Positions 1 to 64,000 of a stretch of 64,000 bases of DNA are shown piece after piece. The notes beneath the pieces were generated by a model. That model saw only the letters and a program-made list of their open reading frames with translations, ran no database searches and was not told the DNA's origin. This DNA comes from an uncultured virus (IMG/VR IMGVR_UViG_3300034196_000153). Its lineage: Duplodnaviria; Heunggongvirae; Uroviricota; Caudoviricetes. How positions within the stretch are numbered: the stretch's first letter is position 1; every line of letters begins with the position of its first letter. A program made the position numbers and the translations under genes. The stretch lies in IMG/VR virus record IMGVR_UViG_3300034196_000153; one strand, given 5' to 3'.

Positions 1-29
1 ACATTGTAATATTATCTTTTTTATTCATA

Positions 30-485
30 TTAAATCTCTTGATTAATTAAATTGTAAATGTTATTTGAAGCTTTTATTACTTCGTGTAAATAATAAACCC
101 ATGATGCAATGATACATATAACCATCAAGGGCATTGTTATTAGAATCATAATTTGGTCTACTATTACAAAAAAGAAAAACATTATTTCTGGTAATGGTAT
201 TTTTAATGTCAATGTTATGAATGTGGATGTAATCATGGGTATTAGTGATATAAACAAAATTATCATGGCAATTAGATATTTTTTCAAAATATTTCTAACG
301 TGTATCTGTAATAAACTCTCTTCATTTTTTTTGTAGTATTTAATATAGATATATATATTTGGGATAAGTATATACAGCAATACAAATACTCCATAAAATA
401 AAACAGTTATTGGAATGGAAGCTATTAATATTATTAGTATCAAATATATTTTCTTTAATTGCTTGTAGTTATTTAATTCATTCAT
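30..485 (-). CDS. Multi-TM membrane protein, paralog 1 of a 4-gene tandem family
   Basis: Hydrophobic segments; shares IY..(L/F)I, KYY and WxYY motifs with neighbours. Confidence 0.75.
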   Translation of the reverse strand: MNELNNYKQLKKIYLILIILIASIPITVLFYGVFVLLYILIPNIYIYIKYYKKNEESLLQIHVRNILKKYLIAMIILFISLIPMITSTFITLTLKIPLPEIMFFFFVIVDQIMILITMPLMVICIIASWVYYLHEVIKASNNIYNLINQEI

Positions 486-503
486 GATTTTATCTTTTTT
501 ATT

Positions 504-932
504 TTAAATTGCATTATTAAATAGGCGACTATCTACGTTGCCAGAAGCTTTAATTAAACTGTACAAGTAATATATCCACCCACCTAAAAAACCTATAAAA
601 ATTGAAGTCATTGAAAATATTAACACTAAATAGCCTGTTCCATTTTCTATTTTTGCATAGTTTATGAATAACATTGATAGCAGAGGTAAAAATGAAATAA
701 TAACGATTGTCATCGAAATTACACATTTTTTCAACATCTCACTGATATGTAATTCAAACGTGCTTTCACCATGTCGTTTATAATATTTACTGTAAATGTA
801 AAGATTAGGTATCAATATATACAGCAATAAAAATGGTCCAAAAAATAGTATGGCTATTGGTGAGATAGCTGTGAGCATTATCATTCTTGAATATATATTC
901 TTTAAACACTCATATTCGTTTAAATTATTCAA
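504..932 (-). CDS. Multi-TM membrane protein, paralog 2
   Basis: LLYILIPNLYIYSKYY and GWIYY nearly match 30..485. Confidence 0.75.
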   Translation of the reverse strand: MNNLNEYECLKNIYSRMIMLTAISPIAILFFGPFLLLYILIPNLYIYSKYYKRHGESTFELHISEMLKKCVISMTIVIISFLPLLSMLFINYAKIENGTGYLVLIFSMTSIFIGFLGGWIYYLYSLIKASGNVDSRLFNNAI

Positions 933-1375
933 ACTTCACCTCTTATTTGTTTATTGAGTAAACTGTGATTTTTAATTAATTTGTATCCATAATACGACCA
1001 AGAAAACGCTGGGCCTATGAAACAGCCAATAGCCGCCAAGAACATCATTAGATATTCACCACCAGTGGGTTGACCACCATCTGCTCCAACAAAAACTAAC
1101 ATCGGCAACAAAGAAACTACAAGTATTCCACCGGATATCCAAAAAGCCATCAATATTTTTTTAATATGAGATTGAAAAGCGTCATGATCAGTAAGCTTAT
1201 AATATTTTGTCCAGATTAAGGCATGAGGAACAATAATTAATAAAAGGAGCAAAAGAATGGCAAGTATATAAGATTGAAACGCAATGTAAAAACAAAGTGT
1301 AGGCACTGCAAACGTCATAAAAATTAAAACTTTGTAAATATTATCCAATGTTGAATATCGGTTGTTGTCATCCAT
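929..1375 (-). CDS. Multi-TM membrane protein, paralog 3 (start MDDNN chosen)
   Basis: KYY and WSYY motifs; length matches the paralogs from ATG 1375. Confidence 0.7.
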   Translation of the reverse strand: MDDNNRYSTLDNIYKVLIFMTFAVPTLCFYIAFQSYILAILLLLLLIIVPHALIWTKYYKLTDHDAFQSHIKKILMAFWISGGILVVSLLPMLVFVGADGGQPTGGEYLMMFLAAIGCFIGPAFSWSYYGYKLIKNHSLLNKQIRGEV

Positions 1376-1486
1376 GAGGACACATCTTTGATTGTTGTTT
1401 ATATTATTATAATATGTAGTTGTTCTTTTACAATCAAATAAACTAAAAAAAGACACATAAGTGCCTTTTAAATATTATTGTTGTTT

Positions 1487-1927
1487 TCAAGCTATAAATA
1501 TATTATTTTTTTTCTTTTTCATTTTTTCAAATTGATGATATTCCTTTATCAAAACGACTAAATAATAGCCCCATGCACCGATAGAACCTATAAATTTTAT
1601 GACCACAGCAATCATATCCATCGTCGCAGTCATGTCATTGACAACCGTATATGAAGTTATTAAAGCAGGTATAGAGGTTAGGAACAAAATAGTAATGGAT
1701 GTGCTAAAGAAATGCAGTAATTTTCTAATCTCTCTATCAAAAGATGAGCGAACCAATTCGTTGTAATATTTCATAGACATGATTAAGTTGGCTATTAGAG
1801 CGATTGTTAACACCACTGGTAGTCCAAAGGGAAATGAAATGAATAATGCCATGATTGGCCCACAGATTGTGAGTGCTATAAAAATTCTATAAATTGTAGT
1901 TAATATTGATTGATCCTGAGTGTTCAT
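1487..1927 (-). CDS. Multi-TM membrane protein, paralog 4
   Basis: KYY and WGYY motifs; AAGGA RBS. Confidence 0.7.
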   Translation of the reverse strand: MNTQDQSILTTIYRIFIALTICGPIMALFISFPFGLPVVLTIALIANLIMSMKYYNELVRSSFDREIRKLLHFFSTSITILFLTSIPALITSYTVVNDMTATMDMIAVVIKFIGSIGAWGYYLVVLIKEYHQFEKMKKKKNNIFIA

Positions 1928-2039
1928 AATTTCCTTATTATAATTGTTTTAGGTTGTCGTTTAAATAATACATTCTAATTTATTATTACTACTTTAAGCA
2001 TTATAATATGACGATTTTCTTTTGCAATCATCGAACAAT

Positions 2040-2065
2040 AAAAAAGACACCGCAGTGTCTTTTTT
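2040..2065. terminator. Intrinsic terminator hairpin, bidirectional form
   Basis: AAAAAGACAC-CGCA-GTGTCTTTTTT. Confidence 0.7.
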
Positions 2066-2076
2066 ACATACTCTAA

Positions 2077-4215
2077 TTAGAATCCAATGGTTAAATTAGT
2101 AATATCGACACCATCAGTTTCTTTTTTCTTTCTAGCCTTTCTAACTGCAGTTACTTTAGGTTTGACTTGTTCTTCTAGTTTCGTCACCTTCTCAATGAGA
2201 TAATCAATCATCTTCTTGTCGCTAAAATGTCCATCACTTTTACTATGAGCAGCTTTCACCGTTTTCGTACTTGTTAAAGTGATGCCCACCAGTGATTTAA
2301 CACTTTTTGATGTTTGATTGAAATCATAAATGAAATATTGCTTTCCACCTCTTTCAACATATTGGTCAAAATAAGTCTTGTTTCGACTAATACACCAAGA
2401 ACCACTTCCTAATTTTTTAGATTGCTCAAAGTTAGAAATTTCCAGAATAAGAATATTATCTGTATCTGAAATAACGTTTACTTTGTTAGATGAAGCTTTA
2501 ATTTTAATGGATTCCATATCAAAGTCATTAAAACTATTGATTAAACTTTTAATATGTTCATTAAACATTTTTTCAGTTTCAACAGCCGCCAACTTTTTAC
2601 CAATCATTTCTTGCACAATCTTTGAATCAATGCCTAAATCATAGAGTTCTTTAAACAGCTTATAACTTTGAGTATTGTACAAATGTTTATACTTACTGCT
2701 CACAATGCTTTCAGCGTATTTTTTAATTTTATGTTCACGAATTAATTTGTGCATTTTGTCATCAATTTTTTCGAATGAAGCTACTTTTTTGCAGGCTTCA
2801 ATGAAATCAAATTTTAATGATTTTAAAATGTTTTCGTTTTTGAAATAAGTATCAATGGATACCATTATTTTGTTAAACTGCAATGGTTTATCATAATACG
2901 GCTCAGCACTCTCATTGATTTTATTAATAGCACTTTCAAACACATTGCTAATAACCTTGGCAATCGTTGGGTTTTTTCTAAGCGTGTGCTTCAAGTAACC
3001 AACCATTGCTGCTTTTACAAGATGTTTGGTTTCATTAATATCAACAAAAACTTCAAATCTCTCTTGACCATCCACCAAAATAGCTAAACTTTTATCTTCA
3101 AAAATGATTACTTTTTTATAATGGATATTTTGATGAGAAATGTTCTCAGCAATCAACATGACATCTTTTGTTCTTTTTTCTAAGAAAGTTTCAATAGCGT
3201 GTTCGTCATATATTTTGTTAGGTGTCAAAAGCGTTACATCTTCACTGAAAAACTTTGCTTTTGTTACAGGCAGAACAATTTTATCTTTCATTTTCTTATA
3301 GGCTGAATGGATTGAGGTGATTAACACTTTATTATTGTTTCTAATTTCAACTTCATCATACTCATCGTTTTTAACAGAAACCATAGCCTTTTTGATGTTG
3401 TTTTTCAAAAAATCAATTTTTTCTTGAAGTCTGTCTACTTCATTGATAATTTCGTTATCTACAACATATTTCTCTCTATTCATTGAATTGAATGAATTAC
3501 GTGGATTAATAAAGCCTTCGAATCCGTGGTGTGGTTTGTTGTAATAAATCTCTCGCATAATACTGTGAGATTTCTTTATAAAACCTATCGAATGATTTCT
3601 AATATCACTAAATTCAGACATCAATTGCTGGTAAATTTTAAAGCTCTCTTTATCTTTTTCTAGAAATTCAAGCACGGGTGCCATTTCACTGGAAATGGTT
3701 ACATTATGTGTTTTTGCAAACGACAACCATTCATCCACCAGTGGAGTGCAATTTAAAACATTTCGAATCATAAATAGTTCTCTGATCGCATGATAGGACA
3801 TTTGAATAGAGCTTTCAAAATTCATCAGTTTGTATTCAAATGTTTTTATAATGTCTTCTTTTGAGAGATCTTTGTTTCTTTTCATCAAGGATGGCATGAA
3901 TTGGCGAGATTCATTATCAAAATCCATGTAATGAGACATTTCAAGTTTTTTATTGGTCATACTGAGCATGGATAAATCCATATCTAGGAATTCTAACCCC
4001 AAACACATTTTAAAATCATTATCATTACGAATATCAGATAAATTATATTTTTTAAATGCTTCATACTTATTAGTATCATCTAGGTCTTCCAAATAAACAA
4101 ATGATCCATAGTCTCTATCGAATCTTGAATTGTAATGATGATGATGATAGTGATAACCTTGTTGTTTTAAACACAGTTCTTCAAGCACTTTGTAAAATTT
4201 AGGATTGATATGCAT
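2077..4215 (-). CDS. Large hypothetical protein (712 aa) with C-terminal GS-x-SWCI domain; paralog of 20998..22908
   Basis: Shared HKI..Y..SI.S.KY.HLY, GKKLA, GSxSWCI, QYFIYDxN and AAH motifs. Confidence 0.8.
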   Translation of the reverse strand: MHINPKFYKVLEELCLKQQGYHYHHHHYNSRFDRDYGSFVYLEDLDDTNKYEAFKKYNLSDIRNDNDFKMCLGLEFLDMDLSMLSMTNKKLEMSHYMDFDNESRQFMPSLMKRNKDLSKEDIIKTFEYKLMNFESSIQMSYHAIRELFMIRNVLNCTPLVDEWLSFAKTHNVTISSEMAPVLEFLEKDKESFKIYQQLMSEFSDIRNHSIGFIKKSHSIMREIYYNKPHHGFEGFINPRNSFNSMNREKYVVDNEIINEVDRLQEKIDFLKNNIKKAMVSVKNDEYDEVEIRNNNKVLITSIHSAYKKMKDKIVLPVTKAKFFSEDVTLLTPNKIYDEHAIETFLEKRTKDVMLIAENISHQNIHYKKVIIFEDKSLAILVDGQERFEVFVDINETKHLVKAAMVGYLKHTLRKNPTIAKVISNVFESAINKINESAEPYYDKPLQFNKIMVSIDTYFKNENILKSLKFDFIEACKKVASFEKIDDKMHKLIREHKIKKYAESIVSSKYKHLYNTQSYKLFKELYDLGIDSKIVQEMIGKKLAAVETEKMFNEHIKSLINSFNDFDMESIKIKASSNKVNVISDTDNILILEISNFEQSKKLGSGSWCISRNKTYFDQYVERGGKQYFIYDFNQTSKSVKSLVGITLTSTKTVKAAHSKSDGHFSDKKMIDYLIEKVTKLEEQVKPKVTAVRKARKKKETDGVDITNLTIGF

Positions 4216-4319
4216 ACAATAAACACCTCTTTAAAATTTGGGCTATTATAGCAAAATATGACGGCATCTGTCAATTTATTTACTTATTTTGAAGCCTTTA
4301 ATTCGTTTATTTTGAGCTA

Positions 4320-4348
4320 TTGACAATAAAGATAAATATTGCTATATT
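4320..4348 (+). promoter_or_regulatory. sigma70-type promoter
   Basis: TTGACA-17 nt-TATATT with extended TG. Confidence 0.7.
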
Positions 4349-4390
4349 TAAAGCTCAAACACATAAGCTTAATTAAATGAGGATTTAGAT

Positions 4391-4546
4391 ATGGCTAAAA
4401 TTGTAGTGAACACCAAGACTGAACGCAAAGAACGTGAAATTGAGCTGGCATGGAAACAGCATGAAGCCAAATTTGCACCACGGGTATCGAAAGAACAAGC
4501 ATGGGAACGTTTCGAACAGCTACGAGAAAAAGCACTCGGTTATTGA
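4391..4546 (+). CDS. Small hypothetical protein, 51 aa (MAKIVVNTK...EKALGY); below the ORF-track cutoff
   Basis: GAGGA RBS, upstream promoter, downstream terminator AGGCAGCC..GGTTGCCTTTTTT. Confidence 0.7.
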   Translation: MAKIVVNTKTERKEREIELAWKQHEAKFAPRVSKEQAWERFEQLREKALGY

Positions 4547-4657
4547 TTTTAACCACTTAAACACCATAGGCAGCCAAAATCGGTTGCCTTTTTTATTTCT
4601 TGCTCAAAATGACCCAATATGTTATGATGGGACATCATTTTTTGGAGCTATACTACC

Positions 4658-5272
4658 ATGAGAGATTTAAATTCATTTGATTTTACCAACGTGAAGACCT
4701 TTATTCAGTCCGCATTTCAAAAGAGTGTTGACCTTGGAGCTTTTCAAGATGTTGGCTTTTCAGTGGAAAGCTTTATGAATCGTGTTATGGAGAATGGTTT
4801 CGAACCCACATTCACTTACATGAAATCTCAATCCAATAATTTTGAGCGAATTACATACAGCACAGCGTATCGCCGTAAGTCCAGTAGTGGTAAGGTCGCT
4901 AAAACTTCGATTATCTACTATCGCTTCGATACCGAATTTGAAGCCCGAGAAGAGGGTGTAAAGCACGTCTATTCTGGTAACTTTCTTCGCCTTTGCTGGC
5001 CGGTTCACCTGATGAATAAAAAAGACCTCTGGTTTAATTTGGATACTGGTGATATTTGGCTCACTTACCGCCATCCTAGTGAGGTTAACGAAAGTCATAA
5101 AAAAGTTACTATGGATGAACTTCTTAATTTGTTTTATGTCGAAACAATGGGTTCTCTTCATTATATTGTTAACAAAAAAACTAATGTTGGTATGACTAAA
5201 AAGTTCTTTTTTGAATTGCCTGATGAAACGATTCGTTCTCATGTGTCTCTTTGTGATATGATTGAGGTGTGA
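4658..5272 (+). CDS. Hypothetical protein, C-terminal MxxI-motif family (ends DMIEV)
   Basis: GGAG RBS; terminal motif. Confidence 0.75.
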   Translation: MRDLNSFDFTNVKTFIQSAFQKSVDLGAFQDVGFSVESFMNRVMENGFEPTFTYMKSQSNNFERITYSTAYRRKSSSGKVAKTSIIYYRFDTEFEAREEGVKHVYSGNFLRLCWPVHLMNKKDLWFNLDTGDIWLTYRHPSEVNESHKKVTMDELLNLFYVETMGSLHYIVNKKTNVGMTKKFFFELPDETIRSHVSLCDMIEV

Positions 5273-5273
5273 C

Positions 5274-6041
5274 ATGAGTAATACACATGCTGAACTGGTT
5301 AGATTAACTGCTTTGTTTATTGAAAAGTATGGCACTATCATTTCTAAAAACAGGCCAGATAGTGAAATGAAATATGGCTACAATACGAGTGGTTCGTCTA
5401 ATGTCTCTTTTCATCTTAATGATGACACTTGCTATATTTTTGAAATTATCCCTCATGCTCGTACTATAAAAATTCAATTAGCTACATTAAAAACACCAGA
5501 GCAGCCTATTTATCGTGATTTTTTGAAGGCTGCACCTTTTATTAATATTGACTATAAAAGAGTTTTTGAGATATTTGATTTTATTAAAACCGATGATGCA
5601 CAATTAGACTCCATTAAATCATTTAAACGATTTAATGCTATTTCGGATTCTTGTCATGATTTCTTTAACACTAATAAATTGACTTACGAAATCGGATATA
5701 AAGATTTTTATAAAAAAATAAATAGACGAGTTAAAATAAATACCGTTATTGGTAAACATTTAGGTTTTGATGCCGATATGAATATCATTGTTCACTATAA
5801 TATTGACTTCATGTTTTCTGATCGTGATGTTATTGCTATCAAATTTAATAATGTTGATGACCATTATTCAGTTGATGAAAATTATATGAATAAAGAACAG
5901 CTTTTAGATTACATTTCAGTTAAAAGAAGACGTGCCATTCGTAAAAATATCAACAGAAGTTTTAAAAATATTGATTTTGATATTGACTTTGATAACAAAT
6001 ATCAAGAACAAATACAATTATTAGAAATGCTGGCTATTTAA
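5274..6041 (+). CDS. Hypothetical protein, MxxI-motif family (ends LLEMLAI)
   Basis: GAGGTG RBS; terminal motif. Confidence 0.75.
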   Translation: MSNTHAELVRLTALFIEKYGTIISKNRPDSEMKYGYNTSGSSNVSFHLNDDTCYIFEIIPHARTIKIQLATLKTPEQPIYRDFLKAAPFINIDYKRVFEIFDFIKTDDAQLDSIKSFKRFNAISDSCHDFFNTNKLTYEIGYKDFYKKINRRVKINTVIGKHLGFDADMNIIVHYNIDFMFSDRDVIAIKFNNVDDHYSVDENYMNKEQLLDYISVKRRRAIRKNINRSFKNIDFDIDFDNKYQEQIQLLEMLAI

Positions 6042-6050
6042 GGATATTAC

Positions 6051-6794
6051 ATGTTAGAAGTAATTATTAATAAATTTTTAGAACGTTACCACACTGATTT
6101 TAGTTTGGGTGGCTATTCTGTACATAAGGTTACCCATTCTCCCAGTATTTCTGTGCTAAAAATGATTTCTGACGATTATGTTTTGACATTTACATTATTT
6201 AATGAACAGCCTTTACGTTTGTTGGTTGATATTCATTACTGTGATCAATTTAAACTTAATGAAAAAAACAAATCCGTTATTTTAAACAGAGAACTATCTT
6301 TTTTTCCATTCAACTCGCATAAACATGAAATTCTAGACGCTGTTCAAAAAGAGATTTGTGAGCGTCTTGGGGTCTGTGAATTGGTAGACGCTACTGATGA
6401 TCTTACTAAATCGGCTTCTGATAATTTATATAATGCTCGATTTAATAATAAGCTCTTTGAAGTTGTACCTAGTATGAAAAAAACAGTAGGTGGTCTTAAA
6501 ATCTTTCGATTAAATAATTATGTGATTAATATTACAACCGATGGTGAAGTATTTTATAACACTAAAACTTACTATTCTTTTGATAATGATTATTTTCTTT
6601 TTAATAATAATGATGATGTCTATTCCTATTGTGGTGTTGATTATGTGGAACATGAACTTGAATCGTTATTTTTAAAAATTATTGTGAATAGAATTAATAA
6701 TGAAATATTTAAAGAGACAGAAATTTCTTTAATGCATGAATCAGAAGAATTCATTAAAAAAGCTATTAATGTTTACAAAATGCTGAAAATTTGA
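6051..6794 (+). CDS. Hypothetical protein, MxxI-motif family (ends KMLKI)
   Basis: AAGGA RBS; terminal motif. Confidence 0.75.
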   Translation: MLEVIINKFLERYHTDFSLGGYSVHKVTHSPSISVLKMISDDYVLTFTLFNEQPLRLLVDIHYCDQFKLNEKNKSVILNRELSFFPFNSHKHEILDAVQKEICERLGVCELVDATDDLTKSASDNLYNARFNNKLFEVVPSMKKTVGGLKIFRLNNYVINITTDGEVFYNTKTYYSFDNDYFLFNNNDDVYSYCGVDYVEHELESLFLKIIVNRINNEIFKETEISLMHESEEFIKKAINVYKMLKI

Positions 6795-6847
6795 TTTATT
6801 TTTATATGTTTTTATGATATAATGGGTCATCTTTCATTGGAGATCCT

Positions 6848-7657
6848 ATGGACAATCTATTTATAGAACAATTTGCTTCAAATTATTCCGCCAAGCTGTT
6901 TGCGGAAGGTTTTGTCTATAAGGATAAATCTGCCAGTGAACCGAAATTTTTTGATCGTAAATTTTTCTCCGTATTGACCATCCCTAATAAAAATGGTGAT
7001 ATTCTTTATATAGAAGAAACAGCCAAAGAAAATAATAGTAACTATAAGTCTTATGACCTTTATTTTTCGTTTAATACAAAAGATGATGATGAAAAGACAG
7101 TTCGTATGCTTCGTTACCTTGATAAAATCTTTAATGTTAATTTTAATTACATGAAAGCTATTCATGACAGCTATGTTCAGGCGGGTTTAGATGTAGGTTT
7201 GTTTATTAAAAAGGGTGATGTAGAATTTAAACCAAATTCTATGCTTTCCCATATGGACATATCTTTCGTTAATAAGAAGTTTAATCTAGCCATTCAGAAT
7301 GTTATCTATAATCCAGTTGTCGATAAGATTATCAGAACTAAGAAAATTGATTTGAAAGGTGGTGTTCCTCAATCTTTTGATGATGGCGAGTTTACAGCTA
7401 CATTCCAGACAAAGTTATTATTTCTTGACCAAAGTCCTTTCTTTTTTTATAACAATGGGGAAACGCCTATTTTAGTCCATTCCCCAAATAGCACCATGAC
7501 TGATGTGTTAACCGTAGGTATGCTTTACACTTATTTTTATGACAGCTTTAAAGATCGTATCGGAAAAAAATTCTTGGATATGGACATTGATCTTAAAAGT
7601 ATTAACAAAGAATTATTTGATAGTTATATTGATGTTATTGATATGGCAAAAATTTAA
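6848..7657 (+). CDS. Hypothetical protein, MxxI-motif family (ends DMAKI)
   Basis: TGATATAAT promoter and GGAG RBS; terminal motif. Confidence 0.75.
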   Translation: MDNLFIEQFASNYSAKLFAEGFVYKDKSASEPKFFDRKFFSVLTIPNKNGDILYIEETAKENNSNYKSYDLYFSFNTKDDDEKTVRMLRYLDKIFNVNFNYMKAIHDSYVQAGLDVGLFIKKGDVEFKPNSMLSHMDISFVNKKFNLAIQNVIYNPVVDKIIRTKKIDLKGGVPQSFDDGEFTATFQTKLLFLDQSPFFFYNNGETPILVHSPNSTMTDVLTVGMLYTYFYDSFKDRIGKKFLDMDIDLKSINKELFDSYIDVIDMAKI

Positions 7658-7679
7658 ATTAAATGATGGAGTTACAGAT

Positions 7680-8417
7680 ATGTTGAAAAAGTTAATCATT
7701 CCAGTATTTACTAAATTCTTTAAAGAACATTTCAGTGTAGATGTTGTTGTCGAAGAAGTTCCTGCTGTGAATCCAGTTTTTACAGTGAGTATTTATAATG
7801 GAAACAAAAAACAACACCTGCTTATTATTTATATCAATGATAGACAAGGCATCTTGCCTATCTTAAATGTTTACCATTATGATGGTGAAGGTGAGCTTTA
7901 TTTACATGGAATGGTTAAAAAAGCTAAACGAGTTGATTCTCATTATACTCGTATTATTAAAATGTTTGAAAACATACATGAACAATTATCATTATTCAAA
8001 ACGACCAAATTAGAATCAGAAGACAATATCTTTAACCTTTTTACATCTGATCGGGTGAACCGAGTTAATGATTTTAATAAATTATCAGGGACTGATATTG
8101 CAAAGTTCACGTCTGTATTAGGCTTAACAACTATTCGACATGATTGCGTATTTACTATTTACAATAAAGAGTTATATCTTGATCTTAGATTGAATTGCTC
8201 AGTTAACTTTTCTGATAAACTCATCAGCTCACACCCACAATTATTGGAGAATAATCCATCTTATTATAATGATTTAGAGAAAGGGCTGTATAATTTATCA
8301 AGATCATCTATTATTAATAGGATTCGGCAGAATTTAAAAATTACGCTTAATCCACAAGAAGTTTTAGATGAAGATATTGTTCGATATGTTCAACTATTAG
8401 AGATGAATAAAATATGA
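7680..8417 (+). CDS. Hypothetical protein, MxxI-motif family (ends LLEMNKI)
   Basis: GGAG RBS before ATG 7680; terminal motif. Confidence 0.75.
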   Translation: MLKKLIIPVFTKFFKEHFSVDVVVEEVPAVNPVFTVSIYNGNKKQHLLIIYINDRQGILPILNVYHYDGEGELYLHGMVKKAKRVDSHYTRIIKMFENIHEQLSLFKTTKLESEDNIFNLFTSDRVNRVNDFNKLSGTDIAKFTSVLGLTTIRHDCVFTIYNKELYLDLRLNCSVNFSDKLISSHPQLLENNPSYYNDLEKGLYNLSRSSIINRIRQNLKITLNPQEVLDEDIVRYVQLLEMNKI

Positions 8418-9166
8418 ATATGAATGATTTGTGTGATTCAATTATATTTAAAATAAAGCCATTTTTTAAGGAAAACGTTCTCGAACCAGTCTTTTTTCAG
8501 AAACGGACTAAGGGCGATGTCGGCAGTCATAATGTTTTTCCTGATGTTCGTGTACTTACCGCGTCAGGAGACATTATTTTTAGTTTTATTATTTCAGCAG
8601 TAAGTCAGGCTAAAAGTCATTCAATTAATATAGTGATTGGTGACCAAAAGTATTTAGATATCTACAATTTATTTGTAAAAGAATGTTGTGTTGATGGCTT
8701 TAATTTCTTTTCATTGTTTGTTGATTCTATGATTAAAAAAAGTGCTCATTTAAAATTTATCAAAGCTGTCAATATATTACAAGATTCCAAGACAATTGAG
8801 TATTCATCAAGTTTGCATGGTATTATTGATCGACAAACCTATGCAATACTTGAAACTGCTTTTGAAACTATTGAAATACAACAAAGACCTCTATTCATTT
8901 TTGAAAACAACAAATTCTATCTTAATCCAGAATTTATATTTACGTTGGGAGGTGGTAAATTAAAATTTATCAAGAAAACAGAAAATAATGATAAATACAT
9001 TAAGGATTATGTTTCTAAATGTGCTGATTTATTTTATACACAATATTTGAACTATATACAATCAGCATTAAGTGAACTCTATGATGTTCCAGTGAATGAG
9101 ATTTCTAATTGGTCGCCAGAATTATTGATGTCTTATTATCCTGTATTAGCAATGGAGGTTTGTTAA
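8414..9166 (+). CDS. Hypothetical protein, YYPVL subfamily of the MxxI family
   Basis: FIFE.N.FYL and YYPVL shared with the next two ORFs. Confidence 0.75.
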   Translation: MNMNDLCDSIIFKIKPFFKENVLEPVFFQKRTKGDVGSHNVFPDVRVLTASGDIIFSFIISAVSQAKSHSINIVIGDQKYLDIYNLFVKECCVDGFNFFSLFVDSMIKKSAHLKFIKAVNILQDSKTIEYSSSLHGIIDRQTYAILETAFETIEIQQRPLFIFENNKFYLNPEFIFTLGGGKLKFIKKTENNDKYIKDYVSKCADLFYTQYLNYIQSALSELYDVPVNEISNWSPELLMSYYPVLAMEVC

Positions 9167-9925
9167 ATGACAACAGAACAACTAATTGAAAGCATGAAGT
9201 CAGTTTTAAGCTTGTTTGCGGCTCAGCATCTTAATTATCCTGTTATGTTTAAGGCGTCATTAAATAATACTAAGCCTAATGGCATTTCTTTGGATATTTT
9301 ACATATGCAATCCTCTACAGGACAACTTTTATTATCTTTTATTATTATGAAAGACAGAAGGATCTATGATCAAAAATTTAAATCTATCGAAGTAAAAATC
9401 CACGATGAAAAACATTTAAACATATTGAATAAATTCATAGCTGTGTGTAGCCAATACAGTTCTAATTCATTTAATCTATTTATGAATGAAACACTTAAAC
9501 AGACCGATCATCTCAAATTAATAACCTCTATTGATGTATTGCCACTTGAGGAAAGAAAGTTGATTATAGATGGTGCATATATTAGAGTGGATTTTGCTGT
9601 CCATGCAGTTATGAAAACACCTTTTGAAGTCATCAACATTTATAAGATACCCAAATTCATTTTTGAGGATAATAAATTTTACTTACATGATAAGTTTAGT
9701 TTTAATTCACTAGGTCAACACTATACGTTTGCTCAAAAAACTGAAGACGTAGATGTCATGAAGGTTGAAGTTAAAGAATTCGCTCAGAAATTTTATGAAG
9801 AACACTATGAAATCATCACTTCAAAGATTAATGAACTGTATGATGTTCCGTTTACTGAATTTGGCCTTTGGACTGATAAACAGTTCCGTGCTTATTACCC
9901 AGTATTGTCAATGGAACGTTATTAA
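9167..9925 (+). CDS. Hypothetical protein, YYPVL subfamily
   Basis: Paralog of flanking ORFs; ends SMERY. Confidence 0.75.
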   Translation: MTTEQLIESMKSVLSLFAAQHLNYPVMFKASLNNTKPNGISLDILHMQSSTGQLLLSFIIMKDRRIYDQKFKSIEVKIHDEKHLNILNKFIAVCSQYSSNSFNLFMNETLKQTDHLKLITSIDVLPLEERKLIIDGAYIRVDFAVHAVMKTPFEVINIYKIPKFIFEDNKFYLHDKFSFNSLGQHYTFAQKTEDVDVMKVEVKEFAQKFYEEHYEIITSKINELYDVPFTEFGLWTDKQFRAYYPVLSMERY

Positions 9926-9943
9926 TGATAGGAAACATAAAAA

Positions 9944-10708
9944 ATGAACGATAATGAATTATGTCAAGCAATGATCGCAGAGTTAAGACCTTTCTTTGAG
10001 AAAAACATGAAAGGTTCTGTTATTTTTCATACCCGCACTGGGTTGGGTCAATATACTGGTGGTCGGACAATTTGTTGCTTGGATGTCAATACAAGTAAAG
10101 CTAAGTCTATTTTTCGTTTTACCATTAATAACAATGTGGAAAAAGGTAATTATTTGGTAAATAATATTACCTTAGATATTGATAATAAAAAATATTTGCC
10201 ACTTTATAATAAGTTTATTAAACACTGCAGTGAACAAAGCACAGATTCTTTTTCATTATTTATGAAGGCTGCTAGTGATTACAGTGAACAACTAAAAATT
10301 ATCTCGAAAATAAATGTTTTACCTTTTATAAAGAGAACATTAAAATTTGGTTCATGGAAGACACTCATGATGGATACAACTCTTCATGCGGAAGTTACAA
10401 CACCTTTTGAGACTTTCAAGGTTTATAAAAGAGCTAAATTTATATTTGAAAATAATCAATTTTATCTTAATGATGAATTTCACTTCATATCATTTGGTAT
10501 GGATTTTGTATTTCAGAAAAACAGTGAACAGGATAGTTTAGTTAAAATGCAGTTGCATAGTTTTGCTACTCAATTTTATGATCTTCATCAAGTTCAGATT
10601 TTAGGTTCAATCATTCGTTTATATAATTTACCTCACACCGAAGTTAATGATTTTAGTAACGAAGAAATTATGAGTTACTATCCAGTTTTGGCTATCGAAC
10701 ACTATTGA
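9944..10708 (+). CDS. Hypothetical protein, YYPVL subfamily
   Basis: Paralog; ends AIEHY. Confidence 0.75.
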   Translation: MNDNELCQAMIAELRPFFEKNMKGSVIFHTRTGLGQYTGGRTICCLDVNTSKAKSIFRFTINNNVEKGNYLVNNITLDIDNKKYLPLYNKFIKHCSEQSTDSFSLFMKAASDYSEQLKIISKINVLPFIKRTLKFGSWKTLMMDTTLHAEVTTPFETFKVYKRAKFIFENNQFYLNDEFHFISFGMDFVFQKNSEQDSLVKMQLHSFATQFYDLHQVQILGSIIRLYNLPHTEVNDFSNEEIMSYYPVLAIEHY

Positions 10709-10755
10709 ATAAACAGTATTACTGTGTTAGAATATCGAATATTTGAGAGGTTCCT

Positions 10756-12027
10756 ATGAAACGTAATTATAATATTCATCCATTGTTCAAAGATGACATT
10801 CAACACGCTAAAACATTATTGGCTAAAAAAGGCTATACACTTGATGTAGATCTTTTTACGACGCTTAATGAAAAAAGACTTTCATTGCTTCAAGAAGCAG
10901 AAAGCTATAAAAAAGAAATCAATACGCTCTCAAAGTCTACCCCACGAGACACAGACTTCATTCAAAATATTGCTCGCTCAAAAGAGATGAAAGCTAAACT
11001 TTTGTTGGTTGAACAAGAGTACGTTGTGGCTGAAGAACAATTCGTTGATTACTTCTGTGCTATCCCTAACTTTCCACATGTCAGTGTTCCAGAAGGTGTT
11101 GATGAGCAGGGTAACGTAGAAGTTAAACGTCATCTTGAACCCACTAAGTTTTCACATGATATTAAAGACCATGTGGCATTAGGTGACCGTAAACAGCAAC
11201 TGGATATTAAAGCAGGTGTTGCTCTTTCAGGTAGCCGTTTTATCGTGCTGCGTAATGACATTGCTAAATTGCACCGTGCCTTGATTCAATTTATGTTGGA
11301 CACTCATACCGATGACGGATATCAAGAACACTATGTTCCTTATATTGTGAATGATGACGCTTTGTATGGAACTGGTCAGTTGCCTAAGTTTCAAGAAGAC
11401 CTCTATCAGTTGAAAAACAAAGAGAATGCTTACTTGATCCCAACCGCAGAAGTCCCATTGACAAACTTGTTTGCGGGGCAATTCTTGCCAGAAGCTGACT
11501 TGCCTATTAATATCACTGCTCATACACCTTGCTTCCGTTCAGAAGCTGGCTCATACAGCAAGGATATTGTCGGTCTTATCCGTCAACATCAATTTGAGAA
11601 GGTCGAGCTTGTAAAGATTGTTAAAGCTGATGAATCTTATGTTGAACTTGAAAACATGCTTAATCAGTCAGAGAAGATTTTGCAGTTGCTTAACTTGCCT
11701 TATCGTGTCGTCGCTTTGTGTGGTGGTGATATGGGGTTCTCAGCCGCTAAAACTTATGACATTGAAGTCTGGGTTCCTAGCCAGAACACATATCGTGAGA
11801 TTTCTTCTGTTTCAAACTGTGAAGACTTCCAAGCTCGTAGAATGCTGGCTAAATACAAAACATCAACTGGTAATCATTACGTTCATACATTGAATGGTTC
11901 TGCGTTGGCGGTAGGTCGTTGCTTATTGGCTATCTTGGAAAACTTCCAAAATGAAGATGGATCTGTTAATGTTCCAGAAGTGCTTCAACCTTACATGAGA
12001 AATCAAACAAAAATTTTGGAGCTTTAA
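10756..12027 (+). CDS. serS: Seryl-tRNA synthetase
   Basis: N-terminal coiled coil; GTGQLPKF, LIPTAEVPL, FRSEAGS, GLIRQHQFEKVE, KTYDIEVW, EISSVSNC, HTLNGSALAVGR. Confidence 0.98.
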   Translation: MKRNYNIHPLFKDDIQHAKTLLAKKGYTLDVDLFTTLNEKRLSLLQEAESYKKEINTLSKSTPRDTDFIQNIARSKEMKAKLLLVEQEYVVAEEQFVDYFCAIPNFPHVSVPEGVDEQGNVEVKRHLEPTKFSHDIKDHVALGDRKQQLDIKAGVALSGSRFIVLRNDIAKLHRALIQFMLDTHTDDGYQEHYVPYIVNDDALYGTGQLPKFQEDLYQLKNKENAYLIPTAEVPLTNLFAGQFLPEADLPINITAHTPCFRSEAGSYSKDIVGLIRQHQFEKVELVKIVKADESYVELENMLNQSEKILQLLNLPYRVVALCGGDMGFSAAKTYDIEVWVPSQNTYREISSVSNCEDFQARRMLAKYKTSTGNHYVHTLNGSALAVGRCLLAILENFQNEDGSVNVPEVLQPYMRNQTKILEL

Positions 12028-12861
12028 GTGTCTAAACTCAATTCAAAAGAAATCTGCCAGCCACTGTTAGAACATGCTAAAACAGTGCTGTCGGATGGTT
12101 TGGATCGCCCTTTTGAACAATACACTGTTGATTATGGACACGATGGTTTTTCAATTTTTAAAAATAGAAAGACAGGTTACAAATCGAGTGCTTATAACAT
12201 CCTTAATGCCTACGTGTTACCCTGTGAAAATGGTAACTTTTTAAAAGTAGGCACGGATGGATCTATTGATGACTACAAGAACCTTTATTCAACACTTTTT
12301 AAAGATTCTATTGTGGATGAAGCCTACCTTCAAGCTATTATTCAGAAGTTTTTTGAAGCAGGATTAAGATGGAATCAGTTTGACTCTGTGGAATATCACC
12401 CAAAAGATTTATCCATTGATTCATTAACTTCTGATGACAACCATCGAAGAAAATCAACGAGTAAAAAACATTTGGCAATGTTCTATTATTCAGCTCGTAG
12501 TCGTAAAGCTGAACAACGCCGTCGATTTAGCAATAGAAAAAGTAAAGCAGCCTATTCAGTGTGTACCATGAGTTTAAACATGTCTACTTATACAGGTGAA
12601 TTGTCGCCTGTCTATGTGTTAAATATTCCTTTGTTGGCTGATATTAAGTTGACTATCATGGTGGATGCTAATAAAGGTATTAGTGAAGATGACGTTCAAT
12701 TGTTAGTTTATAAATATGAACGCCGCATTCGTTCTCAGTTGTATGACATCATTAAACGTAATCTTAGACTTAAAGACCATGAGTCATTAGGTGAAGTCAC
12801 TGAATACTCTATGCAGCAACTTGTTGATTATGTGATTGTAACAGAAATGGCTGCTTATTGA
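12028..12861 (+). CDS. Hypothetical protein, MxxI-motif family (ends TEMAAY); abuts the serS stop
   Basis: GTG immediately after serS TAA, GGAG RBS; terminal motif. Confidence 0.75.
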   Translation: MSKLNSKEICQPLLEHAKTVLSDGLDRPFEQYTVDYGHDGFSIFKNRKTGYKSSAYNILNAYVLPCENGNFLKVGTDGSIDDYKNLYSTLFKDSIVDEAYLQAIIQKFFEAGLRWNQFDSVEYHPKDLSIDSLTSDDNHRRKSTSKKHLAMFYYSARSRKAEQRRRFSNRKSKAAYSVCTMSLNMSTYTGELSPVYVLNIPLLADIKLTIMVDANKGISEDDVQLLVYKYERRIRSQLYDIIKRNLRLKDHESLGEVTEYSMQQLVDYVIVTEMAAY

Positions 12862-12912
12862 TTTAACTCTAAAAATATGGTATAATCGTGCCATATTTTG
12901 GAGATTTAATTC

Positions 12913-13674
12913 ATGTCAACTTTATTAGACAATGCTACGTTTATTAAAAACAATATTGTAAAATTTATTGTTGACGTTTTAGTTCGTGAATTAGATTCTT
13001 TTTCTATTGAAGAGAATGCAGATCAAACAGGGGCTATTATTACCTGTTACTACAAAACAGAAAAAAATAAATTGCACTCTATTTCTGCAGATTGTTTACA
13101 CGACACCCAAGAAATTAGTATTAAATCCAGTGCAAACCCCGGACTGATTCGAGACTTCTATTGGTTTTTCATGTCTAAACAAGAAAATGAACAACTACAT
13201 CTTATTAAAGACTCTATCAACGCCATTCTTAGTGAATTTCAGGTAGGTTCAGTGCATATGAAATTTAATGCTCAGCCTATGGGTGAAATTTACCATGATA
13301 AAAAAAGAAAAAGTAAATATTGTATTCATAAAGAAATGTTACAAGGTAAAATTTCATTTGAAAGCCATTTTAATGAATTTTCTTTCATGAACGCACGTCT
13401 TAAAGGTAAACCTTATTACTATTTGGATGGCTCCATATTAAAATCTAGTAAGATGATACAATTTGTTATTACAGCTCAATCATTTTCTCTTGACTTAAAA
13501 GATGATGAAGATTTTTTGAATAGAGTTAATACAATGTGCAGCAGTATTTACGCTATTGTTTTTAAAAACGCAGTTTCTACTATTTCAGAAAAGTTTTGTC
13601 TTGATGATATAAGCTGTTTTTCTGAGGATGATATTAAAGGTTATCTAACACTTATGACTATGGAAAATATTTAA
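12913..13674 (+). CDS. Hypothetical protein, MxxI-motif family (ends TMENI)
   Basis: TGGTATAAT promoter, GGAG RBS. Confidence 0.75.
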   Translation: MSTLLDNATFIKNNIVKFIVDVLVRELDSFSIEENADQTGAIITCYYKTEKNKLHSISADCLHDTQEISIKSSANPGLIRDFYWFFMSKQENEQLHLIKDSINAILSEFQVGSVHMKFNAQPMGEIYHDKKRKSKYCIHKEMLQGKISFESHFNEFSFMNARLKGKPYYYLDGSILKSSKMIQFVITAQSFSLDLKDDEDFLNRVNTMCSSIYAIVFKNAVSTISEKFCLDDISCFSEDDIKGYLTLMTMENI

Positions 13675-14486
13675 TGAACGAATTCACCACCGTTGATAAC
13701 ATTAAACAAGCATTCAGTTTTATACTGGGTGATGATTATTCTCTTAATTTTTATGAAGATCAAAAAACGTTTTATTTGTTTAATACTGTGACCATGAAAA
13801 GAATGCTCACTTTTGAATACGATAAAGAATCTCGTAAATTTAGTTATTATATATTAACTGATTATGATTTTGCTGATACAGCAAGCTCTATTTTCAAACA
13901 AGTGATGGAGTTTAAAACCTGCCAGATGATTTCAGATGCGTTCTTTAATCATGAAATTTCTAAGATTATTTTCAAAGATCCTATTGTTTTTGACGAAAAA
14001 ACGTTTCATCGATCAAAAAACTTGGGTAAACAGATAAAATCTTCTCCTAACTTCTATTACAGAAATGCATGGAATATGATTTTTGTAGAGATGGGTTATA
14101 TTGTAACAGAAAATTTTAACATTAAACCGATTATTGATTTTTGTATCAATTTGCGTGGTTTTGGTAAAATTCGATTTTTTGTTGATGAGGATGCAGGAAC
14201 ATTTACTAAACTATTGGATACAACGCATTACAATTTATGTACAGAACAGCCTGATCTTAGTAATACTGTCGTCAGTATTATCTCATCAGCCGATGTCGGA
14301 GTAAAAGATAGCGTTAATGATGAACCTACTTTGGTTAACCTTAATGATTACATTCAGGATTTCATGATTAAGCTGTCAACTGAGTTATACCCGTTTTATG
14401 TCAATCAATTTAATTTGGTAGACATCAGTAGTGAGGCTAATGGATCTCTTAATGATTTTAAAGTATTGGAGATGTTAAAAGTATGA
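13674..14486 (+). CDS. Hypothetical protein, MxxI-motif family (ends LEMLKV)
   Basis: TAATG coupling; terminal motif. Confidence 0.75.
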   Translation: MNEFTTVDNIKQAFSFILGDDYSLNFYEDQKTFYLFNTVTMKRMLTFEYDKESRKFSYYILTDYDFADTASSIFKQVMEFKTCQMISDAFFNHEISKIIFKDPIVFDEKTFHRSKNLGKQIKSSPNFYYRNAWNMIFVEMGYIVTENFNIKPIIDFCINLRGFGKIRFFVDEDAGTFTKLLDTTHYNLCTEQPDLSNTVVSIISSADVGVKDSVNDEPTLVNLNDYIQDFMIKLSTELYPFYVNQFNLVDISSEANGSLNDFKVLEMLKV

Positions 14487-15262
14487 CAAATAAAAAAGAA
14501 GTCAATCACCTTTTGTTTATTAAAAAGGATTTTAGTCACCTATTGAAAGAAAAATTTAATCTTGATGTGATTGGAACTAATATTAAACATAAAGTCGATA
14601 TGTGTCAGTCTGATGTCATTAAATTTACTGTGTGTTTCAATAATGAGCATAAGTTTATTTATGTCTATATTAATCGACAAGATAAAAAGACTATTCATAT
14701 TTCAACTGATATTAATGAAACCTTTCTTGATGAACTATCTCAACTGCTTTTGCATAAAGATGCTGATTCATTCATCAAAGATTTTAATAAGGGATTTTTA
14801 GACTTTACGAACAAATATAGTTTATTAAAGTCTTCAGATTTTCATGATGAACCCTTCTTTAAATCACAGTTTGGTTTCATTAGATCGTACAGCTCTCATT
14901 CTTATTTTTATGCGATGAGAAGCTATTCGAACCATTTTTTGAATGCTAAATTATACAAAGTTCAAAATTCAATGATTATGATGACCACTAAATTGATGTT
15001 TCAATATTGTGATGGTCAATTTATTGCGTATCCTTATCTTAAAATTAAGTTTGGTTCTGTTGAACATGATATTCATTTGTCGAGTGCTCACACTATGCAG
15101 AATAATCTTGCTGGTTTTTTGACAAAAGTTAAAAATGAAATCGACCCTATTGTGCAAACTCTTTTCAAAAAATTATTTGATATTGATGAAGCAGGTTTTA
15201 AAGCTCTCAATAAAGAATCTTTTGAAGATCACCTCGCCATCATTGCAATGCAGCATATTTGA
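14483..15262 (+). CDS. Hypothetical protein, MxxI-motif family (ends AMQHI)
   Basis: ATGA overlap; terminal motif. Confidence 0.75.
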   Translation: MTNKKEVNHLLFIKKDFSHLLKEKFNLDVIGTNIKHKVDMCQSDVIKFTVCFNNEHKFIYVYINRQDKKTIHISTDINETFLDELSQLLLHKDADSFIKDFNKGFLDFTNKYSLLKSSDFHDEPFFKSQFGFIRSYSSHSYFYAMRSYSNHFLNAKLYKVQNSMIMMTTKLMFQYCDGQFIAYPYLKIKFGSVEHDIHLSSAHTMQNNLAGFLTKVKNEIDPIVQTLFKKLFDIDEAGFKALNKESFEDHLAIIAMQHI

Positions 15263-15277
15263 GATAGGATATTAATA

Positions 15278-16192
15278 ATGAAAAATATTGATCTAACAGC
15301 CTTACTTAGCAGTATCAACAGTGGTGCTGTCAAAGTGACAACTTTTAATCAAGCAACAAAAGATAACAAGGAAAAACAAGAGGCCGCTATGAAAGAATAT
15401 GATCCACTTATAAAACAAATTAGATCTATACTGGTTGATAAGTATGGTCCTAAAACCTATCCTATTGAAATTAATGACCCCTATCAAACTTATGGATTCA
15501 GAATTGTTCTTGAAACTGGTCCTAGACCCTTTGATAATAAATACTTACGAGTTTATAACAATGTGTATGATGGTCAAGCTGTTTATTCAATTTTTAATGA
15601 TAAGATTGATAAAAGTAAAGTTGTTCTCACTTTATTTGAACAGTTGATGGCTGGCCGTGATTTTCCATCTTATATTATGGAGGCTGTTATTGATCGTTAT
15701 ATCAAAGAGACTAATGAATTTGAATTCTTTGAAAAGTTTGAAAAAAGTGCTATTCCACAACAGTTAAAAGATTTTTTCGTAAAGACTAAAACTTACAAAG
15801 ATACAAAAGAGCAACGTTTGTGTAAATCTTATTATGGTTATCTTTCAAAGACTGAGAATTCAAGAAAACAAACGAGCTTTTCATTTTCTCCGTCCAAAGT
15901 AGAAATTGTCTTGCTGCGAGATGAAAAAGGGGGATTCGTGCCGGGATTTTTATTTAACTTACCTGTCTTATCAACTTTAAAATTTAAGTATGCAGTTCCT
16001 ATGTTTTCTGATAATATGGAAGCTTCTATTGATGAGCTATTTGAGAAATTTAATGCTAAATTCATAAAGTGTGTGGTTAATATTATTGGTAGAGCTGAAA
16101 ACTTAAAACTGAAGGAGAAAAAATTAATGATGACCTTGCCAAGAGCCGAGTTAATTGGTCGATTGAAAGTAACTGAGATGTTGACGTATTAA
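15278..16192 (+). CDS. Hypothetical protein, MxxI-motif family (ends TEMLTY)
   Basis: AGGA RBS; terminal motif. Confidence 0.75.
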   Translation: MKNIDLTALLSSINSGAVKVTTFNQATKDNKEKQEAAMKEYDPLIKQIRSILVDKYGPKTYPIEINDPYQTYGFRIVLETGPRPFDNKYLRVYNNVYDGQAVYSIFNDKIDKSKVVLTLFEQLMAGRDFPSYIMEAVIDRYIKETNEFEFFEKFEKSAIPQQLKDFFVKTKTYKDTKEQRLCKSYYGYLSKTENSRKQTSFSFSPSKVEIVLLRDEKGGFVPGFLFNLPVLSTLKFKYAVPMFSDNMEASIDELFEKFNAKFIKCVVNIIGRAENLKLKEKKLMMTLPRAELIGRLKVTEMLTY

Positions 16193-16194
16193 CG

Positions 16195-16986
16195 ATGTCA
16201 AACATTAACCAGACGATTATTGACGCTGTTTCTAAAACCTTTGATGGTCATTTTGTTTCGGCCACATTTTTAAACAGTTCAACACTTTCATTAACTCATC
16301 AGAACAATGAGCCAGTCGCCTTGTTAAATTTTCATGGGAATGTTCTTTCGCGTTCAGTTTTTTATAATGAAGATGTCTATTTATCATGTATTCCAGATAT
16401 TATGTATACCCGAGAAGAAAACAAGCTACTCAAAAAAGCGTTTTCATCTTTTTGCTTGAATGATGCCCTTGTTCATATGATTAAAACTAAGGGGGATTTT
16501 GATTTAAAATCCATTCATCGAGTCGTTACTGTCAACCAACGAGTCGAGCATATGTTTTATAATTCATGTACATTATCAGATATAGATCTTTATCACTCAC
16601 CGAAAAGACACAACTTCTATTATTCTTATGACAAGCGAATGGTTTTAGATAATGCTGGAAAATTTCACCCGATCTTAGTGTTGGATATCTCTTTAAAACA
16701 AAAGACTTATTCAATTTTACTATCGCCTGAACTGAATAAAGCGGCGAATATTTCAACGTTTAGTGGAAATAATGCTGATAGGTGTTTATTGACCTTTGAA
16801 CAATTGTTCGATAATGGTGTTGAGATTAATGATTTAAAGACTGCAATTGATAGTAATTGGACATACGATATTTTCTTTTACTATATTGACATTCTTCTTA
16901 ACGACAGGAAACTGGTTGAGAGTATTTTTGACAGTTGTTCTAATTACGCTGAAATGATGAATTTGGTTGAAATGAATCGTATATAA
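16195..16986 (+). CDS. Hypothetical protein, MxxI-motif family (ends VEMNRI)
   Basis: Long ORF in the operon; terminal motif. Confidence 0.75.
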   Translation: MSNINQTIIDAVSKTFDGHFVSATFLNSSTLSLTHQNNEPVALLNFHGNVLSRSVFYNEDVYLSCIPDIMYTREENKLLKKAFSSFCLNDALVHMIKTKGDFDLKSIHRVVTVNQRVEHMFYNSCTLSDIDLYHSPKRHNFYYSYDKRMVLDNAGKFHPILVLDISLKQKTYSILLSPELNKAANISTFSGNNADRCLLTFEQLFDNGVEINDLKTAIDSNWTYDIFFYYIDILLNDRKLVESIFDSCSNYAEMMNLVEMNRI

Positions 16987-17019
16987 TGTTATACTCATTC
17001 ATTATTTTTGGAGCTTATT

Positions 17020-17817
17020 ATGGAAAATTTTAGAAATGCTGTTTCTGGGGCATTTGATACCAGAACAACAAAAACAACATTTTTTGAATATGAGCAATAT
17101 CCTATGATGGACACGCAAGTTCATATTTTGTTTAAAAAACATAAAAACCCCGTTAATATAGATAAAAAATTTTTAAGTTTTGCTATTTCGCCGGGACAAC
17201 CATTTTTCCATTCAATTTGTCTCAAAGATCTTGCTTTTATAGATAAGTTTAATCAAATGTTTCAAATGCATAAAACATCAAGAGAAGATTTCGTCTTTAT
17301 CAATGACTATCTTCATTCTTTTCATAAAAATGATAATTTTTCAAAATTATTGATAATGAATGATCATATCAAATCTCATGAGTTTTATACTTTCAAAAAA
17401 TTATATATGTTAGAAAAAGACGAGACTAAATATGGTGTAACATCTTGTGTTCACACGTCTTACAGAAGTGTTGCACAATATGAATTTATTAAAAACTTTT
17501 CAATAACCCGTGATGGAGCAATAGCCCTGTTTCCAACTGTTCATTTTTTTAAGCATGTTAATCCATTTTCATTATATTTTAGCCTGTCTAATAAAAAGGT
17601 ATATAAACTTCCAGAAAGTTTAGCTGGCTTAGTGACGTTGGAAGATATTGTAGAAGCCAGCACCCTTTTTACACATCATGACATTGATGTTTTTACAGAT
17701 GAAATATTGATGATGTATGTGTGTAATCTTCATAATGGAGTTTATCAAGAATTTTTAGACATACCACAAGAAAATATTTCTGATAAGATAGATTTATTAC
17801 TAATGACCACTATTTAA
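17020..17817 (+). CDS. Hypothetical protein, MxxI-motif family; related to 50256 and 51982
   Basis: F.(I/L/M)(T/S)(R/K)(D/N)G....P and P......K(I/V)D(L/I)..M..I shared. Confidence 0.75.
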   Translation: MENFRNAVSGAFDTRTTKTTFFEYEQYPMMDTQVHILFKKHKNPVNIDKKFLSFAISPGQPFFHSICLKDLAFIDKFNQMFQMHKTSREDFVFINDYLHSFHKNDNFSKLLIMNDHIKSHEFYTFKKLYMLEKDETKYGVTSCVHTSYRSVAQYEFIKNFSITRDGAIALFPTVHFFKHVNPFSLYFSLSNKKVYKLPESLAGLVTLEDIVEASTLFTHHDIDVFTDEILMMYVCNLHNGVYQEFLDIPQENISDKIDLLLMTTI

Positions 17818-17879
17818 AAATCGTTTACAAAAAAGGCATTCTAATTATCTTAGGTGCCTTTTTTTATTTATTTTAAATA

Positions 17880-18215
17880 TTATTTGACATTTTTCTCTTT
17901 GGAACGTTGGTAATTCATCATTCTTTTTTCCATTTGATAATACCAATGTCTACGTGGATATTGAGCTTTCACTTCGAGCCATGACTTATTGAAAAAGAAA
18001 TCTAGTGTTGCTTGTGGTGTCTCCAATGTTACATATTTTGAACTGATGGATATTGATGAACATCCAAGTTCACCACGACTGTCCACAATCAATCCGTTCA
18101 TATTACGCAGACGTGTAATCGTTAACAATTCATCGTGCATGAAAAAATCGCTGGATTGTTTAAACTTTGTATAGTAATCATACAATGACCACACATACCT
18201 TAATACATTTAACAT
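17880..18215 (-). CDS. Hypothetical protein
   Basis: AGGAG RBS; converging terminator at about 17830-17864. Confidence 0.6.
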   Translation of the reverse strand: MLNVLRYVWSLYDYYTKFKQSSDFFMHDELLTITRLRNMNGLIVDSRGELGCSSISISSKYVTLETPQATLDFFFNKSWLEVKAQYPRRHWYYQMEKRMMNYQRSKEKNVK

Positions 18216-18240
18216 GGTTATCTCCTGTTCAGCAATGTGG

Positions 18241-18837
18241 TTAAATTCTTGCCATCTTTAATAATTCAAAAGCCTGATCATCAAACTGGCTCATGTGCGT
18301 AATTTCTAAGCCAATGCTTTCCCTCAGCATTTCTTGAAATTGTGGATAGATTACGTTTTCATATAACTCTTTATAACTGTAAGCTGTATTTTTCATACCT
18401 AATGTACATTCCATCATTGGCCCAAGCGATATTTCTTTACAAAGGTTGGAATAAGATATGACTTCTTTTTGTTTAATTTCAGGTTCTTTTTTAATTTTCC
18501 TTTCTATATAGGTCGCTTCAAAACCTTTGCTGAAAACATTAAAACCATAGTCTTTAGGTGTATACAAAAAGTAATCAAAATGAGCGTATATATTAAAAAT
18601 TTCGATAATTTTTTCTAAATATTCGTCGTTTTCATCTTCAAAAGCAATGTTAAAAAAGCTTTTGGCGGTGTGTTTATTGATGATAAAAAGACCTTTGTGT
18701 AATCTAATATAGGGTATGTCATTAAAATCAATAAGGACACCTTCCGGTGTACAATTTAATTCACCCGGATTTTTTATTTCTAGAAATTTTCTACTTTTTT
18801 CTTTTATTTTATCAAGTAGCTCTTCTTTGTTTAACAT
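18241..18837 (-). CDS. Hypothetical protein, MxxI-motif family (ends LKMARI)
   Basis: Terminal motif; start uncertain (18837 or 18858). Confidence 0.7.
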   Translation of the reverse strand: MLNKEELLDKIKEKSRKFLEIKNPGELNCTPEGVLIDFNDIPYIRLHKGLFIINKHTAKSFFNIAFEDENDEYLEKIIEIFNIYAHFDYFLYTPKDYGFNVFSKGFEATYIERKIKKEPEIKQKEVISYSNLCKEISLGPMMECTLGMKNTAYSYKELYENVIYPQFQEMLRESIGLEITHMSQFDDQAFELLKMARI

Positions 18838-19000
18838 GCTCTCATTCCGCCTTTTCAATAATTATCAATAAATTTAAAGGAAATTATAACAAAATATGAC
18901 AATGAGGTAAAGCATTATTTAAACACTATTTAAGTTGATTTACTGTTATGTTTTTGATACACTAGCAACCTACTTAAATGATGACTAAGGAAGCTTACAG

Positions 19001-19201
19001 ATGAAACATACCTATCTATTTTGTGGCAAAATGTATTCAATTAGTGGCAATTTGTATAAGCTGGTATCTGTATTGAGTTATGGTTCTGGTTTGCTTCGTG
19101 GTGTTCAACGTTATATTTTTGAACCTGAGAATAAAGCATTGCCTGTTCTTCGTGCTACTCGCTGGGCTGATGGTGAAATTGGGCGAATTTCCCGTTATTA
19201 A
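19001..19201 (+). CDS. Small hypothetical protein
   Basis: AAGGA RBS and upstream TGATACACT -10-like element. Confidence 0.55.
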   Translation: MKHTYLFCGKMYSISGNLYKLVSVLSYGSGLLRGVQRYIFEPENKALPVLRATRWADGEIGRISRY

Positions 19202-19284
19202 AGATAATATGATGAAAATCATTGCTTTACAATACTTGCAAAATGTACTATAATTCACTCATTCATAACGCTTAGGAGCAATAA

Positions 19285-20169
19285 ATGTCTAAAGAAATTC
19301 GTTTCAAAACAGAAATCAAAGATCTGAATCGTGAACTTCTTAAAAAAATTGAAAGCAAAGAAGCTCGCCGTCAAATTAAAGACAACTCGAAAGATTCCAA
19401 TATTTTTGTCATTCGTTTTAATTCAGAAGACAAAGGAAATGCTTTTGAAAAATTGGAACGTGATGTGGACATGACTATTCTTAACTCAGAACGTAGTGAT
19501 GCTGTCTATATGATTATTAAAAGCCCCGGTGGTAGCGTAACTGCTTATGCTAACGCTGCACAGCAAATCAGTCGCCTTCGTGCCCACGGTTTGCATGTGA
19601 CGGCTTTCGTAGATGAAGTGGCCGCAAGTGGTGGTTATATGATGGCTTCTGTGTGTGACCGTATTGTTGCTCAACCGTTTGCTTTTGTTGGCTCTATCGG
19701 CGTTGTTTCTCAAGTGCCTATCTTTGAAGAAGTTTTGAATAAAATTGGTGTGGATGTTCGAGTTTATACGGCTGGTGTTAATAAACGTTCAGTAGTTCCA
19801 ACGAAAACGCCAACTGAAGCTGACGAAACTGTTTTTAAACAAAAGCTTGTTGATATTCATACCGCGTTTAAAAATCATGTATTGAAATATCGTCCAATGA
19901 TTAACCCTGAAAAGTTGATGGAAGGTGATTTCTACATGGCTCAAGATGTTTTAGCTGAAAAGCTGGTTGATGAAATTGGTGATAGCCGCACTGCCATTTT
20001 GAAGGCTTTTAAAGAAGGTGCTCAATTGTATCAAGTGAATACTGATGTAAAAGCGAAAAGTGGTGGTCTGGCGGGTTTGGTGGGTCTTGATGCTATTCTC
20101 GAAACATCCATCGGTAAAGCCATTGATAAACTGTTCTCAATGTCTCAACCAAATGAAAGCATTCGCTAA
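19285..20169 (+). CDS. S49 family serine peptidase, SohB-like, without an obvious N-terminal TM anchor
   Basis: SPGGSV, VDEVAASGGYMMA, AFVGSIGVV motifs. Confidence 0.9.
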   Translation: MSKEIRFKTEIKDLNRELLKKIESKEARRQIKDNSKDSNIFVIRFNSEDKGNAFEKLERDVDMTILNSERSDAVYMIIKSPGGSVTAYANAAQQISRLRAHGLHVTAFVDEVAASGGYMMASVCDRIVAQPFAFVGSIGVVSQVPIFEEVLNKIGVDVRVYTAGVNKRSVVPTKTPTEADETVFKQKLVDIHTAFKNHVLKYRPMINPEKLMEGDFYMAQDVLAEKLVDEIGDSRTAILKAFKEGAQLYQVNTDVKAKSGGLAGLVGLDAILETSIGKAIDKLFSMSQPNESIR

Positions 20170-20183
20170 GAAGTTTTCAACTT

Positions 20184-20211
20184 AAAATATCTCTTCGGAG
20201 ATATTTTTTTT
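20184..20211 (+). terminator. Intrinsic terminator with cUUCGg loop
   Basis: AAAATATCTC-TTCG-GAGATATTTTTTTT; similar cUUCGg terminators near 24530, 30449, 32680, 34620 and 47105. Confidence 0.8.
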
Positions 20212-20235
20212 ATTGATATATTTAAGGAGGTTTAA

Positions 20236-20934
20236 ATGACAGAAAAAACTAACATAGATATTATTAAAGATCATCTTTTAAACAGTCTTTCAGAATTAGC
20301 AGAAGAAGATTTTTTGTATTTTGAACGCTCATTTGAATTGGGAGAATACGTTAACAAATATGCGTTCCCTACATTGAAATATTATTTTGATGAATCCAAT
20401 TGTCATATTTATCTTATTGGACTTAATGATCGTAGATATTTCATTGGTTACTACAGTGATGATAGAGGTCAATTATCAGTTTATGTTCCGATTGGATTCA
20501 TCAACAGAAGCACAATTAACACTATCAATCTATCTGGGGTAACGCCAAGTGCTGAGACGATGATTTTGAAAAATCTTATTTATTTAGATCGATCATCTTA
20601 TTATTTCAAAGGTTTTGAGGTTTTAAATTCGTCGTCGTTCAAATTTTCAGATAAAAATGCTTTACGGTTTGGTTCTCATTTTGTTAAGTATCAAAGTACG
20701 TTTGTTATCTCAAAAAAAGATCAAACTGTGTGTTTTCAACATAACCAGATGCTGTATGCTAAAACGTTAACAGGTGAACGTTATGTCAGCTCTATAATGA
20801 GTCGTAGTTTTAGAACTGAACTGGACAAATATTTAAGCTCTTTTACTTTGTCTTTGTTTGACAAAATGTTTAATAAATTGAACAAAAAGGAACTTTTACT
20901 TTTAAAGATGTATAATATTGGAAACACTTTATAG
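20236..20934 (+). CDS. Hypothetical protein; C-terminal segment shared with membrane proteins 36730 and 37470
   Basis: AAGGAGG RBS; F.K....LN..EL.LLKMYNI. Confidence 0.75.
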   Translation: MTEKTNIDIIKDHLLNSLSELAEEDFLYFERSFELGEYVNKYAFPTLKYYFDESNCHIYLIGLNDRRYFIGYYSDDRGQLSVYVPIGFINRSTINTINLSGVTPSAETMILKNLIYLDRSSYYFKGFEVLNSSSFKFSDKNALRFGSHFVKYQSTFVISKKDQTVCFQHNQMLYAKTLTGERYVSSIMSRSFRTELDKYLSSFTLSLFDKMFNKLNKKELLLLKMYNIGNTL

Positions 20935-20997
20935 TTTAATAACTTATTAATTTTTTTCTTATTGTATGTTATAATGATAAAAAACCACGATTTATTT

Positions 20998-22908
20998 ATG
21001 TTAACCAAAGAAGAAATAGAAATTTTAAGCGACTCTTATGCTAATAGCTATGATAGTTATGAAGACTTCGCATTCCATAATAATTTTAGAAATAAGACGG
21101 CTGATCGGGCTGAACATAAATATAATGCTCGTTTTGATAGTTATTTTTTTAAGCTTGATTCCATGTATAATAAATTGACAGGTCAGGCATATATCGTCTC
21201 TCAACAAATGAATGAATTTAAAAAAATACATTCTGTCATTGATTTCAATGATTATAAATCCGTTCAAGATTTCTTATTTAGAACAAACTCAATGAAAGAC
21301 ATTATACGAACATTAAACAGATTAAAACCTGCCAATATTATTGAAGATCTTTCTGTTAACTTTAATGGTTGGGCAGCAATTGCAGAAGAACAAGGTGTCG
21401 ATATTTCTCAACAATTAAATAAAATTGAAACATTATGTACAGAACTTTGTGCAGAAGACATCATCTCTCCCATTTTAAGTAAACTTGAAAAAGCTCAACG
21501 CCTTTTAAGTGATGTTAATTATGATAGCCGTCTTGTCAATTCATCTAACCCTACTGATCTAGAAAAATCGACCTATATGGAAAGTTGTTTTAATTTAAAA
21601 AGACATGTTACTTTTTTTGAAAAATATTTTAATCAAGAGAATGTTTTAAATACACTCATTAAAGATAGTAAAGTTTTTGAATATATTGATCAATATAAAG
21701 CAATAAGAAAAGAGATAGTCGATACATTAATAAAAAATAAACCTGAATTTTCTTATTCATGTGCTCATAAATTTGTGACCTTATTAAATAATGCTGGGGC
21801 TGTTGAACTTATGCTTTTAGACCGTTCCAATACTGATTTGGATTCAGTTCATCGTATTCGCAATACCATTAAAATAGATGATAAAAATTCACAGGTGAGT
21901 CAAATTAATCTCTTTAATGATAACAGTATTGCTATTAAAAAATCGTCTGGTGATTGGATAAATCTTAACTCAAAAGAATTAAAAGATTCATTTATTGAAA
22001 ACTTTATGTACAAAGAATTATTCAATAAATTAAAAAGAAGTCCTACTATTGCAAAAATGTTTGTGACTAAGCTTAAAGAAGATTTTGATGAGTGTAGACA
22101 TGCATTTGTTGCCGCAAATACTTATCTTGAGTATGAAGCTATTTTAAAATCAAAAGACTATAATCTACTTGAAGAAATAGATGATTCATTATTTGAATCC
22201 TTAGATGACTCAATGAATGCTTATGTGCGTAAACATAAAATAGAGCAATATGGTTTAAGTATATCCAGCAAAAAATATCAACATCTTTATGATGAGGATG
22301 TCTTTAAAACATTAGAACTCTTATATGATTTAAAAATACCATCGAGTGAACTACAAGACAGTTTAGGTAAAAAACTGGCATCCTTTAAAACCAGTGAAGA
22401 CTTTAATAAAGGATTAAAACAACTGTACTCCATTCATAGTGGATTTAATACCGAAGCCATTATTAAAAAAGCTAATGCTGTTAATGCAGAAGTCATTAAA
22501 AATGATAACAACTTGATTATTTTAAAAATAGAGAACTTTCAACAAAGCTCAGCGGTTGGTAGCACTTCTTGGTGTATCGTTCGAGATGAGGTTCATTTTA
22601 AAAGTTATAAAGAAGATTGTCAGCAATATTTCATTTATGATCTCAATAAAGATCCTGCTGATAACCATTCGATTATTGGTGTTACATTGTATAAGGATGG
22701 ATCTCACAGTGCAGCTCACTTAAAAAATGATAATCAACTTTATAATGATGAAAATGAGTTTAAAACATTACAATTAGAGATTATTAAACATGATTTAAAA
22801 AGTTATCCGGCATTAAACGAAGAGTTAAAGTCAAAAATTAATGCTGATGCTGATCCCAAGAAACAAAGCTTATTAAAAAACATTGCAACAAAATTATTTA
22901 ATCGTTAA
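20998..22908 (+). CDS. Large hypothetical protein with GSTSWCI domain; paralog of 2077..4215
   Basis: Shared C-terminal half; start uncertain. Confidence 0.8.
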   Translation: MLTKEEIEILSDSYANSYDSYEDFAFHNNFRNKTADRAEHKYNARFDSYFFKLDSMYNKLTGQAYIVSQQMNEFKKIHSVIDFNDYKSVQDFLFRTNSMKDIIRTLNRLKPANIIEDLSVNFNGWAAIAEEQGVDISQQLNKIETLCTELCAEDIISPILSKLEKAQRLLSDVNYDSRLVNSSNPTDLEKSTYMESCFNLKRHVTFFEKYFNQENVLNTLIKDSKVFEYIDQYKAIRKEIVDTLIKNKPEFSYSCAHKFVTLLNNAGAVELMLLDRSNTDLDSVHRIRNTIKIDDKNSQVSQINLFNDNSIAIKKSSGDWINLNSKELKDSFIENFMYKELFNKLKRSPTIAKMFVTKLKEDFDECRHAFVAANTYLEYEAILKSKDYNLLEEIDDSLFESLDDSMNAYVRKHKIEQYGLSISSKKYQHLYDEDVFKTLELLYDLKIPSSELQDSLGKKLASFKTSEDFNKGLKQLYSIHSGFNTEAIIKKANAVNAEVIKNDNNLIILKIENFQQSSAVGSTSWCIVRDEVHFKSYKEDCQQYFIYDLNKDPADNHSIIGVTLYKDGSHSAAHLKNDNQLYNDENEFKTLQLEIIKHDLKSYPALNEELKSKINADADPKKQSLLKNIATKLFNR

Positions 22909-22920
22909 AAAAAAGACTCT

Positions 22921-23997
22921 TCATAGAGTCTTTTTGTTTCTTCTTTTATGGGTTGATTTATCTTTCTGACCACTGCCTTTTAATTTATAATAGGTTTGAT
23001 CGGCTATACTTATTTCTTCTATCTGTGATGGATATTCTTTTTTTATCTTTGCCCACAACCCTTTTGCACTGGGTGATTGGAGCGATGAACTTCTAAACAT
23101 AATATTCTTATTGTCATAGTGTTGAGCTATTTTAAAATACATTTGTGTACCTAAGCCTCTACCTTTATACTGTTCACTTATTTTTGAATAATCAACGGTA
23201 GCAATGTCATTAAAAACTTTCAATTCTCTTTGTATTTTTTTATAGTTATCTTGTAATTGAGTTTTGGTTAAATTAAAAACAATATCATGATTTAATTCTG
23301 TATGGTCTATACCTTTCTCTTTTAAATATTCCATTTTATGTTCTGGTGTGAGGTTCTTGTCTTTTTGAATGGTATAATCTTTTCCCAATAATTCTTGAAC
23401 AATTAAATCGCTTGTGTATTTTGTTTTTAAATACCCTACTTGAATATTATCTTTGTATATTCTTAATTCATCCAGTAATAGGTATGAAGTTAATGTCAGG
23501 TCACTGTTTTCAATAATCTTATATTGAAATACTTCGCCTTCTTTTGAATAGATAACACCTTCATCTTTAAGGTTACAAAAATGAGTCATAAGGCTGCTGG
23601 CTTCATTCACCTTCTCATTATTCAATGGGCCAAACTCTTTTTTGAATTGTTCTTCATTAAGTCGTGTAAATATAACATCAGTTAATTCGTCCTTTTTATA
23701 TCTATAATCAGGATTGATAAGGTGAGCATTTCCAAGTGTTGATTTGGCACCAGCTATTTCAATGAACTTATATCCCATTTTTTGAGTGTCTAGATCAGAC
23801 ATATAAGTTTGTCTAATAATTGCCTTTTTACATGCGGCTCCATTATGATTACAGGTTACCATACCAAGTTCAACTTGCTCAATATCCTTGGTTTTCTGGT
23901 AATAAGCCATAGCAAATTCAGCATCATATATTTCAGTAAATTCTTTTTTTATAGCTTCATGGATAAAATCTTTTTTAAAATACATATTAAAATACAT
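22921..23997 (-). CDS. Protein with C-terminal GNAT-like acetyltransferase domain
   Basis: ISEQYKGRGLGTQMY (acetyl-CoA binding motif A) and S.SAKGLW. Confidence 0.6.
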   Translation of the reverse strand: MYFNMYFKKDFIHEAIKKEFTEIYDAEFAMAYYQKTKDIEQVELGMVTCNHNGAACKKAIIRQTYMSDLDTQKMGYKFIEIAGAKSTLGNAHLINPDYRYKKDELTDVIFTRLNEEQFKKEFGPLNNEKVNEASSLMTHFCNLKDEGVIYSKEGEVFQYKIIENSDLTLTSYLLLDELRIYKDNIQVGYLKTKYTSDLIVQELLGKDYTIQKDKNLTPEHKMEYLKEKGIDHTELNHDIVFNLTKTQLQDNYKKIQRELKVFNDIATVDYSKISEQYKGRGLGTQMYFKIAQHYDNKNIMFRSSSLQSPSAKGLWAKIKKEYPSQIEEISIADQTYYKLKGSGQKDKSTHKRRNKKTL

Positions 23998-24111
23998 AGT
24001 TGTTAGTTCTATTGTATCATAATATATTTTACTTTAAATGTTCCTAGTAACTCTTTTAATCTTGCTTTTTTAATGTATGCTTAAAGATTAATTAACTAAA
24101 AGGGTATTATT

Positions 24112-24507
24112 ATGACAGATAAAAAAGAATATGTTCTAGCCGTGGCGTTCAGTGCTGATAAACGTAAAATATTACTCATACGCAAATTAACCCCAGAATG
24201 GCAACGTGGTTTGTTGAACGGACCCGGTGGAAAAATTGAAATGGGTGAAACTCCACTTCAAGCTATGATTCGTGAATTTAAAGAAGAAACAGGTGTTGAG
24301 ACAACAGTAGAACACTGGTCAGGTTTAGGTGCAATTGAAAGTGATGTGTTTAAAGTTTTTGTGTTTAGCATGTTTGACGATATCATTTATCAAGCAAAAA
24401 CTGTAGAAAAAGAAGTCGTTGATATCTTTAATGTGGATATAGATATGTTGGAAAAATGTGGCGTAGATAACCTTTATAAAATAGTAGAATTAGCACTTAC
24501 TCAATAA
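24112..24507 (+). CDS. NUDIX hydrolase
   Basis: Nudix box GGKIEMGETPLQAMIREFKEETGV. Confidence 0.93.
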   Translation: MTDKKEYVLAVAFSADKRKILLIRKLTPEWQRGLLNGPGGKIEMGETPLQAMIREFKEETGVETTVEHWSGLGAIESDVFKVFVFSMFDDIIYQAKTVEKEVVDIFNVDIDMLEKCGVDNLYKIVELALTQ

Positions 24508-24601
24508 TTTCAACCTATTTGAAAACATAAGACACTTCGGTGTCTCTTTTTTTTTGTGTATTCTTGTGTTAAACTGTATGAATAAACAAATGGTAGTTGT
24601 T

Positions 24602-25183
24602 ATGCTTGATGTCATAGAAGATAAAGAATTAAACGCACTTAATCAGAAAGGTTTAGATGATTTGGCTGTATTGAGACAAGTCTTTAATGTTAATGAATTG
24701 ATGCAACATTCAAAAAGTGATCATATTAAAAATTATTTTCAAAACTATTACAATGATTTACAGGTGGTCGTTTTAAGACGTGATTTTATAGATCTCTATC
24801 CAAAGATTAAACAAATAGAAACAGAGTGGAAAAATGACCTTCCAACGCTTAATACAAGCAATCTGGCGATTTCAGACAACCAGATAGAAGCTATGTTATC
24901 TCACCGTAAAAACAAGACCGTTGATGAGTTCCATTCATCCATGAAAGAAATTGGCAGTTATCTTTCTAACGATACATTAAAGAACATCGAAAAGAATAAA
25001 ATCAGCCAGAATGAATTTGTGAATCAAAAGACCGTCTACAATGTGATTGCTTCCGAGACTTTGAAAAATAATAGTCATTTGTTTAAGCTTGATATTATGA
25101 GTAATTATACAATCGGTAGTAACGATATTTTTAAATCCGACACAGTAAAACCAGTGAAACAATGGAAACCATCACATAATTAA
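24602..25183 (+). CDS. Hypothetical protein
   Basis: Long ORF between terminator and tyrS region; start uncertain. Confidence 0.6.
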   Translation: MLDVIEDKELNALNQKGLDDLAVLRQVFNVNELMQHSKSDHIKNYFQNYYNDLQVVVLRRDFIDLYPKIKQIETEWKNDLPTLNTSNLAISDNQIEAMLSHRKNKTVDEFHSSMKEIGSYLSNDTLKNIEKNKISQNEFVNQKTVYNVIASETLKNNSHLFKLDIMSNYTIGSNDIFKSDTVKPVKQWKPSHN

Positions 25184-25261
25184 GCAAGATTTTCTTGCTT
25201 TCTTTTTGTTTTTTTGATAGAATAGCCATATTAAACGAAACGCAATCAAAGGAACTACATC

Positions 25262-25315
25262 ATGAACGCTTCAAACACATTTCACTTTCAAAAGTCTTTC
25301 ACTGTTCGATATTGA
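25262..25315 (+). promoter_or_regulatory. Possible leader peptide upstream of tyrS (MNASNTFHFQKSFTVRY)
   Basis: AAGGA RBS, 17 codons, between TTGCTT/TAGAAT promoter and tyrS. Confidence 0.4.
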
Positions 25316-25411
25316 ACTTCTCCGCTCTATGCTTCTGTTAGAGGCATTATCTATTTAACTAAAAAATCAGCTACACACAAACACAATTAAATTTTCGTGG
25401 AGAAAAATATT

Positions 25412-26671
25412 ATGAACGCATTTATTCAAGAACTCAAACAACGTGGCCTCGTTTCTCAGATGACAGACGAAAGCAAAATTTCAGACCTTATGGATAATGG
25501 TTTGTCTCTATACTGCGGATTTGACCCAACAGCAGAGTCTTTGCATGTGGGTAGTCTTTTGCCATTGATTACTATGCTTCGCTTTAAGAAAGCGGGCCAT
25601 ACTGTGTTCCCATTGATTGGTGGTGCTACCGGCATGATTGGTGACCCTAGCTTTAAAGCACAAGAACGTACTTTGAATGACGCGGAAACCGTTAATCGTT
25701 TCAAAGCAGGTATTGCTGGTCAAATCAAACATATTCTGGGTGATGTAGAACTTGTTGATAACCATGATTGGACTGTTAACCTTTCAGTCATTGATTTCCT
25801 TCGTGATGTGGGTAAGCATTTCTCTGTGAATGCTATGATGAGTAAAGATTCGGTACGTAGCCGCTTGGATCGTGATGATCAAGGTATTTCTTTTACTGAG
25901 TTCTCATACCAGCTCCTGCAGTCAATGGACTTCCATCACTTGATGAAAGAGAAAAACTGCCGTCTTCAATTGGGTGGTAGCGATCAGTGGGGTAACATCA
26001 CTGCTGGTATCGACCTTATCCATCGTAAAGAAGGTAATGATGTCGTCGCCACTGGCTTGACTATTCCATTGTTGACCAAAGCAGATGGCACGAAGTTTGG
26101 TAAAAGTGAAAGTGGTGCGGTTTGGTTGTCCTCAGAAATGACCAATCCTTTTGATTTCTTCCAGTTTTGGTTGAAAGTGGCGGATGCGGATATTCCGAAG
26201 TTCTTCAAAATGCTTTCTTTTAAGTCTATTGAAGAAATTGATGCTATCCTTGAAGCTGATAAAGAACGCACTAAACCGATGGCTCAACAGCTTTTGGCCG
26301 AGGAATTAACCGCTATTGTTCATGGTCAAGCAGCACTTGATTCTGTATTGCGTAACATCAAAGCTTTGTTTGATAACAACTTTGATAGCTTGCAAGAAGA
26401 TGATTTTGTCAATCTTGAAAAGAACGGTATGGTTGCTGTTATTCCTGAGACATTGAATGTGCTTGATTTGATGGTCGCTACTGGTTTGGCTAAGTCGAAA
26501 CGACAAGGCCGAGAGTTTATCCAGAGTGGTGCTGTTCAAGTAAACGGTAACAAGTTGGTAGTCAGCGAGGATGATATGAACGCTCTTGAAATTACAGATT
26601 TCAAGTTTGGTAAATTCGCTGTCTTTCAACGTGGCAAACGAGAGTTCAGATTGATTAAAAAGCCCGCCTAG
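25412..26671 (+). CDS. tyrS: Tyrosyl-tRNA synthetase
   Basis: YCGFDPTAESLHVG (HIGH-like), GGATGMIGDPS, EFSYQLLQ, QLGGSDQWGNI, KFGKS, C-terminal S4-like domain. Confidence 0.98.
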   Translation: MNAFIQELKQRGLVSQMTDESKISDLMDNGLSLYCGFDPTAESLHVGSLLPLITMLRFKKAGHTVFPLIGGATGMIGDPSFKAQERTLNDAETVNRFKAGIAGQIKHILGDVELVDNHDWTVNLSVIDFLRDVGKHFSVNAMMSKDSVRSRLDRDDQGISFTEFSYQLLQSMDFHHLMKEKNCRLQLGGSDQWGNITAGIDLIHRKEGNDVVATGLTIPLLTKADGTKFGKSESGAVWLSSEMTNPFDFFQFWLKVADADIPKFFKMLSFKSIEEIDAILEADKERTKPMAQQLLAEELTAIVHGQAALDSVLRNIKALFDNNFDSLQEDDFVNLEKNGMVAVIPETLNVLDLMVATGLAKSKRQGREFIQSGAVQVNGNKLVVSEDDMNALEITDFKFGKFAVFQRGKREFRLIKKPA

Positions 26672-26760
26672 TGCGGGTTTTTTATTTAATTAATTGTTAA
26701 ATTGACAGTGAGTATTGTTTTGATGTATAATATGACCTAACTTTTAAATGGATTATTCCT

Positions 26761-27138
26761 ATGGCGATTTTAAAAATGAAGTTATCTGATAGGTTTACAT
26801 GGAAACAAGGTCGGCAGTCTTCTGGTTACAGTAAGATTTCTTTGCTTGAATCTATGTGGCCTATTCCTTTTGATCTCTACTTACTTAAATTTCCAGAAGG
26901 ATCTCAAATCCCTGAGCATGTTGATACAGTGGAAGAAGGATTTAGACATTACCGTTTAAACATTATTTTGAAGAAGTCTCTTTCTGGTGGTGAGTTCATG
27001 GCTGAAAAGAGTATTGTCAACTGGTCTAGGGTTAAGTTTTTTAGACCTGACATCTCAAAACATTCAGTGACAAAGGTTGTGGGTGGTTCAAGGTATGTAT
27101 TAAGTTTTGGATTTTTATTAAAAAATAAGGTGAAATAA
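26761..27138 (+). CDS. 2OG-Fe(II) oxygenase family protein
   Basis: HxD (HVD)...GGEF...H(SV)...R(YVLS) iron/2OG motifs. Confidence 0.8.
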   Translation: MAILKMKLSDRFTWKQGRQSSGYSKISLLESMWPIPFDLYLLKFPEGSQIPEHVDTVEEGFRHYRLNIILKKSLSGGEFMAEKSIVNWSRVKFFRPDISKHSVTKVVGGSRYVLSFGFLLKNKVK

Positions 27139-27140
27139 TT

Positions 27141-27395
27141 ATGAGTGAAGCGTGTTGTAAGCATGCACATGTTCCCTATATCATGGGTGACCGTGTGATT
27201 AAAAAAGAGTTTCTTGTTGAAAATTTTGGTGATAATGCCACTTTTGAACACAGGGTTGAAGCTAATCCCTACAATACACCAGAAAGAAAACTAAAAGATG
27301 TTAAAGTGACCTATGTGATTAAAGGGCAAGAAGAAATTAAACTGTGTACCTGTGAATGCCATGTTCAAGGTATGGGACTGTACGTTTTACATTAA
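27141..27395 (+). CDS. Small Cys/His-rich protein, paralog 1
   Basis: N-terminal CC, C-terminal CTCECH...LH. Confidence 0.75.
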   Translation: MSEACCKHAHVPYIMGDRVIKKEFLVENFGDNATFEHRVEANPYNTPERKLKDVKVTYVIKGQEEIKLCTCECHVQGMGLYVLH

Positions 27396-27409
27396 ATTGG
27401 AGAATTATC

Positions 27410-27661
27410 ATGTTTGCATGTTGTCAATATAGTGAAGTTAGATACATTGAAATGGATAAAAGTGTTAATAAGTCTTTTCTAACCAAGAACTTTGGCTCGG
27501 AAGCAACCACCGTATATCGAAAAGAACCCCATCCATTTAGCTCAATCAGACGACAACTTCCCGATCAGGATGTTTTATATGTTATTCATGATAATCAAGA
27601 AACAAAGCTATGTTATTGTGATTGTCATTTGAACGACCCAAACTTATGTGTTATGCATTAA
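27410..27661 (+). CDS. Small Cys/His-rich protein, paralog 2
   Basis: GGAG RBS; ACC...CYCDCH...CVMH. Confidence 0.75.
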   Translation: MFACCQYSEVRYIEMDKSVNKSFLTKNFGSEATTVYRKEPHPFSSIRRQLPDQDVLYVIHDNQETKLCYCDCHLNDPNLCVMH

Positions 27662-27683
27662 ATAAAATTAGGAGCAATACATT

Positions 27684-27926
27684 ATGGTAATGCCATGCTG
27701 CGACCACTGTTATAAGAAATATATTAAAGCCGATGGCGAGATTAGTCAGCAATTTGTTGAGTCTGCTTTTGGTAAAGGATCTGTGATTGAAGTTCGTCAA
27801 GAATCTAATCCATTTACTCGGGATAATCTCCCGTTGTTGGAACGAACTTATGTCATTAATGGCAAAAAAGAAGAATCCCTTTGCACATGTCCTTGTCATG
27901 TCGAAGGCATTAATTGTATGCATTAA
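27684..27926 (+). CDS. Small Cys/His-rich protein, paralog 3
   Basis: CCDHC...CTCPCHVEGINCMH. Confidence 0.75.
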   Translation: MVMPCCDHCYKKYIKADGEISQQFVESAFGKGSVIEVRQESNPFTRDNLPLLERTYVINGKKEESLCTCPCHVEGINCMH

Positions 27927-27938
27927 TAGGAGAATATT

Positions 27939-28229
27939 ATGGTAGCAGCATGTTGTAGGCTTTGTTACGACCAGTATTTAAAGCCGGATAGAACACTGGA
28001 TGAAGGTAAACTTCAACAATCGTATAAAAAGCGTTATAAAGCCAATGACGATGTGCCTATTATTAGTGTGCAGAAATCTTACCAACCTCAGAAAAGAGGA
28101 CGTTTTCAATTTTTAAAGAAAATGCCACCACTTGTCTTTTATTTTGAATACAAAATGGTTGTTGATGGCAAAGAAATTGAAATTTGTACCTGTGATTGCC
28201 ATATTGAAGGTGTTGTTTGTCTTCATTAA
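27939..28229 (+). CDS. Small Cys/His-rich protein, paralog 4
   Basis: CCRLC...CTCDCHIEGVVCLH. Confidence 0.75.
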   Translation: MVAACCRLCYDQYLKPDRTLDEGKLQQSYKKRYKANDDVPIISVQKSYQPQKRGRFQFLKKMPPLVFYFEYKMVVDGKEIEICTCDCHIEGVVCLH

Positions 28230-28274
28230 TAAAATTACCTAAAGTCAATTAATATAGGATAGGAGTTTCCATAC

Positions 28275-29045
28275 ATGACTGATAAGTCTAAGCATATGCG
28301 AATGTTATTGGATATCGTTAATCGAGACTATATCAATTGCGAAAAAACAATTTATCAAAATGATAAACAATGTGAACAGATAGCTATTTGTGATAATGAA
28401 TTTATTGATTATGGTGACATTAAGTTAGTTTTAAGTCCTTTTAATATCAATGGAGATCTTGAATTATTTATTGAAGATGAGCATTGCAATCATATTGATT
28501 CTTTTAGATCGAGACACTTATTTTATCATAACAGTCACTTTGATTCTTTTTTTAAAGAAAATTTCACTGTCTATGATAATGAAGCATCTATTGAAATGGT
28601 GAAGGAATACGTCAGTAAAATATCGAATTTTATTCATGAATTTCCTTCCCAAAATATAGGGAAAAGATCAATTGAGCATAGAAGTATAATAAATAACATT
28701 GATCATTGTTTAAAATTGTTTACTGTTCGTAAGTTTATTAGTTCTACTGAAATACAAGTTGAATACAATATTTGTTTGTCTTTAAGAGGAACTAAATGGA
28801 ATTCTCATTATTCTAATCATGTGTTCGGAATCTCAATTGAAAATGGTATTATTACGAAAGATTTTAAAAATAAAAACACTCCGTTAAGTTACTTTTCAAT
28901 TGATGACTTGGTATATAAAACATTTTTTACACTTCATCCAAGAATGGATACTTTTGAGAACAATACGTTTAATGGAATAAAACCTCCATTTACAAGAGAC
29001 GTGTATGATTCTATGATTATTGTGGATGAGATGCATACAATTTGA
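28275..29045 (+). CDS. Hypothetical protein, MxxI-motif family (ends DEMHTI)
   Basis: AGGAG RBS; terminal motif. Confidence 0.7.
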   Translation: MTDKSKHMRMLLDIVNRDYINCEKTIYQNDKQCEQIAICDNEFIDYGDIKLVLSPFNINGDLELFIEDEHCNHIDSFRSRHLFYHNSHFDSFFKENFTVYDNEASIEMVKEYVSKISNFIHEFPSQNIGKRSIEHRSIINNIDHCLKLFTVRKFISSTEIQVEYNICLSLRGTKWNSHYSNHVFGISIENGIITKDFKNKNTPLSYFSIDDLVYKTFFTLHPRMDTFENNTFNGIKPPFTRDVYDSMIIVDEMHTI

Positions 29046-29114
29046 TTGAAAAAAAAATAGGTGTCTGCTATACTGCTTTTATATAGTATTATTGACAAAC
29101 TTAGAGGAATTATA

Positions 29115-29918
29115 ATGATTGAACTACAACAAAAGCTAGTTAAAAACTCAATGATTTTTGATAAAAAGACGTTGTTTCAACGAAATACTAAACTGACAGA
29201 AGAGCAGGGCGAACTGGGTGAAGCCATTGTGCTTGACGACCGCTCAGAAATGCTTGAAGAAACCATTGATACCTTACTGGTTGCCGTGTCTATTCATCTT
29301 GATCTATCAGATGATTTTGACAGCTTAAATACAATCATTGCTAATGCTTTTAGTGAAAAGCGTTCATATCAAATCGAAAAAATTCATATGGGATTCATTA
29401 CTTTGACTGGTTATGTTGGTCGTTTCGCAGAAGCGATTCAAAAATATTCAGGAGTTGCCACTAGCTCTTACAAGGGTAAGGTTTCAAAGGAAGATGTGCT
29501 TGCAAGAATTGATACTGTTATTCAACAATGTGCTGTTTTGATGAATATGCAAACCAGTGATCATGATATTATTAACGAAATTATTTTGAGAAAAAATGAG
29601 AAATGGTTGAAACATGCTAGAAAAGGTTTTATTCTTGCTGACGTTAATCAGGCTGTGAATGTTGAAAAAGGTTCACCTGTCCTCAATGAAATTCGAGAAC
29701 AAATGAAATCAATGGATGAAGTTAATCCTATATTTATGGATTACGAACAGATTTCACATCGACTTAGTAATATTCAAGACATTGACCATGTGGTTCATAT
29801 TGATGAACAATACAATGACAAAAAAGATATTCTTGTTTTAAGCAATGTTCCGTTATTCGTTGCTGATAAATTGTGTAAGTATAACTCTCGTTTTAAAATT
29901 GTTTCATTTGTTAAATGA
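29115..29918 (+). CDS. MazG-like nucleotide pyrophosphohydrolase domain protein
   Basis: KLTEEQGELGEAI...EETID acidic motif; TTGACA/TATAAT promoter. Confidence 0.7.
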   Translation: MIELQQKLVKNSMIFDKKTLFQRNTKLTEEQGELGEAIVLDDRSEMLEETIDTLLVAVSIHLDLSDDFDSLNTIIANAFSEKRSYQIEKIHMGFITLTGYVGRFAEAIQKYSGVATSSYKGKVSKEDVLARIDTVIQQCAVLMNMQTSDHDIINEIILRKNEKWLKHARKGFILADVNQAVNVEKGSPVLNEIREQMKSMDEVNPIFMDYEQISHRLSNIQDIDHVVHIDEQYNDKKDILVLSNVPLFVADKLCKYNSRFKIVSFVK

Positions 29919-30021
29919 TAAAATTCTATAACACTAGATTTTTCGAAAATATTGTGTTATAATTTGCACGCAAGAAAAATGTTAATAAAGCGTAACATCA
30001 ATAAATCTAAAGGAGATTTTA

Positions 30022-30447
30022 ATGTTAACCACAATTAAAAAGCTGTTTGGTTTCAAGGGTAAAGAGGTGGAAGAAGTTGCTTATATTTCCACATTAGAAC
30101 ATGCTAAAAAAGAAGACCATGAGCGTATCTTAGCAAAAGCTAGGCAAGAACGAGAGGATCGTGAAAGACGTGAGCGTGAACGTATGCGAACATCTGACAG
30201 TGGCAGTGATGTATTTTCTAATCCATTACACCCACTTAATCCGATAAGTCCTATCAACTTTAATAATTTTGATGATGATTCATCAAGCAAACATCGTAAG
30301 CATGAAAGTGGATTCTCGGATGGTGGTAGTCCGGCTTATCATCATAATACACATGGTGGTGAAAGTGGTGGTCATAGCCCTAGTGGTGGTGGTGGTGGCG
30401 GCGGGGATAGTGGTGGTGGCGGCGATGGCGGCGGCGGTGGTGATTAA
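30022..30447 (+). CDS. Hypothetical protein with charged coiled coil and Gly-rich tail
   Basis: AAGGAG RBS; cUUCGg terminator follows. Confidence 0.7.
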   Translation: MLTTIKKLFGFKGKEVEEVAYISTLEHAKKEDHERILAKARQEREDRERRERERMRTSDSGSDVFSNPLHPLNPISPINFNNFDDDSSSKHRKHESGFSDGGSPAYHHNTHGGESGGHSPSGGGGGGGDSGGGGDGGGGGD

Positions 30448-30533
30448 TAAAGTCTCTTCGGAGGCTTTTTTATTGACCAAAATTTAAATGTTTGCTATAC
30501 TCTACCCATAGAAAACAAACAGGATTAAATCAA

Positions 30534-31442
30534 ATGTTTAAAGTAATTACGCATTCTCAACAATTTCACCTTGACGAATTGATGGCTGTTGCCCTTTTGG
30601 ATCTGTATGTATTCAAGGGTGAAAAGTTTGAACTCATTCGCACCCGAGATAAAACGATTGTTGCAGCAGGTCAAGATGACGCCAACACCTTTGTGATTGA
30701 CGTAGGTTTGAAATATGACCCAGCTATGCGTAACTTTGACCATCACCAGAACGACAGTAGCCTTTGCTGGCCTGATGGGGTGCCATTGTCTTCTTGTGGT
30801 ATGGTTTGGAAATGGCTTCGTGATAACAAGATTCTTCACCAGAAGATGAATGATGACACAATGAATATCTTTGAACGTGATTTTATTCGCCGTGTAGATA
30901 TGCAAGATAACGGTATTTCAAAATTCAGTGATTGTAATTTCTTGGTAATGTATAACCGTAAGCCCGATGATCCGCGTGAGCAAGACAAACAGTTCATGTA
31001 TGCACTGAAAGCGGCAAAGTCACATTTGATTAACTATTTTGCTTATGTTCGTGGTAACATGAAAGCGGAAAAATCCATTGTAAAAGCTATCAAAAACAGT
31101 GAGAAATATAAAGATATTGTAGTCTGTGATAGTAACATCAAGGATGCTGCCAAACGTATTGCTCAATTGACTGATAAAAAGATGGTAATCTATCCTCACA
31201 GTAATGGAGCATGGGCTATCGAAACCGTTCCATTGAATGCGAATGATGAATATTCGAAGAAAATTCCAGCTCCAAAAGAGTGGTTGGGATTGAGCGGTGA
31301 AGAATTGGAAAACGCTTCTGGTATTAAAGGCTTGTTCTTTTGTCATAAAGGGGCTTTTATCACCATGTTTAGAGGCGAGCTTGATGAAGCAATTAAAGTT
31401 GCTCGTGTAATGATTTTGAAACATGAAGGCCACATTCAGTAG
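30534..31442 (+). CDS. MYG1 (UPF0160) family DHH-like exonuclease/hydrolase
   Basis: TH...FHLDE, RTRD, DVG..YD...FDHHQ, LSSCG.VW, W.GL, FCH...F. Confidence 0.88.
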   Translation: MFKVITHSQQFHLDELMAVALLDLYVFKGEKFELIRTRDKTIVAAGQDDANTFVIDVGLKYDPAMRNFDHHQNDSSLCWPDGVPLSSCGMVWKWLRDNKILHQKMNDDTMNIFERDFIRRVDMQDNGISKFSDCNFLVMYNRKPDDPREQDKQFMYALKAAKSHLINYFAYVRGNMKAEKSIVKAIKNSEKYKDIVVCDSNIKDAAKRIAQLTDKKMVIYPHSNGAWAIETVPLNANDEYSKKIPAPKEWLGLSGEELENASGIKGLFFCHKGAFITMFRGELDEAIKVARVMILKHEGHIQ

Positions 31443-31468
31443 CCTTCTTTATTAAAAGGAGTATTAGT

Positions 31469-31714
31469 ATGCAAGAGAATAAAGTAATGGGAACTATCTG
31501 CAATGAAGAAGCTGTTCAAGCGTTTGTTGCACAGTCCGAACGCGATAACATTCCACTGGTGATTATCAACGATGAAATTGATTTCTCAACGGATGTCATT
31601 TCCATGATTAAACATCATCAAACCCATAACCTTGATTTGATGGTTGTAGTGGCTGAACATGTAGCACTGAATAAATCAATGGCTCCTGAACTGTTGAATG
31701 TTCGTTGGATCTAA
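31469..31714 (+). CDS. Hypothetical protein
   Basis: AAGGAG RBS. Confidence 0.6.
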   Translation: MQENKVMGTICNEEAVQAFVAQSERDNIPLVIINDEIDFSTDVISMIKHHQTHNLDLMVVVAEHVALNKSMAPELLNVRWI

Positions 31715-31835
31715 TTTTTCTTTGAGGGACGGTAGCTGTTCTACCGTCTCTTTTTGAAACAATTTACATTGTCTTAAATTCTTGATGTTTCTTTGTGCTT
31801 GTAGTATAATAAGCCCATTAACAAGGAGATTAAAA

Positions 31836-32051
31836 ATGCCTATCAAAAAATCTAATCAAAAAGTCACTAAAACAAATATTAGTGATAAGTGGATTTCAGG
31901 TGTAATCGGTGGTATTTGTAAAGCTTATGGTGTCAATCCATTTCTCGCACGACTTGTATTTCTTGCACTAGTCTTGTTCACGTCAGGGGCTTTCATTTTA
32001 TTGTATATTGTGCTTGCGTGTTTAATGCCAAGCGAATTTGAAGCTGAATAA
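31836..32051 (+). CDS. PspC domain membrane protein
   Basis: ISGVIGGI...G......RL.F......YI.L...MP pattern. Confidence 0.85.
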   Translation: MPIKKSNQKVTKTNISDKWISGVIGGICKAYGVNPFLARLVFLALVLFTSGAFILLYIVLACLMPSEFEAE

Positions 32052-32082
32052 CTTAATTTTTTAATAAGCGGAGTATTATTAT

Positions 32083-32640
32083 ATGTCTCAAAAAATCTAT
32101 ATTGCTGGCCCAGATGTCTTCTACCCAAGAGCTGTTGAAATTGGAGAAGCTAAAAAAGCAATCTGTGCCAAATATGGTTTTGTGGGAATTTTCCCACTGG
32201 ATCTGTTGCCAAACGATCTCTTTTCTAACCCACGTTATAACAATGCTCAACGTGCCGACATTTGTAAGAAGGCATGTATTGAAGGCGTTCGCTCGTGTGA
32301 CATCGTTGTGGCAAACATGTCTCCCTTCCGTGGCACAGGTATGGACGTAGGTACCGCTGCTGAAATGGCCGCTGCTGACATGATTCATAAACCTGTTTAT
32401 GGTTACTCAACCGACAATCGCACTTACCTTGAAAAACTTATTGCTACGGGTGAAGTTGTGCTTCTGGATGGCTGCTACTTAGATTCAGAAGGTCAAATCA
32501 TTGAAAACTTGGATCGCATTGATAACTGCATGGTGACTGAATGCTGCCAGAAGATTATTTTCCCTGATGATAAGTCTACCACTAACCTTGAAGTGTTTGA
32601 AAAGGTGATTGCTTACATTCATGAAAAGTTTAAAGAGTGA
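32083..32640 (+). CDS. Nucleoside 2-deoxyribosyltransferase family protein
   Basis: KIYIAGPDVF, D.VVAN..PFRG...DVGTAAE. Confidence 0.88.
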   Translation: MSQKIYIAGPDVFYPRAVEIGEAKKAICAKYGFVGIFPLDLLPNDLFSNPRYNNAQRADICKKACIEGVRSCDIVVANMSPFRGTGMDVGTAAEMAAADMIHKPVYGYSTDNRTYLEKLIATGEVVLLDGCYLDSEGQIIENLDRIDNCMVTECCQKIIFPDDKSTTNLEVFEKVIAYIHEKFKE

Positions 32641-32721
32641 TTGAACTACAATATAAATTGAGCTATAATCTGTTTTCGCGTGTCATCTTCGGGTGACACT
32701 TTTTATTTTAAAGGAGCTTTC

Positions 32722-33255
32722 ATGCACATTCGACACCTTGTATTAACCAGTATGCTATCTGTTTTAGCTTTTTCAACCAGTGCGGTAGCTGCTAGTGCCG
32801 AGCCTGTTGTTAAGAAATCTACTGAAATCTCTACCTTTGGTATTAAACTGGGCCAACCTGTTACAGATCTTAATGTTCTAAAAGTTGAGACGATGGGCGA
32901 AAGATATTCAGTTGAACCTAGTCATCCTATTGAATTTTTTGATTCGTATAACGTTACAACCACACCCGAGTATAATGTTTACAAAGTTTTTGCTTCAGGT
33001 GAGATTAAAAATTCTACCTATACCTGTAATGAAGCCGCTGCTTTTCTCAGTAAAGAATTTGAGAAAACATATGATACAAGTTTGTTTAAACCATTGTCGC
33101 CAAAGGTGGGTCAATACATATATATGAGCAAAGATGTTAGTGTTTCTATTATGTGTATTGGACAAAATTTGGGTTATACTTTTGCTTATCAAAAAGACCT
33201 TTCAAGTTATCCTGTCCCTATTGATAAATTTAAAGAATTCAATATTAAAATTTAA
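32722..33255 (+). CDS. Secreted protein, paralog 1 of 3 (FGI.LG family)
   Basis: Signal peptide; FGI.(L/V)G, Y.V.A.G, paired Cys. Confidence 0.7.
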   Translation: MHIRHLVLTSMLSVLAFSTSAVAASAEPVVKKSTEISTFGIKLGQPVTDLNVLKVETMGERYSVEPSHPIEFFDSYNVTTTPEYNVYKVFASGEIKNSTYTCNEAAAFLSKEFEKTYDTSLFKPLSPKVGQYIYMSKDVSVSIMCIGQNLGYTFAYQKDLSSYPVPIDKFKEFNIKI

Positions 33256-33309
33256 TTTATTAGCCGAATACTGTGTTCAGCTTTTTCATTCTTAAAAATA
33301 GGAGAAATC

Positions 33310-33813
33310 ATGTTTAAATCAGTTCTTATGTTTCTATCACTATCCCTAGCTGTACTTATCAGCACCGTCCAAGCTCAGGATATGCATATTAAATCCTTCG
33401 GCATTGAACTAGGGGCACCCTATAAACACTATAATTATTCAGATTATTTGTTTGGGAGAAAGATTGACGTTTTACCACAAAATGATATGCGACAAGTGTT
33501 TAATAAGTACTATATTACGCTGACACCAGAAAGCACTGTTCATACAGTGTATGCACAAGGCAATATGAGACAGAAAGAATACTCTTGCCCAGAAATGGCT
33601 TATAACCTTGCAGGCATGTTTAAAAACAATTATTTGGCTGATATTGTGTCTTATACTGAACGAGATGGGTTCTATGAGTATGTAGGACGAACACAAGAAG
33701 TAAAGATGTATTGCGAAGGTGATACTATTCTTTATGAAGCTAGATTGAAAAAAGACTTAGAAGTACCAAAATCAAATGTTTTTGAAGTGGAAGGCATCCA
33801 AAATAATCTTTAA
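33310..33813 (+). CDS. Secreted protein, paralog 2
   Basis: Signal peptide (VQA); FGIELG; STVHTVYAQG. Confidence 0.7.
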   Translation: MFKSVLMFLSLSLAVLISTVQAQDMHIKSFGIELGAPYKHYNYSDYLFGRKIDVLPQNDMRQVFNKYYITLTPESTVHTVYAQGNMRQKEYSCPEMAYNLAGMFKNNYLADIVSYTERDGFYEYVGRTQEVKMYCEGDTILYEARLKKDLEVPKSNVFEVEGIQNNL

Positions 33814-33895
33814 TCATATTCAATATATTTTGCATTCTAGTATTAATCAACTATACTAGAATTGCTTAATATTCTATTTAATTAAAGGACTAGTT

Positions 33896-34387
33896 ATGTT
33901 ATTCAAATTACCCATATTGTTATTTTCATTAGCTTTTTCAACTGTTTCGATGGCTGAACGATTTTCCGTTCCTGATCTATCCCTTAATGCATTTGGTATT
34001 AAGGTTGGCTCAGAGTATAAAGATTATCGCTATATCAGTTATCCTTTTAAAACAAAAATCAATATCACACCAGAAAAGCCACTTCCAGAACTTTTTAACC
34101 ATTATCAAATTGTCTTAAACAGAGACAGCACAGTCCACTCAGTCTATGCATATGGTGATGTCTATAAAGATTGGGGAGCTTGTGATGTGGATGCTAGAAA
34201 ACTGTTCCTACAATTACAAGACGACTATAAAGGCTTTGTGAATGGTTCGATGGACACTAACCGCTATTATCTATTGTCTGGTAACACTCAGGATTTGATT
34301 GTTAAGTGTAATGAGAAGGATAGACTCTATTTTATTGCGAAAGTCAAGAAAGAAATTATTCCAGATTCACCTAGTATAGAGAAATAA
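33896..34387 (+). CDS. Secreted protein, paralog 3
   Basis: Signal peptide (SMA); FGIKVG; STVHSVYAYG. Confidence 0.7.
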   Translation: MLFKLPILLFSLAFSTVSMAERFSVPDLSLNAFGIKVGSEYKDYRYISYPFKTKINITPEKPLPELFNHYQIVLNRDSTVHSVYAYGDVYKDWGACDVDARKLFLQLQDDYKGFVNGSMDTNRYYLLSGNTQDLIVKCNEKDRLYFIAKVKKEIIPDSPSIEK

Positions 34388-34452
34388 CCTGTAGACAATG
34401 CTTTGATTATCCAGTATAATTCTTTTTTTATCCAAATGGAGAAGTATCAGAG

Positions 34453-34611
34453 ATGTCAGATAAACTAGCAAAGCAAGTAGAACAGAAACTGCAGCAACTG
34501 CGTTTTGAAATCAAATCCAATGCGGGATATCTGGAAAAGAATCCAGACGTTAAAGATCGCATTGAAGATCGAATCAAAGTGATGGTTGCCAAACTGGAAT
34601 CTATTGCATAA
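34453..34611 (+). CDS. Small helical protein, 52 aa (MSDKLAKQV...LESIA); below the ORF-track cutoff
   Basis: TAGACA/TATAAT promoter, GGAG RBS, cUUCGg terminator after the stop. Confidence 0.7.
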   Translation: MSDKLAKQVEQKLQQLRFEIKSNAGYLEKNPDVKDRIEDRIKVMVAKLESIA

Positions 34612-34722
34612 CTTATTAGAATAGTGCTTCGGCACTATTTTTTTTTGTCTGTTTATATTATTTGCCTATTCTCAAAAAAAATGATATAATATCCATCAAA
34701 TTAAAGCATTAAGGAGTCAAAC

Positions 34723-35484
34723 ATGGGTGGTACAATTCAACTCGTTGTTAGAAAAAAAGACGGTGAAGTTACATCACTTCCTGTTTGGACGAATAGCATG
34801 TCTTTAAAACTACTCAAAAACCCAGAGTTTCTGGCTGGTGATTTTACGGCATTTAATGAATTTACGGATTATCATCAAAAGCTTGTTGATGATTATGCAG
34901 AAAACAAAGTCACACAAAAGTTTAAAGACAGTGGTGCCTCGCTGTATGGTGCTATTCCTTTTGGTGGTTTGTATCCGCTCAGTTATGGCATCGTTATTTT
35001 TGATTTTAAAGAAATGAAAATTTTTGAAATGCAAGAATATACCTCTTCAGAATCTATTTATGCTTCGTTTGAAACTACGTTGTTTAAGTCTGATGTTCGA
35101 ATGGTGTCTATTGGTTCTGGTGGTGATCTGGTTAATGTTGAACGTTTATTGAATGGCGGTCATATCAAATCAGTAAGAACTGATTATGCTTCCGATATTA
35201 ATTATGACGTATCGCACATCAGATCATTAAACGAGCTGAATGCTTTTGTAGGAGAGCGTTTGGTACATTCGGGTGAACTTCGTAAATATCGTTATGGCCT
35301 CAGTGATAAAGAATCATTTTCATTAGATTTGGTTTTTGATAAAAAAGGCTTTGAAACCATTCTCTATGAAGGCCATAATAGAGTATCGGTTGATAAATTA
35401 TTGATGGACATTCAAGCGGCTGGTTTTGATTTGTCTAGTCATGATAAAGAACAATGGAATTTGCATGTTAAAAAATATGAATAA
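34723..35484 (+). CDS. Hypothetical protein, MGG-start family
   Basis: Strong similarity to 35885 (LPVWTNSM, YGIV..DFK). Confidence 0.8.
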   Translation: MGGTIQLVVRKKDGEVTSLPVWTNSMSLKLLKNPEFLAGDFTAFNEFTDYHQKLVDDYAENKVTQKFKDSGASLYGAIPFGGLYPLSYGIVIFDFKEMKIFEMQEYTSSESIYASFETTLFKSDVRMVSIGSGGDLVNVERLLNGGHIKSVRTDYASDINYDVSHIRSLNELNAFVGERLVHSGELRKYRYGLSDKESFSLDLVFDKKGFETILYEGHNRVSVDKLLMDIQAAGFDLSSHDKEQWNLHVKKYE

Positions 35485-35496
35485 GAGGATTTAATT

Positions 35497-35811
35497 GTGA
35501 ATAAATTTATTACACGAGCTGTCAATCATGTTCGTTACACCACACACGTTGTTATCAGTGATGAAGATTTCATTAAAGTCATTAAAGAAGACGATTATGT
35601 CTTTAATTCCATTGTGAACAATTCATTAGATTGGGATAATTTGGAAAGTTTGATTTTGAACTCATTCTGTTTGTCTATGATTGATAAACGTTGGCCGACA
35701 CCAGAAGAACTTTCAAGCATGACTGAGGCTGAATATGACGCTTTTCATGATGAATTTCAAAAGGGGTGTATTCAACATGGTTTTGGGTATGCCAAAAACA
35801 CCCAAGAGTAA
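35497..35811 (+). CDS. Hypothetical protein
   Basis: GAGGA RBS, GTG start. Confidence 0.6.
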   Translation: MNKFITRAVNHVRYTTHVVISDEDFIKVIKEDDYVFNSIVNNSLDWDNLESLILNSFCLSMIDKRWPTPEELSSMTEAEYDAFHDEFQKGCIQHGFGYAKNTQE

Positions 35812-35884
35812 CAAAACGTTTTAATTGTAAAGGTACCTATATCGCCTTCAAGCATATAGTTTAATAATTTATAGGAGTGTCATC

Positions 35885-36721
35885 ATGGGTGGTTCTGTTC
35901 AACTAGTTGTTCGCAATAAAGAAGGTGCTATCACTGCGTTGCCAGTGTGGACGAATAGCATGGCTTCGTTGTTGCTTAAAAACCCTAAATTCCTTGCAGG
36001 TGACTTCTCCTATTTGACCGAGTTTGTTAACTACCATCGTGAGTTGATGGCTGATTATGATGCTAACCATATCACTCGTACTTTTAAAGATTCAAATGCT
36101 GGTTTGTTTGGTTCAAAACCTTTCGGTGGTTTGGCTCCCATTGAATACGGTATTGTTGTCATTGATTTCAAAACAATGAAAATTCTTGACATGCAAGACT
36201 ACACCAATGTTTCTTCCATTTATATGTCGTTGAAACGGACTGTTGGTCAACAAGATCTGCAGCTTGTCTCGTTGTCTAGTACGGGCAAAGATGTTCAAGA
36301 TATTGAGGAATTTATTTCGAAAGGTTATTGCAAGTCTGTAAAAACGTCTTACGAATCTGATATCAACTATGACATTTCAGAACTACGAACTTTACATGAT
36401 GTCTTGAATTTGTTGGATGATAAGTTACACAATGTGGAGATCCCAATGTCTTTTAAATCTCAGGATATTGGAGCTGTATTAGCAATGTTGGGTAAATCTA
36501 AGCAAGAAGTTGGACTTCCAGAAGATTTTGAGTTTCCTGAAACTGAGTCTTTTCAACTTGATTTGGTTATTGATCAACAAGGTTTTGAAGTGTTAACGTA
36601 TAAACCACGTAACCGTGAAAATATTTCAAAGGTAAAAGAAGAAATTATTACCCTTGGCTTTCCTTTAACTGATGGTGATCTTGATCGTTGGGCGTTTTTT
36701 GAAAAATCTCGAGCGGAATAA
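35885..36721 (+). CDS. Hypothetical protein, MGG-start family
   Basis: Paralog of 34723 and 51118. Confidence 0.8.
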   Translation: MGGSVQLVVRNKEGAITALPVWTNSMASLLLKNPKFLAGDFSYLTEFVNYHRELMADYDANHITRTFKDSNAGLFGSKPFGGLAPIEYGIVVIDFKTMKILDMQDYTNVSSIYMSLKRTVGQQDLQLVSLSSTGKDVQDIEEFISKGYCKSVKTSYESDINYDISELRTLHDVLNLLDDKLHNVEIPMSFKSQDIGAVLAMLGKSKQEVGLPEDFEFPETESFQLDLVIDQQGFEVLTYKPRNRENISKVKEEIITLGFPLTDGDLDRWAFFEKSRAE

Positions 36722-36729
36722 GTAATTTT

Positions 36730-37437
36730 ATGATAATTGTCGCAATTAATAGTTTATTAACAAAATGCGAAACCTTTTTAAATAAGGTATTCGATAATAG
36801 AACTGACACTTTTATCAGTCGTTCTGATGTTCTATTTAGTTTTATTTTTTCACCATTTGTGATACTGTTATTGTTTAACTTTATCAATATTTTTAAAAGT
36901 TTAACAATAACAGTCATTAAGGACGATGACATTTTGTGGAAATATATGTTTTATTTTCCTTTAACTTCCTTTCTATTCTTATTGTTTGTTTATTCGTTTT
37001 ACATGTATAAACATCGTTCTATTTTCATGTATTCACTGGGAAGTCCTGTTTTAAAACTATTGGGATTTTTGATATTTGTTTTTTTTGTTGCAATGTCTTA
37101 TGAAAAAATACATGTTTGTTTTGCCACTGTTCTGTTAGTGATTAATGCTTTTTCTATTGTTTCGTTGATTGGCAGCAATCTAATTGTTTCAGAAAATATA
37201 AGAAATTCAAAAGACAATAATCAATTTAAAATCACATTCATTAGTCTTGAAGGTGAACAACGTGGATTTACATTTTTTAAAAATATTAATATTTTATATT
37301 ATTCTACTCATATCCTTTTAGAAAAATATAAAATAAGTTACAAGGATGTTTTTCTTTTCGAACATCAATTTAGTAAAAAGCTATATGATTTTAATGATGA
37401 CGAATTAAAGATCCTTAAAATGTATGCAATTTATTAA
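36730..37437 (+). CDS. Multi-TM membrane protein ending in an MxxI-type tail (KMYAIY)
   Basis: TM segments; C-terminus near-identical to 37470. Confidence 0.75.
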   Translation: MIIVAINSLLTKCETFLNKVFDNRTDTFISRSDVLFSFIFSPFVILLLFNFINIFKSLTITVIKDDDILWKYMFYFPLTSFLFLLFVYSFYMYKHRSIFMYSLGSPVLKLLGFLIFVFFVAMSYEKIHVCFATVLLVINAFSIVSLIGSNLIVSENIRNSKDNNQFKITFISLEGEQRGFTFFKNINILYYSTHILLEKYKISYKDVFLFEHQFSKKLYDFNDDELKILKMYAIY

Positions 37438-37469
37438 TAAATATATTATAATTTAGAGGTATAGAATTA

Positions 37470-38180
37470 ATGTTATTTCAAAATATAAAAAGACATATCA
37501 ACAATTTATTAGGAAAATATAATGTTGATAACACAACAAGTAAAGATATTTTTATAGGTGTTATAACGTCTCCTATTACTTTTTTAATTATAACTATAAT
37601 GGTTTATTCTATAAAGACAATTGGGCATTTCCTTTCATTGCCGGAAAGTAATAATTTATTAATGTTTAAATATTCAGTGCCATTTTTAATTTCTCTATTG
37701 CCCATAGTTGTTTATTGTTATTTTATCTATAAATATAAAACCTTTTACGTTTCTTTTACTGGTCGTCCTGTTCTGCTTTTATTAAGTATTATTGCTTTTA
37801 CCTTTATGTTATTTTTGATCTTGGTATCATCTAATCTTGAATTAATAGGGACTGTGCTTCTTTTTGCTTCTCTGCTGTTATCATCCATACTTGTATTCTT
37901 CATAAGTTTTTCTAGCTCAAAAAATACATTATTAAAATTGGATGCTTTAAATTTTACTAAGAGATCTAAAATCGCCTTTGTTGATTTATATAATTATGAT
38001 TTGAGTATTTTAATATTTATCAAGAAACCTAATATTTTTTACCAAGAAAAAAATATTCAGATTAATGGTTATAAGGTAAGTTATCAGGATGTTTCTATTT
38101 TTGAAGATCAATTTAATAAAAAGTTGTATGATTTCAATAAAGATGAACTTGAAATTATGACAATGTATGCGTTCAATTAA
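37470..38180 (+). CDS. Multi-TM membrane protein, paralog of 36730
   Basis: YK.SY.DV..FE.QF.KKLYDFN.DEL.I..MYA. Confidence 0.75.
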   Translation: MLFQNIKRHINNLLGKYNVDNTTSKDIFIGVITSPITFLIITIMVYSIKTIGHFLSLPESNNLLMFKYSVPFLISLLPIVVYCYFIYKYKTFYVSFTGRPVLLLLSIIAFTFMLFLILVSSNLELIGTVLLFASLLLSSILVFFISFSSSKNTLLKLDALNFTKRSKIAFVDLYNYDLSILIFIKKPNIFYQEKNIQINGYKVSYQDVSIFEDQFNKKLYDFNKDELEIMTMYAFN

Positions 38181-38188
38181 TGAGATGG

Positions 38189-38812
38189 TTAAATCTTAAC
38201 CATCTCTGTCAGTAGTCCATATTCTTTGAAATCCTTTTCAATCACATTATCCCACGCTTCCAGTGTTCTCTTTCTGGCTACATTTATTCTATTTACTTTC
38301 ATATTGCCTTCCAAATCAAAAACCATGTACATACTGGTATGAGTACCTGAACAAATAACTGCTTGATTGCTGATGACATTGCTCATTTTTGATTTGTTAT
38401 GTTCGAAATTTAAAACGATTTCATTTTTGTCAGGATTTTTTAAATCAAATTCAAAATCAATGTATGCCTTCACTGAATCTACATACGAGTGTAGTTGATT
38501 AGTTTCAATATCAACAATTCGCAAGGCTTCAAAAAAATCAACATATTGATTGCCATAATCAATTATCTTTTGAATAATGTCGTTGGCTGGATAATTTGTT
38601 TCGATTTTACCTTTTTTAAAGGTCAAAAAATCAAAATTTAAGACATCACAATACGTGCCAGCTAAAAGCAAGGCATTTTTGTGACTCGTTTTTAAAGTGA
38701 ATTTTAGATGAGACTTTTTTCTCATTTCTTTAACTTCTATGCCAAATTTATTCAGCATAATTTGAATGCTTTTCAATTTGATGCTATGTTCACCTTCTGG
38801 TGGTTTTTTCAT
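38189..38812 (-). CDS. Hypothetical protein, MxxI-motif family (ends TEMVKI)
   Basis: GAGGTG RBS before ATG 38812. Confidence 0.7.
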   Translation of the reverse strand: MKKPPEGEHSIKLKSIQIMLNKFGIEVKEMRKKSHLKFTLKTSHKNALLLAGTYCDVLNFDFLTFKKGKIETNYPANDIIQKIIDYGNQYVDFFEALRIVDIETNQLHSYVDSVKAYIDFEFDLKNPDKNEIVLNFEHNKSKMSNVISNQAVICSGTHTSMYMVFDLEGNMKVNRINVARKRTLEAWDNVIEKDFKEYGLLTEMVKI

Positions 38813-38877
38813 TGTTACACCTCTTAAATTGAATTTTTTTATAAAATATGCTTTCATTAAGTAAAAACAAACACGCA

Positions 38878-39693
38878 TTAAATTTTAATCATCTCATCAA
38901 GTGCGATGTATTGTAAATACTTGTCTAATTCAAGTTGAGCAAAATCACTTTTTGAAATTTCTATTTGATAGCGTTGATACAAAATGTTGAATATATAGTT
39001 TCGAATGCCCTTGTTAACCATGTTCAATATATTTTCTATTGTTTCAATTTCATAGACGCCATTCTTTTTTAATACATAAATGTTAGGACAATCTTTATCC
39101 AATGAAATGCAAATTTTGGTTCGCTTAGAAACATTGAGTGGTAGTGATGTTTCCATGACAGGAATATATTTCTTGATGTCTTTATCATCAACAATAATCA
39201 TTTTAATTAGCTGTGTCACAGCAAGATTAATAACAGTATTATTCCAAGGATACAGCTTAAAGTCATAATAAAAATGATCAAAATTTTCCCAATTTTTTAC
39301 ACCATCTTTTTTTCTACTAAAAAATGACATCCATGAGAAATCTTCGATATCTTTTGTTTTTACAGGCTCGACTGTAAATGATAGGAATTCATACAAATCA
39401 GATAATGAGTTTATTGTTGATTTATACAAGGTCATATCGAAAGGATATAACTTTTTTAATACTGTCAGCATTGTTTCTTGATCTTCTATGGTTCTAGAAC
39501 GAATTGAAAAATGAAATGATTGCACCTCTTTAAATGCATGGATACTACATTCGTTAAGTGCATTTTTACTAAAAAGATGATGATTATGTCGGTATGTGTA
39601 TTCAAATTCACCTTCTAAATTATCAACAATAGATTGAAGAACATCTTTCGTTAATTTAGCATGGTTATCAATCTTTTCCTTTTCCATATTCAC
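38878..39693 (-). CDS. Hypothetical protein, MxxI-motif family (ends DEMIKI); paralog of 39794
   Basis: Shared VEP, W.NFD, LYPW, YIPV.E.S.P. Confidence 0.8.
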   Translation of the reverse strand: MNMEKEKIDNHAKLTKDVLQSIVDNLEGEFEYTYRHNHHLFSKNALNECSIHAFKEVQSFHFSIRSRTIEDQETMLTVLKKLYPFDMTLYKSTINSLSDLYEFLSFTVEPVKTKDIEDFSWMSFFSRKKDGVKNWENFDHFYYDFKLYPWNNTVINLAVTQLIKMIIVDDKDIKKYIPVMETSLPLNVSKRTKICISLDKDCPNIYVLKKNGVYEIETIENILNMVNKGIRNYIFNILYQRYQIEISKSDFAQLELDKYLQYIALDEMIKI

Positions 39694-39780
39694 CTCTTTT
39701 AATGCCTAATTTTAACAGAAATGACTATATATATCAAGTTAAAATATCGTTGCAAAAATGTTTATCATCTGTTATGTCCA
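39691..39780. repeat. Imperfect ~90 bp direct repeat, copy 1 (copy 2 at about 40610-40700)
   Basis: CACCTCTTTT.ATGCCT.ATTTTA.CAGAAA...TATATATCAAGTTAAAAT...TATCATCTGTTAT. Confidence 0.75.
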
Positions 39781-39793
39781 TATAGACAACTCC

Positions 39794-40612
39794 TTATATA
39801 TTTGTCATTCTATGAAGACTGATATATTGTAAAAAATCATTGGTTGATAATGTTGAAAAATTATCAAGATCCAAATCAATATAGTTCTCCTTTTTCATAA
39901 TACACAATGAATAATACATAATTGGATCTCTAATCTCATTCATCACATGTTCAATGGATTCCATCTCATAATGACCATTCTTCAATATATAAATATAAGG
40001 AAATGATTTATCGACTGATATACACACTTTTTTAGATTTGGTGTCATTGATAGGAAATGAAACTTCGATAACAGGTATATAAGTAGATTTACCCAGATCA
40101 TCAATGATAATCATCTTAGGTTTTTGACCACCACAACAGACAGGATAGGTCTTTTTCCAAGGATATAATCTCATATGATACGAATGAGTATCGAAATTGA
40201 TCCAAGACTTTCTTGATGTTTGTTTTGTTTTTCTAAAAAAACTCCATGTTAGATTTTCAAATCCATTCATATTAAAAGGTTCTACAATGTAATTAATTTC
40301 TAAGTAAAAATTTGACATTGTTTGGATTGTTTCATTAAAAAAAGTTGTATTGAGTGGATAACGATCATCCAAAGCCTGCAGTAATATATTTTGAATATTG
40401 AGATTGTCAACTCGACCTAATAAAGAAAAAGCTTGTTTTTCTTCTATTGCGGTAATATTACATTGATATTTTCCGTTGCTTTTTGCAGAAAGGTCATGTC
40501 CACTATTTATATATTTATGCGTAAATCTAAGATCTAAATGAGAAAAGATATCTTCCATTGTGGCCTTAGTTAAGTCATGATAGTTTTCATTATTTAAAGA
40601 TTCCATACACAC
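39794..40612 (-). CDS. Hypothetical protein, MxxI-motif family (ends RMTNI)
   Basis: Tandem paralog of 38878. Confidence 0.8.
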   Translation of the reverse strand: MCMESLNNENYHDLTKATMEDIFSHLDLRFTHKYINSGHDLSAKSNGKYQCNITAIEEKQAFSLLGRVDNLNIQNILLQALDDRYPLNTTFFNETIQTMSNFYLEINYIVEPFNMNGFENLTWSFFRKTKQTSRKSWINFDTHSYHMRLYPWKKTYPVCCGGQKPKMIIIDDLGKSTYIPVIEVSFPINDTKSKKVCISVDKSFPYIYILKNGHYEMESIEHVMNEIRDPIMYYSLCIMKKENYIDLDLDNFSTLSTNDFLQYISLHRMTNI

Positions 40613-40731
40613 CTCTTTTGATGCCTTATTTTAGCAGAAAACACTCTATATATCAAGTTAAAATGTCATTGCTAAAATCTATATCATCTGTTATAATCCA
40701 GCCCTTGCTGTATTTAATTCTTGGAGATTAT

Positions 40732-42189
40732 ATGTCTAAAATATCAACTGATGATTGCAAAGACTTCTTGATGAAGACTTACCCTGACAGTAACCGGACT
40801 AAATGGAAACGTGTGAGTAAGTATAAAGACGATCATGGTCTGGTCTGTCGAGATTTTAATAACCCTACAGTGGGTGATGTAACACTTATTGAAGTGAATG
40901 ACACACTAGAACTCAAACAATCAGTCGCTGTTGATGTTGCACCAGTCACGATTAAAGACAATACGATTGTTGTGAAATCCTTTTCTAAAAAAGACATGAC
41001 CGATGCAAAACGTCTTGTAAGCAAATATGTAAACAGTGATGGCGAAGAAGAAATCTCCGATGATAATAAAGGCTTTATTGCTATCCCTTCACAAGTTGTC
41101 TACCGTTTTAGTATGCTAGATGGCGATCATAAAGAAATTCTTGATTCCGTCAATGCGACTCGTGACTACAATCATAAAATGGATCGTTTTTGTTTGGAAA
41201 TCTACCCTGCACATGGCGAATACAACGAACATATGGATTATCTAATTGGTTCTTTCATGCCAGAAAATGATGGCGAAGCAATGGAATGCACGTATGAATT
41301 CAGCTATGAAGAACCTATCAGCATTAAAGAAATGGTTCAAAAAATGGCAAGTGCTGGTTTTATCTATCTTGAAGATAGTTGTTTTCTGGCTGAAACTGTT
41401 AGTCAGTTAGAATTTATGAATGAAGCTATTAACGTAGAATCGTCTTCGTTGGTTGATGTTAAATCTGCATTTGAACAAGCTATCAAAACAGATGATGGCG
41501 ATATGCTTGATGAAGCTCTTTCTAGTGGTGGCCTACTGAATTTTAAATATAAGAAAGCTATTCCTTTGGTTTATTGTATGCAAAATAACCTTGTTAATTG
41601 TTTTAAAGTTTTGGTTAAACATGAACCTAACTTAGCAAAAGGTGTTAAATATTCTGGAAACCCTGTATGGGCAGAAGCTGTTTCTGATGTCGTTCTTGGT
41701 CATTCTTTTGATTATCTAGCTTACTTACTTGAGCATGGTAAATATGATTTTAAGAAAGCTAGCCCAGTAGAGAATCAAATGCTGATGTCTGTTCTGGTTG
41801 AAAGAAACTTGTTGGATACATATAGGAATATTCTCAATGATAAAGTTCGCTCAGCCTTAACGCTACATATGATGATGGATGATCCTGACCCTTTTAGTAA
41901 TCCTAATATTGCACAAGATATTTATGATGGAATGCATAAATATGCTAAATACATGAACGAAGTTGGTTATCTTGGAGCTAGATTTAGTATGGGTATTGTG
42001 TCACCACCTATTTTAGATATGATGGTTGAAGCTAAGTTTAGAATTTATCGTGAGTCGCTTGAAGCGGATCTTGAATCTCAAATCGAATTATTTAAAACAG
42101 GTAGACGCGGTGATGGATTTACCAAAGCCCAAGTGGATGATGCCATTGCTCGTTATACAAAAGCCATTGAGAAACTTAGAAAAGGCTAG
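40732..42189 (+). CDS. Hypothetical protein with N-terminal MSK..T.DCK module and a possible ankyrin-like segment
   Basis: N-terminus matches the 47851-50130 trio; AIPLVYC..NN...CFKVLVKH looks ankyrin-like. Confidence 0.7.
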   Translation: MSKISTDDCKDFLMKTYPDSNRTKWKRVSKYKDDHGLVCRDFNNPTVGDVTLIEVNDTLELKQSVAVDVAPVTIKDNTIVVKSFSKKDMTDAKRLVSKYVNSDGEEEISDDNKGFIAIPSQVVYRFSMLDGDHKEILDSVNATRDYNHKMDRFCLEIYPAHGEYNEHMDYLIGSFMPENDGEAMECTYEFSYEEPISIKEMVQKMASAGFIYLEDSCFLAETVSQLEFMNEAINVESSSLVDVKSAFEQAIKTDDGDMLDEALSSGGLLNFKYKKAIPLVYCMQNNLVNCFKVLVKHEPNLAKGVKYSGNPVWAEAVSDVVLGHSFDYLAYLLEHGKYDFKKASPVENQMLMSVLVERNLLDTYRNILNDKVRSALTLHMMMDDPDPFSNPNIAQDIYDGMHKYAKYMNEVGYLGARFSMGIVSPPILDMMVEAKFRIYRESLEADLESQIELFKTGRRGDGFTKAQVDDAIARYTKAIEKLRKG

Positions 42190-42241
42190 CCCTTTTCTAC
42201 GGTTTATGGTATAATCATTATCACTAAAAGGGGAGTATTAT

Positions 42242-42670
42242 ATGAAAAGTGTTATTTTGTTTCTAGACTTTGATGGCGTGTTTCATCCATTGATGAGCAG
42301 TGGCCTTAAATTCGTGGATCTCCCAAATTTTGAAAATTTTATTCGTAAACATAAAGACCGTTTTGATTTTAAACTGGTGATTAGTAGCACTTGGCGTCGA
42401 GAATATACCTTATCTCAGATTTCCAAATTCTTTTCACCAGACATTGCTCTTTTGCTGGTAGGTGTTACGCCTGTTCTCAATACCATTGGTGACGGTGTTC
42501 GTTATGAAGAAGCACAACAATGGCGTGCCTTCAATGACATGACTTCGCATTGGTTTGCTCTGGATGATGACCATTACGCATGGGATCGCGTTGAACAGCT
42601 TGTTTGGTGTCATGATAAATTTCAAGAGCGTGAAATCGGTATTTTGGAAGACAAACTTAACGCACTTTAA
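42242..42670 (+). CDS. HAD-superfamily phosphatase (Swiss Army Knife RNA-repair-like HAD domain)
   Basis: LFLDFDGV, VISSTWR, GVTP, R..EA..W, ALDD. Confidence 0.85.
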   Translation: MKSVILFLDFDGVFHPLMSSGLKFVDLPNFENFIRKHKDRFDFKLVISSTWRREYTLSQISKFFSPDIALLLVGVTPVLNTIGDGVRYEEAQQWRAFNDMTSHWFALDDDHYAWDRVEQLVWCHDKFQEREIGILEDKLNAL

Positions 42671-42777
42671 CAGTTTGTAAATCCTATAAATCAATCTGTT
42701 TCAATCTTTTTGGTTGATATGTGATTGATTTTTTTTTATTTTTGTATATTATTAACTTAAATAAGGAGTTATCATCT

Positions 42778-43485
42778 ATGAGTAAAAATAAAATTAAAAT
42801 TGCTTTATCACTAACAGCCGTAGTTGTTGTTATACTTGGATATTTTTTATTCAATCAAGTGATTAAACCAGATACTATCATTAAAGATGATGTTGCAGCT
42901 ACACAAGATTTATTTAAACACATTGATGAACATATGACGTGGAATTTGGATAATGTATACATGACATTAGAGCCTACTGGATATGTTGACATTTTTAATA
43001 CTGTAGTTACCACTGTTGGCTTGCAACGACCTGAATTCCCTGCACTTAATGCAGATACTATCAATTATTATCGTGATAATTATAGGAGTCCCGATTCAGT
43101 CCCTTTTAATGTAAAGCCAGAATATGCTGATCGATTTAAACGAGAAAAATCCCAGATTTCCATGAGTTATGTTATTAACTTTGACCAGAGTAAAGTCGAT
43201 AATGTTTATTTGGTTAGAAAAATAGATCATGAAGATTATTTTAGTTTCAATGCCCATGCAACATTGAGTCATATTATTTTCAATTTGAACAAACAGCAAA
43301 ATATTAAACCAGCAACCAGTCTTCGTCTTGAATTAACGCCTATCAAAATGAAAAATGGTGAAGCCTATCATTATTTTGCAAAAGAATCAGACATCAACAC
43401 ACTTGTTGCTTATGATACTTGTAAGGACACACTAGATTGTCTCTATATATCACGATATAAATCAACCATTCCACGACCACTTTAA
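42778..43485 (+). CDS. Membrane-anchored hypothetical protein
   Basis: AAGGAG RBS; N-terminal TM helix. Confidence 0.7.
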   Translation: MSKNKIKIALSLTAVVVVILGYFLFNQVIKPDTIIKDDVAATQDLFKHIDEHMTWNLDNVYMTLEPTGYVDIFNTVVTTVGLQRPEFPALNADTINYYRDNYRSPDSVPFNVKPEYADRFKREKSQISMSYVINFDQSKVDNVYLVRKIDHEDYFSFNAHATLSHIIFNLNKQQNIKPATSLRLELTPIKMKNGEAYHYFAKESDINTLVAYDTCKDTLDCLYISRYKSTIPRPL

Positions 43486-43563
43486 ACGGCTTAGGCCGTT
43501 TTTTGTTATCTTGCGATTTTTAAATCTTTCTGATATACTCTTGGATGGCTTAGGAGACTTATT

Positions 43564-44025
43564 ATGATTAAAAAAGAATGTGTATTATTTTTGGACTTTG
43601 ATGGAGTTCTCCATTTCTTTTTCCCAGAAGAAAATAGTACCGATGAAGAAAATCAGTTTTTCTATTTTATCCCACAGTTTGAACGCTTTATCAGAGCTTT
43701 TTCTGACAGGGTTAACTTTAAAATTGTGATTTCTAGCACTTGGCGTGACAACAAAACGTTTAATCAACTTAAAGCACCTTTTTCAAAAGATATTCAAGAA
43801 ATGATTGTAGGTGTTACTCCCAATCATTATGATAACAGTGAAGGTAGCCGTTTACGTGAAGCCCAAGAATGGTTAATGGTTAATCAATATAATGGTTCGT
43901 GGATAGCGATTGACGATAATGCTAATATTTGGTATAATGCCCCTGAGTTATTTTTGTGCGAGAATGGTCTTAACCAATCTGTTATTGACGATTTTATTGC
44001 TCGCTTTGACCTATTAAGGAGTTAA
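43564..44025 (+). CDS. HAD-superfamily phosphatase (RNA-repair-like), paralog of 42242
   Basis: LFLDFDGVLH, VISSTWR, GVTP, AIDD. Confidence 0.85.
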   Translation: MIKKECVLFLDFDGVLHFFFPEENSTDEENQFFYFIPQFERFIRAFSDRVNFKIVISSTWRDNKTFNQLKAPFSKDIQEMIVGVTPNHYDNSEGSRLREAQEWLMVNQYNGSWIAIDDNANIWYNAPELFLCENGLNQSVIDDFIARFDLLRS

Positions 44026-44028
44026 TCT

Positions 44029-44502
44029 ATGAAGCGTAACATTCTATGTGTAACAGAATTTGAAACTGTAGAAAACTGCTATCGCTCGTTTAGTATTGAT
44101 TTGTTGGCTACACCTAAAAACTTTGTGCTTCGTCAATTTATTGGTTCGGAATATAATACATTTCGTGTCATTAACCGTGAAGACAGTGACATGATTGAAT
44201 TGCGTTCACCCACACTGGGTTCGTCTTATATTGATAAAAAAGCTTTGCGAGTTGCATTTGATTTAAACAAACATATTGTTATGTCTTTAAAAAATAGCAA
44301 AAATAAGGTTGTTATTCCTAAACCTAATTTGGAATGGTTGTTTAGCACGGGTCGTGAAGATATTAAGTGGAATCCTGTTTATGAAAAAATGGGTCAATTC
44401 GACTTAGAATTTGAAGACAAATTTCAATCCGATTTCAGCATCGCTCAAATTGCCTATTTCAAACATCCCCAAATTAACTATATGGATGTTTTTCCATTCT
44501 AA
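44029..44502 (+). CDS. Hypothetical protein
   Basis: AAGGAG RBS. Confidence 0.65.
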   Translation: MKRNILCVTEFETVENCYRSFSIDLLATPKNFVLRQFIGSEYNTFRVINREDSDMIELRSPTLGSSYIDKKALRVAFDLNKHIVMSLKNSKNKVVIPKPNLEWLFSTGREDIKWNPVYEKMGQFDLEFEDKFQSDFSIAQIAYFKHPQINYMDVFPF

Positions 44503-44514
44503 GAGGATTTAATC

Positions 44515-45444
44515 ATGAATATTAATACCAAGAAAAGTTTTGATGGAAAACAAGATAGACTGACCCACATTGCCAATCAGGCTAATCACAATGATGTGAT
44601 TCTATCACTGTTTTTCAGTGCTCGAAATCTATCTATTTCCAATGCTCTTTATCAAATTGAAACCTATCTTGGTAAACTAGGATTTGATGTTCGTGCTGAA
44701 TGGAAGGAAAGTAGCTTCAGTCATCCGCTTATTTATATTTATTACAATAATAAGAATAAACATCATCAGTATTCTTGCGAATTGAAACGCAGTAAAGAAG
44801 GCGGCTGGGATTCTCATCGTTCAAGTTCTATCATGTATAAACTCGATAGAATTACTTCTACTGAATACACTCCTTATCAAATCAGTTCTCATATTCTTGC
44901 ATTGCAGCACGCTTTGGCGAGTCAGTCATTCTTTGATATGGTTAATGGTTTAGTCAATGCTTGTAATTACCCCTTTGGTGATACTATTACCAGTTATGAT
45001 GATAAAATTACAGCACTCAATGCACTTGAAAATGGTCGAGGCACTGATAATCTCGCTGATTTGTTTGAAATGAACCGTAAATATTCAGTGTATAACCTGT
45101 TGCGAGAAATCAAACGAGAATTCAGTTGTAATGGATTTAAGGTCATTGTTCACGATCCTGACCTCTCTACTGATACGCCTTTTATTACCGTTGAGTTGCT
45201 TAAACCTAATGCGACCTTTGATATTAAAGTTCATCGTATTAAAGTTGATGAAATTCCAGACGGAATCAGCCCATACATGTATAAGTTTGGTTATGCTTGC
45301 AATATGAGTAGTTCCAAGTCAAAAGCACGCCATTTGGCCGATTTTCAGGTGTATACATTACTATCGCCTTTTGAAGACAAAATGGATGAACTGGTCAATG
45401 GACTCAACTACCCTTTCAGTTATGAAAGTCAGTCGTCATTCTAA
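44515..45444 (+). CDS. Hypothetical protein with apparent internal duplication
   Basis: Two halves end LVNACNYPF and LVNGLNYPF. Confidence 0.65.
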   Translation: MNINTKKSFDGKQDRLTHIANQANHNDVILSLFFSARNLSISNALYQIETYLGKLGFDVRAEWKESSFSHPLIYIYYNNKNKHHQYSCELKRSKEGGWDSHRSSSIMYKLDRITSTEYTPYQISSHILALQHALASQSFFDMVNGLVNACNYPFGDTITSYDDKITALNALENGRGTDNLADLFEMNRKYSVYNLLREIKREFSCNGFKVIVHDPDLSTDTPFITVELLKPNATFDIKVHRIKVDEIPDGISPYMYKFGYACNMSSSKSKARHLADFQVYTLLSPFEDKMDELVNGLNYPFSYESQSSF

Positions 45445-45458
45445 GGTCTTTAAATTAT

Positions 45459-46028
45459 ATGCGATTATTAGAGAGGCAAACAGTTTTAAAAGCTATTGAT
45501 GCAGCTCGTATCATCAATAAAGAGATAGAAGTCATTGATTTGACCTTAGATAATCCATATGTTTGTGGAACATGTAATTATAATGGTATTATTATGATTG
45601 GTCCAAAAGTTATTGAATTTCATTATTCCATCTTTCACAAGATTTTTCCTTACATTTTTGAATTGCATTCAATGACTGATTTTGAACATGAGACTTGGCG
45701 AGCTTTAATGGCTATTTGTTTCATTAAAGGTTTTAATATTAAAATACGAAGTAGTAATAACTTTTTCAGTGTTCTTGAAATAGAATCTGGTCATTATTTA
45801 AGCTTGACATTTGAAGGCTGCAAAGATGATATTTCTCAAGTTCAGAAAATAATTGGTTATGATGAAGTGGGTTATTATCAACATGAATGTTCAAGTCACA
45901 AACATTTAGTTAACTGCTTTTTGTTACCTATTCTTAATAGAGAAGCTAATGAATTCCATATTTCGTTTAAGACTATTAATGATTTAACCGATGATAATCT
46001 GCTTATGCTTTCTGCTTTGACCTTATAA
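45459..46028 (+). CDS. Hypothetical protein (degenerate MxxI-type tail)
   Basis: Ends DLTDDNLLMLSALTL. Confidence 0.6.
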   Translation: MRLLERQTVLKAIDAARIINKEIEVIDLTLDNPYVCGTCNYNGIIMIGPKVIEFHYSIFHKIFPYIFELHSMTDFEHETWRALMAICFIKGFNIKIRSSNNFFSVLEIESGHYLSLTFEGCKDDISQVQKIIGYDEVGYYQHECSSHKHLVNCFLLPILNREANEFHISFKTINDLTDDNLLMLSALTL

Positions 46029-46087
46029 TTTGTTGCATGATTAAACCTTTTATGGTATTATAGAGTCTCTTAATTAGAGGATATATT

Positions 46088-46186
46088 ATGAAAGCTAGTC
46101 AAATTACTCAGAAGTCCAAAACTGCAATGTTGTCGCTTGCTTTTATTACTCTTGTTACTGCTGTTGGTTTTACTATTGTTTCATAA
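46088..46186 (+). CDS. Small single-TM peptide, 32 aa (MKASQITQKSKTAMLSLAFITLVTAVGFTIVS)
   Basis: TTGCAT/TATTAT promoter, GAGGA RBS. Confidence 0.5.
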   Translation: MKASQITQKSKTAMLSLAFITLVTAVGFTIVS

Positions 46187-46271
46187 TGTTTCAAGATGAT
46201 GTAAATCTATTGCAACACAACCTACGTTTGATATAATTAATTAATAAATTACTAATGGAGTTTTAACTTTG

Positions 46272-47084
46272 ATGAAGAAAACAATTTCGTATGCTATGAT
46301 TTTTTCTGCAATTTTCATGGTCGGCTGTGAACAAAAAGAATACCAAACACCCACAGAGCGTGGTGTTTCGAATTCAACACCAACTCAAACACAAACTACA
46401 GCTCCTAATAGCCAAGCTTATCAGGCCGTTTCAGAGACTGCAGAAGATAAAGAATTGAAAGATATGGTTGCTAAAATGAAAGCCCAAGATCCTTCAATTG
46501 TTGACGCTTATTACAGTGTTGATGAAGCTGGTCAAAAGGTGCTTAACCTTGTGAAAGAAGAAGCCGGTGCAGCCGTTGACGCCGCAGGTAATGTGGTTGA
46601 ACAAGCAACCAGTGGTAGTGGTCTTAGTACCTTTATGTGGGCTATGGCTGGTGGTTTGACTGCCAGTGCTTTGTTTAATGCATTCAACAAGAACAAAGGT
46701 AACATGGCTGCTGTGAATAATCAGTATCGTCCGATGGATACTAAGCGTGGCACTTATTCATCGTATCAAGCACAAAAGCAATCGGCTGTGAGCAACTACC
46801 GTTCTAAGTTCACCCCAGTCAATGGTATGAACTCAAATCGTAATGCGTTGGCCCCAGCAAAAGCTCCTGTTCGTCCAACCACACCCGTGACGAATGCACC
46901 AACTAATAAATTTACACCCGTAACACCAAACTCAGCAACAGGTGCCCCGTTGTCTAAGGATGCTTACAGAACTCAGGTTGTAACTAAACCTAAGACCACT
47001 AGCTCAAGTTACCAATCAGCACAACCTGCAAAAAAGACGACTATGTTTAAACGTAGTGGTAGCATTTTCAAAAAACGTCGCTAA
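46272..47084 (+). CDS. Putative lipoprotein with Pro/Thr-rich basic tail
   Basis: Lipobox MVGC; internal hydrophobic helix; cUUCGg terminator follows. Confidence 0.7.
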   Translation: MKKTISYAMIFSAIFMVGCEQKEYQTPTERGVSNSTPTQTQTTAPNSQAYQAVSETAEDKELKDMVAKMKAQDPSIVDAYYSVDEAGQKVLNLVKEEAGAAVDAAGNVVEQATSGSGLSTFMWAMAGGLTASALFNAFNKNKGNMAAVNNQYRPMDTKRGTYSSYQAQKQSAVSNYRSKFTPVNGMNSNRNALAPAKAPVRPTTPVTNAPTNKFTPVTPNSATGAPLSKDAYRTQVVTKPKTTSSSYQSAQPAKKTTMFKRSGSIFKKRR

Positions 47085-47161
47085 AATGTAAAGATACACG
47101 AATAAAGACTTACTTCGGTAGGTCTTTTTTTTTGATTTAAAATAAAGAGGATTAATAAATA

Positions 47162-47812
47162 ATGATTAAGCTATTTTCAGTATTATGTATGGCACTACTC
47201 CCTACATCAGTCTTTGCTGGTGAATTAGAAGTGGGTGGCACTGTCCCTACCATTGTTATTAGTGAATACCAGATAGAAACCAGTAAAGAAGCTTTAAAAG
47301 AAGTGGCTCAAATGAACTATAAGACTACAACAAAGAAAAGTATGAAAGAAAACAACTACATTGTGAACAGTGAAGCCATTAGGACTTCCAATATTTTATT
47401 AGAAGCCGGTACCGACATCAAAACCGTTCTGGGTAGGTATGGAAAACTTAATAAGTTTGGACAACCCTTTGTCTATGCGGATATAGAATTGAACAATGGA
47501 AGTATGGCAATTACAGCTCATCAAGAATACAAGCTATACGAAGACAAAGAGATGCTTTTAACCTCTCACAATACGGTAGGTGCTTTGTATATTGATAAAA
47601 ACAAGTTCTTGCTCTATTCCAGTCATAATTTAAAGACTAACAATAAAGCCTTCACAGGTAAAGATGGTAAGAAGATCCCTGCCAGTGAGTTTTCAAAAGA
47701 TATGGTGTTGACTCAAACCGTTAAGACACCGGGTCCAAAAATATTGAATATGGTGTTTGAAGATAACTCTCCCAATATTATTCATGTCTTTGTTGCAGAC
47801 ATTGTGTATTGA
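47162..47812 (+). CDS. Secreted hypothetical protein
   Basis: Signal peptide ending VFA. Confidence 0.65.
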   Translation: MIKLFSVLCMALLPTSVFAGELEVGGTVPTIVISEYQIETSKEALKEVAQMNYKTTTKKSMKENNYIVNSEAIRTSNILLEAGTDIKTVLGRYGKLNKFGQPFVYADIELNNGSMAITAHQEYKLYEDKEMLLTSHNTVGALYIDKNKFLLYSSHNLKTNNKAFTGKDGKKIPASEFSKDMVLTQTVKTPGPKILNMVFEDNSPNIIHVFVADIVY

Positions 47813-47850
47813 TACAAAAAAGCCAGAAATCATCTGGCTTTTCTTTACTC

Positions 47851-48591
47851 TTATTTTAGATTTAACTTTTTCAACATACATCCATTCGTGTCAAGATATT
47901 CAGTGTTATTCTTATAAGTGAATCCATAATTCTCAAGTAAAGCTATCATATCCTTGATAGTGAGTTCTTCTGTGATCTCATTGAGACTAACTTCAAAATG
48001 GTATTCGTCTACTTTGTGAAAATACTCTGGTAATATTTCTTCTAGTATATGACTGACCAATAAGTCCGGTTCAGAGTCAACACTGTCATAAAAAATTACA
48101 CATAATGATTCTTTTCTAAACTCACCTTTTCTAATCATTGGTGTGTCTAAACCATTTACTATAAACTTAGTCATGTTGCCATATGTTTCATAAGGAAAGT
48201 AGAAACAAAACTCATTAGCCACCTTCGTTTTATTTTCAGGAGATAGCTTTGCTGTTTCTTTCATAAAAACTGAAAGTGCTTCTTCGTCATCTTCACACTC
48301 ATCTTCTTCAAGTTTTTTAATGTACTTTTTAAGAAATCTTTTCGCATTAAAGTCTTGTACACTTTCTGATTTAACTGGTTTCGTAATAATTTCATCAGCA
48401 TTGATGACTGAAAGATCCCCATTTTTGTTTTCTATGATAAAACAGTTATCATACCCTTCAATAGAGAACTCACGAATGACATCACCATTGATATCTTTAT
48501 ACTTCTTTTCTCGCTTAATTTTAACTGTTGAAGTCAATCCACGTTGTTCTTTAATAAAGTTTTTGCAATCTTCTGTAGTCACCTTACTCAT
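47851..48591 (-). CDS. Hypothetical protein, MSK.TTEDCK family, paralog 1
   Basis: NGLDTPM, K.DE..F, CML..L.LK shared. Confidence 0.8.
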   Translation of the reverse strand: MSKVTTEDCKNFIKEQRGLTSTVKIKREKKYKDINGDVIREFSIEGYDNCFIIENKNGDLSVINADEIITKPVKSESVQDFNAKRFLKKYIKKLEEDECEDDEEALSVFMKETAKLSPENKTKVANEFCFYFPYETYGNMTKFIVNGLDTPMIRKGEFRKESLCVIFYDSVDSEPDLLVSHILEEILPEYFHKVDEYHFEVSLNEITEELTIKDMIALLENYGFTYKNNTEYLDTNGCMLKKLNLK

Positions 48592-48658
48592 ATAGTGCCT
48601 CCTATTTTATTGTTTATAAGTATAGAGCAAATAAAAAGCCAGTGTTAACTGACACATC

Positions 48659-49378
48659 TTACTTTAGTTTCAATTTTGCCAACATGCACTCATTATCTTC
48701 CCAGTCAACCTCATTTTTATATTTAAATCCTAAATCTTCCAAAATTTTAATCATGTCTCGAATACTTATCTTTTTAGTTGCACTGGTTTCTTTTAACTGA
48801 TAATGGTATTCGTCCATTTTGTCTAGATAGGTTGGTATCATATCCATTAAAATATCACTGACGTATAAATCTGGATCGGAGTTAAAGCAATCCATAAATA
48901 TGAAACAAAATGATTCTAGCTCACCACTGGCGTTTGTAATCATCAGCGTGTCTAACCCATTCGTAACATAATTGAGTTCGTTATAATACGTTTCATCAGG
49001 AAAAAAGAAGGTGAATTGATTAGCGACTTGAAATTTTTGTTCTTTTGTTAATGCATTGGTCGCTTTAATAAAGTCATCCATTGAATCACCATTATTATAG
49101 TTTTCTAATGATTTGATAACTTTTTTTAGAAATTTTTTGGCATCAAACTCGTTGGTTTCAGATTTAGAATTCTCAACTACATCAGCTTCATTTACCACGG
49201 AGAGATGACCTAAGATATCTTCTTTGATTAGACACGTTTCATCATTAAATTTAAAAACACGAATAACATTGCCATTGACATCTTTATATTTTCGATCTCG
49301 CTTGATGTTGACAGTAGATGTCAATCCAAAGCGATCTTTAATGTAATTTTTGCAATCTTCTGTAGTAATTTTACTCAT
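48659..49378 (-). CDS. Hypothetical protein, MSK.TTEDCK family, paralog 2
   Basis: Start set by alignment to the paralogs. Confidence 0.8.
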   Translation of the reverse strand: MSKITTEDCKNYIKDRFGLTSTVNIKRDRKYKDVNGNVIRVFKFNDETCLIKEDILGHLSVVNEADVVENSKSETNEFDAKKFLKKVIKSLENYNNGDSMDDFIKATNALTKEQKFQVANQFTFFFPDETYYNELNYVTNGLDTLMITNASGELESFCFIFMDCFNSDPDLYVSDILMDMIPTYLDKMDEYHYQLKETSATKKISIRDMIKILEDLGFKYKNEVDWEDNECMLAKLKLK

Positions 49379-49410
49379 ATTATTTTTCCTACTGGTTAGT
49401 GTATGGTTGG

Positions 49411-50130
49411 TTATTTTAAATTGAGGTGTTTGAGCATACAATCATCTTCGTCACCATAAAACTCAGGGCAACTTTTATATGAAAAACCAAGGCTATCAAA
49501 TAATTTTATGACATCATTGATTGTCATGTCTTTATTTTGGTTGTTGGGCCTCATTTCAAAAATGTTTTCATCCACTTTTTCAAAAAACTTAGGGATGATA
49601 ACTTTTACAATTTCATCCAGATAGAGTTCAGGATCAGATTTTAAGCTGTTATGGAAGAAAATCCCATAAGTGAGTGGCCCATATTTTCCAGATCTAAACA
49701 TGGGTGTATCTAGGCCGTTTGTGACAGAATCCATATCGTTTTCGTAAACCAAAGGGAAGCAGTAGTAAAATTCGTTGGCTATTTTAACTTTGTCTTCTTT
49801 TGACAAACGTTCACCTTCTGCTATAAATTCGTCCATACTTTCAATTCCATCGTCTTCATCATCACTAAATTTTTTAAGATATTTTCTGAGGAATGCTTTG
49901 GCATTAAAGAGTTTTTCTTTTTGTTCTATCATGGTTTCACTGACCAGCGATAACTGACCTTGATTGTCTTCTTTAATAAGATAGATATCAGTCTCATTTA
50001 TTTTAAAAACACGAATGACGTCGCCATTGGCATCTTTATATTTTCTATCTCGTTTGATATTGACTGTTGTAGTTAAGCCAAAGTGTTGTTTAATGAAATT
50101 TTTGCAATCTTCTGTAGTAATTTTACTCAT
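49411..50130 (-). CDS. Hypothetical protein, MSK.TTEDCK family, paralog 3
   Basis: GGAG RBS; alignment to the paralogs. Confidence 0.8.
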   Translation of the reverse strand: MSKITTEDCKNFIKQHFGLTTTVNIKRDRKYKDANGDVIRVFKINETDIYLIKEDNQGQLSLVSETMIEQKEKLFNAKAFLRKYLKKFSDDEDDGIESMDEFIAEGERLSKEDKVKIANEFYYCFPLVYENDMDSVTNGLDTPMFRSGKYGPLTYGIFFHNSLKSDPELYLDEIVKVIIPKFFEKVDENIFEMRPNNQNKDMTINDVIKLFDSLGFSYKSCPEFYGDEDDCMLKHLNLK

Positions 50131-50255
50131 GTATTGACTCCAATTTATCAACTATCATAGCATAAAACACCACTTTTTGTCAAAATTTAATTTTATTATT
50201 TTTGTTGATGAAATTTCTATTTTGTGTTATTATTCAATATATTTTGGAGATTATT

Positions 50256-51050
50256 ATGATATTTAAAGACGTTGAACGAGAGCTAACTCAGCTTTTTTCT
50301 ACCAAATTTCCAGAGGTTAATGTTAAATTATCTAAAGTTGACTCTGATATTGATGATGCCATTATGTTTAAATCCTCTTTTGATGATGGAAATAAATTTA
50401 TAGGTTTTAAAATTCGTGATAATTCTATTATCGAAATCAACGCAAGTCATAGACATTTAGAAAATGCTCATAAATTATTTTCTCTTAATAAGGTTAAAGT
50501 TGATTCATTTAATATCATTCCAGTCTTTCTTAATCTTCTGTCAAAAAATTCTAATTTTAATAGAGTTTTTACATTGTTTAATAGCATAAATGAAAAAAAA
50601 ATATTTCGTTTCTATACAAGTGGGCGGGCTTATATATTGCCATGTATCACAGCAGATCATGGTTTTTCTCGATTAACAAGTGTCTTAGACGAAACTTATT
50701 CCCAACTTTATCTTGAAAATTCTTTTAAATTATCTCGTAATGGTAAATTTTTACCTGTTCCAATAATTCGAGTTTTCGTAGATCAAAATAATGAGCAAGT
50801 TTTTGCGTTTAATCTCTATGATCAACAAGTTTACAAGGTCAAAAAGAAATTATTCTACTTTGAAGATTTTTTTGAAGCTGCAGAGTTGTTTGATGTTGAC
50901 TATCATGGTGACATTTTAGTTGATGAGTACATTGATCATCAGGTTATCAATGGATTGATAGATGAAAAATCTATTAGAGAATCACTCATTGTGCTTCCAA
51001 GAGATCAATTGAAGAATAAAATTGATTTAATCTCAATGTACCTTATTTGA
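50256..51050 (+). CDS. Hypothetical protein, MxxI-motif family; paralog of 51982
   Basis: IRESLIVLPRD.L..K.D..SMYLI. Confidence 0.8.
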   Translation: MIFKDVERELTQLFSTKFPEVNVKLSKVDSDIDDAIMFKSSFDDGNKFIGFKIRDNSIIEINASHRHLENAHKLFSLNKVKVDSFNIIPVFLNLLSKNSNFNRVFTLFNSINEKKIFRFYTSGRAYILPCITADHGFSRLTSVLDETYSQLYLENSFKLSRNGKFLPVPIIRVFVDQNNEQVFAFNLYDQQVYKVKKKLFYFEDFFEAAELFDVDYHGDILVDEYIDHQVINGLIDEKSIRESLIVLPRDQLKNKIDLISMYLI

Positions 51051-51117
51051 TATAATTGTAATCTTGAAATATTTTTTCATCATGATAACCTTATATAATC
51101 AATAAAGGTATTATATT

Positions 51118-51918
51118 ATGGGCGGAATGGTCGCAGTGTTAGCACGATTTAAAGACAACACAAAAATGTCATTTAGGATATCAACTGGGTGTTTGACGCC
51201 TTTTCATGATTTAAGATTGCTTGATGAGGATTACTTTAAAGCCTTCGTTAAAAAAGAAGAATATTATATTGAAGACGCGGTAGCAGATTATGAACAGGAA
51301 GATTATTATAATGCTCGATGTTTTTTTGCACCCTATGATTATGGACTTCTCTTTTTTGATTTTAAAGAAAAACACATTTGGTCGAGTAATAACTATAATG
51401 GATTCTTTTCATTAAGCAGTTGGCAAGTTAAATCTCAATATAAAGAAATTGCCGATATTTTATCTTATGGAACACAAACAAAAGAAACGTTAACTATTAC
51501 TGAGCAAGATTATGTTAATGGTGAATTTATCACAAGAAGGGAATATCATTTCCTTGAAGATTACTCACAAGAATTTAGTTCAATTTTCTATATGCAACAA
51601 GTCTTAGATAAAAAAGGAACCTTTACTTACAAAGGAAATCCATTACCAGATGAAATCACTGACATCTATTCTCTATTGGCTTATATTAATGGCGAAGATC
51701 TCTTGTTAGAAGAAAATTTAAAAAGAGATCGAGTTAAGAACAGAACTAGATTCCTTCGCAGTGATACGTGTGATTTAGATGCAGTTCTCCCTGATTGGAC
51801 TATTTACAATGGTGATGGGAATGTTTCCTATATACAACCCATATTTGATTATGTGGTTAAACACAATATCCTTAATGAACGCGATTTAAAATACTGGAAC
51901 CAATACTTAAATGATTAA
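51118..51918 (+). CDS. Hypothetical protein, MGG-start family (distant)
   Basis: MGG.V....R.K; AP..YG...FDFKE. Confidence 0.7.
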   Translation: MGGMVAVLARFKDNTKMSFRISTGCLTPFHDLRLLDEDYFKAFVKKEEYYIEDAVADYEQEDYYNARCFFAPYDYGLLFFDFKEKHIWSSNNYNGFFSLSSWQVKSQYKEIADILSYGTQTKETLTITEQDYVNGEFITRREYHFLEDYSQEFSSIFYMQQVLDKKGTFTYKGNPLPDEITDIYSLLAYINGEDLLLEENLKRDRVKNRTRFLRSDTCDLDAVLPDWTIYNGDGNVSYIQPIFDYVVKHNILNERDLKYWNQYLND

Positions 51919-51981
51919 TCTTTCATTTTAATTGAAATCATAGGCACTTTATGCTATAATCTAGCAAATTATGGAGTATCT

Positions 51982-52767
51982 ATGAACGACGATAAGATTC
52001 CACAACCCATTGCTGACTTATTTGCTTCTCGTTATCCGAAAAGCAAATTTGAGTCCACATCTATCAATGATATTATCATTTTCAAATCGACATTTGATAA
52101 AGAAAAACAATTTGTTGACTTTATTTTTAAGAAAAATTCAATTACTACCATAAAAACCAATAATAAATACCTTCCAGAAGTTAAAAAGCTTTTGTCTATT
52201 AATAAGATGAAACGTAGTGACTTTAAGATTGTAGACGATTTTTTTACTCTCATAAATTCAAACAGCAATTTTGATAAAATTTTTTACATGGAGAACAAAA
52301 TTCTTCCTACTGAAATTTGTTCGTTCAAACGTGACGGTACGTCTGCTTTTACATTACCTTTTATTGCGAATACACATTCTCGCACTTATCTTATTACTAA
52401 GATCAGCAAAAGTTATTTTATGTATTACTTAGAGAATCACTTTAAGATGACGAAAGATGGCACCATCTTAATTGTTCCTATGATCACCTTGTTTGAGCAT
52501 CAGAAAAATGAGCATGTATTTGCCTTTAACATTTATGATCAGACTATTCATCGCATTCGAAATGAAGAATTTTACTTTGAAGACTTTTTTGAAAACAATG
52601 AGCCGTTCAACCCAGAATATCATGGTGATATTTTTGTCGATGAATATATTGATAACTACATTCTTAACACCCTTGACGATGATGACGAAATCAGAGAATC
52701 CCTTATTGTATTGCCAAGAGATCGTTTGAGCGAAAAAGTAGACATTCTTTCTATGTATCTGATCTAA
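51982..52767 (+). CDS. Hypothetical protein, MxxI-motif family; paralog of 50256
   Basis: YHGDI.VDEYID shared. Confidence 0.8.
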   Translation: MNDDKIPQPIADLFASRYPKSKFESTSINDIIIFKSTFDKEKQFVDFIFKKNSITTIKTNNKYLPEVKKLLSINKMKRSDFKIVDDFFTLINSNSNFDKIFYMENKILPTEICSFKRDGTSAFTLPFIANTHSRTYLITKISKSYFMYYLENHFKMTKDGTILIVPMITLFEHQKNEHVFAFNIYDQTIHRIRNEEFYFEDFFENNEPFNPEYHGDIFVDEYIDNYILNTLDDDDEIRESLIVLPRDRLSEKVDILSMYLI

Positions 52768-52846
52768 ACATGTCGCCTATAATTTAAATTGACAAAAATT
52801 GTAACATGATATACTATTGCATAAATTTTATTACAGGAGAATTATT

Positions 52847-53074
52847 ATGTTTTATGTCTATCATGGCTATGTTTCACCCGACAACTACGATTCAAGCGAA
52901 CGTCCTACTTATCAACTGAGTTCTTTTCATACCGAAGATGAAGTCATAGCATTTAAAGAAGAGTTTGAAGCTGAACTTCATGAGGAATGTATGAAACCTA
53001 TTTTTAGAGTCATCACAGGTAGAGAAATGTCATTGAAACCCGTAGAAACCGTCACTACTTGGAAACTATCATAA
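52847..53074 (+). CDS. Small hypothetical protein
   Basis: TTGACA/TATACT promoter, AGGAG RBS. Confidence 0.65.
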   Translation: MFYVYHGYVSPDNYDSSERPTYQLSSFHTEDEVIAFKEEFEAELHEECMKPIFRVITGREMSLKPVETVTTWKLS

Positions 53075-53088
53075 CTTAGGAGTTATCT

Positions 53089-53937
53089 ATGCACTATATT
53101 AAGTATGTATTAAGCTTTATCTTATTACTGGTATTGGCTGGTTGTAATGATACACCTGATGACGTTCGTCCAACAGCAGATGCAAAAGTCTATTTTGATC
53201 AACAACTGAAAACTACTCTGGCTGCTGCAAAGTCAAAAGAAGACCCTTTTGAAGCTTATCAACTATTGTTAAGGGCTTATTATGGTCTAGGTAATGATAA
53301 GGAAAAACTACTCTATAAAGATGACACTAGAAAGTTATATATTGCTCAATCTGGATTTGTTGTGAACGGCGGCTCAGCACTAGATAATAAACAAGAAGCG
53401 ATTAATAATATGTATGTTTATTTAGATTCTGCTTTGGAAAACGGTAATAAAAAAGCTTTTCTAGAATTATATGAAGGCGAACAATCAGAACCAGCCAACT
53501 TTGGTAATGATATGACAATGAGGCTTAAATCTGATCAATTGCAAACTAAATTCAGCGAAGCTTATAAAAATTTAGTTGAAACACTTTCAGTAGGTGATCC
53601 TATTGATAATGCTCTGATTACAAGCTATGCAAGCCAACTTAAAAATGGTGAGTTCTATCAAAAGAATACAGCTAAGTCAGTTGAATACTATCTCAAACTC
53701 TACCCAGTTGATAAAGTTGTTCCTTTATACTTGATTGGTGTCTATTTGGATATCAATGATTATGAGAATGCTTATTTCTGGAAAGTTCGTTGTATTGATG
53801 CCTGTGATGCTAGATATAAGAAAATTAGTATTGTTAGTCGAAATCTACCTGACTTATTCAGAAAACAGCTAACCAGTGATCAATTTAAAGCTATCGAAGA
53901 AGCTTCCAATGATCCAACAAGAACAAGTTTTAAATAA
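53089..53937 (+). CDS. Lipoprotein with Sel1/TPR-like helical repeats
   Basis: Lipobox LAGC; G....KN..K...YY, D...AYFW patterns. Confidence 0.65.
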   Translation: MHYIKYVLSFILLLVLAGCNDTPDDVRPTADAKVYFDQQLKTTLAAAKSKEDPFEAYQLLLRAYYGLGNDKEKLLYKDDTRKLYIAQSGFVVNGGSALDNKQEAINNMYVYLDSALENGNKKAFLELYEGEQSEPANFGNDMTMRLKSDQLQTKFSEAYKNLVETLSVGDPIDNALITSYASQLKNGEFYQKNTAKSVEYYLKLYPVDKVVPLYLIGVYLDINDYENAYFWKVRCIDACDARYKKISIVSRNLPDLFRKQLTSDQFKAIEEASNDPTRTSFK

Positions 53938-53950
53938 TCTAACATACCGC

Positions 53951-53979
53951 TTGAATTTTTTTAAGCGGGCTGCTATAAT
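53951..53979 (+). promoter_or_regulatory. sigma70 promoter of the Ser/Tyr leader
   Basis: TTGAAT-17 nt-TATAAT with extended TG. Confidence 0.75.
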
Positions 53980-54013
53980 GGATACTATTATTTACTTTGT
54001 GGAGAAATACAAA

Positions 54014-54064
54014 ATGAAACCTACATTTGCTGTATCCTATTATTATTCATCATATTCTAGTTAA
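54014..54064 (+). CDS. Ser/Tyr-rich attenuator leader peptide MKPTFAVSYYYSSYSS
   Basis: GGAG RBS at 54001; last 9 codons are TCC TAT TAT TAT TCA TCA TAT TCT AGT. Confidence 0.85.
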   Translation: MKPTFAVSYYYSSYSS

Positions 54065-54153
54065 CTGACCAGAGTAGAGGTCAGTTATGGCCTCGAATTC
54101 TTGGATAGTAATTATCTTAGACCCTTTGAAGGCCACCTTCAGAGGGTTTTTTT
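54053..54153 (+). promoter_or_regulatory. Transcription attenuator (alternative hairpins plus terminator)
   Basis: Overlapping helices 54053-62/54067-76, 54062-70/54079-87, 54077-83/54088-94, 54088-97/54125-35, terminator 54121-32/54136-47 plus U-tract. Confidence 0.8.
54121..54153 (+). terminator. Rho-independent terminator (attenuator terminator)
   Basis: ACCCTTTGAAGG-CCA-CCTTCAGAGGGT-TTTTTT. Confidence 0.9.
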
Positions 54154-54193
54154 ATGTCCATAGTGGCAGGGTTAAGTTCAACCTAAAACAATG

Positions 54194-54206
54194 TAAGTTA
54201 TTGATT
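54194..54206 (-). promoter_or_regulatory. IHF consensus site
   Basis: Reverse complement AATCAATAACTTA matches WATCAANNNNTTR. Confidence 0.5.
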
Positions 54207-54243
54207 TAAAAAGAAAATAGTTTAAAATAATTTAAAATAGTTG

Positions 54244-54272
54244 TTGACAAAGACGAAAGAAGTTGATAGAAT
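54244..54272 (+). promoter_or_regulatory. Strong sigma70 promoter for the tRNA array
   Basis: TTGACA-17 nt-TAGAAT, extended TG, AT-rich UP region. Confidence 0.8.
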
Positions 54273-54324
54273 GTTAAACATGAAGAGTTGAGAAGAAAAA
54301 CGAAAAACTCTTAGTAACACAAAT

Positions 54325-54412
54325 GGAAGATTGGTCGAGTGGCCGATGGCGTCAGTCTTGAAAACTGAAGGGTGTAACAGCTCCGTGAGTTCGAATCTCA
54401 CATCTTCCTCCA
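54325..54412 (+). tRNA. tRNA-Ser(UGA), copy 1 (U73 discriminator)
   Basis: GGAAGAT/ATCTTCC acceptor, TCAGT-CTTGAAA-ACTGA, long variable arm, TTCGAAT, CCA. Confidence 0.93.
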
Positions 54413-54434
54413 AATTTAGTTTCAAAAGTATCAT

Positions 54435-54518
54435 GGTTAGTTGGCAGAGTGGACGATTGCGGGGGACTGTAAATCCCTTCCGAAAGGCACGGTGGTTCGA
54501 ATCCATCACTAACCACCA
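54435..54518 (+). tRNA. tRNA-Tyr(GUA), copy 1
   Basis: GGTTAGT/ACTAACC, GGGGA-CTGTAAA-TCCCT, A73-CCA. Confidence 0.92.
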
Positions 54519-54540
54519 AATTAGTTGTAAACTGTTTTAT

Positions 54541-54624
54541 GGGAGTTTCGCATAGTGGCCGATTGCACGGGACTGTAAATCCTGCTCGAAAGACTCGGTG
54601 GTTCGAATCCATCAACTCCCACCA
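54541..54624 (+). tRNA. tRNA-Tyr(GUA), copy 2
   Basis: GGGAGTT/AACTCCC, CGGGA-CTGTAAA-TCCTG, A73-CCA. Confidence 0.92.
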
Positions 54625-54649
54625 AATTAGATGTAATAGTAAGAATTAT

Positions 54650-54739
54650 GGACGCCTTTCCTTGTCATCGCTCTGTAAAAGCGACGCCTTAATAAGACAG
54701 GTCGGTTGGCGTGAGGTTCGAATCCTTGGGCGTCCACCA
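54650..54739 (+). ncRNA. Atypical tRNA-Tyr(GUA)-like RNA lacking a D-arm, with an enlarged variable arm
   Basis: GGACGCC/GGCGTCC acceptor, TCGCT-CTGTAAA-AGCGA, TGAGG-TTCGAAT-CCTTG, ACCA; only 11 nt in place of the D-arm. Confidence 0.75.
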
Positions 54740-54760
54740 AATTAGTTGTAAACCGTATAT

Positions 54761-54848
54761 GGAAGCTTGGCCGAGTGGTTTAAGGCAACAGTCTTGAAAA
54801 CTGTCGAGTGTAACAGCTCCGTGAGTTCGAATCCCACAGCTTCCGCCA
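54761..54848 (+). tRNA. tRNA-Ser(UGA), copy 2
   Basis: GGAAGCT/AGCTTCC, ACAGT-CTTGAAA-ACTGT, G73-CCA; one T-stem mismatch. Confidence 0.92.
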
Positions 54849-54874
54849 AATTTAGATGTAACCTGTTTTATTAT

Positions 54875-54958
54875 GGGGGGTTCGCATAGTGGCCGATTGC
54901 ACGGGGCTGTAAACTCTGATCGAAAGACACGGTGGTTCGAATCCATCACCCCTCACCA
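54875..54958 (+). tRNA. tRNA-Tyr(GUA), copy 3
   Basis: GGGGGGT/ACCCCTC, CGGGG-CTGTAAA-CTCTG, A73-CCA. Confidence 0.9.
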
Positions 54959-54971
54959 AATTTAGATTTAT

Positions 54972-55024
54972 GGGAAGTATGTGGCTGTTGTTATGTCGTA
55001 ACAATGGTTAATCGCTACCCACCA
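54972..55024 (+). ncRNA. CCA-ended minihelix-like hairpin (tRNA remnant or mimic)
   Basis: GGGAAGT/GCTACCC acceptor-like stem plus 12 bp hairpin plus ACCA. Confidence 0.5.
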
Positions 55025-55028
55025 ACAT

Positions 55029-55116
55029 GGAAGCGTGGCCGAGCGGTTTAAGGCACTAGTCTTGAAAACTAGCGGATGTAACAGTCCCGTGAGTTCGAAT
55101 CTCACCGCTTCCGCCA
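55029..55116 (+). tRNA. tRNA-Ser(UGA), copy 3
   Basis: GGAAGCG/CGCTTCC, CTAGT-CTTGAAA-ACTAG, G73-CCA. Confidence 0.94.
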
Positions 55117-55132
55117 TCTTATAGAGGTGCTT

Positions 55133-55531
55133 ATGAATAAAGAGCAAGGTGACACATGTGAATCGTTTGCAACCTTTTATTATACATCACTAGGATGTAT
55201 TGTCAGTAAGCCATTAACTCATTCCCCTTATTACGACTTAATTGTTGACACCGATGGGGTATTAAAGAAGGTCGAGTGCAAGAGTTCTAGGCATAAACCT
55301 AATGAAAAATCTTATTTAGTAGAATTAGCTACAAAGGGTGGTAATCAATCTTGGAATAAAGTTGTCAAAAAAATTGACGCTAAAAAAGTTGATGAAATCT
55401 TTATTTTAGACGGTGATGGTAATTATTATGTTTATAACTCTATAGATCTTGATGGTCGAAGAACCGTAAACGTCAATAACACTTTGAAAAGTTTCATGGG
55501 TAATCAACAAAAGCTCACTTCAAAAGTTTAA
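55133..55531 (+). CDS. PD-(D/E)XK endonuclease (group I intron/homing-endonuclease-associated type)
   Basis: G...E.......G..VSKP......YDLIVD......VECKS; GAGGTG RBS right after the last tRNA. Confidence 0.8.
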   Translation: MNKEQGDTCESFATFYYTSLGCIVSKPLTHSPYYDLIVDTDGVLKKVECKSSRHKPNEKSYLVELATKGGNQSWNKVVKKIDAKKVDEIFILDGDGNYYVYNSIDLDGRRTVNVNNTLKSFMGNQQKLTSKV

Positions 55532-55558
55532 AGAACAACGTAATGTTGTTCTTTTTTT
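55530..55558 (+). terminator. Terminator ending the tRNA/endonuclease unit; repeated at 57181-57209
   Basis: AAAGAACAAC-GTAAT-GTTGTTCTTTTTTT. Confidence 0.75.
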
Positions 55559-55635
55559 GTTTATAAAATTTTAATTGATTTTTTATGTAATTAAGAGTAT
55601 CATTCTTTTTCAATTTATGATAAGGGATTTAATTA

Positions 55636-56709
55636 ATGAAAATGAAGTTAAGATATTTTTTAGTGTTATTGTTATCACTTGTCATATCAACAAGTCAAGC
55701 AAACTCTTTAACAAGTCACATACCTTTTTTTCCGTCTAAAAAAACTATTATTAAAGGTGTTCTGGTAACTGGAACTATTGGAGTGCTTGGCTACTATGTT
55801 TATTCACAATTATCTAAATTTATTGAAAATACAATAAAAAAAAATGATGAGGGAAAAATATCTGACTGGGAAACAGCTAATCTTATAGCTAAAGAAATTG
55901 ATAAAATACTCAATAATCCTAAAAAAACAGATCAACAAAAAAGTCAAAGTGTTGTTGAAGCTCAACAATTGTTGCTTTATTATGCCATTGCGTACTATGA
56001 ACCTAATGGAAACGATATTTATGATATTGCAATTAGGACCGCAAAAAAAGCAAATATTTATACTGGTGATTTCGATTATGAGTTACAACAAGGCATTAAA
56101 ATGACGACTGAAATTATGCGTAATATGATTTCATTAGCTAATGAAAAAGATATGGAAGATACTAAGTCAAAAAGAAATAAGTGTGATATTAATGATATAG
56201 CTGCTAGAACATATATTTACAATTCATTAAATCCAATTGATCCATTGTACACGGATGTTAATCGACCTATACGTGAATTTGACACTGGAGCTTATAAAAA
56301 CTTAAACTTTGTAACCAAAAAATATGCAAAATTGTATAAAATAAAAGATAATTTTGATCATGATCATATTCCGTCTTTTGCTTCATTAAAAACTTATTTA
56401 GAAAATAGAGATCAATATGTAATAAATTTTGATAATAAATTAAGGAACGTTATTCAACAAAATGGCACTGTAGTTGCAATTAATCAAGCAATGCACGCTG
56501 CTGGGCGAACGTATAAGGGGCGAGCTACATCTACTATGATAAGAGATTCAAAAGATCTTAGAAAAGCAACTATAAAAGATTTTAAGATGCATTATTATTA
56601 TTACAAAAAAAATGGATCAAGTAACCCTAGTTTTGAAACTTTATTTAATAAAGCTTTTATACAAACGTATCAAAGAAATAAAATGATGTGTTTATATGTT
56701 AACCGATAG
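55636..56709 (+). CDS. Exported or membrane protein with a C-terminal HNH/His-Me-like nuclease toxin domain (putative)
   Basis: Signal peptide plus TM; DHDHIPS...H...RTYKGR...DLRKA resembles polymorphic toxin nuclease tips. Confidence 0.55.
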   Translation: MKMKLRYFLVLLLSLVISTSQANSLTSHIPFFPSKKTIIKGVLVTGTIGVLGYYVYSQLSKFIENTIKKNDEGKISDWETANLIAKEIDKILNNPKKTDQQKSQSVVEAQQLLLYYAIAYYEPNGNDIYDIAIRTAKKANIYTGDFDYELQQGIKMTTEIMRNMISLANEKDMEDTKSKRNKCDINDIAARTYIYNSLNPIDPLYTDVNRPIREFDTGAYKNLNFVTKKYAKLYKIKDNFDHDHIPSFASLKTYLENRDQYVINFDNKLRNVIQQNGTVVAINQAMHAAGRTYKGRATSTMIRDSKDLRKATIKDFKMHYYYYKKNGSSNPSFETLFNKAFIQTYQRNKMMCLYVNR

Positions 56710-56717
56710 GAGATGTT

Positions 56718-57161
56718 ATGAATATTAAGATATTAGAAAATAATGAATATAGAGAAAAATTAGAAGAGTTCTTTTATGATGTTGAATTTACAAACATATA
56801 TCCATTTGAAGAGTATTTACTTATTAGTGAATCTTTAAAGCATAAAAAAGTGAAAAATTCGTGTGACATTATAAAAAAAAGCAATGTGTTTTGCAAAATT
56901 GCTAGTGAACATTATGCTATTTTAAAATTAAATGCAGTAGATTATATTGTTCAAATTAGTGATTATGGTGAAGTTGGCATTTGTGGTACAACTTTGTCTA
57001 ATTGGATTGATTGTATTTTAAATATACATGGCGATGAAAACAACATTGAAGACTTCATGTCATTCTGTTTTGAAAAATTTAACATTCCTATTGAATATCC
57101 TGATTATGAGGCTATGATGGAGATAGAAAGGCAATACTTGAAACCATTGATTGATTGTTAA
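56718..57161 (+). CDS. Putative immunity protein (acidic), directly downstream of the toxin-like gene
   Basis: AGGAG RBS, 8 nt gap, acidic composition. Confidence 0.45.
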   Translation: MNIKILENNEYREKLEEFFYDVEFTNIYPFEEYLLISESLKHKKVKNSCDIIKKSNVFCKIASEHYAILKLNAVDYIVQISDYGEVGICGTTLSNWIDCILNIHGDENNIEDFMSFCFEKFNIPIEYPDYEAMMEIERQYLKPLIDC

Positions 57162-57319
57162 TCACTTATTCATAACCATTAAAGAACAACACTATGTTGT
57201 TCTTTTTTTCTTCAGTTATTGTTAAAACCCATAAGATCTTATTAATTTCAAAACATTCTTGTAGACCAATCCTTAAAAATATCATAAGATATTAAAATAA
57301 ACTAAAAAAGGTCTGTTTA

Positions 57320-58222
57320 ATGTACCAATTACAATCATTTGCAAAAAATGAAAAAGGCCGAGACTTCATTGTGGGTGATATACATGGTATGTATGACTCA
57401 TTAATGAAACTTCTCGAATCCGTCAACTTCGATAAAAACATTGATAGATTATTTTCTGTGGGTGATTTAATAGATCGTGGACCAAAATCAATGGAGGTTC
57501 TTTATCTTAATAACCAGAGTTGGTTTTTCGCTGTATTGGGTAATCATGAAACCATGTTGCTCACTGGTCATTTATCGTATTCCAAAGATTGGGTTACGCA
57601 TTTAAGCAAGAAAGAAAAAGAAACATGTCTGGATATTATCAAGACCTTACCGATTGCTATTGAAATAGAAACCAGTCTTGGCCCTATTGGATTGGTTCAT
57701 GCCCAAGTCCCTACCCAGTTCAATGATTGGAATGAGTTCAAACACTATCTCACTGCAGCTAACCTATCCTATGAAATGAGTTCTATTAATGATTCTGGTA
57801 GTGTGATTAGAGATGCGTTGTGGGGTAGGAAGCGTATTTACAGAGAGTTGAAAAAGAATGGTACCGCATTTGCCAGAAAAGCTTACATCAAATTTATTAA
57901 AGATGGCTTATGGAATAGAACGACCTTATACAGAATCATTACGACCAGAAAAACATTGCCTTACATTAAACATGGGCTATCATTCTCATTCCGATACATC
58001 ATCGAAAAATTTAAACGTAAATTACACCCACAAAGTTATATCGACAATATTGCCTATACCTTTCATGGACACACCCCCGTTAAGAAACCATTACTATTAG
58101 GTAATCAGTTCTTTATAGATACGGGAGCTGTGTATGGGATGAAGAAAAACAAACAAGGGTCTTTAACCATGATTGAAATTTGTGATGATTTAAAAGTTCA
58201 CACCTTACTCATTGACCAATAA
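57320..58222 (+). CDS. Ser/Thr protein phosphatase (lambda NinI/PphA-like metallophosphoesterase)
   Basis: GDIHG, GDLIDRG, GNHE, HGHTP, IDTG. Confidence 0.92.
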   Translation: MYQLQSFAKNEKGRDFIVGDIHGMYDSLMKLLESVNFDKNIDRLFSVGDLIDRGPKSMEVLYLNNQSWFFAVLGNHETMLLTGHLSYSKDWVTHLSKKEKETCLDIIKTLPIAIEIETSLGPIGLVHAQVPTQFNDWNEFKHYLTAANLSYEMSSINDSGSVIRDALWGRKRIYRELKKNGTAFARKAYIKFIKDGLWNRTTLYRIITTRKTLPYIKHGLSFSFRYIIEKFKRKLHPQSYIDNIAYTFHGHTPVKKPLLLGNQFFIDTGAVYGMKKNKQGSLTMIEICDDLKVHTLLIDQ

Positions 58223-58226
58223 TTAA

Positions 58227-58601
58227 TTATTGTGGTGGATATATATCTTTTAATCGTTTAAATAACACATCAAGGTTTAACGTCTTTTCTATGTAGTCTG
58301 TATAATCACCATATTTACCAACATCCGTTCCTTTTCTTTCATCCCACAAACCGGGTTTAATTAAATTTTGATATTGGTTATTATTAATAGTGGGAGCTAC
58401 GAGTTCAAGGATTTCTCCAAAGATCTCACTTTCTGGATCGCCTTCATCTTCTATTTCAAATTGATCATCTGAATAATCTGCATGGCTTCCACCTACTCCA
58501 CCGATAACCCATTTATACTGGATAGGTGATTTATCAATATCGTGGATAGGCTTAATTGCAGTAATAAGAGAATTCACATCTTTAATTTTTTGAATATTCA
58601 T
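58227..58601 (-). CDS. Hypothetical protein
   Basis: AAGGT RBS; upstream TATAAT. Confidence 0.65.
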   Translation of the reverse strand: MNIQKIKDVNSLITAIKPIHDIDKSPIQYKWVIGGVGGSHADYSDDQFEIEDEGDPESEIFGEILELVAPTINNNQYQNLIKPGLWDERKGTDVGKYGDYTDYIEKTLNLDVLFKRLKDIYPPQ

Positions 58602-58744
58602 TTAACATACCTTTTTGAATGACAATTATACCTTATTGATGACTTGAAATCAATATTATTATAATAATTTGTCTTTTAATCACTCGCTTGAACATTTGAA
58701 AATATCTACTACTATTAGATAATAAACAATAATAATTTACTATT

Positions 58745-59101
58745 ATGATTAAAAATATTAAGCCAATGTTAAAGACTACCTGTAAAATAATGATGATTAT
58801 TTATTCTATTCTCTTATTGTTGTCGTTATCGCTTACGGGTTTAGTCTTCTTTGATATTTTAACACCTGACAGTGTTAGTATGGGGGAACCGCTCTTTTCA
58901 TTATTGTATTTAAAACTTAAGTGTACTGTTTTCTTGTTATTTTTTATTGGCGTTTTGTTTTCAATGGTAACTTCGAAAGAACGATATGTGCATACTGGAT
59001 CATTTGATTCTGGTGAGTCTCTTTTGTTATTTGTGATGATTTGCTTATGTATGTTAAGTGTCGTTATTTTTCAACCGATCCCTTATCCACTATTTCCTTA
59101 A
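58745..59101 (+). CDS. Small 3-TM membrane protein
   Basis: Hydrophobic segments. Confidence 0.55.
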   Translation: MIKNIKPMLKTTCKIMMIIYSILLLLSLSLTGLVFFDILTPDSVSMGEPLFSLLYLKLKCTVFLLFFIGVLFSMVTSKERYVHTGSFDSGESLLLFVMICLCMLSVVIFQPIPYPLFP

Positions 59102-59159
59102 ATTGCATTTAATCACTTTTTATGGTATAATATCTACCTTATCTCAGGAGAACAACCCC

Positions 59160-59561
59160 ATGTCTACAGAACGCAGTGCAGTATTGGTTATTGGTTGGCA
59201 GAAAAATGATTCCGAAAGCTTGACGGAAAAACTCTACCCAATTGCTCGTAAATTTGAGATTGAACACGACACTGATGACTTGCCTAACATTTTGAGTGAA
59301 GACTACTCACATCTTTTTACTAAGTCGATGAGTAAAGAACTGAAAGCCCTTTGCGAAGAACAGGAAATTGAAATCGTGGCGGGTGCTGATGGTGACGAAG
59401 GTGGTTCTTGGTACTTTGGTTTTGGTATCCCTTATGTTCAAGGTAAGCCTGTTACTGACTTCTTGACGCTTGTTCATGACCTCAGCACTGTTCTGAAAAA
59501 CTCAGTGGAAGGGATTGAAATCAGTGAACCAAAAGTTTACAACGTGATTAGTTGGTTCTAA
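59160..59561 (+). CDS. Hypothetical protein
   Basis: TTGCAT/TATAAT promoter, AGGAG RBS; terminator at about 59576-59602. Confidence 0.7.
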   Translation: MSTERSAVLVIGWQKNDSESLTEKLYPIARKFEIEHDTDDLPNILSEDYSHLFTKSMSKELKALCEEQEIEIVAGADGDEGGSWYFGFGIPYVQGKPVTDFLTLVHDLSTVLKNSVEGIEISEPKVYNVISWF

Positions 59562-59615
59562 TCAAATTTAAGTATAAAAAAAGCTCCTTTCTAGGAGCTT
59601 TTTCTTTGTCACCGA

Positions 59616-60773
59616 TTAATCATCGACTTCTTCTTCATCTTCTTCATTCTCTTCATCGAGATAAGCGACCACACTAAGGAGTAACGGAACATCCGTTGCC
59701 ATGCAGTCAGAGAAATAAGTGTTCACTCTAAATCCTTTGAAAGAGTCAAAGACGAGAAATTCACTTTCATCCTCAAAATTATCCATATAGTAATTAGCTG
59801 ATTTAGGGTAACTAACCCCTTTCATTTCAATAGGGAAGTTATAATAACTGTATGGGTTACCCATTTCTTTCATCAGGTCGAGATACGTCTCATAATGGTT
59901 CATTTCATAATCCAGATTACCTGAAAAAATCTGAGCACAATTCCACACTTTAATTTGAGAGTTCTCTTTATTGAACACATAAGCAAAGATAGTGTTTTGT
60001 GATTCTTGAACAATCATTAAGCGTTTTTCATTGTTCACACAATATGCATGGTTATCCAAGTCATTAAATTCTAATTGCTTAGCTTCTGTATAGCTTCCGT
60101 CTCTCAGTTTTGGAATCCACTTAACAAAGAATTTAATAAGTTCATCGTCAAAACGTTGTGTATGAATAGCAAATTTAGTAGTGACCAACAATTCAATCGT
60201 TGCTTGTTCTTCTGGTGTGAACAACGATTTGAGTTTTACCATTACCTTTAATGTTTCATCACTCAAATAGATACTGACTGATTGGAATGTGCGGCTTGCA
60301 ATAATGTTGTTATAAAATGGATCAAGACGATCAACTCGTGTAGTTACAAACTGGTTAAGGTCGCAGAGTTCACTAATCTTAGTAAGATCCTTTTTAAATA
60401 TATCAATGTCTTTTGATACTTTGTTCTTCAAGATGTCTTGAATTTCAAATACAGGCTCTGTTTTGTAATGAGACAGATAGATACGGTTATCTTGAGTATT
60501 ATGACGCAACTCATAACGTTCACCATCCAGAGTGAATTCAATTTTACCTTCTTTGTTTTTACCTTTTGCGTCTTGTTCAATTTTAGCAAAGATAGCAGTT
60601 TGTTCTGCGTCTGTCATTTTGCGGTATTCTTCCATTGTGCAGCCAAGGTTGAAATTAGCATTCGCTTCGAATTTATTGATAACTTGAATGAACTGTTCGG
60701 ATTCTGTTGAGAAAAGCACTTCTGATAGTTTAAAGATTAAATCTTCGGTTGTTACTCGTTTTTGGGTAGACAT
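59616..60773 (-). CDS. Hypothetical protein with acidic tail
   Basis: 385 aa ORF, AGGA RBS. Confidence 0.75.
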   Translation of the reverse strand: MSTQKRVTTEDLIFKLSEVLFSTESEQFIQVINKFEANANFNLGCTMEEYRKMTDAEQTAIFAKIEQDAKGKNKEGKIEFTLDGERYELRHNTQDNRIYLSHYKTEPVFEIQDILKNKVSKDIDIFKKDLTKISELCDLNQFVTTRVDRLDPFYNNIIASRTFQSVSIYLSDETLKVMVKLKSLFTPEEQATIELLVTTKFAIHTQRFDDELIKFFVKWIPKLRDGSYTEAKQLEFNDLDNHAYCVNNEKRLMIVQESQNTIFAYVFNKENSQIKVWNCAQIFSGNLDYEMNHYETYLDLMKEMGNPYSYYNFPIEMKGVSYPKSANYYMDNFEDESEFLVFDSFKGFRVNTYFSDCMATDVPLLLSVVAYLDEENEEDEEEVDD

Positions 60774-60820
60774 AGAGTGTGTTCCTATATTAATTTAGTG
60801 TTAAAAGTAGCTGCATTTTA

Positions 60821-61711
60821 TCATATTTTTACCATTTCAACAAGCAAAAAATATTCTTTCAATTCATTAACCGACAATGACTCTAATTCTTTTTTACTGA
60901 TCTTTAAACGATTTGATAATACATTTATAATTTGATTTGAAAATAATTTATTGAAGTATTGTCGTATATCAGTTTCATTTAACTCATAGTATTTTTCTTG
61001 ATTAATATGTTGTGTGGTTAACGTTTTATCATCTGTATAGATATACATTTTATTGCTTCTTCCAACAGGCGTGACACAACTAATTTTTTTGTTGTCAAAG
61101 TAAGGTAACCTAATTTTGAAGTAAGGATGCATTGTATTGTCTGAATGCACTAAATAAATGAGATCAATATTAATGTAAGATTTCTTAAAGTGTTTATCTT
61201 TGAAACCTTCACCTTTTTGCAGGATATTATTAAAATGAATCATAGCAACATTTTTGCTTGTAGTGCTAATATTCAATGTATGAAAATTAGCATTCAGGTG
61301 ATTTTCTATATTTTCAGAATACTCTTTTTTATCAGTTATTTTTATAATTTCAGTTTTTGTGCCTTCATCAATAAACCAATCAATCACATTGATAATTTTA
61401 TTAAAATCTGGCTGATACATTGTTTCAATGATTGAACCAATATTGATGTATTCTTCTTTCATCATGTATGGAGTATTAAAAACTAACCTACCTAGATAAT
61501 TTTTATCCAGATCCTTTATTTTTTCTTGTGGCTCGAATATGACTTGGGCAGTGACATAAGAATCGGGTGATGTAGATGTATAAACATTTCTCAGAATATA
61601 GTTGAACCTGTCTTTAATTAGAGATTCTTTCACATCAGTAAAAGTAAAATGTTTACTAAATGTTTTAAATAAGTTATTAACCGCTCTATGATTTGAAAAA
61701 CTAGTAGACAT
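60821..61711 (-). CDS. Hypothetical protein, MxxI-motif family; paralog of 62961
   Basis: FNNILQ.G.G, FKKSYINI, PYFKI; ends ELKEYFLLVEMVKI. Confidence 0.8.
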   Translation of the reverse strand: MSTSFSNHRAVNNLFKTFSKHFTFTDVKESLIKDRFNYILRNVYTSTSPDSYVTAQVIFEPQEKIKDLDKNYLGRLVFNTPYMMKEEYINIGSIIETMYQPDFNKIINVIDWFIDEGTKTEIIKITDKKEYSENIENHLNANFHTLNISTTSKNVAMIHFNNILQKGEGFKDKHFKKSYINIDLIYLVHSDNTMHPYFKIRLPYFDNKKISCVTPVGRSNKMYIYTDDKTLTTQHINQEKYYELNETDIRQYFNKLFSNQIINVLSNRLKISKKELESLSVNELKEYFLLVEMVKI

Positions 61712-61746
61712 ATTAATATCCTTTATTGATGAGAGTGAACTGTTTA

Positions 61747-62433
61747 TTAAATTTTTTGCATTTCGTCAACGAGTTGAAAATCTTTGATGATTTTTTGAGT
61801 GCCCTTGTAATCTTTAACAACGGTTTCAAGATCTATATTGTATTTTTTGATAGTATAATCATCTTCGAAAATAAAATAGATAACTCGTTCTCTGACATTG
61901 GTGCAGTAGTCTGGGGAATTCCACAGTCTGCTGTTTAATTTTTCAATAACCGTTATATCAGCTACATTATATTTTTTTGTGGCTGTGTTTGCAGAACTAG
62001 TAATTTCAATATAAACATCTTCACTGCTTTTTACTTGGGTTAAATTAGCGTCATTAAAGGCACATTCAAAAATAAAAGTGAGTTCTTCAATGTCTGCAAT
62101 TTCTTCATATTGACGAGCATAGTCAGCGATTGCATTGTTATCAATATCAAAATTAATATCGGTGAATTTGAATGCAATTAGCATGGTAAACGCATACACA
62201 TAGGTTGCTTGTTCAAAACGAGATAGACCTTGTGATTGATCATAAAAAGAGTCATTGAAATAGTGACCAAATGCTGAATTTTTGAAGTTGCTTATAAAAT
62301 TCTTACACTTGACCATCTTGGTCTTATTGTCAGCAGAGATGTCCAGTGCTTTCCAATCTAACTCAGGGGTTTCTTTTTCGACCACAAAAAATCCATTTGA
62401 TGTTAACGTAGGTGATTGTGCTATGGTTGTCAT
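61747..62433 (-). CDS. Hypothetical protein, MxxI-motif family (ends DEMQKI)
   Basis: GAGG RBS; terminal motif. Confidence 0.75.
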   Translation of the reverse strand: MTTIAQSPTLTSNGFFVVEKETPELDWKALDISADNKTKMVKCKNFISNFKNSAFGHYFNDSFYDQSQGLSRFEQATYVYAFTMLIAFKFTDINFDIDNNAIADYARQYEEIADIEELTFIFECAFNDANLTQVKSSEDVYIEITSSANTATKKYNVADITVIEKLNSRLWNSPDYCTNVRERVIYFIFEDDYTIKKYNIDLETVVKDYKGTQKIIKDFQLVDEMQKI

Positions 62434-62505
62434 GGGAAACCCTCTAATTGAAGGCCAATTATATCATAATTAGCCTTTATTAACAATGGATATCATCGCT
62501 TGCTA

Positions 62506-62925
62506 TTAAATAGCCTTTCTAAGTCTATTGTTATCAATGACTTTTTCTGGAATAGCGATAATGGCTACGTTCTTGTAAAAACTTTCATCCAAAGAGAACG
62601 CTGGAAAGTCAACATCAATGTCTGGGTTCATTTTCTTAAAGCTATCTTTAAGGAAAATAGTCTCAACCAGTGTTAAAGCACTGAATACATCGCCTGTTAC
62701 GAGTAGGTGATAGTTATTCTTGTCCAACTGCTCAACATAGGCTTCAATCGCCATTTTCGTTAGCAATGATTCCGATTCTGAAAGATCTTGGCTTTTGAGT
62801 TTCTTTTTTAAGGATACCAAAACACATTCAACATCTTGAAATTCACAAAAGCTACTAAATTTAATGGTATTTTCAATTTCTAAAATGGCTTGATTTATTT
62901 TAACAAACGAATGATGCCGACTCAT
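62506..62925 (-). CDS. Hypothetical protein
   Basis: GGAGG RBS. Confidence 0.65.
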   Translation of the reverse strand: MSRHHSFVKINQAILEIENTIKFSSFCEFQDVECVLVSLKKKLKSQDLSESESLLTKMAIEAYVEQLDKNNYHLLVTGDVFSALTLVETIFLKDSFKKMNPDIDVDFPAFSLDESFYKNVAIIAIPEKVIDNNRLRKAI

Positions 62926-62960
62926 GTAACCTCCATATTATAAATAAGTCATCTATTATA

Positions 62961-63878
62961 TCAGATTTTAATCATTTCTACCAGCACAAAATATTCTTTA
63001 AGTTCATCAATAGTGAGTTCGTTAACATCTGATTTTCTCATTTTTAATGTTTCACAAATAACATTTTTAGCTTCTGCCCTAAATTGATTTTCGAAAAAAT
63101 CTGTCAATGATTGACTATCAACATCTATGCTATTCAACTTTCTCAAAAAATCATTTTTCAAGGGGACTTCACTGGCAGCAAAATACATTTTTTTAGGATT
63201 ATTTATTGGAATTATACACATTATTTTATTATGTGCTGAATAGGGGAATTTTATTTTAAAATATGGCTTAATAGTTTCATCAGGCTCTACAAGATGAATT
63301 ACTTCGATATTAATATAAGACTTCTTGAAATAATTCTTTTGAGCACCCCGGCCTCGTTGAAGAATATTATTAAAGCTTACTGTTGCAATATTTTTGTCTT
63401 TGAATTTTAATTGATTGAAATAACCATCATTGTAGAAATGAGTGTTCATGTGTGGGATATATTTTTTCATTTCGACACTGTTAATCAAACCAGACTCAAT
63501 ACCTTTGTTAATGAAAATATCGACAATATTGAGAGCTTTCTCAAAATCTGGTTTATATTTATCTTGAAGAAAATCAGCTATATTATTAGCTTTTTGACTA
63601 AGAACAGTTCGCAATGTCGGGCCATAAGACATAACACTTATTTCTGGGTAGTAGTGTAGTTTTTCTTGGCTGCTTTTAGTTTTATTTTCAAAATATATTT
63701 GCATAGTCCATTGATCATTTTCTGTTGTTGCTTTATAAATTGTAGCTGCAATATCATTATCAGAAAATCTTTGTTGTTCTACATTGTGTTGATTGAATAC
63801 AAATAAAGGTGAAATGGATTTCACAAAATGATTAACAGATGACTTATTGAGTAGTGTTTTAAACATGAAAGACTCCAC
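62961..63878 (-). CDS. Hypothetical protein, MxxI-motif family (ends ELKEYFVLVEMIKI)
   Basis: Paralog of 60821. Confidence 0.8.
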   Translation of the reverse strand: MESFMFKTLLNKSSVNHFVKSISPLFVFNQHNVEQQRFSDNDIAATIYKATTENDQWTMQIYFENKTKSSQEKLHYYPEISVMSYGPTLRTVLSQKANNIADFLQDKYKPDFEKALNIVDIFINKGIESGLINSVEMKKYIPHMNTHFYNDGYFNQLKFKDKNIATVSFNNILQRGRGAQKNYFKKSYINIEVIHLVEPDETIKPYFKIKFPYSAHNKIMCIIPINNPKKMYFAASEVPLKNDFLRKLNSIDVDSQSLTDFFENQFRAEAKNVICETLKMRKSDVNELTIDELKEYFVLVEMIKI

Positions 63879-63937
63879 AATTATGGCTAATTAATGTAGT
63901 ATTATACCATAAAGGACTTGGCTAAGTCCATATTTTG

Positions 63938-64000
63938 TTATATTTTAATCATCTCTACCAGCATAAAATAATCTTTTAATTCATCTGCAGATAAATTATC
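63938..64000 (-). CDS. 3' end of another MxxI-family gene (DNLSADELKDYFMLVEMIKI*), truncated by the window edge
   Basis: Hand translation of the minus strand. Confidence 0.75.
   Translation of the reverse strand, partial: DNLSADELKDYFMLVEMIKI

Follow-up and report, generated by a model that had tools for sequence, protein, structure and literature searches.

A predicted leader-peptide attenuator upstream of a serine and tyrosine tRNA array in a very large phage-like genome

Analysis of a 64-kb stretch of DNA (hereafter the window) revealed an array of serine and tyrosine tRNA genes, preceded by a short ORF whose last nine sense codons all encode Ser or Tyr. We consider it probable that this ORF specifies the leader peptide of an attenuator, which would raise transcription of the Ser and Tyr tRNAs when either becomes scarce, and that seryl- and tyrosyl-tRNA synthetases (SerRS and TyrRS) encoded by the phage supply the charging. 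To judge from the sequence, it is unlikely that the link between these two amino acids is due to chance alone. The window comes from the very large, AT-rich (31% GC) genome of a phage-like element of a bacterium; relatives are contigs of 437–604 kb. The three lineages compared below are the window, its closest relative (G001; 437 kb, syntenic with the window) and a second relative (L115). All features described are listed in Table 1.

Table 1. Features of the synthetase genes, the predicted switch and the tRNA array unit
Feature	Position	Strand	Basis or remarks
Sigma-70-like promoter candidate, TTGAAT-17-TAGAAT, just 5' of serS	10705..10733	+	pattern match, weak
serS, full-length bacterial-type seryl-tRNA synthetase, 423 aa, N-terminal tRNA-binding arm	10756..12027	+	
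tyrS, full-length bacterial-type tyrosyl-tRNA synthetase, C-terminal S4-like domain	25412..26671	+	
Promoter P1 (predicted), TTGAAT-17-TATAAT with TG, drives leader	53951..53979	+	10/12 matches; kept in G001 and L115
Leader ORF, MKPTFAVSYYYSSYSS*	54014..54064	+	SD GGAG 9 nt upstream; 16 codons
Hairpin A (UAACUGACC / GGUCAGUUA), includes leader stop codon	54062..54087	+	folding, comparison
Hairpin B (GAGGUCA / UGGCCUC)	54077..54094	+	excludes hairpin A and antiterminator
Antiterminator: 54088–54097 pairs with 54125–54135 (upper 5' arm and loop of terminator)	54088..54135	+	folding
Intrinsic terminator, 14-bp stem, CCA loop, U run	54119..54153	+	−20.1 kcal/mol
Promoter P2 (predicted), TTGACA-17-TAGAAT with TG, directly 5' of array	54244..54272	+	11/12 matches
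tRNA-Ser(UGA) no. 1, discriminator U73	54325..54412	+	ARAGORN, Rfam
tRNA-Tyr(GUA) no. 1	54435..54518	+	ARAGORN, Rfam
tRNA-Tyr(GUA) no. 2	54541..54624	+	ARAGORN, Rfam
Non-canonical tRNA-Tyr-like RNA, 90 nt	54650..54739	+	comparison of three lineages
tRNA-Ser(UGA) no. 2	54761..54848	+	ARAGORN, Rfam
tRNA-Tyr(GUA) no. 3	54875..54958	+	ARAGORN, Rfam
Hairpin ending CCCACCA, minihelix-like spacer element, 5' of last tRNA-Ser	54971..55025	+	
tRNA-Ser(UGA) no. 3	55029..55116	+	ARAGORN, Rfam
PD-(D/E)XK endonuclease ORF directly 3' of array	55127..55531	+	Pfam PF11645, E 2.5e-11; phrog_5018
Terminator-like hairpin closing the array unit	55530..55554	+	

Leader ORF and alternative RNA structures

The leader comprises 16–17 codons in the three lineages and ends in a run of 8–9 Ser or Tyr codons (MKTTLMTTSYYYSYYSH in G001 and MKPTFKFSSSYYYSYSR in L115). 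All of them keep the SD sequence and the Ser/Tyr run; the residues at the N-terminus differ, as does the last codon. Among the 1185 ATG ORFs of 8–35 aa in the window, a nine-residue stretch built of just two amino acids was found in the leader frame alone (this frame is listed twice in the scan because a second in-frame ATG lies upstream). The same search in G001 retrieved one unrelated Leu/Ile-rich ORF among 7709; the G001 leader is not among the hits, its run being eight residues long. No matching leader was detected at any of the 11 other tRNA cluster starts examined in the 437 kb of G001.

Conservation extends over the whole intergenic region, including the leader, SD, hairpins, terminator and both promoters (82% mean column identity in three lineages). 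In folding predictions, RNA left free from the stop codon onwards adopted hairpin A plus the antiterminator in every lineage, and with a ribosome at the stop codon the remaining RNA adopted hairpin B plus the terminator, again in all three. According to this model, hairpin A can form only when the ribosome is not at the stop codon. The antiterminator is present in the MFE structure of the nascent RNA in each lineage (−29.9, −32.7 and −29.9 kcal/mol). A 54083 covaries with its two alternative partners: it is replaced by G in G001, where C takes the place of U at 54066 as well as at 54088. The hairpin A pair 54066–54083 thus reads U-A in the window and C-G in this relative, and the hairpin B pair 54083–54088 reads A-U and G-C, respectively. 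This triple covariation is contributed solely by G001, since two of the three sequences are nearly identical in the switch. The Rfam model His_leader matched 54047–54155 with a sub-threshold score (32.2 bits; gathering score 49), and no Rfam leader family reached its gathering score in the switch region.

We infer the following mechanism from the sequence, the folding and the three-lineage comparison. When charged Ser-tRNA and Tyr-tRNA are plentiful, the ribosome would reach the stop codon and cover the 5' arm of hairpin A; with hairpin A blocked, hairpin B and then the terminator would form, and transcripts from P1 would stop near 54150. A shortage of either charged tRNA would make the ribosome stall within the Ser/Tyr run, so that hairpin A could form and free GGCCUC to pair with the 5' arm of the terminator. 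Through this antitermination, RNA polymerase would read into the tRNA array, on top of basal transcription from P2. SerRS and TyrRS of the phage presumably charge the same two amino acids, and Ser and Tyr would thus be the one pair in this lineage endowed with synthetase, multi-copy tRNAs and sensor.

P2, a near-consensus promoter behind an AT-rich tract, is also kept in G001 and L115. From its site downstream of the terminator and ahead of the tRNA genes, it may drive their expression whatever the state of the attenuator. In one wastewater study, RNA libraries yielded contigs that match 53974–54273 (with five other letters), 53948–54188 (with four) and 54258–54412 (with none). These matches show presence in an RNA library, which is not proof of transcription, and contigs cannot show RNA ends.

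The tRNA array

ARAGORN identified six tRNA genes in the 64 kb, all on the + strand between 54325 and 55116, in the order Ser(tga), Tyr(gta), Tyr, Ser, Tyr, Ser. The same six were recovered by Rfam at gathering score, with no other family at this score in the whole window. The array also contains a tRNA-Tyr-like RNA (54650–54739). Its acceptor stem has 7 bp and its anticodon loop reads CUGUAAA; a long variable region, a T arm, A73 and an encoded CCA are present, but a D arm is missing. This RNA is kept in all three lineages, with two compensatory pairs in the anticodon stem, and its 3' 54 nt are identical in the window and G001. The sequence-only reading had counted three to four tRNA-Tyr genes; three are canonical, and the fourth is real but non-canonical and was called by neither ARAGORN nor Rfam. 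Two hairpins akin to the minihelix-like element were found in G001 and one in L115, with weak covariation support.

Bacterial tRNA-Ser and tRNA-Tyr both have long variable arms, and the Tyr and Ser genes were judged by textbook identity rules. The tRNA-Tyr genes show G1-C72, A73, a GUA anticodon and a long variable arm; G73 is present in two of the three tRNA-Ser genes, and U73 in no. 1. Most copies have canonical anticodon loops (CUGUAAA in Tyr, CUUGAAA in Ser), and the Tyr copies include anticodon-loop and stem variants. By the identity elements given above, the earlier suggestion that the tRNAs are divergent and may need the element's own synthetases is not supported.

The order is S(cga), S(gct), Y, Y, S(tga), S(aga) in G001 and S(aga), S(gct), Y, Y, S, Y, S in L115. 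The array is therefore restricted to Ser and Tyr in all three lineages despite turnover of copy number and anticodon. Read directly from the sequences, the L115 orthologue of tRNA-Ser no. 1 is identical except for its AGA anticodon; that of G001 carries CGA. The array has repeated spacers and units, and unit duplications and deletions were seen in other sequencing runs. The endonuclease ORF, a matching start of which is present in L115 and not in G001, is probably in the same transcription unit as the array.

Seryl- and tyrosyl-tRNA synthetases

SerRS contains the Pfam domains tRNA-synt_2b and Seryl_tRNA_N, and scores 487.5 bits against TIGR00414 of NCBIfam (equivalog cut-off 301.65); it matches PDB 2dq3 (E 4e-133). 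TyrRS contains tRNA-synt_1b, SYY_C-terminal and S4 domains, and scores 387.7 bits against TIGR00234 (cut-off 113.8), with a match to PDB 6otj (E 3e-125); its HIGH motif reads HVGS and KFGKS is intact. The G001 orthologues share 75% (SerRS) and 79% (TyrRS) identity, which places both enzymes among the best conserved of the listed protein pairs of the two genomes. For tyrS, preceded by the SD sequence GGAGAA, this alignment begins at the ATG at 25412; the ORF is also listed from 25397.

Both genes lie upstream of the tRNA array, at distances of 43 kb (serS) and 28 kb (tyrS). Inspection of upstream sequences, the small-ORF scan and Rfam revealed neither a Ser/Tyr leader nor a T-box at serS or tyrS in the window. 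Rfam at E ≤ 0.05 returned the six tRNAs alone, with no T-box anywhere in the window. The pattern of the serS promoter candidate occurs four times in the window, against 2.1 matches expected by chance. The two genes stand outside the unit that would be gated, and their distance and lack of such a leader weigh against the proposed reading.

Translation genes in the window and in G001

SerRS, TyrRS and Ser(UGA) and Tyr(GUA) tRNAs had been read as the complete synthetase and tRNA inventory of the window, and this was confirmed with ARAGORN, Rfam, Pfam, NCBIfam and tblastn. Pfam detected aaRS domains in two of the 76 window ORFs of ≥100 aa (SerRS and TyrRS); shorter ORFs were covered solely by tblastn with proteins of G001. 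This relative encodes ThrRS, TrpRS, an AlaRS fragment, GatA, GatB, TilS and a Thg1-like protein, none of which has a tblastn counterpart in the window, the sole match being a class II cross-hit of ThrRS to SerRS. G001 also carries at least 26 tRNAs of 10 isotypes plus a suppressor: Met and Ser (five each), Leu (three), Thr, Gly, Pro and Tyr (two each), single Lys, Cys and Asn, a CUA suppressor and a tRNA whose anticodon has 4 bases. The part of G001 that is syntenic with the window has the ThrRS gene and a Pro-Lys-Ser tRNA cluster immediately upstream.

The restriction of the inventory to Ser and Tyr is thus a window effect. The proposal that the element carries these two synthetases with only their cognate tRNAs, as a dedicated backup rather than a general supplement, is not supported at the genome level, given the broad set in G001; such breadth, here seen in a relative, is what the earlier reading itself had named as contradicting it. 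What survives is the functional link, i.e. array, leader and switch in all three lineages; exclusivity does not. Since relatives carry other translation genes, the Ser/Tyr module is one part of a larger kit. Three of the four full synthetases of G001 have a cognate tRNA, with 10 of 20 isotypes present (our hypergeometric estimate, P ~0.29), so genome-wide the match is no better than chance. Both array amino acids are among those served by these four enzymes, for which we estimate a chance of 6/190 (3%).

Alternative explanations

It is possible, but in our view unlikely, that the module is just a section of a generic huge-phage translation kit, the Ser/Tyr coincidence between synthetases and array being due to the cut of the window and to an ancestral pair of Ser and Tyr tRNAs that was duplicated in tandem. 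The breadth of the G001 set, its continuation directly upstream of the syntenic region, the repeats and unit turnover of the array, and the sets reported in the available text of PMC7162821 agree with such an origin. It leaves unexplained the Ser/Tyr-only leader and switch kept in every lineage, and an array that stays Ser/Tyr-only amid turnover. Far less probable is the absence of any attenuator, in which case the small ORF would have arisen by chance, the hairpin would just end an upstream transcript, and P2 would drive the array constitutively. The near-consensus P2 behind the terminator and the sub-threshold His_leader score would fit this, but the ORF, SD and Ser/Tyr run are kept while the N-terminus and final codon vary, one base covaries with two partners, the two-state fold recurs in all lineages, and the upstream gene stops at 53937, ahead of the promoter-like P1.

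Two further explanations concern the purpose of the module. The module may serve to outlast nucleases of the host or of competitors that destroy tRNA-Tyr and/or tRNA-Ser, the attenuator sensing the stall and the array replacing the tRNAs; speculatively, the tRNA-Tyr-like RNA lacking a D arm could act as a decoy. By analogy such a role is plausible, and we give it about the same modest weight as the generic kit. Precedents, as far as the available parts of the articles go, are T5 tRNA-Tyr acting against retron-Eco7 PtuAB (PMC11555353), toxins that cut tRNA-Ser (PMC10945364, PMC10287673) and bacterial Schlafen nucleases, which cut host and phage tRNAs (PMC13056530). Also consistent are nearby genes of RNA-repair type (two HAD_SAK_2 proteins by Pfam in the window; two RNA ligases and a PNKP-type phosphatase in G001) and the variants among the Tyr copies, but the anticodon loops are canonical in most copies. 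Somewhat less likely still, an AT-rich phage could make greater demands on Ser and Tyr decoding than its host can meet, and the module would top up the supply. Tyr and Ser account for 5.1% and 7.3% of window codons; TAT represents 77% of the Tyr codons, and TCA and TCT together represent 51% of the Ser codons. Yet Ser is exceeded by Leu, Lys and Ile, and Tyr in addition by Asp, Asn, Phe, Glu, Val and Thr, all without an attenuated array. Moreover, no window ORF is strikingly rich in Ser and Tyr (mean S+Y 12.3%, maximum 18.5%), and the window array lacks a tRNA for AGY, which constitutes 35% of its Ser codons.

Comparison with known systems

A literature search yielded no published account of leader-gated phage tRNA arrays. 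Leader-peptide attenuators control the enterobacterial his, trp, leu, thr and pheA operons and the pheST synthetase operon. The predicted switch shares with them a promoter, a short translatable leader bearing a run of regulatory codons, mutually exclusive hairpins, an intrinsic terminator and a logic in which the place of the ribosome decides the fold. It differs in that its targets would be tRNA genes instead of biosynthetic or synthetase genes, two amino acids would be sensed jointly, a second promoter follows the terminator, and the genome is phage-like. T-box riboswitches, which precede serS and tyrS in Firmicutes, likewise sense the charging state of tRNA to control translation-supply genes; here the sensor would be a translated leader and the target tRNA genes, and Rfam found no T-box in the window.

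According to the available text of Azam et al. (2024, PMC11555353), the highly expressed tRNA-Tyr of T5 protects against retron-Eco7 PtuAB, which degrades tRNA-Tyr. Our system, known from sequence alone, resembles that described there in having a phage-borne tRNA-Tyr behind a strong promoter, and differs in including Ser and in its apparently feedback-regulated supply. Huge phages are reported to carry up to 67 tRNAs and 15 synthetases, and the latter are proposed to aminoacylate the phages' own variant tRNAs in the accessible part of Al-Shayeb et al. (2020, PMC7162821). A very large genome, tRNAs, aaRS, tRNA-modification genes and RNA ligases are common to those phages and the present lineage. 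Regulation is not described in that part of the article, and the present lineage stands apart in combining, for Ser and Tyr, synthetases, a multi-copy array and a putative codon-matched sensor.

Predicted attenuator architecture of the control region preceding the tRNA array

The control region located 5' of the tRNA-Ser/tRNA-Tyr array could be aligned in three lineages with a mean column identity of 82%, i.e. in the window, in its closest relative G001 (a syntenic IMG/VR contig of 437,043 bp) and in L115, a third, distinct relative found on a contig of 520,353 bp. It comprises, in order, the leader promoter P1, an SD sequence, the leader ORF, two overlapping hairpins, an intrinsic terminator, an AT-rich tract and a second promoter, P2 (see the table). 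The SD sequence (GGAG) is placed 9 nt 5' of the leader ATG (54014), and both the ORF and its SD are kept in G001 and L115. All of the last nine sense codons of the window leader specify Ser or Tyr, and the corresponding runs are SYYYSYYS in G001 and SSSYYYSYS in L115. Among the 1185 small ATG ORFs of the window, the leader frame alone encodes a 9-mer composed of just two amino acids, and no comparable leader was detected at the other 11 tRNA cluster starts examined in G001. The components by which attenuators are recognized (a promoter, an ORF with a ribosome-binding site, a codon run and a terminator) are thus all present. None of the curated Rfam leader families matched at the gathering score; the best match, to His_leader (54047-54155; 32.2 bits versus 49), is a resemblance of architecture and not family membership.

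Folding predictions were in agreement with this architecture. An alternative partner for the 3' arm of hairpin B is provided by the terminator, in its loop together with the upper portion of its 5' arm (54088-54097 to 54125-54135). When the nascent RNA was folded from the base preceding the stop codon to the terminator loop, the minimum free energy structure contained hairpin A and the antiterminator in all three lineages (-29.9, -32.7 and -29.9 kcal/mol). Masking of the stop codon plus 12 nt 3' of it, which mimics a terminating ribosome, gave hairpin B and the terminator, again as predicted for each of the three. In these models the terminator and antiterminator are mutually exclusive, the choice being set by the ribosome position. 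A triple covariation was also identified: A 54083 is replaced by G in G001, and its partners in hairpin A (54066) and hairpin B (54088) both change from U to C. Within a comparison of only three lineages, two of them nearly identical in the switch, this appears to be unusually direct support for the alternative pairing.

By analogy with classical attenuation, read-through into the array would follow from ribosome stalling within the Ser/Tyr run, while a ribosome arriving at the leader stop codon would cause termination; basal expression of the array would be provided by P2. The region is therefore best described as a predicted leader attenuator, in which read-through would be set by the supply of charged tRNA. 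Contigs X15 (53974-54273) and X16 (53948-54188), from the RNA libraries of a wastewater study, span the terminator, which may result from DNA carry-over, and such contigs do not show transcript ends. Several parts of the array are uncovered in both, and they are not informative on expression.

Some additional features were noted in this region. An ATG placed right after the U run of the terminator (TTTTTTTATGTC; 54153-54187 and orthologues) is kept in all three lineages, and the short ORFs starting from it (MSIVAGLSST, MSLFDRSSFDLK and MSIIGRFSFNH, each closed by a stop codon) are poorly conserved. The segment extending from the terminator to P2 (54144-54298) had a summed contig depth 10-20 times that of its flanks in the DNA runs X1 and X8, and several of its variant contigs continue into other sequence on both sides, yet no second copy of the P2 cassette was found in the window or in G001. 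Thus, the promoter cassette seems to be more widespread than the array, in terms of loci or of genomes. A TAGAAT promoter shared by serS and the array was considered and rejected (4 matches versus 2.1 expected).

Features of the module and the translation gene set of the closest relative (window positions unless otherwise labelled; L114 is the numbering of the G001 array locus)
Feature	Position	Strand	Description
serS	10756-12027		PF00587 and PF02403; TIGR00414, 487.5 bits (cut-off 301.65)
tyrS	25412-26671		Pfam domains; NCBIfam score above equivalog cut-off; PDB alignment
Promoter P1	53951-53979		TTGAAT-17-TATAAT
Leader peptide, window			MKPTFAVSYYYSSYSS, then stop
Leader peptide, G001			MKTTLMTTSYYYSYYSH, then stop
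Leader peptide, L115			MKPTFKFSSSYYYSYSR, then stop
Hairpin A	54062-54087		UAACUGACC/GGUCAGUUA; includes the stop codon
Hairpin B	54077-54094		GAGGUCA/UGGCCUC; GGUCA common to hairpin A
Intrinsic terminator	54119-54153		14-bp stem, then T run
Promoter P2			near-consensus TTGACA-17-TAGAAT, after the AT-rich tract
tRNA array, window	54325-55116	+	Ser(UGA), Tyr(GUA), Tyr, Ser, Tyr, Ser (ARAGORN)
tRNA array, G001			Ser(CGA), Ser(GCU), Tyr, Tyr, Ser(UGA), Ser(AGA)
tRNA array, L115			Ser(AGA), Ser(GCU), Tyr, Tyr, Ser(UGA), Tyr, Ser(UGA)
D-arm-less tRNA-like RNA, window	54650-54739		88-90 nt in the three lineages
D-arm-less tRNA-like RNA, G001	L114 3331-3418		
D-arm-less tRNA-like RNA, L115	L115 5003-5091		
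CCCACCA hairpin, window	54971-55025		
CCCACCA hairpins, G001	L114 ~3140-3217, 3429-3486		
CCCACCA hairpin, L115	L115 5318-5378		
PD-(D/E)XK endonuclease ORF	55127-55531		
Terminator-like hairpin	55530-55554		
tRNA set, G001			Met x5, Ser x5, Leu x3, Thr x2, Gly x2, Pro x2, Tyr x2, Lys, Cys, Asn, CUA suppressor, one four-base anticodon
Synthetases, G001			SerRS, TyrRS, ThrRS without N-terminal part, TrpRS, 277-aa AlaRS fragment
Other translation/RNA genes, G001			GatA (just below cut-off), GatB, TilS, Thg1-like, two RNA ligases, PNKP-type phosphatase

Synthetases and tRNAs encoded within the window

The window has a GC content of 31% and is densely coding, mostly for ORFans: only 10 (Pfam) and 12 (PHROG) of its 76 ORFs of at least 100 aa had a match. 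Two of these ORFs encode synthetases, SerRS and TyrRS. All six tRNA genes called by ARAGORN form the single array, and the same six were recovered with Rfam (gathering score and E<=0.05; 47.6-59.8 bits). As this search of the whole window yielded only the six tRNAs, the rest of the window is free of T-boxes and other known leaders. The inventory proposed in the sequence-only reading, i.e. SerRS, TyrRS and only their cognate tRNAs, was therefore borne out for the window by ARAGORN, Rfam, Pfam and NCBIfam.

SerRS has the class II core, the N-terminal coiled-coil arm and the equivalog-level score of a bacterial-type enzyme; its residues 31-415 align to PDB 2dq3, tRNA-binding arm included. TyrRS aligns end to end with a solved bacterial enzyme, including the C-terminal S4-like domain. 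Its translation most likely starts at ATG 25412, judging by an SD sequence (GGAGAA) and by the G001 alignment, which begins there. The HIGH signature of TyrRS (residues 45-48) reads HVGS in the window and G001 and HIGH in the best PDB match, and the KFGKS motif is intact.

Much of the window is occupied by eleven families of paralogous ORFs (2-4 members each), arranged mostly in tandem, and paralogue triplets flank the serS-proximal DNA on both sides. A 648-aa ORF adjoining an S49 protease had no usable match in the ESM Atlas.

Conservation and content of the array

Despite turnover of its content, the syntenic array encodes only tRNA-Ser and tRNA-Tyr in all three lineages. The first tRNA-Ser (54325-54412 in the window) has the discriminator U73 in each of them, and its anticodon varies (UGA, AGA and CGA in the window, L115 and G001, respectively); anticodon base 34 is the sole difference between the window and L115 copies (compared by eye). 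The discriminator bases expected are A73 for tRNA-Tyr and G73 for tRNA-Ser. All three tRNA-Tyr of the window carry G1-C72, A73 and the GUA anticodon, and G73 is found in two of the three tRNA-Ser, the exception being the first. Judged by these identity rules, the array tRNAs do not appear to be of a kind that host enzymes would leave uncharged, and the earlier suggestion that they are divergent and may need the synthetases of the element found no support.

The array also contains a tRNA-like RNA with a 7-bp acceptor stem, a T arm and A73-CCA, which has no D arm and thus fails the cloverleaf test. Its anticodon loop is canonical (CUGUAAA, with GUA), the anticodon stem shows two compensatory pairs, and a loop of the variable region (~27 nt) is able to pair with the D-region (CCUGUC/GACAGG). 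It is better conserved than the neighbouring canonical tRNAs, and its candidate roles are those of a substrate for TyrRS, a regulator or a decoy.

Hairpins of ~50 nt with a CCCACCA end were observed just 5' of tRNA-Ser genes. The hairpin persists in spite of sequence differences among the lineages, with weak support from covariation (2 of 19 pairs). Behind the array, 11 nt after the last tRNA, lies an ORF for a PD-(D/E)XK endonuclease, which is found at this place in L115 and not in G001. It is followed by a terminator-like hairpin, which suggests that the array transcription unit includes this ORF.

Translation genes at the genome level

The view that the element carries only Ser/Tyr functions was contradicted by the closest relative. 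In G001 we detected 26 tRNAs with ARAGORN (27 Rfam matches) and, using Pfam and NCBIfam on 193 ORFs of at least 250 aa, ThrRS, TrpRS and other translation genes in addition to SerRS and TyrRS (see the table); these counts are lower bounds, about 167 kb of the genome not being covered. The inventory of the remaining genome, made in this relative and not in the window's own genome, therefore gave the broad set that the sequence-only reading had itself named as speaking against a dedicated kit. ThrRS (G208.8 kb) and a Pro-Lys-Ser tRNA cluster (G214.9 kb) are placed just before the G001 stretch matching the window, and so may have been cut off by the window edge. Huge phages are reported to encode up to 67 tRNAs and 15 synthetases, and the idea that phage synthetases charge the phage's own tRNA variants has already been published (both PMC7162821).

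Two of the G001 tRNAs are unusual, one having a CUA (amber suppressor) anticodon (375947-376020) and the other an 8-nt loop with a four-base anticodon (389162-389237). TAG serves as the stop codon of 45/395 long ORFs in G001 and of 5/63 in the window, so that no genome-wide recoding is obvious. Besides the translation set, regions of G001 (145138-146625, 62987-64249, 181-185 kb and 113-117 kb) encode further genes, including those for a protein with a PBECR5 (barnase/EndoU/colicin E5-D-like) nuclease domain, TilS, DnaK, an MFS-HlyD-OEP efflux set, an MCP-signal protein and several TnpB-like ORFs.

Do the synthetases belong to the module?

serS and tyrS are located 43 and 28 kb upstream of the array, respectively, and have promoter-like sites of their own. 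Neither a Ser/Tyr leader nor a T-box was found at these genes (upstream sequence, small-ORF scan, Rfam). In G001 they keep the same arrangement with respect to the array, and their sequence is also conserved: SerRS (75% identity) and TyrRS (79%) are among the best-conserved pairs, and most other orthologue pairs are far more diverged. The four amino acids for which G001 encodes a full synthetase include both of those in the array, a coincidence with an estimated chance of 6/190 (about 3%), but the genome-wide match of synthetase and tRNA isotypes in G001 is no better than chance (3/4, with 10/20 isotypes present). On this basis the Ser/Tyr array plus its sensor is well supported, and it is likely, by an indirect argument, that SerRS and TyrRS belong to the same adaptive kit. 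Thus, of the Ser/Tyr link proposed earlier, the part that stands is an array restricted to Ser and Tyr in all three lineages and predicted to be gated by a matching leader, while an exclusive kit is not upheld at the genome level, G001 being broad.

Nature of the element, its relatives and host

Synteny with G001 extends from ~4.4 kb to 64 kb of the window. The completeness of G001 was estimated at 98%; however, a metagenome contig of 604,313 bp (L113/L114 comparison) contains a 12.9-kb stretch 100% identical to it, and G001 is therefore probably incomplete, lacking about 167 kb. A full length of at least ~600 kb appears probable, which would be among the largest reported for phages.

No terminase, portal or major capsid genes were found in the window (Pfam, PHROG) or among the G001 ORFs searched (Pfam on 193 ORFs of at least 250 aa; PHROGs at E<=1e-10 on those 123 for which Pfam had given nothing informative). 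For this reason the element is only probably a phage (Caudoviricetes), an assignment supported by the IMG/VR listing, several strong PHROG hits and jumbo-phage homologues. Sigma-70-type promoters, SD sequences, intrinsic terminators and a tRNA-Tyr with a long variable arm all point to a bacterial host. TyrRS matches among genome contigs reached only 35-45% identity and came from assorted phyla.

A megablast search with 24 kb of the window gave no match to GenBank phages. When viral contigs were searched for the NinI-like phosphatase, G001 was the sole close relative, and no Ser/Tyr array is carried by L101, L103, L104, L093 or L087. Near-identical DNA is present in contigs of six runs labelled as peat metagenome, one of which (X1) was compared with the window, and relatives ~97-98% identical over the compared pieces occur in the organism-labelled DNA run X8 and in the wastewater-study RNA libraries. 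In three small IMG/VR contigs a tRNA-Ser(CGA) is located ~100 nt 3' of serS (L004 3796-3885, L005 11384-11473 and L015 380-469). These were not counted as viral kits, as they may be host/prophage junctions.

Why serine and tyrosine?

Codon usage does not single out these amino acids. Ser accounts for 7.3% and Tyr for 5.1% of codons in the window; Leu, Lys and Ile are used more often than Ser, and six further amino acids also exceed Tyr. No strikingly Ser/Tyr-rich ORF was found among the window ORFs. Bacterial tRNA-Ser and tRNA-Tyr both belong to the long-variable-arm class, and nucleases of the VapC type are reportedly aimed at tRNA-Ser. According to PMC11555353, PtuAB of retron-Eco7 targets tRNA-Tyr and is countered by a T5 tRNA-Tyr. 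RNA-repair-type genes are present in both the window and G001. Taken with the nuclease precedents, this makes counter-defence, by analogy, a reasonable candidate motive for the choice of Ser and Tyr. A more elaborate scenario, which we regard as improbable, would join all of these elements in a closed-loop supply circuit of a megaphage for two long-variable-arm tRNAs: stalling at Ser/Tyr codons would signal the destruction of host tRNA-Ser or tRNA-Tyr or of their charging, the attenuator would open, phage SerRS and TyrRS would charge a flood of phage tRNA-Ser and tRNA-Tyr, and the conserved D-arm-less tRNA-Tyr mimic of this transcript would act as a decoy or regulator for the attacking nuclease or TyrRS.

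Relation to known systems

A literature search for a published account of leader-peptide control of tRNA genes revealed nothing relevant. Phage tRNAs and synthetases are usually treated as a fixed set of genes; in this case two tRNA species are apparently supplied under feedback control, in response to the state of decoding during infection, through a mechanism familiar from amino-acid operons. If this is true, phages sense translation stress at the level of individual codons, the leader provides a simple sequence signature for the tRNAs that matter to a phage, and the lineage has Ser/Tyr decoding as a specific point of conflict. The proposed mechanism of this small and portable module, leader-peptide attenuation, is a known one with an unusual target, tRNA genes, and its gene content, the translation genes of huge phages, is likewise known, the matched and regulated subset being unusual.

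Follow-up and report, generated by a model that had tools for sequence, protein, structure and literature searches.

A putative Ser/Tyr leader-peptide attenuator in front of a tRNA-Ser and tRNA-Tyr gene array

What could a short leader ORF ending in a run of Ser and Tyr codons, and followed by an intrinsic terminator, be doing ahead of a block of tRNA genes made up of tRNA-Ser and tRNA-Tyr only? We addressed this question in a DNA stretch of 64,000 nucleotides (the window), in which the leader, the tRNA array and the genes given with coordinates below all lie on the plus strand. The array comprises six genes (54325-55116), found by both ARAGORN and Rfam and all with an encoded CCA, in the order tRNA-Ser(UGA) (54325-54412), tRNA-Tyr(GUA) (54435-54518), tRNA-Tyr(GUA) (54541-54624), tRNA-Ser(UGA) (54761-54848), tRNA-Tyr(GUA) (54875-54958) and tRNA-Ser(UGA) (55029-55116), with RF00005 matches of 47.6-59.8 bits (threshold 29). 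With three copies of each, these are the only isotypes present, and the gap from the T-run of the terminator to the first tRNA is 171 nt, which bears out the first-pass annotation, where an array with UGA and GUA as sole anticodons had been placed about 170 nt past the terminator. Copies of the same isotype share 66-76 of 84-88 aligned columns and are thus not recent duplicates. Directly 3' of the last tRNA, with no terminator between them, lies a co-oriented PD-(D/E)XK endonuclease gene (55133-55531; Pfam PF11645, 2.5e-11), which also matches PDB 2ost_A, a 'putative endonuclease' (1.6e-4), and which has a terminator at its 3' side (55530-54).

Two further elements lie among the tRNA genes. 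The first (54651-54742) is a non-canonical tRNA-like element with an acceptor stem, a CUGUAAA loop containing GUA, a T arm and an ACCA end, but without a D stem; ARAGORN finds it only with mitochondrial-type settings, and 91 of its 92 columns are identical in L002, one of the two relatives described below. The second (54971-55026) is a minihelix with a GUC-containing loop and an ACCA end (fold z-score -3.0), in which two pairs differ from those of L002 in both of their bases.

The leader unit starts with a promoter, P1 (53951-53979), of the form TTGAAT-17-TATAAT with an extended -10 element (TGcTATAAT), which agrees with the consensus at 10 of 12 positions and is found where it had first been proposed. 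A Shine-Dalgarno GGAG (54001-54004), with the ATG 9 nt downstream, precedes the ORF MKPTFAVSYYYSSYSS (54014-54064, 16 codons plus TAA), and the predicted leader transcript, of ~168 nt and starting from P1, therefore carries a short ORF with its own ribosome-binding site and start codon. The last nine codons (54035-54061), TCC TAT TAT TAT TCA TCA TAT TCT AGT, form an uninterrupted Ser/Tyr run, with the ribosome-binding site and the codons exactly as claimed at first. Eight of these nine codons (TAT x4, TCA x2, TCC and TCT) belong to the families of the array's two anticodons, and the last one, AGT, is outside the reading range of the array tRNA-Ser(UGA). Between the terminator and the array, after a spacer with A-tracts (54154-54243), there is a second promoter, P2 (54244-54272; TTGACA-17-TAGAAT with TG), matching 11 of 12 consensus positions, as the first-pass annotation had also noticed.

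In order to judge how unusual these elements are, we compared them with the rest of the window and with shuffled sequences. The leader run is the sole run of at least six residues containing both Ser and Tyr in the six frames of the whole window. Runs of at least nine were found somewhere in the window for 14 of the 190 amino-acid pairs; the run alone is thus not rare, and the unlikely part is its identity and its place. As a control, a short YYYSSYS-type pattern was searched in viral contigs, and none of the 80 loci had a tRNA within 1200 nt. Consensus promoter matches number 18 in the window and 16.9 +/- 4.8 in shuffles, so that the support for P1 and P2 comes from their conservation and not from the match count. 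A 40-codon ORF (54087-54209, after GAGG) was also considered as a gene and rejected, since it carries indels of +1, -1 and +1 in L001, the other relative, and spans the terminator.

The intrinsic terminator, helix E:F (3:4 in the four-segment notation), lies at 54119-54153, between the leader ORF and the downstream genes, and is kept in both relatives. The hairpin and the U-tract described at first are present, the T-run (T7) extending to 54153, and the stem, given earlier as 12 bp, has 14 pairs (54119-54149) around a 3-nt loop (-19.7 kcal/mol). Upstream of it, the minimum-energy fold contains a long hairpin (1:2, the anti-antiterminator; 54039-54112), of -23.0 kcal/mol including B:C, which is built from stem I (54039-49 with 54102-12), stem II (54054-60 with 54092-98) and the B:C tip (54062-70 with 54079-87, -12.0 kcal/mol). 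The fold that combines this hairpin with the terminator has a z-score of -4.25. Two alternatives compete with these structures: the hairpin C:D (GAGGTCA/TGGCCTC, 54077-54094, -9.5 kcal/mol), with an ensemble probability of ~0.30 in the full leader, and the antiterminator D:E (2:3; 54088-97 with 54125-35, -16.5 kcal/mol), which uses 11 bases of the terminator 5' arm.

Folding of successive RNA ends reproduced each of the five helices (A:B, B:C, C:D, D:E and E:F) put forward by the first-pass annotation. In the RNA ending at 54100 the minimum-energy fold has A:B and C:D, in those ending at 54112-54130 B:C forms within the long hairpin, in those ending at 54135-40 D:E is the minimum-energy fold with or without a modelled ribosome, and from 54145 onwards the E:F terminator forms. 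The Tyr/Ser codons at 54039-60 pair with 54092-54112, which contains the greater part of segment D; stalling of a ribosome on these codons would thus free D for D:E pairing. This predicted pairing of the codon strand is the classical four-segment layout (1:2, 2:3, 3:4), closer to the classical arrangement than first described, with the regulatory codons located, in silico, in the strand that sequesters the partner of the antiterminator.

Folding with a modelled ribosome, which had been suggested as a check, gave 2:3 when the ribosome was placed on the Ser/Tyr codons, before the terminator 3' arm emerges, and the snapshot fold with the ribosome at the stop codon is likewise 2:3. At equilibrium the terminator is favoured over the antiterminator by 3.7-10.8 kcal/mol for every modelled ribosome position. 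Any discrimination between the two states would therefore have to be kinetic.

The claim of a ribosome-stalling attenuator is partly supported, by the architecture, the codon-strand pairing and the conserved leader, whereas the antiterminator taken alone is unremarkable, because one of at least 10 pairs was reached in 142 of 600 shuffles. In a separate shuffle set its strength was matched in 46 of 500 cases by pairs and in 31 of 500 by energy. The joint switch logic, i.e., an antiterminator of at least 10 pairs with the ORF codons sequestering its partner, occurred in 18 of 600 shuffles (3%).

The evidence from conservation rests on three sequences, the window and two diverged metagenome relatives, L002 and the more distant L001. 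The leader is 94-100% identical, compared with 64-70% for the flanking genes. In L002 the peptide is the same as in the window, with one synonymous change, P1 is kept (TTGAAT-17-TATAAT), and identical columns amount to 30 of 30 over the Ser/Tyr codons and stop (54035-54064), 53 of 54 from the stop to the terminator, 33 of 35 in the terminator, where an AG to GA swap keeps both pairs as U-A/U-G, and 84 of 90 in the spacer 5' of P2. The corresponding values are 187 of 293 for the upstream gene, 281 of 399 for the endonuclease gene and 56 to 76 of 84 for the tRNA-Tyr genes, and the tRNA order is that of the window array.

L001 is the more informative comparison for the ORF. Its leader, MKTIFVTSSYYYSSYSS, has a diverged N-terminus, with the residue changed at four of the six codons after the ATG, while the Ser/Tyr run and the stop codon are identical except for an in-frame TCA insertion, the sole indel of the ORF, which lengthens the run to 10. 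The Shine-Dalgarno sequence is AGGAG, 8 nt from the ATG, in otherwise diverged sequence, P1 is kept as TTGTAA-17-TATAAT with TG in diverged surroundings, and the terminator is kept with 13 pairs and a loop deletion. Both P2 hexamers are present in L001 and L002, although the L001 spacer differs at most positions, and P2 is probably a working promoter, judging from this pattern. In our view, the leader unit shows the kind of conservation that a translated leader should have.

At the level of RNA structure, all cells of the long hairpin are paired in the three sequences, with two one-sided U-A/U-G changes in stem I, the antiterminator sites show no sequence variation among the window, L001 and L002, the four leader substitutions at paired positions all keep pairing, and the two leader indels affect only a loop or the end of a stem. 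No pair of the leader is changed on both sides in these three sequences, which thus contain no compensatory pairs, and the shuffle control for pairing variation gave 500 of 500, i.e., no discrimination with three sequences. Contigs from four public runs also cover the leader, differing from the window by 1 letter (X18 record 9, 53948-54173), 3 letters (X17 record 1, 54032-54269), 12 letters (X8 record 17, 53880-54252) and 23 letters (X9 record 25, 53880-54421).

Part of this conservation could be read in another manner. P1, the ORF and the terminator may form an independent small gene that produces its own 168-nt RNA, acting as a 16-residue peptide or as a small RNA, with the array driven by P2 alone. 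The unit does have its own promoter and a strong terminator, which is favoured at equilibrium in all models, and P2 is conserved and stronger than P1 by consensus. In addition, synonymous sites and the stretch 3' of the stop codon are conserved, which points to a constraint at the RNA level, one that a structured small RNA would share. However, a small gene leaves unexplained why the conserved part of the peptide is made up of precisely the two amino acids whose tRNAs form the neighbouring array, and why the L001 indel adds one more Ser codon. It must also contend with the unit staying joined to the array in three genomes although both flanks change, and with the codons being paired to the segment that competes for the terminator. 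We consider the small gene unlikely.

The terminator could, alternatively, be a plain insulator that blocks upstream transcription, in which case P1 and the ORF would be due to chance, and the conservation to the P2 region or to copying of the module. A co-directional gene ends at 53937 and no other terminator precedes 54119 in the window, promoter-like sites are equally common in shuffles, and the array is adjoined by a homing-endonuclease-like gene. Moreover, the stretch from ~54137 to 54300 has other copies elsewhere in the same samples (contigs of the four runs), suggesting that parts of the module have been copied around. These other copies of the P2 module, however, start only at ~54137-46 and hence lack the leader. 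The gene upstream of the unit in L001 is in divergent orientation, so the terminator cannot belong to it, yet P1, the Shine-Dalgarno sequence, the ATG, the frame and the terminator have all survived there. Finally, neither the endonuclease gene nor three of the six tRNAs are as well conserved as the leader, which uniform recent copying does not account for. A plain insulator appears quite improbable to us.

An attenuator that depends on leader translation can be compared with well-characterized systems. In the 381-nt stretch searched, no leader family reached the Rfam gathering threshold, the best sub-threshold matches being His_leader (RF00514; 32.2 bits, E 0.0015) and Phe_leader (17.1); with 32.2 bits against a threshold of 49, the leader is not a member of the His_leader family by sequence. 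In its organization it shares with the enterobacterial amino-acid attenuators (hisL/His_leader, trpL, pheL, thrL, leuL and ilvL) a promoter-proximal short ORF with a run of regulatory codons, the placement of these codons in segment 1 of a series of helices, here predicted, 1:2, 2:3 and 3:4, whose last hairpin is an intrinsic terminator, as well as a peptide with a variable N-terminus and a fixed regulatory run. In contrast to the enterobacterial attenuators, which regulate biosynthetic enzymes, the Ser/Tyr leader precedes tRNA and endonuclease genes, would sense two amino acids, which are those of the array isotypes, and is followed by a second conserved promoter after the terminator. To our knowledge, all known leader-peptide attenuators regulate genes that make or charge the sensed amino acid, whereas here six tRNAs and a PD-(D/E)XK endonuclease gene are found downstream.

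The pheM leader of pheST is the case in which attenuation controls an aminoacyl-tRNA synthetase operon and slow decoding raises decoding capacity. The product in that case is the charging synthetase, whereas the output of the Ser/Tyr leader would be the tRNA itself. The window does encode a seryl-tRNA synthetase (SerRS, 10756-12027; Pfam and NCBIfam TIGR00414, 3.5e-146) and a tyrosyl-tRNA synthetase (TyrRS, 25412-26671; Pfam and NCBIfam TIGR00234, 8.6e-116), the latter with its closest relatives in viral contigs at 38-41%, but, unlike pheST, neither gene has such a leader. A Ser/Tyr leader was sought ahead of both and rejected: upstream of SerRS there is a promoter only, and upstream of TyrRS a 17-codon ORF containing a single Tyr, where both a terminator and an Rfam match are lacking.

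T-box riboswitches provide a different precedent, as they also report the state of one tRNA species through a choice between terminator and antiterminator. Uncharged tRNA is bound by the T-box itself, and an ORF is not required. If the leader worked in this manner, as a translation-independent switch sensing tRNA directly, the ORF would be incidental. The terminator and antiterminator alternatives do fold without a ribosome, and segment D starts with UGGC, the complement of the GCCA with which the array tRNA-Ser ends. We nevertheless regard such a mechanism as very improbable, as no T-box or other riboswitch family matched in Rfam even at E up to 10, T-box leaders are much longer, and the leader has a ribosome-binding site and an ORF whose Shine-Dalgarno sequence, ATG and frame are conserved in L001, pointing to translation.

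Extra tRNA genes that supply a possibly limiting tRNA-Tyr are also known from phage T5, whose tRNA-Tyr counters retron-Eco7 PtuAB; as the system is described there, the tRNA is made abundantly from a strong promoter, with no sensor (PMC11555353). The window differs from that description in the addition of a sensor-like leader. A possible Ser/Tyr-specific threat from bacterial Schlafen nucleases was weighed and set aside, the targets listed for them being Lys, Met and phage Ala tRNAs.

Searches for related loci gave the following picture. No phage hallmark gene was found in the 64-kb window, and relatives lie on contigs of 0.6 to 1.86 Mb, so that the phage and anti-defence framing offered at first is at most tentative. 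No relatives of the flanking proteins were detected in viral contigs (both proteins searched). An exact 33-mer of the leader is absent from viral contigs, a 22-mer of the spacer is absent from both viral contigs and species genomes, and a peptide-degenerate leader pattern had no match in species genomes. In a blastn search against phage records only the tRNAs matched, and in Salmonella phage 7t3, whose adjacent tRNA-Ser and tRNA-Tyr genes gave one of the stronger matches, this gene pair is not preceded by a Ser/Tyr leader. Leader-peptide attenuation is known for amino-acid genes, and we found no description of it for tRNA genes.

From the sequence features and the folding models together, we lean towards the leader being a ribosome-mediated (leader-peptide) transcription attenuator that regulates tRNA genes, and hold this to be somewhat better than an even proposition. 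Such a leader probably raises transcription of the Ser and Tyr tRNAs when Ser/Tyr codons are read slowly. With ample Ser-tRNA(UGA) and Tyr-tRNA(GUA), the ribosome would reach the TAA at 54062 and cover B, allowing C to pair with D, and after its release 1:2 would reform; either way the terminator would form and the P1 transcript would end at 54153. If TAT or TCN codons were decoded slowly, the ribosome would stall within 54035-54061, occupying segment 1 and leaving segment 2 free, and the antiterminator 2:3 would form before the terminator 3' arm is made. RNA polymerase would then pass P2 and go on to transcribe all six tRNA genes together with the endonuclease gene. P2 would provide a basal supply of the array, to which the attenuator would add P1 and upstream-derived transcripts when the array products are short, so that the feedback would act on the supply of tRNA and not on that of amino acids. 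The early caveat that P2 turns attenuation into a boost rather than a gate gains support from its hexamers, which are conserved while the L001 spacer diverges; since P2 is conserved, attenuation would add to array transcription and not gate it, and, P2 being located past the terminator but ahead of the array, the regulation may have a narrow dynamic range.

A broader reading, which we put forward tentatively and consider on balance doubtful, is that a mobile or viral genome may carry a self-contained module for Ser/Tyr decoding, with the leader as its sensor. The leader would measure the speed at which TAT and TCN codons are read and would raise transcription of three diverged isodecoders of each tRNA when the host tRNA-Ser or tRNA-Tyr is damaged or runs low, as might happen under attack by a tRNA-targeting nuclease. 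The same 64 kb, which also encode RNA-repair-type HAD and Pnkp-like phosphatase proteins, would then supply these two together with SerRS and TyrRS, and the two conserved tRNA-like elements could be decoys or processing signals. If this reading holds, the locus would be an instance of a wider, so far undescribed rule, by which codon-matched leaders gate accessory tRNA blocks, often of the long-variable-arm Leu/Ser/Tyr set.

In the attenuators known to us, the feedback acts either on a synthetase or on the supply of amino acids, and one whose output is the tRNAs that decode its own codons would be a direct homeostat of decoding capacity. If true, this would account for the silence of accessory or viral tRNA blocks until they are needed, would provide a testable link between tRNA-depleting immunity and its counter-measures, and would offer synthetic biology a compact natural sensor for the supply of a chosen tRNA.

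The candidate leader ORF lies on the + strand from ATG 54014 to TAA 54062-64, encodes MKPTFAVSYYYSSYSS, and closes with nine codons for Ser or Tyr (TCC TAT TAT TAT TCA TCA TAT TCT AGT). It is preceded by promoter P1 (53951-79; TTGAAT, 17 nt and TATAAT, with TG before the -10) and a Shine-Dalgarno GGAG (54001-04), and is followed on the same strand by a terminator hairpin of 14 pairs (54119-49) with seven T after it, a terminator-like site with only one counterpart in 4 kb, and by a second promoter, P2 (54244-72; TTGACA, 17 nt and TAGAAT, with TG), placed between the terminator and the tRNA array (54325-55116). The promoters, ribosome-binding site, Ser/Tyr ORF, terminator and array described in the first-pass annotation were thus all confirmed in the sequence. 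Matches to the promoter consensus are not enriched over shuffled sequence, and those at P1 and P2 carry weight because they are conserved in relatives, not through their frequency. Translated in all six frames, the 64 kb hold no run of at least six residues containing both S and Y apart from SYYYSSYSS, and 14 of the 190 residue pairs reach runs of nine somewhere in the window; a Ser/Tyr run alone is not rare, and the unlikely part is this residue pair at this place. A palindrome, CCGCTT-N10-AAGCGG (53947-53968), overlaps the P1 -35; it is present in L002, one of two metagenome relatives of the locus, with a G-U-compatible change, is missing from the other, L001, and may serve as an operator or form a weak hairpin. 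A 40-codon ORF from 54087 was rejected as a gene, as it suffers three frame shifts in L001.

The MFE of 53986-54160 is -49.1 kcal/mol (z-score -4.25 against shuffles), and the fold consists of a long hairpin (54039-54112) and the terminator. The hairpin, on the + strand, is built from stem I (54039-49 with 54102-12), stem II (54054-60 with 54092-98) and a tip corresponding to helix B:C (54062-70 with 54079-87), its 5' strand being formed by the Tyr/Ser codons and its 3' strand containing segment D. All the helices named in the earlier annotation were recovered in the folds, stem I being missing from that list, and its addition gives the classical layout of four competing segments. In a series of growing lengths, the RNA ending at 54100 folds as A:B plus C:D, those ending at 54112-30 as the long hairpin, those ending at 54135-40 as the antiterminator D:E (54088-97 with 54125-35), and those from 54145 on as terminator plus long hairpin. 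The computed energies are -23.0 kcal/mol for the long hairpin (-12.0 for B:C alone), -9.5 for C:D, -16.5 for the antiterminator and -19.7 for the terminator.

It had been proposed that stalling on Ser/Tyr codons permits the antiterminator, whereas full translation leads to termination. In folds with ribosome constraints, the antiterminator precedes the 3' arm of the terminator for a stall at any Ser/Tyr codon, and a ribosome at the stop codon gives the antiterminator too. At equilibrium the terminator is ahead of the antiterminator by 3.7-10.8 kcal/mol at every modelled ribosome position, and together these two results imply that the choice would have to be kinetic. In the trp attenuator the choice of fold is kinetic. 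An antiterminator of equal quality arises commonly by chance, in 46 of 500 shuffles when judged on pairs, in 31 of 500 when judged on energy, and in 142 of 600 in a second shuffle control; the full logic, in which the ORF codons sequester the antiterminator's partner, arose in 18/600.

The window's lineage was found in none of the phage records, viral contigs or species genomes searched. Metagenome contigs were searched with a pattern back-translated from the leader peptide, which yielded the two loci L001 and L002. L002 has the same tRNA order as the window, and identical columns between the two amount to 187/293 in the upstream gene, 43/48 in the P1 region, 47/49 in the 5' UTR and N-terminal codons, 30/30 in the Ser/Tyr codons and stop, 53/54 from the stop to the terminator, 33/35 in the terminator, 84/90 in the spacer, 76/84, 56/84 and 68/84 in the three tRNA-Tyr genes, and 281/399 in the endonuclease gene. 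On this alignment, conservation of the leader equals that of the best tRNAs and lies far above that of the coding flanks, a pattern for which uniform recent copying of the module fails to account.

L001 is more distant and also more informative, with heavy divergence 5' of the Ser/Tyr run, and its leader peptide is MKTIFVTSSYYYSSYSS. Despite the surrounding divergence, it retains the -35 (TTGTAA), the 17-nt spacer, TG-TATAAT, AGGAG and the ATG; four of the six N-terminal codons following the ATG are altered, an in-frame TCA insertion supplies a tenth Ser/Tyr codon, and the stretch from the run through the T-tract shows just two substitutions plus two indels. Because the gene 5' of the leader is divergent in L001, the terminator there does not close an upstream operon, and the unit requires a promoter of its own. 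Two remaining rivals, a free-standing small gene and a plain insulating terminator, leave codon identity and conserved translation signals, taken together, unexplained. Across the three sequences, pairing holds in 119 of 119 cells of the 40 pairs, with one-sided change (U-A/U-G) in four pairs and two-sided change in none; all four substitutions at paired positions preserve pairing, and of the two indels one is in the terminator loop and the other at the end of stem I. The variation in the leader is consistent with the predicted fold but does not amount to covariation. Both P2 hexamers are retained in the window, L001 and L002, whereas the P2 spacer differs in L001, the pattern expected where a promoter is functional.

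Viral contigs contain 81 occurrences of a shortened version of the motif, and none of the 80 loci examined has a tRNA within 1200 nt, which indicates that the link between leader and tRNAs is no by-product of the motif. Six viral contigs (L029, L047, L066, L067, L071 and L077), five of them from a single metagenome, carry nearly the same 18-codon frame (LSCYYYSSYSCDDGRYSK and variants), with no tRNA close by; it is a repeated element that bears no relation to the leader. In Rfam, only the tRNAs exceeded threshold and no family did so for the leader, the best sub-threshold matches on the leader stretch being His_leader (32.2 bits, threshold 49) and Phe_leader (17.1); T-box gave no match there, even below threshold. 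The third remaining rival, an RNA that senses tRNA directly, likewise fails to account for the codon identity in combination with the conserved translation signals.

We consider it somewhat likelier than otherwise that the element is a ribosome-read attenuator which, under slow decoding of Ser/Tyr codons, boosts a Ser/Tyr tRNA operon instead of gating it. The reading of the first-pass annotation is supported in part: the attenuator architecture is present, and boosting, which its own caveat had allowed, is favoured over gating. In its mode of working the leader would resemble the his- and trp-class attenuators, from which it differs in having tRNA genes as output and a second promoter, and it is no sequence member of any Rfam leader family. 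Full-text searches, whose coverage largely leaves out subscription journals, turned up no description of a leader-peptide attenuator ahead of tRNA genes, in agreement with the earlier remark that no attenuator with such an output was known.

The array holds six tRNA genes, three Ser(UGA) and three Tyr(GUA), with no further isotype, as ARAGORN and Rfam agree. Among themselves, the Tyr copies are identical in 66-74 of 84-87 aligned columns and the Ser copies in 68-76 of 88, so the three copies of each tRNA are not recent duplicates. The first tRNA-Tyr shares a 40-nt identical run, from anticodon arm to T arm, with the tRNA-Tyr of the giant Salmonella phage 7t3. A tRNA-like element (54651-54742) has an acceptor stem, a CUGUAAA (GUA) loop, a T arm and ACCA, lacks a D stem, and was not called by standard ARAGORN or Rfam; its identity to L002 (91/92 columns) exceeds that of the true tRNA-Tyr genes. 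A 56-nt minihelix (54971-55026; ACCA end, GUC-containing loop, fold z-score -3.0) differs from its L002 counterpart by two-sided changes in two base pairs and is thus a structured RNA under selection. Directly 3' of the last tRNA, with no terminator in between, is a PD-(D/E)XK endonuclease gene (55133-55531; PF11645) that has its own terminator (55530-54) and is probably co-transcribed with the array. Its sole solved relative, a weak match, is PDB 2ost_A, which we take to be the tRNA-intron homing endonuclease I-Ssp6803I. Additional diverged copies of the stretch containing the spacer and P2 (54137-54300) occur on other contigs of the same samples, in four public runs, and one of these copies runs on into a tRNA-Ser; apparently, these genomes reuse the P2 module at other places.

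As wider context, the same 64 kb encode a seryl-tRNA synthetase (10756-12027) and a tyrosyl-tRNA synthetase (25412-26671) amid genes without a family, and a leader like that of the array is absent at both. A 17-codon ORF with a ribosome-binding site (25262-25315; MNASNTFHFQKSFTVRY) falls in the interval from a promoter-like site to the TyrRS start; with its single Tyr codon and its lack of a terminator, it was rejected as an attenuator by the tests used. Two HAD_SAK_2 ('Swiss army knife RNA repair') proteins (42242-42670 and 43564-44025) and a metallophosphatase weakly resembling the Pnkp phosphatase domain (57320-58222) suggest an RNA-repair theme near the tRNA module. NUDIX, MazG-like, MYG1 and nucleoside deoxyribosyltransferase proteins are also encoded, and Gram-negative-type signal or lipoprotein peptides are predicted in several proteins. 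About 13 of the 76 ORFs tested have a significant Pfam family, and much of the window is made up of eleven families of tandem or nearby paralogues with 2-4 members each, many of the tandem ones without any family.

On the phage side, the gene content looks like the accessory region of a large phage, and there is the 40-nt run shared with the tRNA-Tyr of phage 7t3. On the other side, no phage hallmark gene was found within the window, and several proteins have the Gram-negative-type signal peptides noted above. TyrRS relatives at 94-97% identity, the closest ones, are on contigs reaching 229 kb, those at 79-81% identity on contigs reaching 0.6 and 1.5 Mb, and the L002 relative of the gene neighbourhood on a metagenome contig of 1,859,102 bases (1.86 Mb). 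Such sizes exceed those of any phage known to us, and the element may therefore form part of a small, AT-rich cellular genome or be integrated in one. In one public run, its contigs are covered to roughly the depth of other contigs carrying the P2 module. PtuAB of retron-Eco7 depletes tRNA-Tyr, and T5 counters this depletion with its own tRNA-Tyr, according to PMC11555353, which bears out the targeting of tRNA-Tyr cited in the first-pass annotation. With the evidence divided between phage and cell, we offer an anti-defence rationale for the array as a hypothesis. On the attenuator reading, slow decoding of Ser or Tyr codons would act through the leader to raise transcription of the tRNA operon.

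Follow-up and report, generated by a model that had tools for sequence, protein, structure and literature searches.

A tRNA-Tyr-type gene with a predicted pseudoknot in place of the D-arm belongs to a family of unannotated phage elements

Can a phage tRNA gene lack the whole D-arm and still be kept by selection? This question is raised by a 90-nt unit, designated X, located within a tRNA array in the window (the whole 64,000-nt stretch of viral DNA that was analyzed). The first-pass annotation had described X as a D-armless tRNA-Tyr-like RNA with an oversized variable arm, the loop of which was proposed to pair with the segment replacing the D-arm. All structural elements named there were found at 54650–54739 (+), and every pair was rechecked. 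The features of X are as follows.

54650..54739, +, X, tRNA-Tyr-type gene of 90 nt, encoded CCA included (covariance model R1: 106.8 bits)
54650..54656, +, 5′ strand of the acceptor stem, pairing with 54729–54735 (7/7 Watson-Crick pairs, G1-C72)
54657..54667, +, 11-nt connector at the position of the D-arm (sequence and pair check)
54660–54666, +, 5′ strand of helix H_D, CCTTGTC with one bulged T, complementary to GACAGG
54667, +, invariant A preceding the anticodon stem
54668..54684, +, anticodon arm, composed of a 5-bp stem (5/5 pairs) and a 7-nt loop, with the anticodon GTA at 54675–54677
54685..54688, +, 5′ strand of the variable stem H_V, pairing with 54708–54711 (4 pairs, 100% of cells paired)
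54689..54695, +, A-rich strand TTAATAA, completed by the following G to the motif TTAATAAG
54696..54701, +, 3′ strand of H_D, GACAGG, pairing with 54660–54666 and crossing H_V (6 pairs, 100% paired, 3 with double changes)
54702..54707, +, loop TCGGTT with a GG dinucleotide, candidate equivalent of G18-G19 (predicted role)
54708..54711, +, 3′ strand of H_V (covariation in the GUA subfamily)
54712..54728, +, T-arm TGAGG / TTCGAAT / CCTTG (5 pairs, including U·G and G·U)
54729..54739, +, 3′ strand of the acceptor stem, discriminator A73 and encoded CCA

The 11 nt between the acceptor and anticodon arms contain no hairpin, and the variable region, closed by a CGCC/GGCG stem, comprises 27 nt. X has in common with canonical bacterial class II tRNA-Tyr the G1-C72 pair, A73, the GUA anticodon, the encoded CCA, a 7-nt anticodon loop with U33 and A37, the T-loop and an arm at the variable position. 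It differs from them in the lack of a D stem-loop and in the length of the variable region, which is ~12–13 nt in the neighbouring copies. The description of X as a canonical cloverleaf tRNA-Tyr was therefore rejected, as the D stem-loop of such a molecule (3–4 bp, with a G18-G19 loop) is missing. Three other known types were also rejected: a mitochondrial-type D-armless tRNA (the connector of X is paired to the variable loop, and its overall and variable-region lengths are 90 and 27 nt), a tRNA-Sec-like molecule with a long D-stem and tetraloop (X has no D hairpin and no listed Rfam tRNA-Sec match), and a plant-virus TLS-Tyr (X lies in the tRNA array of a DNA phage, has an ordinary 7-bp acceptor helix and carries its pseudoknot in the core).

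X occupies the fourth place in a tandem array with the order Ser-Tyr-Tyr-X-Ser-Tyr-(Y)-Ser, where Y is a tRNA-ended RNA that is not a tRNA. A 5′ TTATGG context and a 3′ CCA-AATTAG spacer are common to X and the six canonical tRNAs. The array and the associated features of the window are listed below.

54244..54272, +, sigma-70-like promoter TTGACA-17-TAGAAT before the array (regex scan; conserved in the relative L004)
54325..55116, +, tRNA array containing X (ARAGORN, Rfam, alignment A1)
54325–54412, +, canonical tRNA-Ser(tga), Ser1
54435–54518, +, canonical tRNA-Tyr(gta), Tyr1
54541–54624, +, second canonical tRNA-Tyr, Tyr2
54761–54848, +, second canonical tRNA-Ser, Ser2
54875–54958, +, third canonical tRNA-Tyr, Tyr3
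54972–55024, +, Y, tRNA-ended non-tRNA of 53 nt
55029–55116, +, third canonical tRNA-Ser, Ser3
25397..26671, +, gene of a bacterial-type TyrRS, a possible charging enzyme (Pfam tRNA-synt_1b, 8.3e-76, and SYY C-terminal/S4 domain)
10756–12027, SerRS gene

A Tyr/Ser-codon leader peptide with a terminator was also observed upstream of the array. The ORF that follows the array encodes a PD-(D/E)XK protein with a Pfam match to PF11645, and its sole PDB match was 2ost (E = 6e-11), which we take to be the homing endonuclease I-Ssp6803I. According to PMC1995217, I-Ssp6803I is linked to a tRNA-fMet intron and its anticodon region. A scan of GTDB with the PD-(D/E)XK profile revealed distant actinobacterial homologues only (≤44% identity), with no close relative among them.

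The window has a GC content of 32% and contains Shine-Dalgarno sites and TGnTATAAT-type promoters; most of its ORFs gave no match in Pfam or PHROGs. Since a relative with the same array units, one X-family member and 27 canonical tRNAs is an IMG/VR contig of 437 kb with a completeness rating of 98%, the window most likely forms part of a huge phage genome. Other relatives of the window sit on metagenome contigs of 0.5–1.86 Mb.

Two metagenome relatives, L004 and L005, carry the same array, and their flanking genes share 66–75% DNA identity with the window. Identities to the window are given for L004 and L005, respectively.

X: 90/90; 89/90
Ser1: 100%; 99%
Ser2: 100%; 100%
Ser3: 92%; 92%
Tyr1: 90%; 90%
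Tyr2: 72%; 76%
Tyr3: 82%; 82%
PD-(D/E)XK gene (DNA): 72%; 71%

X of L005 differs solely in having lost the bulged T, which turns H_D into a perfect 6-bp helix in that relative. The same T is missing from L166, an IMG/VR relative in which, compared with X, two pairs of the anticodon stem have undergone double compensatory changes. The first-pass annotation had argued against simple decay, and this view gained support, as X is 100% and 99% identical in these two relatives despite a flank identity of ~70% and has homologues in unrelated phages. Part of this identity could stem from a recent block exchange, because X, the downstream Ser2 and both spacers flanking X form a conserved block (91–100% identical between the window and L004/L005). 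Three of the four sequencing runs yielded contigs that cover X and agree with it at every position, and the order of the array is strain-dependent, X being placed after Tyr3 in one run and after Ser2 in another. In X15, the one clear RNA library, contig cover of X ends after its first ~26 nt; cover of this kind is uninformative on expression. The minimum free energy of X was −28.2 kcal/mol (z = −1.22), with 22 of 200 shuffles folding equally well or better; it is the conservation and covariation in homologues that set X apart from chance, the folding energy alone being unremarkable.

A blastn search with X revealed unannotated matches in four records, i.e. Pseudomonas phages Lyrsu01-03 and Rembedalsseter. 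A stepwise search starting from these elements led to SCYZ1 and to the marine phage HSd1. The Pseudomonas-phage members have a GUA anticodon and the same layout as X, and they are located directly upstream of the gene encoding the small terminase; in the Lyrsu phages and SCYZ1 the element is followed by a tRNA-Pro. Near-consensus promoters of the sequences TTGACC-17-TATACT, TTGACA-17-TATAAT and TTGACA-17-TATACT start 48–64 nt upstream of the three Pseudomonas-phage elements. The HSd1 member shares this layout and has a UCU anticodon; its form matches 303 phage records, including 295 Vibrio phages and one Salmonella phage; among the matches listed, no tRNA annotation was present at the element. 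A fixed-length pattern scan of IMG/VR gave 23 matches, eight of which are family members, all with UCU, and an anticodon-free GUA-type pattern yielded one member, on an already known contig, among the 80 examined of 109 matches. The exact 21-nt pattern taken from X had 0 matches in IMG/VR; the anticodon stem of the relative in that collection is a different one. Altogether, 17 distinct family sequences were examined (6 GUA and 11 UCU). As far as these searches extend, the family is widespread in phages and unannotated. The first-pass annotation had treated X as unique and tyrosine-specific, a view that does not hold for a family including members with a UCU (Arg-type) anticodon.

Several searches of the surroundings gave no further members. 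Matches in the plasmid collection searched were to ordinary tRNAs only, and no relatives were found with the 357-aa neighbour as a query. A tblastn search of phages with the upstream 282-aa ORF gave no match, and the TyrRS query recovered three distant loci in IMG/VR, none with an X-family match.

The family is missed by ARAGORN and by the Rfam gathering cut-offs. X was not called by ARAGORN in the standard, intron or mitochondrial modes; at an 80% threshold the mitochondrial mode returned a partial call overlapping X among 26 mostly spurious calls. Rfam listed nothing over X at E ≤ 10, and a search of sequence G001 with RF00005 found 27 tRNAs and missed X. None of the nine phage members tested was called by ARAGORN, the Rfam tRNA model gave 26.3 bits on phage members (gathering score 29), and the tRNA-Sec model gave 24–30 bits on six members, below its gathering score of 47.

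Paired positions were counted on two separate MAFFT alignments, A5 (GUA) and A6 (UCU), of only six related sequences each, because a joint covariance-model alignment placed gaps inconsistently. The paired share of cells is 98.8% in A5 and 95.5% in A6, and changes on both sides occur in 13 and nine pairs, respectively. None of 500 shuffles reached the observed values in either alignment, and slid controls were paired in at most 47.5% (A5) and 51.0% (A6) of cells. Within the GUA subfamily, double compensatory changes affect six of the seven acceptor pairs, two of the five anticodon-stem pairs and two pairs of H_V (versions CGCC/GGCG, CGTG/CACG and CGTC/GACG), and the T-arm is paired in 100% of cells. 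The anticodon loop CTGTAAA (C-U-GUA-A-A) and the motif TTAATAAG (columns 40–47 of A5) are invariant in 6/6 GUA members; the UCU subfamily has an 8-nt A-rich counterpart of the latter strand. H_V of the UCU subfamily comprises four pairs (95.8% paired, two double).

The H_D pairing between connector and variable loop that the first-pass annotation had proposed is 100% paired in both subfamilies and covaries, with double changes in three of the six pairs in GUA and two of the five in UCU members. Homologues keep the helices. For the CCTTGTC/GACAGG helix, which had been singled out for a covariation search, eight Watson-Crick versions were distinguished (CCTGTC, CCTCAC, CCCCAC, CCCAC, CCAGC, CCCTC, CCCGC and CCGAC), all of them facing an exactly complementary strand, five of them coming from segmented IMG/VR members. 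An alignment-free scan of 12 members placed H_D at a constant position, one base before the anticodon stem and 7–8 bases into the variable loop. In 11 of these 12 members H_D, at 5–6 bp, was the best Watson-Crick helix that connector and loop can form; the window copy, with its bulged T, has 4 bp at this position. Connector positions C17 and A18 are invariant in 12/12 aligned members. Because H_D and H_V cross, the core is a predicted pseudoknot. With a covariance model trained on the six GUA members only, UCU members scored 36–54 bits and canonical tRNAs at most 27 bits.

The loop that follows H_D is 5–7 nt long and contains GG in 16 of the 17 distinct members (GGA in 11/11 UCU members). An analogy with G18-G19 is not universal, because the Rembedalsseter member is the one without GG. 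An 8/4 acceptor/T branch suits the UCU subfamily better, since G8 pairs with the last base of the T-stem, a C, in 6/6 sequences, whereas the 7/5 drawing leaves A·C in 6/6. In the GUA subfamily, to which X belongs, G79 faces a U or C at position 8 and likewise faces U63, which makes either the 7/5 or the 8/4 form fit.

Recognition by aminoacyl-tRNA synthetases depends on identity elements, which according to PMC9976931 are A73, G34, U35 and G1-C72 for bacterial Tyr, and A20, C35, U36 and A/G73 for Arg. All GUA members have G1-C72 (6/6), A73 (6/6), and G34 and U35 (6/6). All UCU members (11/11) have C35, U36, A/G73 and the GGA after H_D, which resembles G18-G19-A20, the A directly after GG lying where A20 would be. 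The elements of each subfamily therefore match the cognate synthetase identity set.

Judged from these comparisons, X represents a structural variant of tRNA that is new, or at the minimum an RNA derived from tRNA and maintained under selection. We are highly confident that it is a selected, structured, tRNA-derived RNA; that it is a real, selected tyrosine-type tRNA gene with a rewired core, working as a tRNA, we consider an evenly balanced proposition. Under this preferred explanation X would be transcribed together with the array and trimmed as its neighbours are. It would then be charged by TyrRS, either that of the host or the phage's own (25397–26671), and the charged molecule would read UAY codons. 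The function of the D-stem would be supplied in trans by the variable loop via H_D, and the GG after H_D may replace G18-G19. Surfaces read by nucleases (the variable loop and the D-arm) would be absent or buried, and translation could thus persist when ordinary tRNA-Tyr is cut. The single steps differ in strength: charging by TyrRS is probable, a role as a decoder in translation is slightly favoured, and nuclease evasion as the selective reason for the fold is a tentative suggestion.

A charged, decoding tRNA is favoured because neither a decoy nor a scar would need all the identity elements. The strong promoters upstream of the Pseudomonas-phage elements support the same reading, and the high usage of AGA/AGG in HSd1 (308 of 667 Arg codons) argues for a decoding role of its UCU member. 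The feasibility of such a tRNA is supported by an engineered D-armless tRNA-His which, as reported in PMC11551756, is accepted by HisRS, EF-Tu and the ribosome of E. coli. On the other hand, a fourth Tyr decoder is not obviously needed, since the phage has three canonical tRNA-Tyr genes, and some irregular tRNAs are charged yet unused in translation (Mukai et al., as given in PMC5389517), which counts against decoding by X.

Alternatively, X would be a non-decoding tRNA mimic, charged or uncharged, which would serve as a decoy or sponge occupying a tRNA-Tyr nuclease or another tRNA-binding defence protein and would thereby protect the real tRNA-Tyr pool. The three canonical tRNA-Tyr genes beside X, and the precedent of irregular tRNAs that are charged and not used in translation (PMC5389517), fit this possibility. 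So do the strong promoters ahead of the Pseudomonas-phage members and the fast evolution of the canonical Tyr copies (72–90% identity, with compensatory anticodon-stem changes) next to an invariant X. We nevertheless regard a decoy as unlikely, as it would not need the full synthetase identity set and the 12-bp acceptor/T branch that are conserved, and as the UCU members occur in phages rich in AGA/AGG codons, which fits real decoding. A less probable alternative still is a structured RNA of another role that reuses tRNA ends for processing or stability, for example a regulator of the Ser/Tyr module, a molecule that hands tyrosine to a non-ribosomal acceptor or an RNA partnering the adjacent PD-(D/E)XK endonuclease. 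The invariance of TTAATAAG in 6/6 GUA members goes beyond a purely structural need, and Y (54972–55024) provides a second tRNA-ended non-tRNA in the same array; the leader peptide with Tyr/Ser codons and its terminator upstream, and the endonuclease homologue after the array, point in the same direction. Against such a role, the anticodon loop and the identity elements are kept in both subfamilies, and the element also occurs in small phages that have neither the endonuclease nor the synthetases nor Y. Finally, X could be a decaying tRNA-Tyr pseudogene or a recombination scar, conserved by hitch-hiking. Its rejection by ARAGORN and Rfam, its unexceptional folding energy, its position within a conserved block with Ser2 and the spacers, and the rearrangement of arrays are all compatible with decay, but compensatory changes preserve all five helices in 17 distinct homologues from unrelated phages, and the two double changes that separate the anticodon stem of L166 from that of X are compensatory as well, which makes this explanation very unlikely.

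Nucleases that attack tRNA-Tyr offer a possible selective background. According to PMC13096335, Septu and retron-Eco7 cleave tRNA-Tyr at its variable loop, and the tRNA-Tyr of phage T5 escapes by its distinctive variable loop (citing earlier work of the same authors). A nuclease-resistant or decoy role for X, as suggested in the first-pass annotation, is plausible only because of this published cleavage of the tRNA-Tyr variable loop by Septu and retron-Eco7. The existence of the UCU subfamily means that the explanation cannot rest on tRNA-Tyr nucleases alone. The tRNA-Tyr of phages T5/T6 (PMC11555353, PMC13096335), where the nuclease acts on the variable loop, resembles X in being phage-borne and in having a strong promoter. 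As described in the same two sources, tRNA-Tyr genes are amplified by a homing endonuclease and lie beside it; in a parallel arrangement, the window contains three fast-evolving canonical Tyr genes and X, followed by a homing-endonuclease homologue. The T5/T6 tRNAs, as presented there, are canonical cloverleaves accompanied by the GIY-YIG enzyme SegB, whereas the enzyme of the window belongs to the PD-(D/E)XK type.

Animal mitochondria harbour D-armless tRNAs, such as mt-tRNA-Ser(AGY) and nematode tRNA-Ser, which, as set out in PMC7609411, likewise have a short connector in place of the D stem-loop and are still charged and active in translation. These molecules are shrunken, have no long variable arm or compensating helix and need adapted mitochondrial factors, whereas X, at 90 nt, is longer than a normal tRNA, forms a covarying pseudoknot with its enlarged variable arm and occurs in phages of bacteria. 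Allo-tRNAs and (8/4) tRNAs, as described in PMC5389517, share with the X family a non-canonical form, a long V-arm, an occurrence in phages and metagenomes and the fact of being missed by standard finders, and the 8/4-type branch of the UCU subfamily is a further likeness. However, according to the same source allo-tRNAs keep a D stem-loop (a long stem with a tetraloop), in contrast to X, which has no D hairpin; the word "pseudoknot" has 0 occurrences in the main text of PMC5389517. The engineered "mini HisT" in E. coli is D-armless like X, but, as presented in PMC11551756, it is man-made and has no compensating pseudoknot. A prior description of this tRNA fold was not found in the literature searched, which covered few subscription journals.

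With some reserve, we put forward the more general idea that phages carry an alternative tRNA architecture, with GUA and UCU forms, in which a pseudoknot with the variable arm takes the place of the D-arm; such tRNAs would be charged, would work on bacterial ribosomes and would have evolved to let phage translation survive host nucleases that recognize the D-arm or variable-loop face of ordinary tRNAs. If true, such a molecule would be the first tRNA without a cloverleaf to occur naturally in the bacterial world; as a pseudoknot-cored tRNA that is conserved and covaries in phages of bacteria, it would form a natural exception. For the structural biology of tRNA, it would represent a new solution for the core of the L-shape. 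For genetic-code engineering, it would offer a scaffold of natural origin with a possibly orthogonal core, and for research on phage defence it would be a candidate structural escape from tRNA-cutting immunity.

The window holds its own genes for both SerRS and TyrRS together with an array of Ser/Tyr tRNA genes. The features of the array region and of the two synthetase genes are as follows:

10756-12027, SerRS gene
25397-26671, TyrRS gene
54014-54064, leader ORF of 16 codons with a run of Tyr/Ser codons, within the region 54014-54156
about 54120-54153, terminator-like hairpin with a T-run, just upstream of the tRNA array
54435-54518, canonical tRNA-Tyr gene (Tyr1)
54541-54624, canonical tRNA-Tyr gene (Tyr2)
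54875-54958, canonical tRNA-Tyr gene (Tyr3)
54972-55024, plus strand, 53-nt element Y, between Tyr3 and Ser3
55133-55531 (GTG start at 55127 in the ORF listing), plus strand, gene of a PD-(D/E)XK protein (PF11645), 10-16 nt past the last tRNA

The peptide predicted from the leader ORF ends in SYYYSSYSS, and its ORF is followed by conserved hairpins and then by the terminator-like hairpin. An identical copy of the peptide is encoded by the metagenome relative L004, while the Y/S run is also retained, behind a different N-terminus, in the relative L005 and in a 437-kb phage contig. Comparison of the region with Rfam returned a His_leader match below threshold (32.2 bits vs 49). The region looks like a putative leader-peptide attenuator that senses charged tRNA-Tyr/Ser ahead of the tRNA array.

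Units of the array differ in their rate of change. Between the window and L004/L005 the canonical tRNA-Tyr genes diverge fast (72-90% identity), and the anticodon stem of Tyr1 occurs in three different versions in these three genomes, each fully compensated. The D-armless GUA element X and the tRNA-Ser genes share 92-100% identity in the same comparison. Relatives (L005 5095-5287; L184 879-1745) carry Ser anticodons altered from UGA to AGA or CGA, as well as an extra Ser(GCU) gene. The order of the units is strain-dependent, as judged from contigs of sequencing runs X2, X5, X7 and X15 (window 54300-55140): in three runs a joint skips 54628-54741, and X is instead joined behind Tyr3 or Ser2. 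Runs containing the array stretch are labelled as peat, wastewater, factory and food metagenomes. Element Y, which is also present in L004, L005 and the 437-kb contig, combines a tRNA-like 5′ context with one long hairpin and ACCA; its acceptor-like stem consists of six pairs broken by an A.A mismatch, and the hairpin shows two compensatory double changes.

Close relatives of the array locus were found on metagenome contigs of 0.5-1.86 Mb, including those of L004 (1,859,102 bases) and L005 (520,353 bases), and the 437-kb contig is rated a 98% complete virus. No relatives of the locus were found among GTDB species genomes. Two small phages, HSd1 (L318, UCU element) and Lyrsu03 (L319, GUA element), have a gene set in common that comprises a gamma-glutamyl cyclotransferase, an ATP-grasp enzyme, a glutamine amidotransferase and an amidoligase. 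They may represent a single phage lineage, and the anticodon would therefore vary within it.

The only PDB match of the PF11645 protein is 2ost (E = 6e-11), which we take to be I-Ssp6803I, a homing endonuclease of a tRNA-fMet intron. The window's PF11645 protein probably represents a free-standing homing endonuclease that belongs to the tRNA array. In the 437-kb relative its gene is reduced to a 25-residue remnant containing a stop. Distant homologues (L011, L016, L017, L021, L023, L047, L057, L061, L069 and L084-L163; 33-44% identity) occur in Solirubrobacterales/Thermoleophilia MAGs. A tRNA-Tyr gene starts approximately 90-130 nt downstream of the homologue in all nine metagenome loci scanned, which indicates a recurrent link of this protein family to tRNA-Tyr genes.
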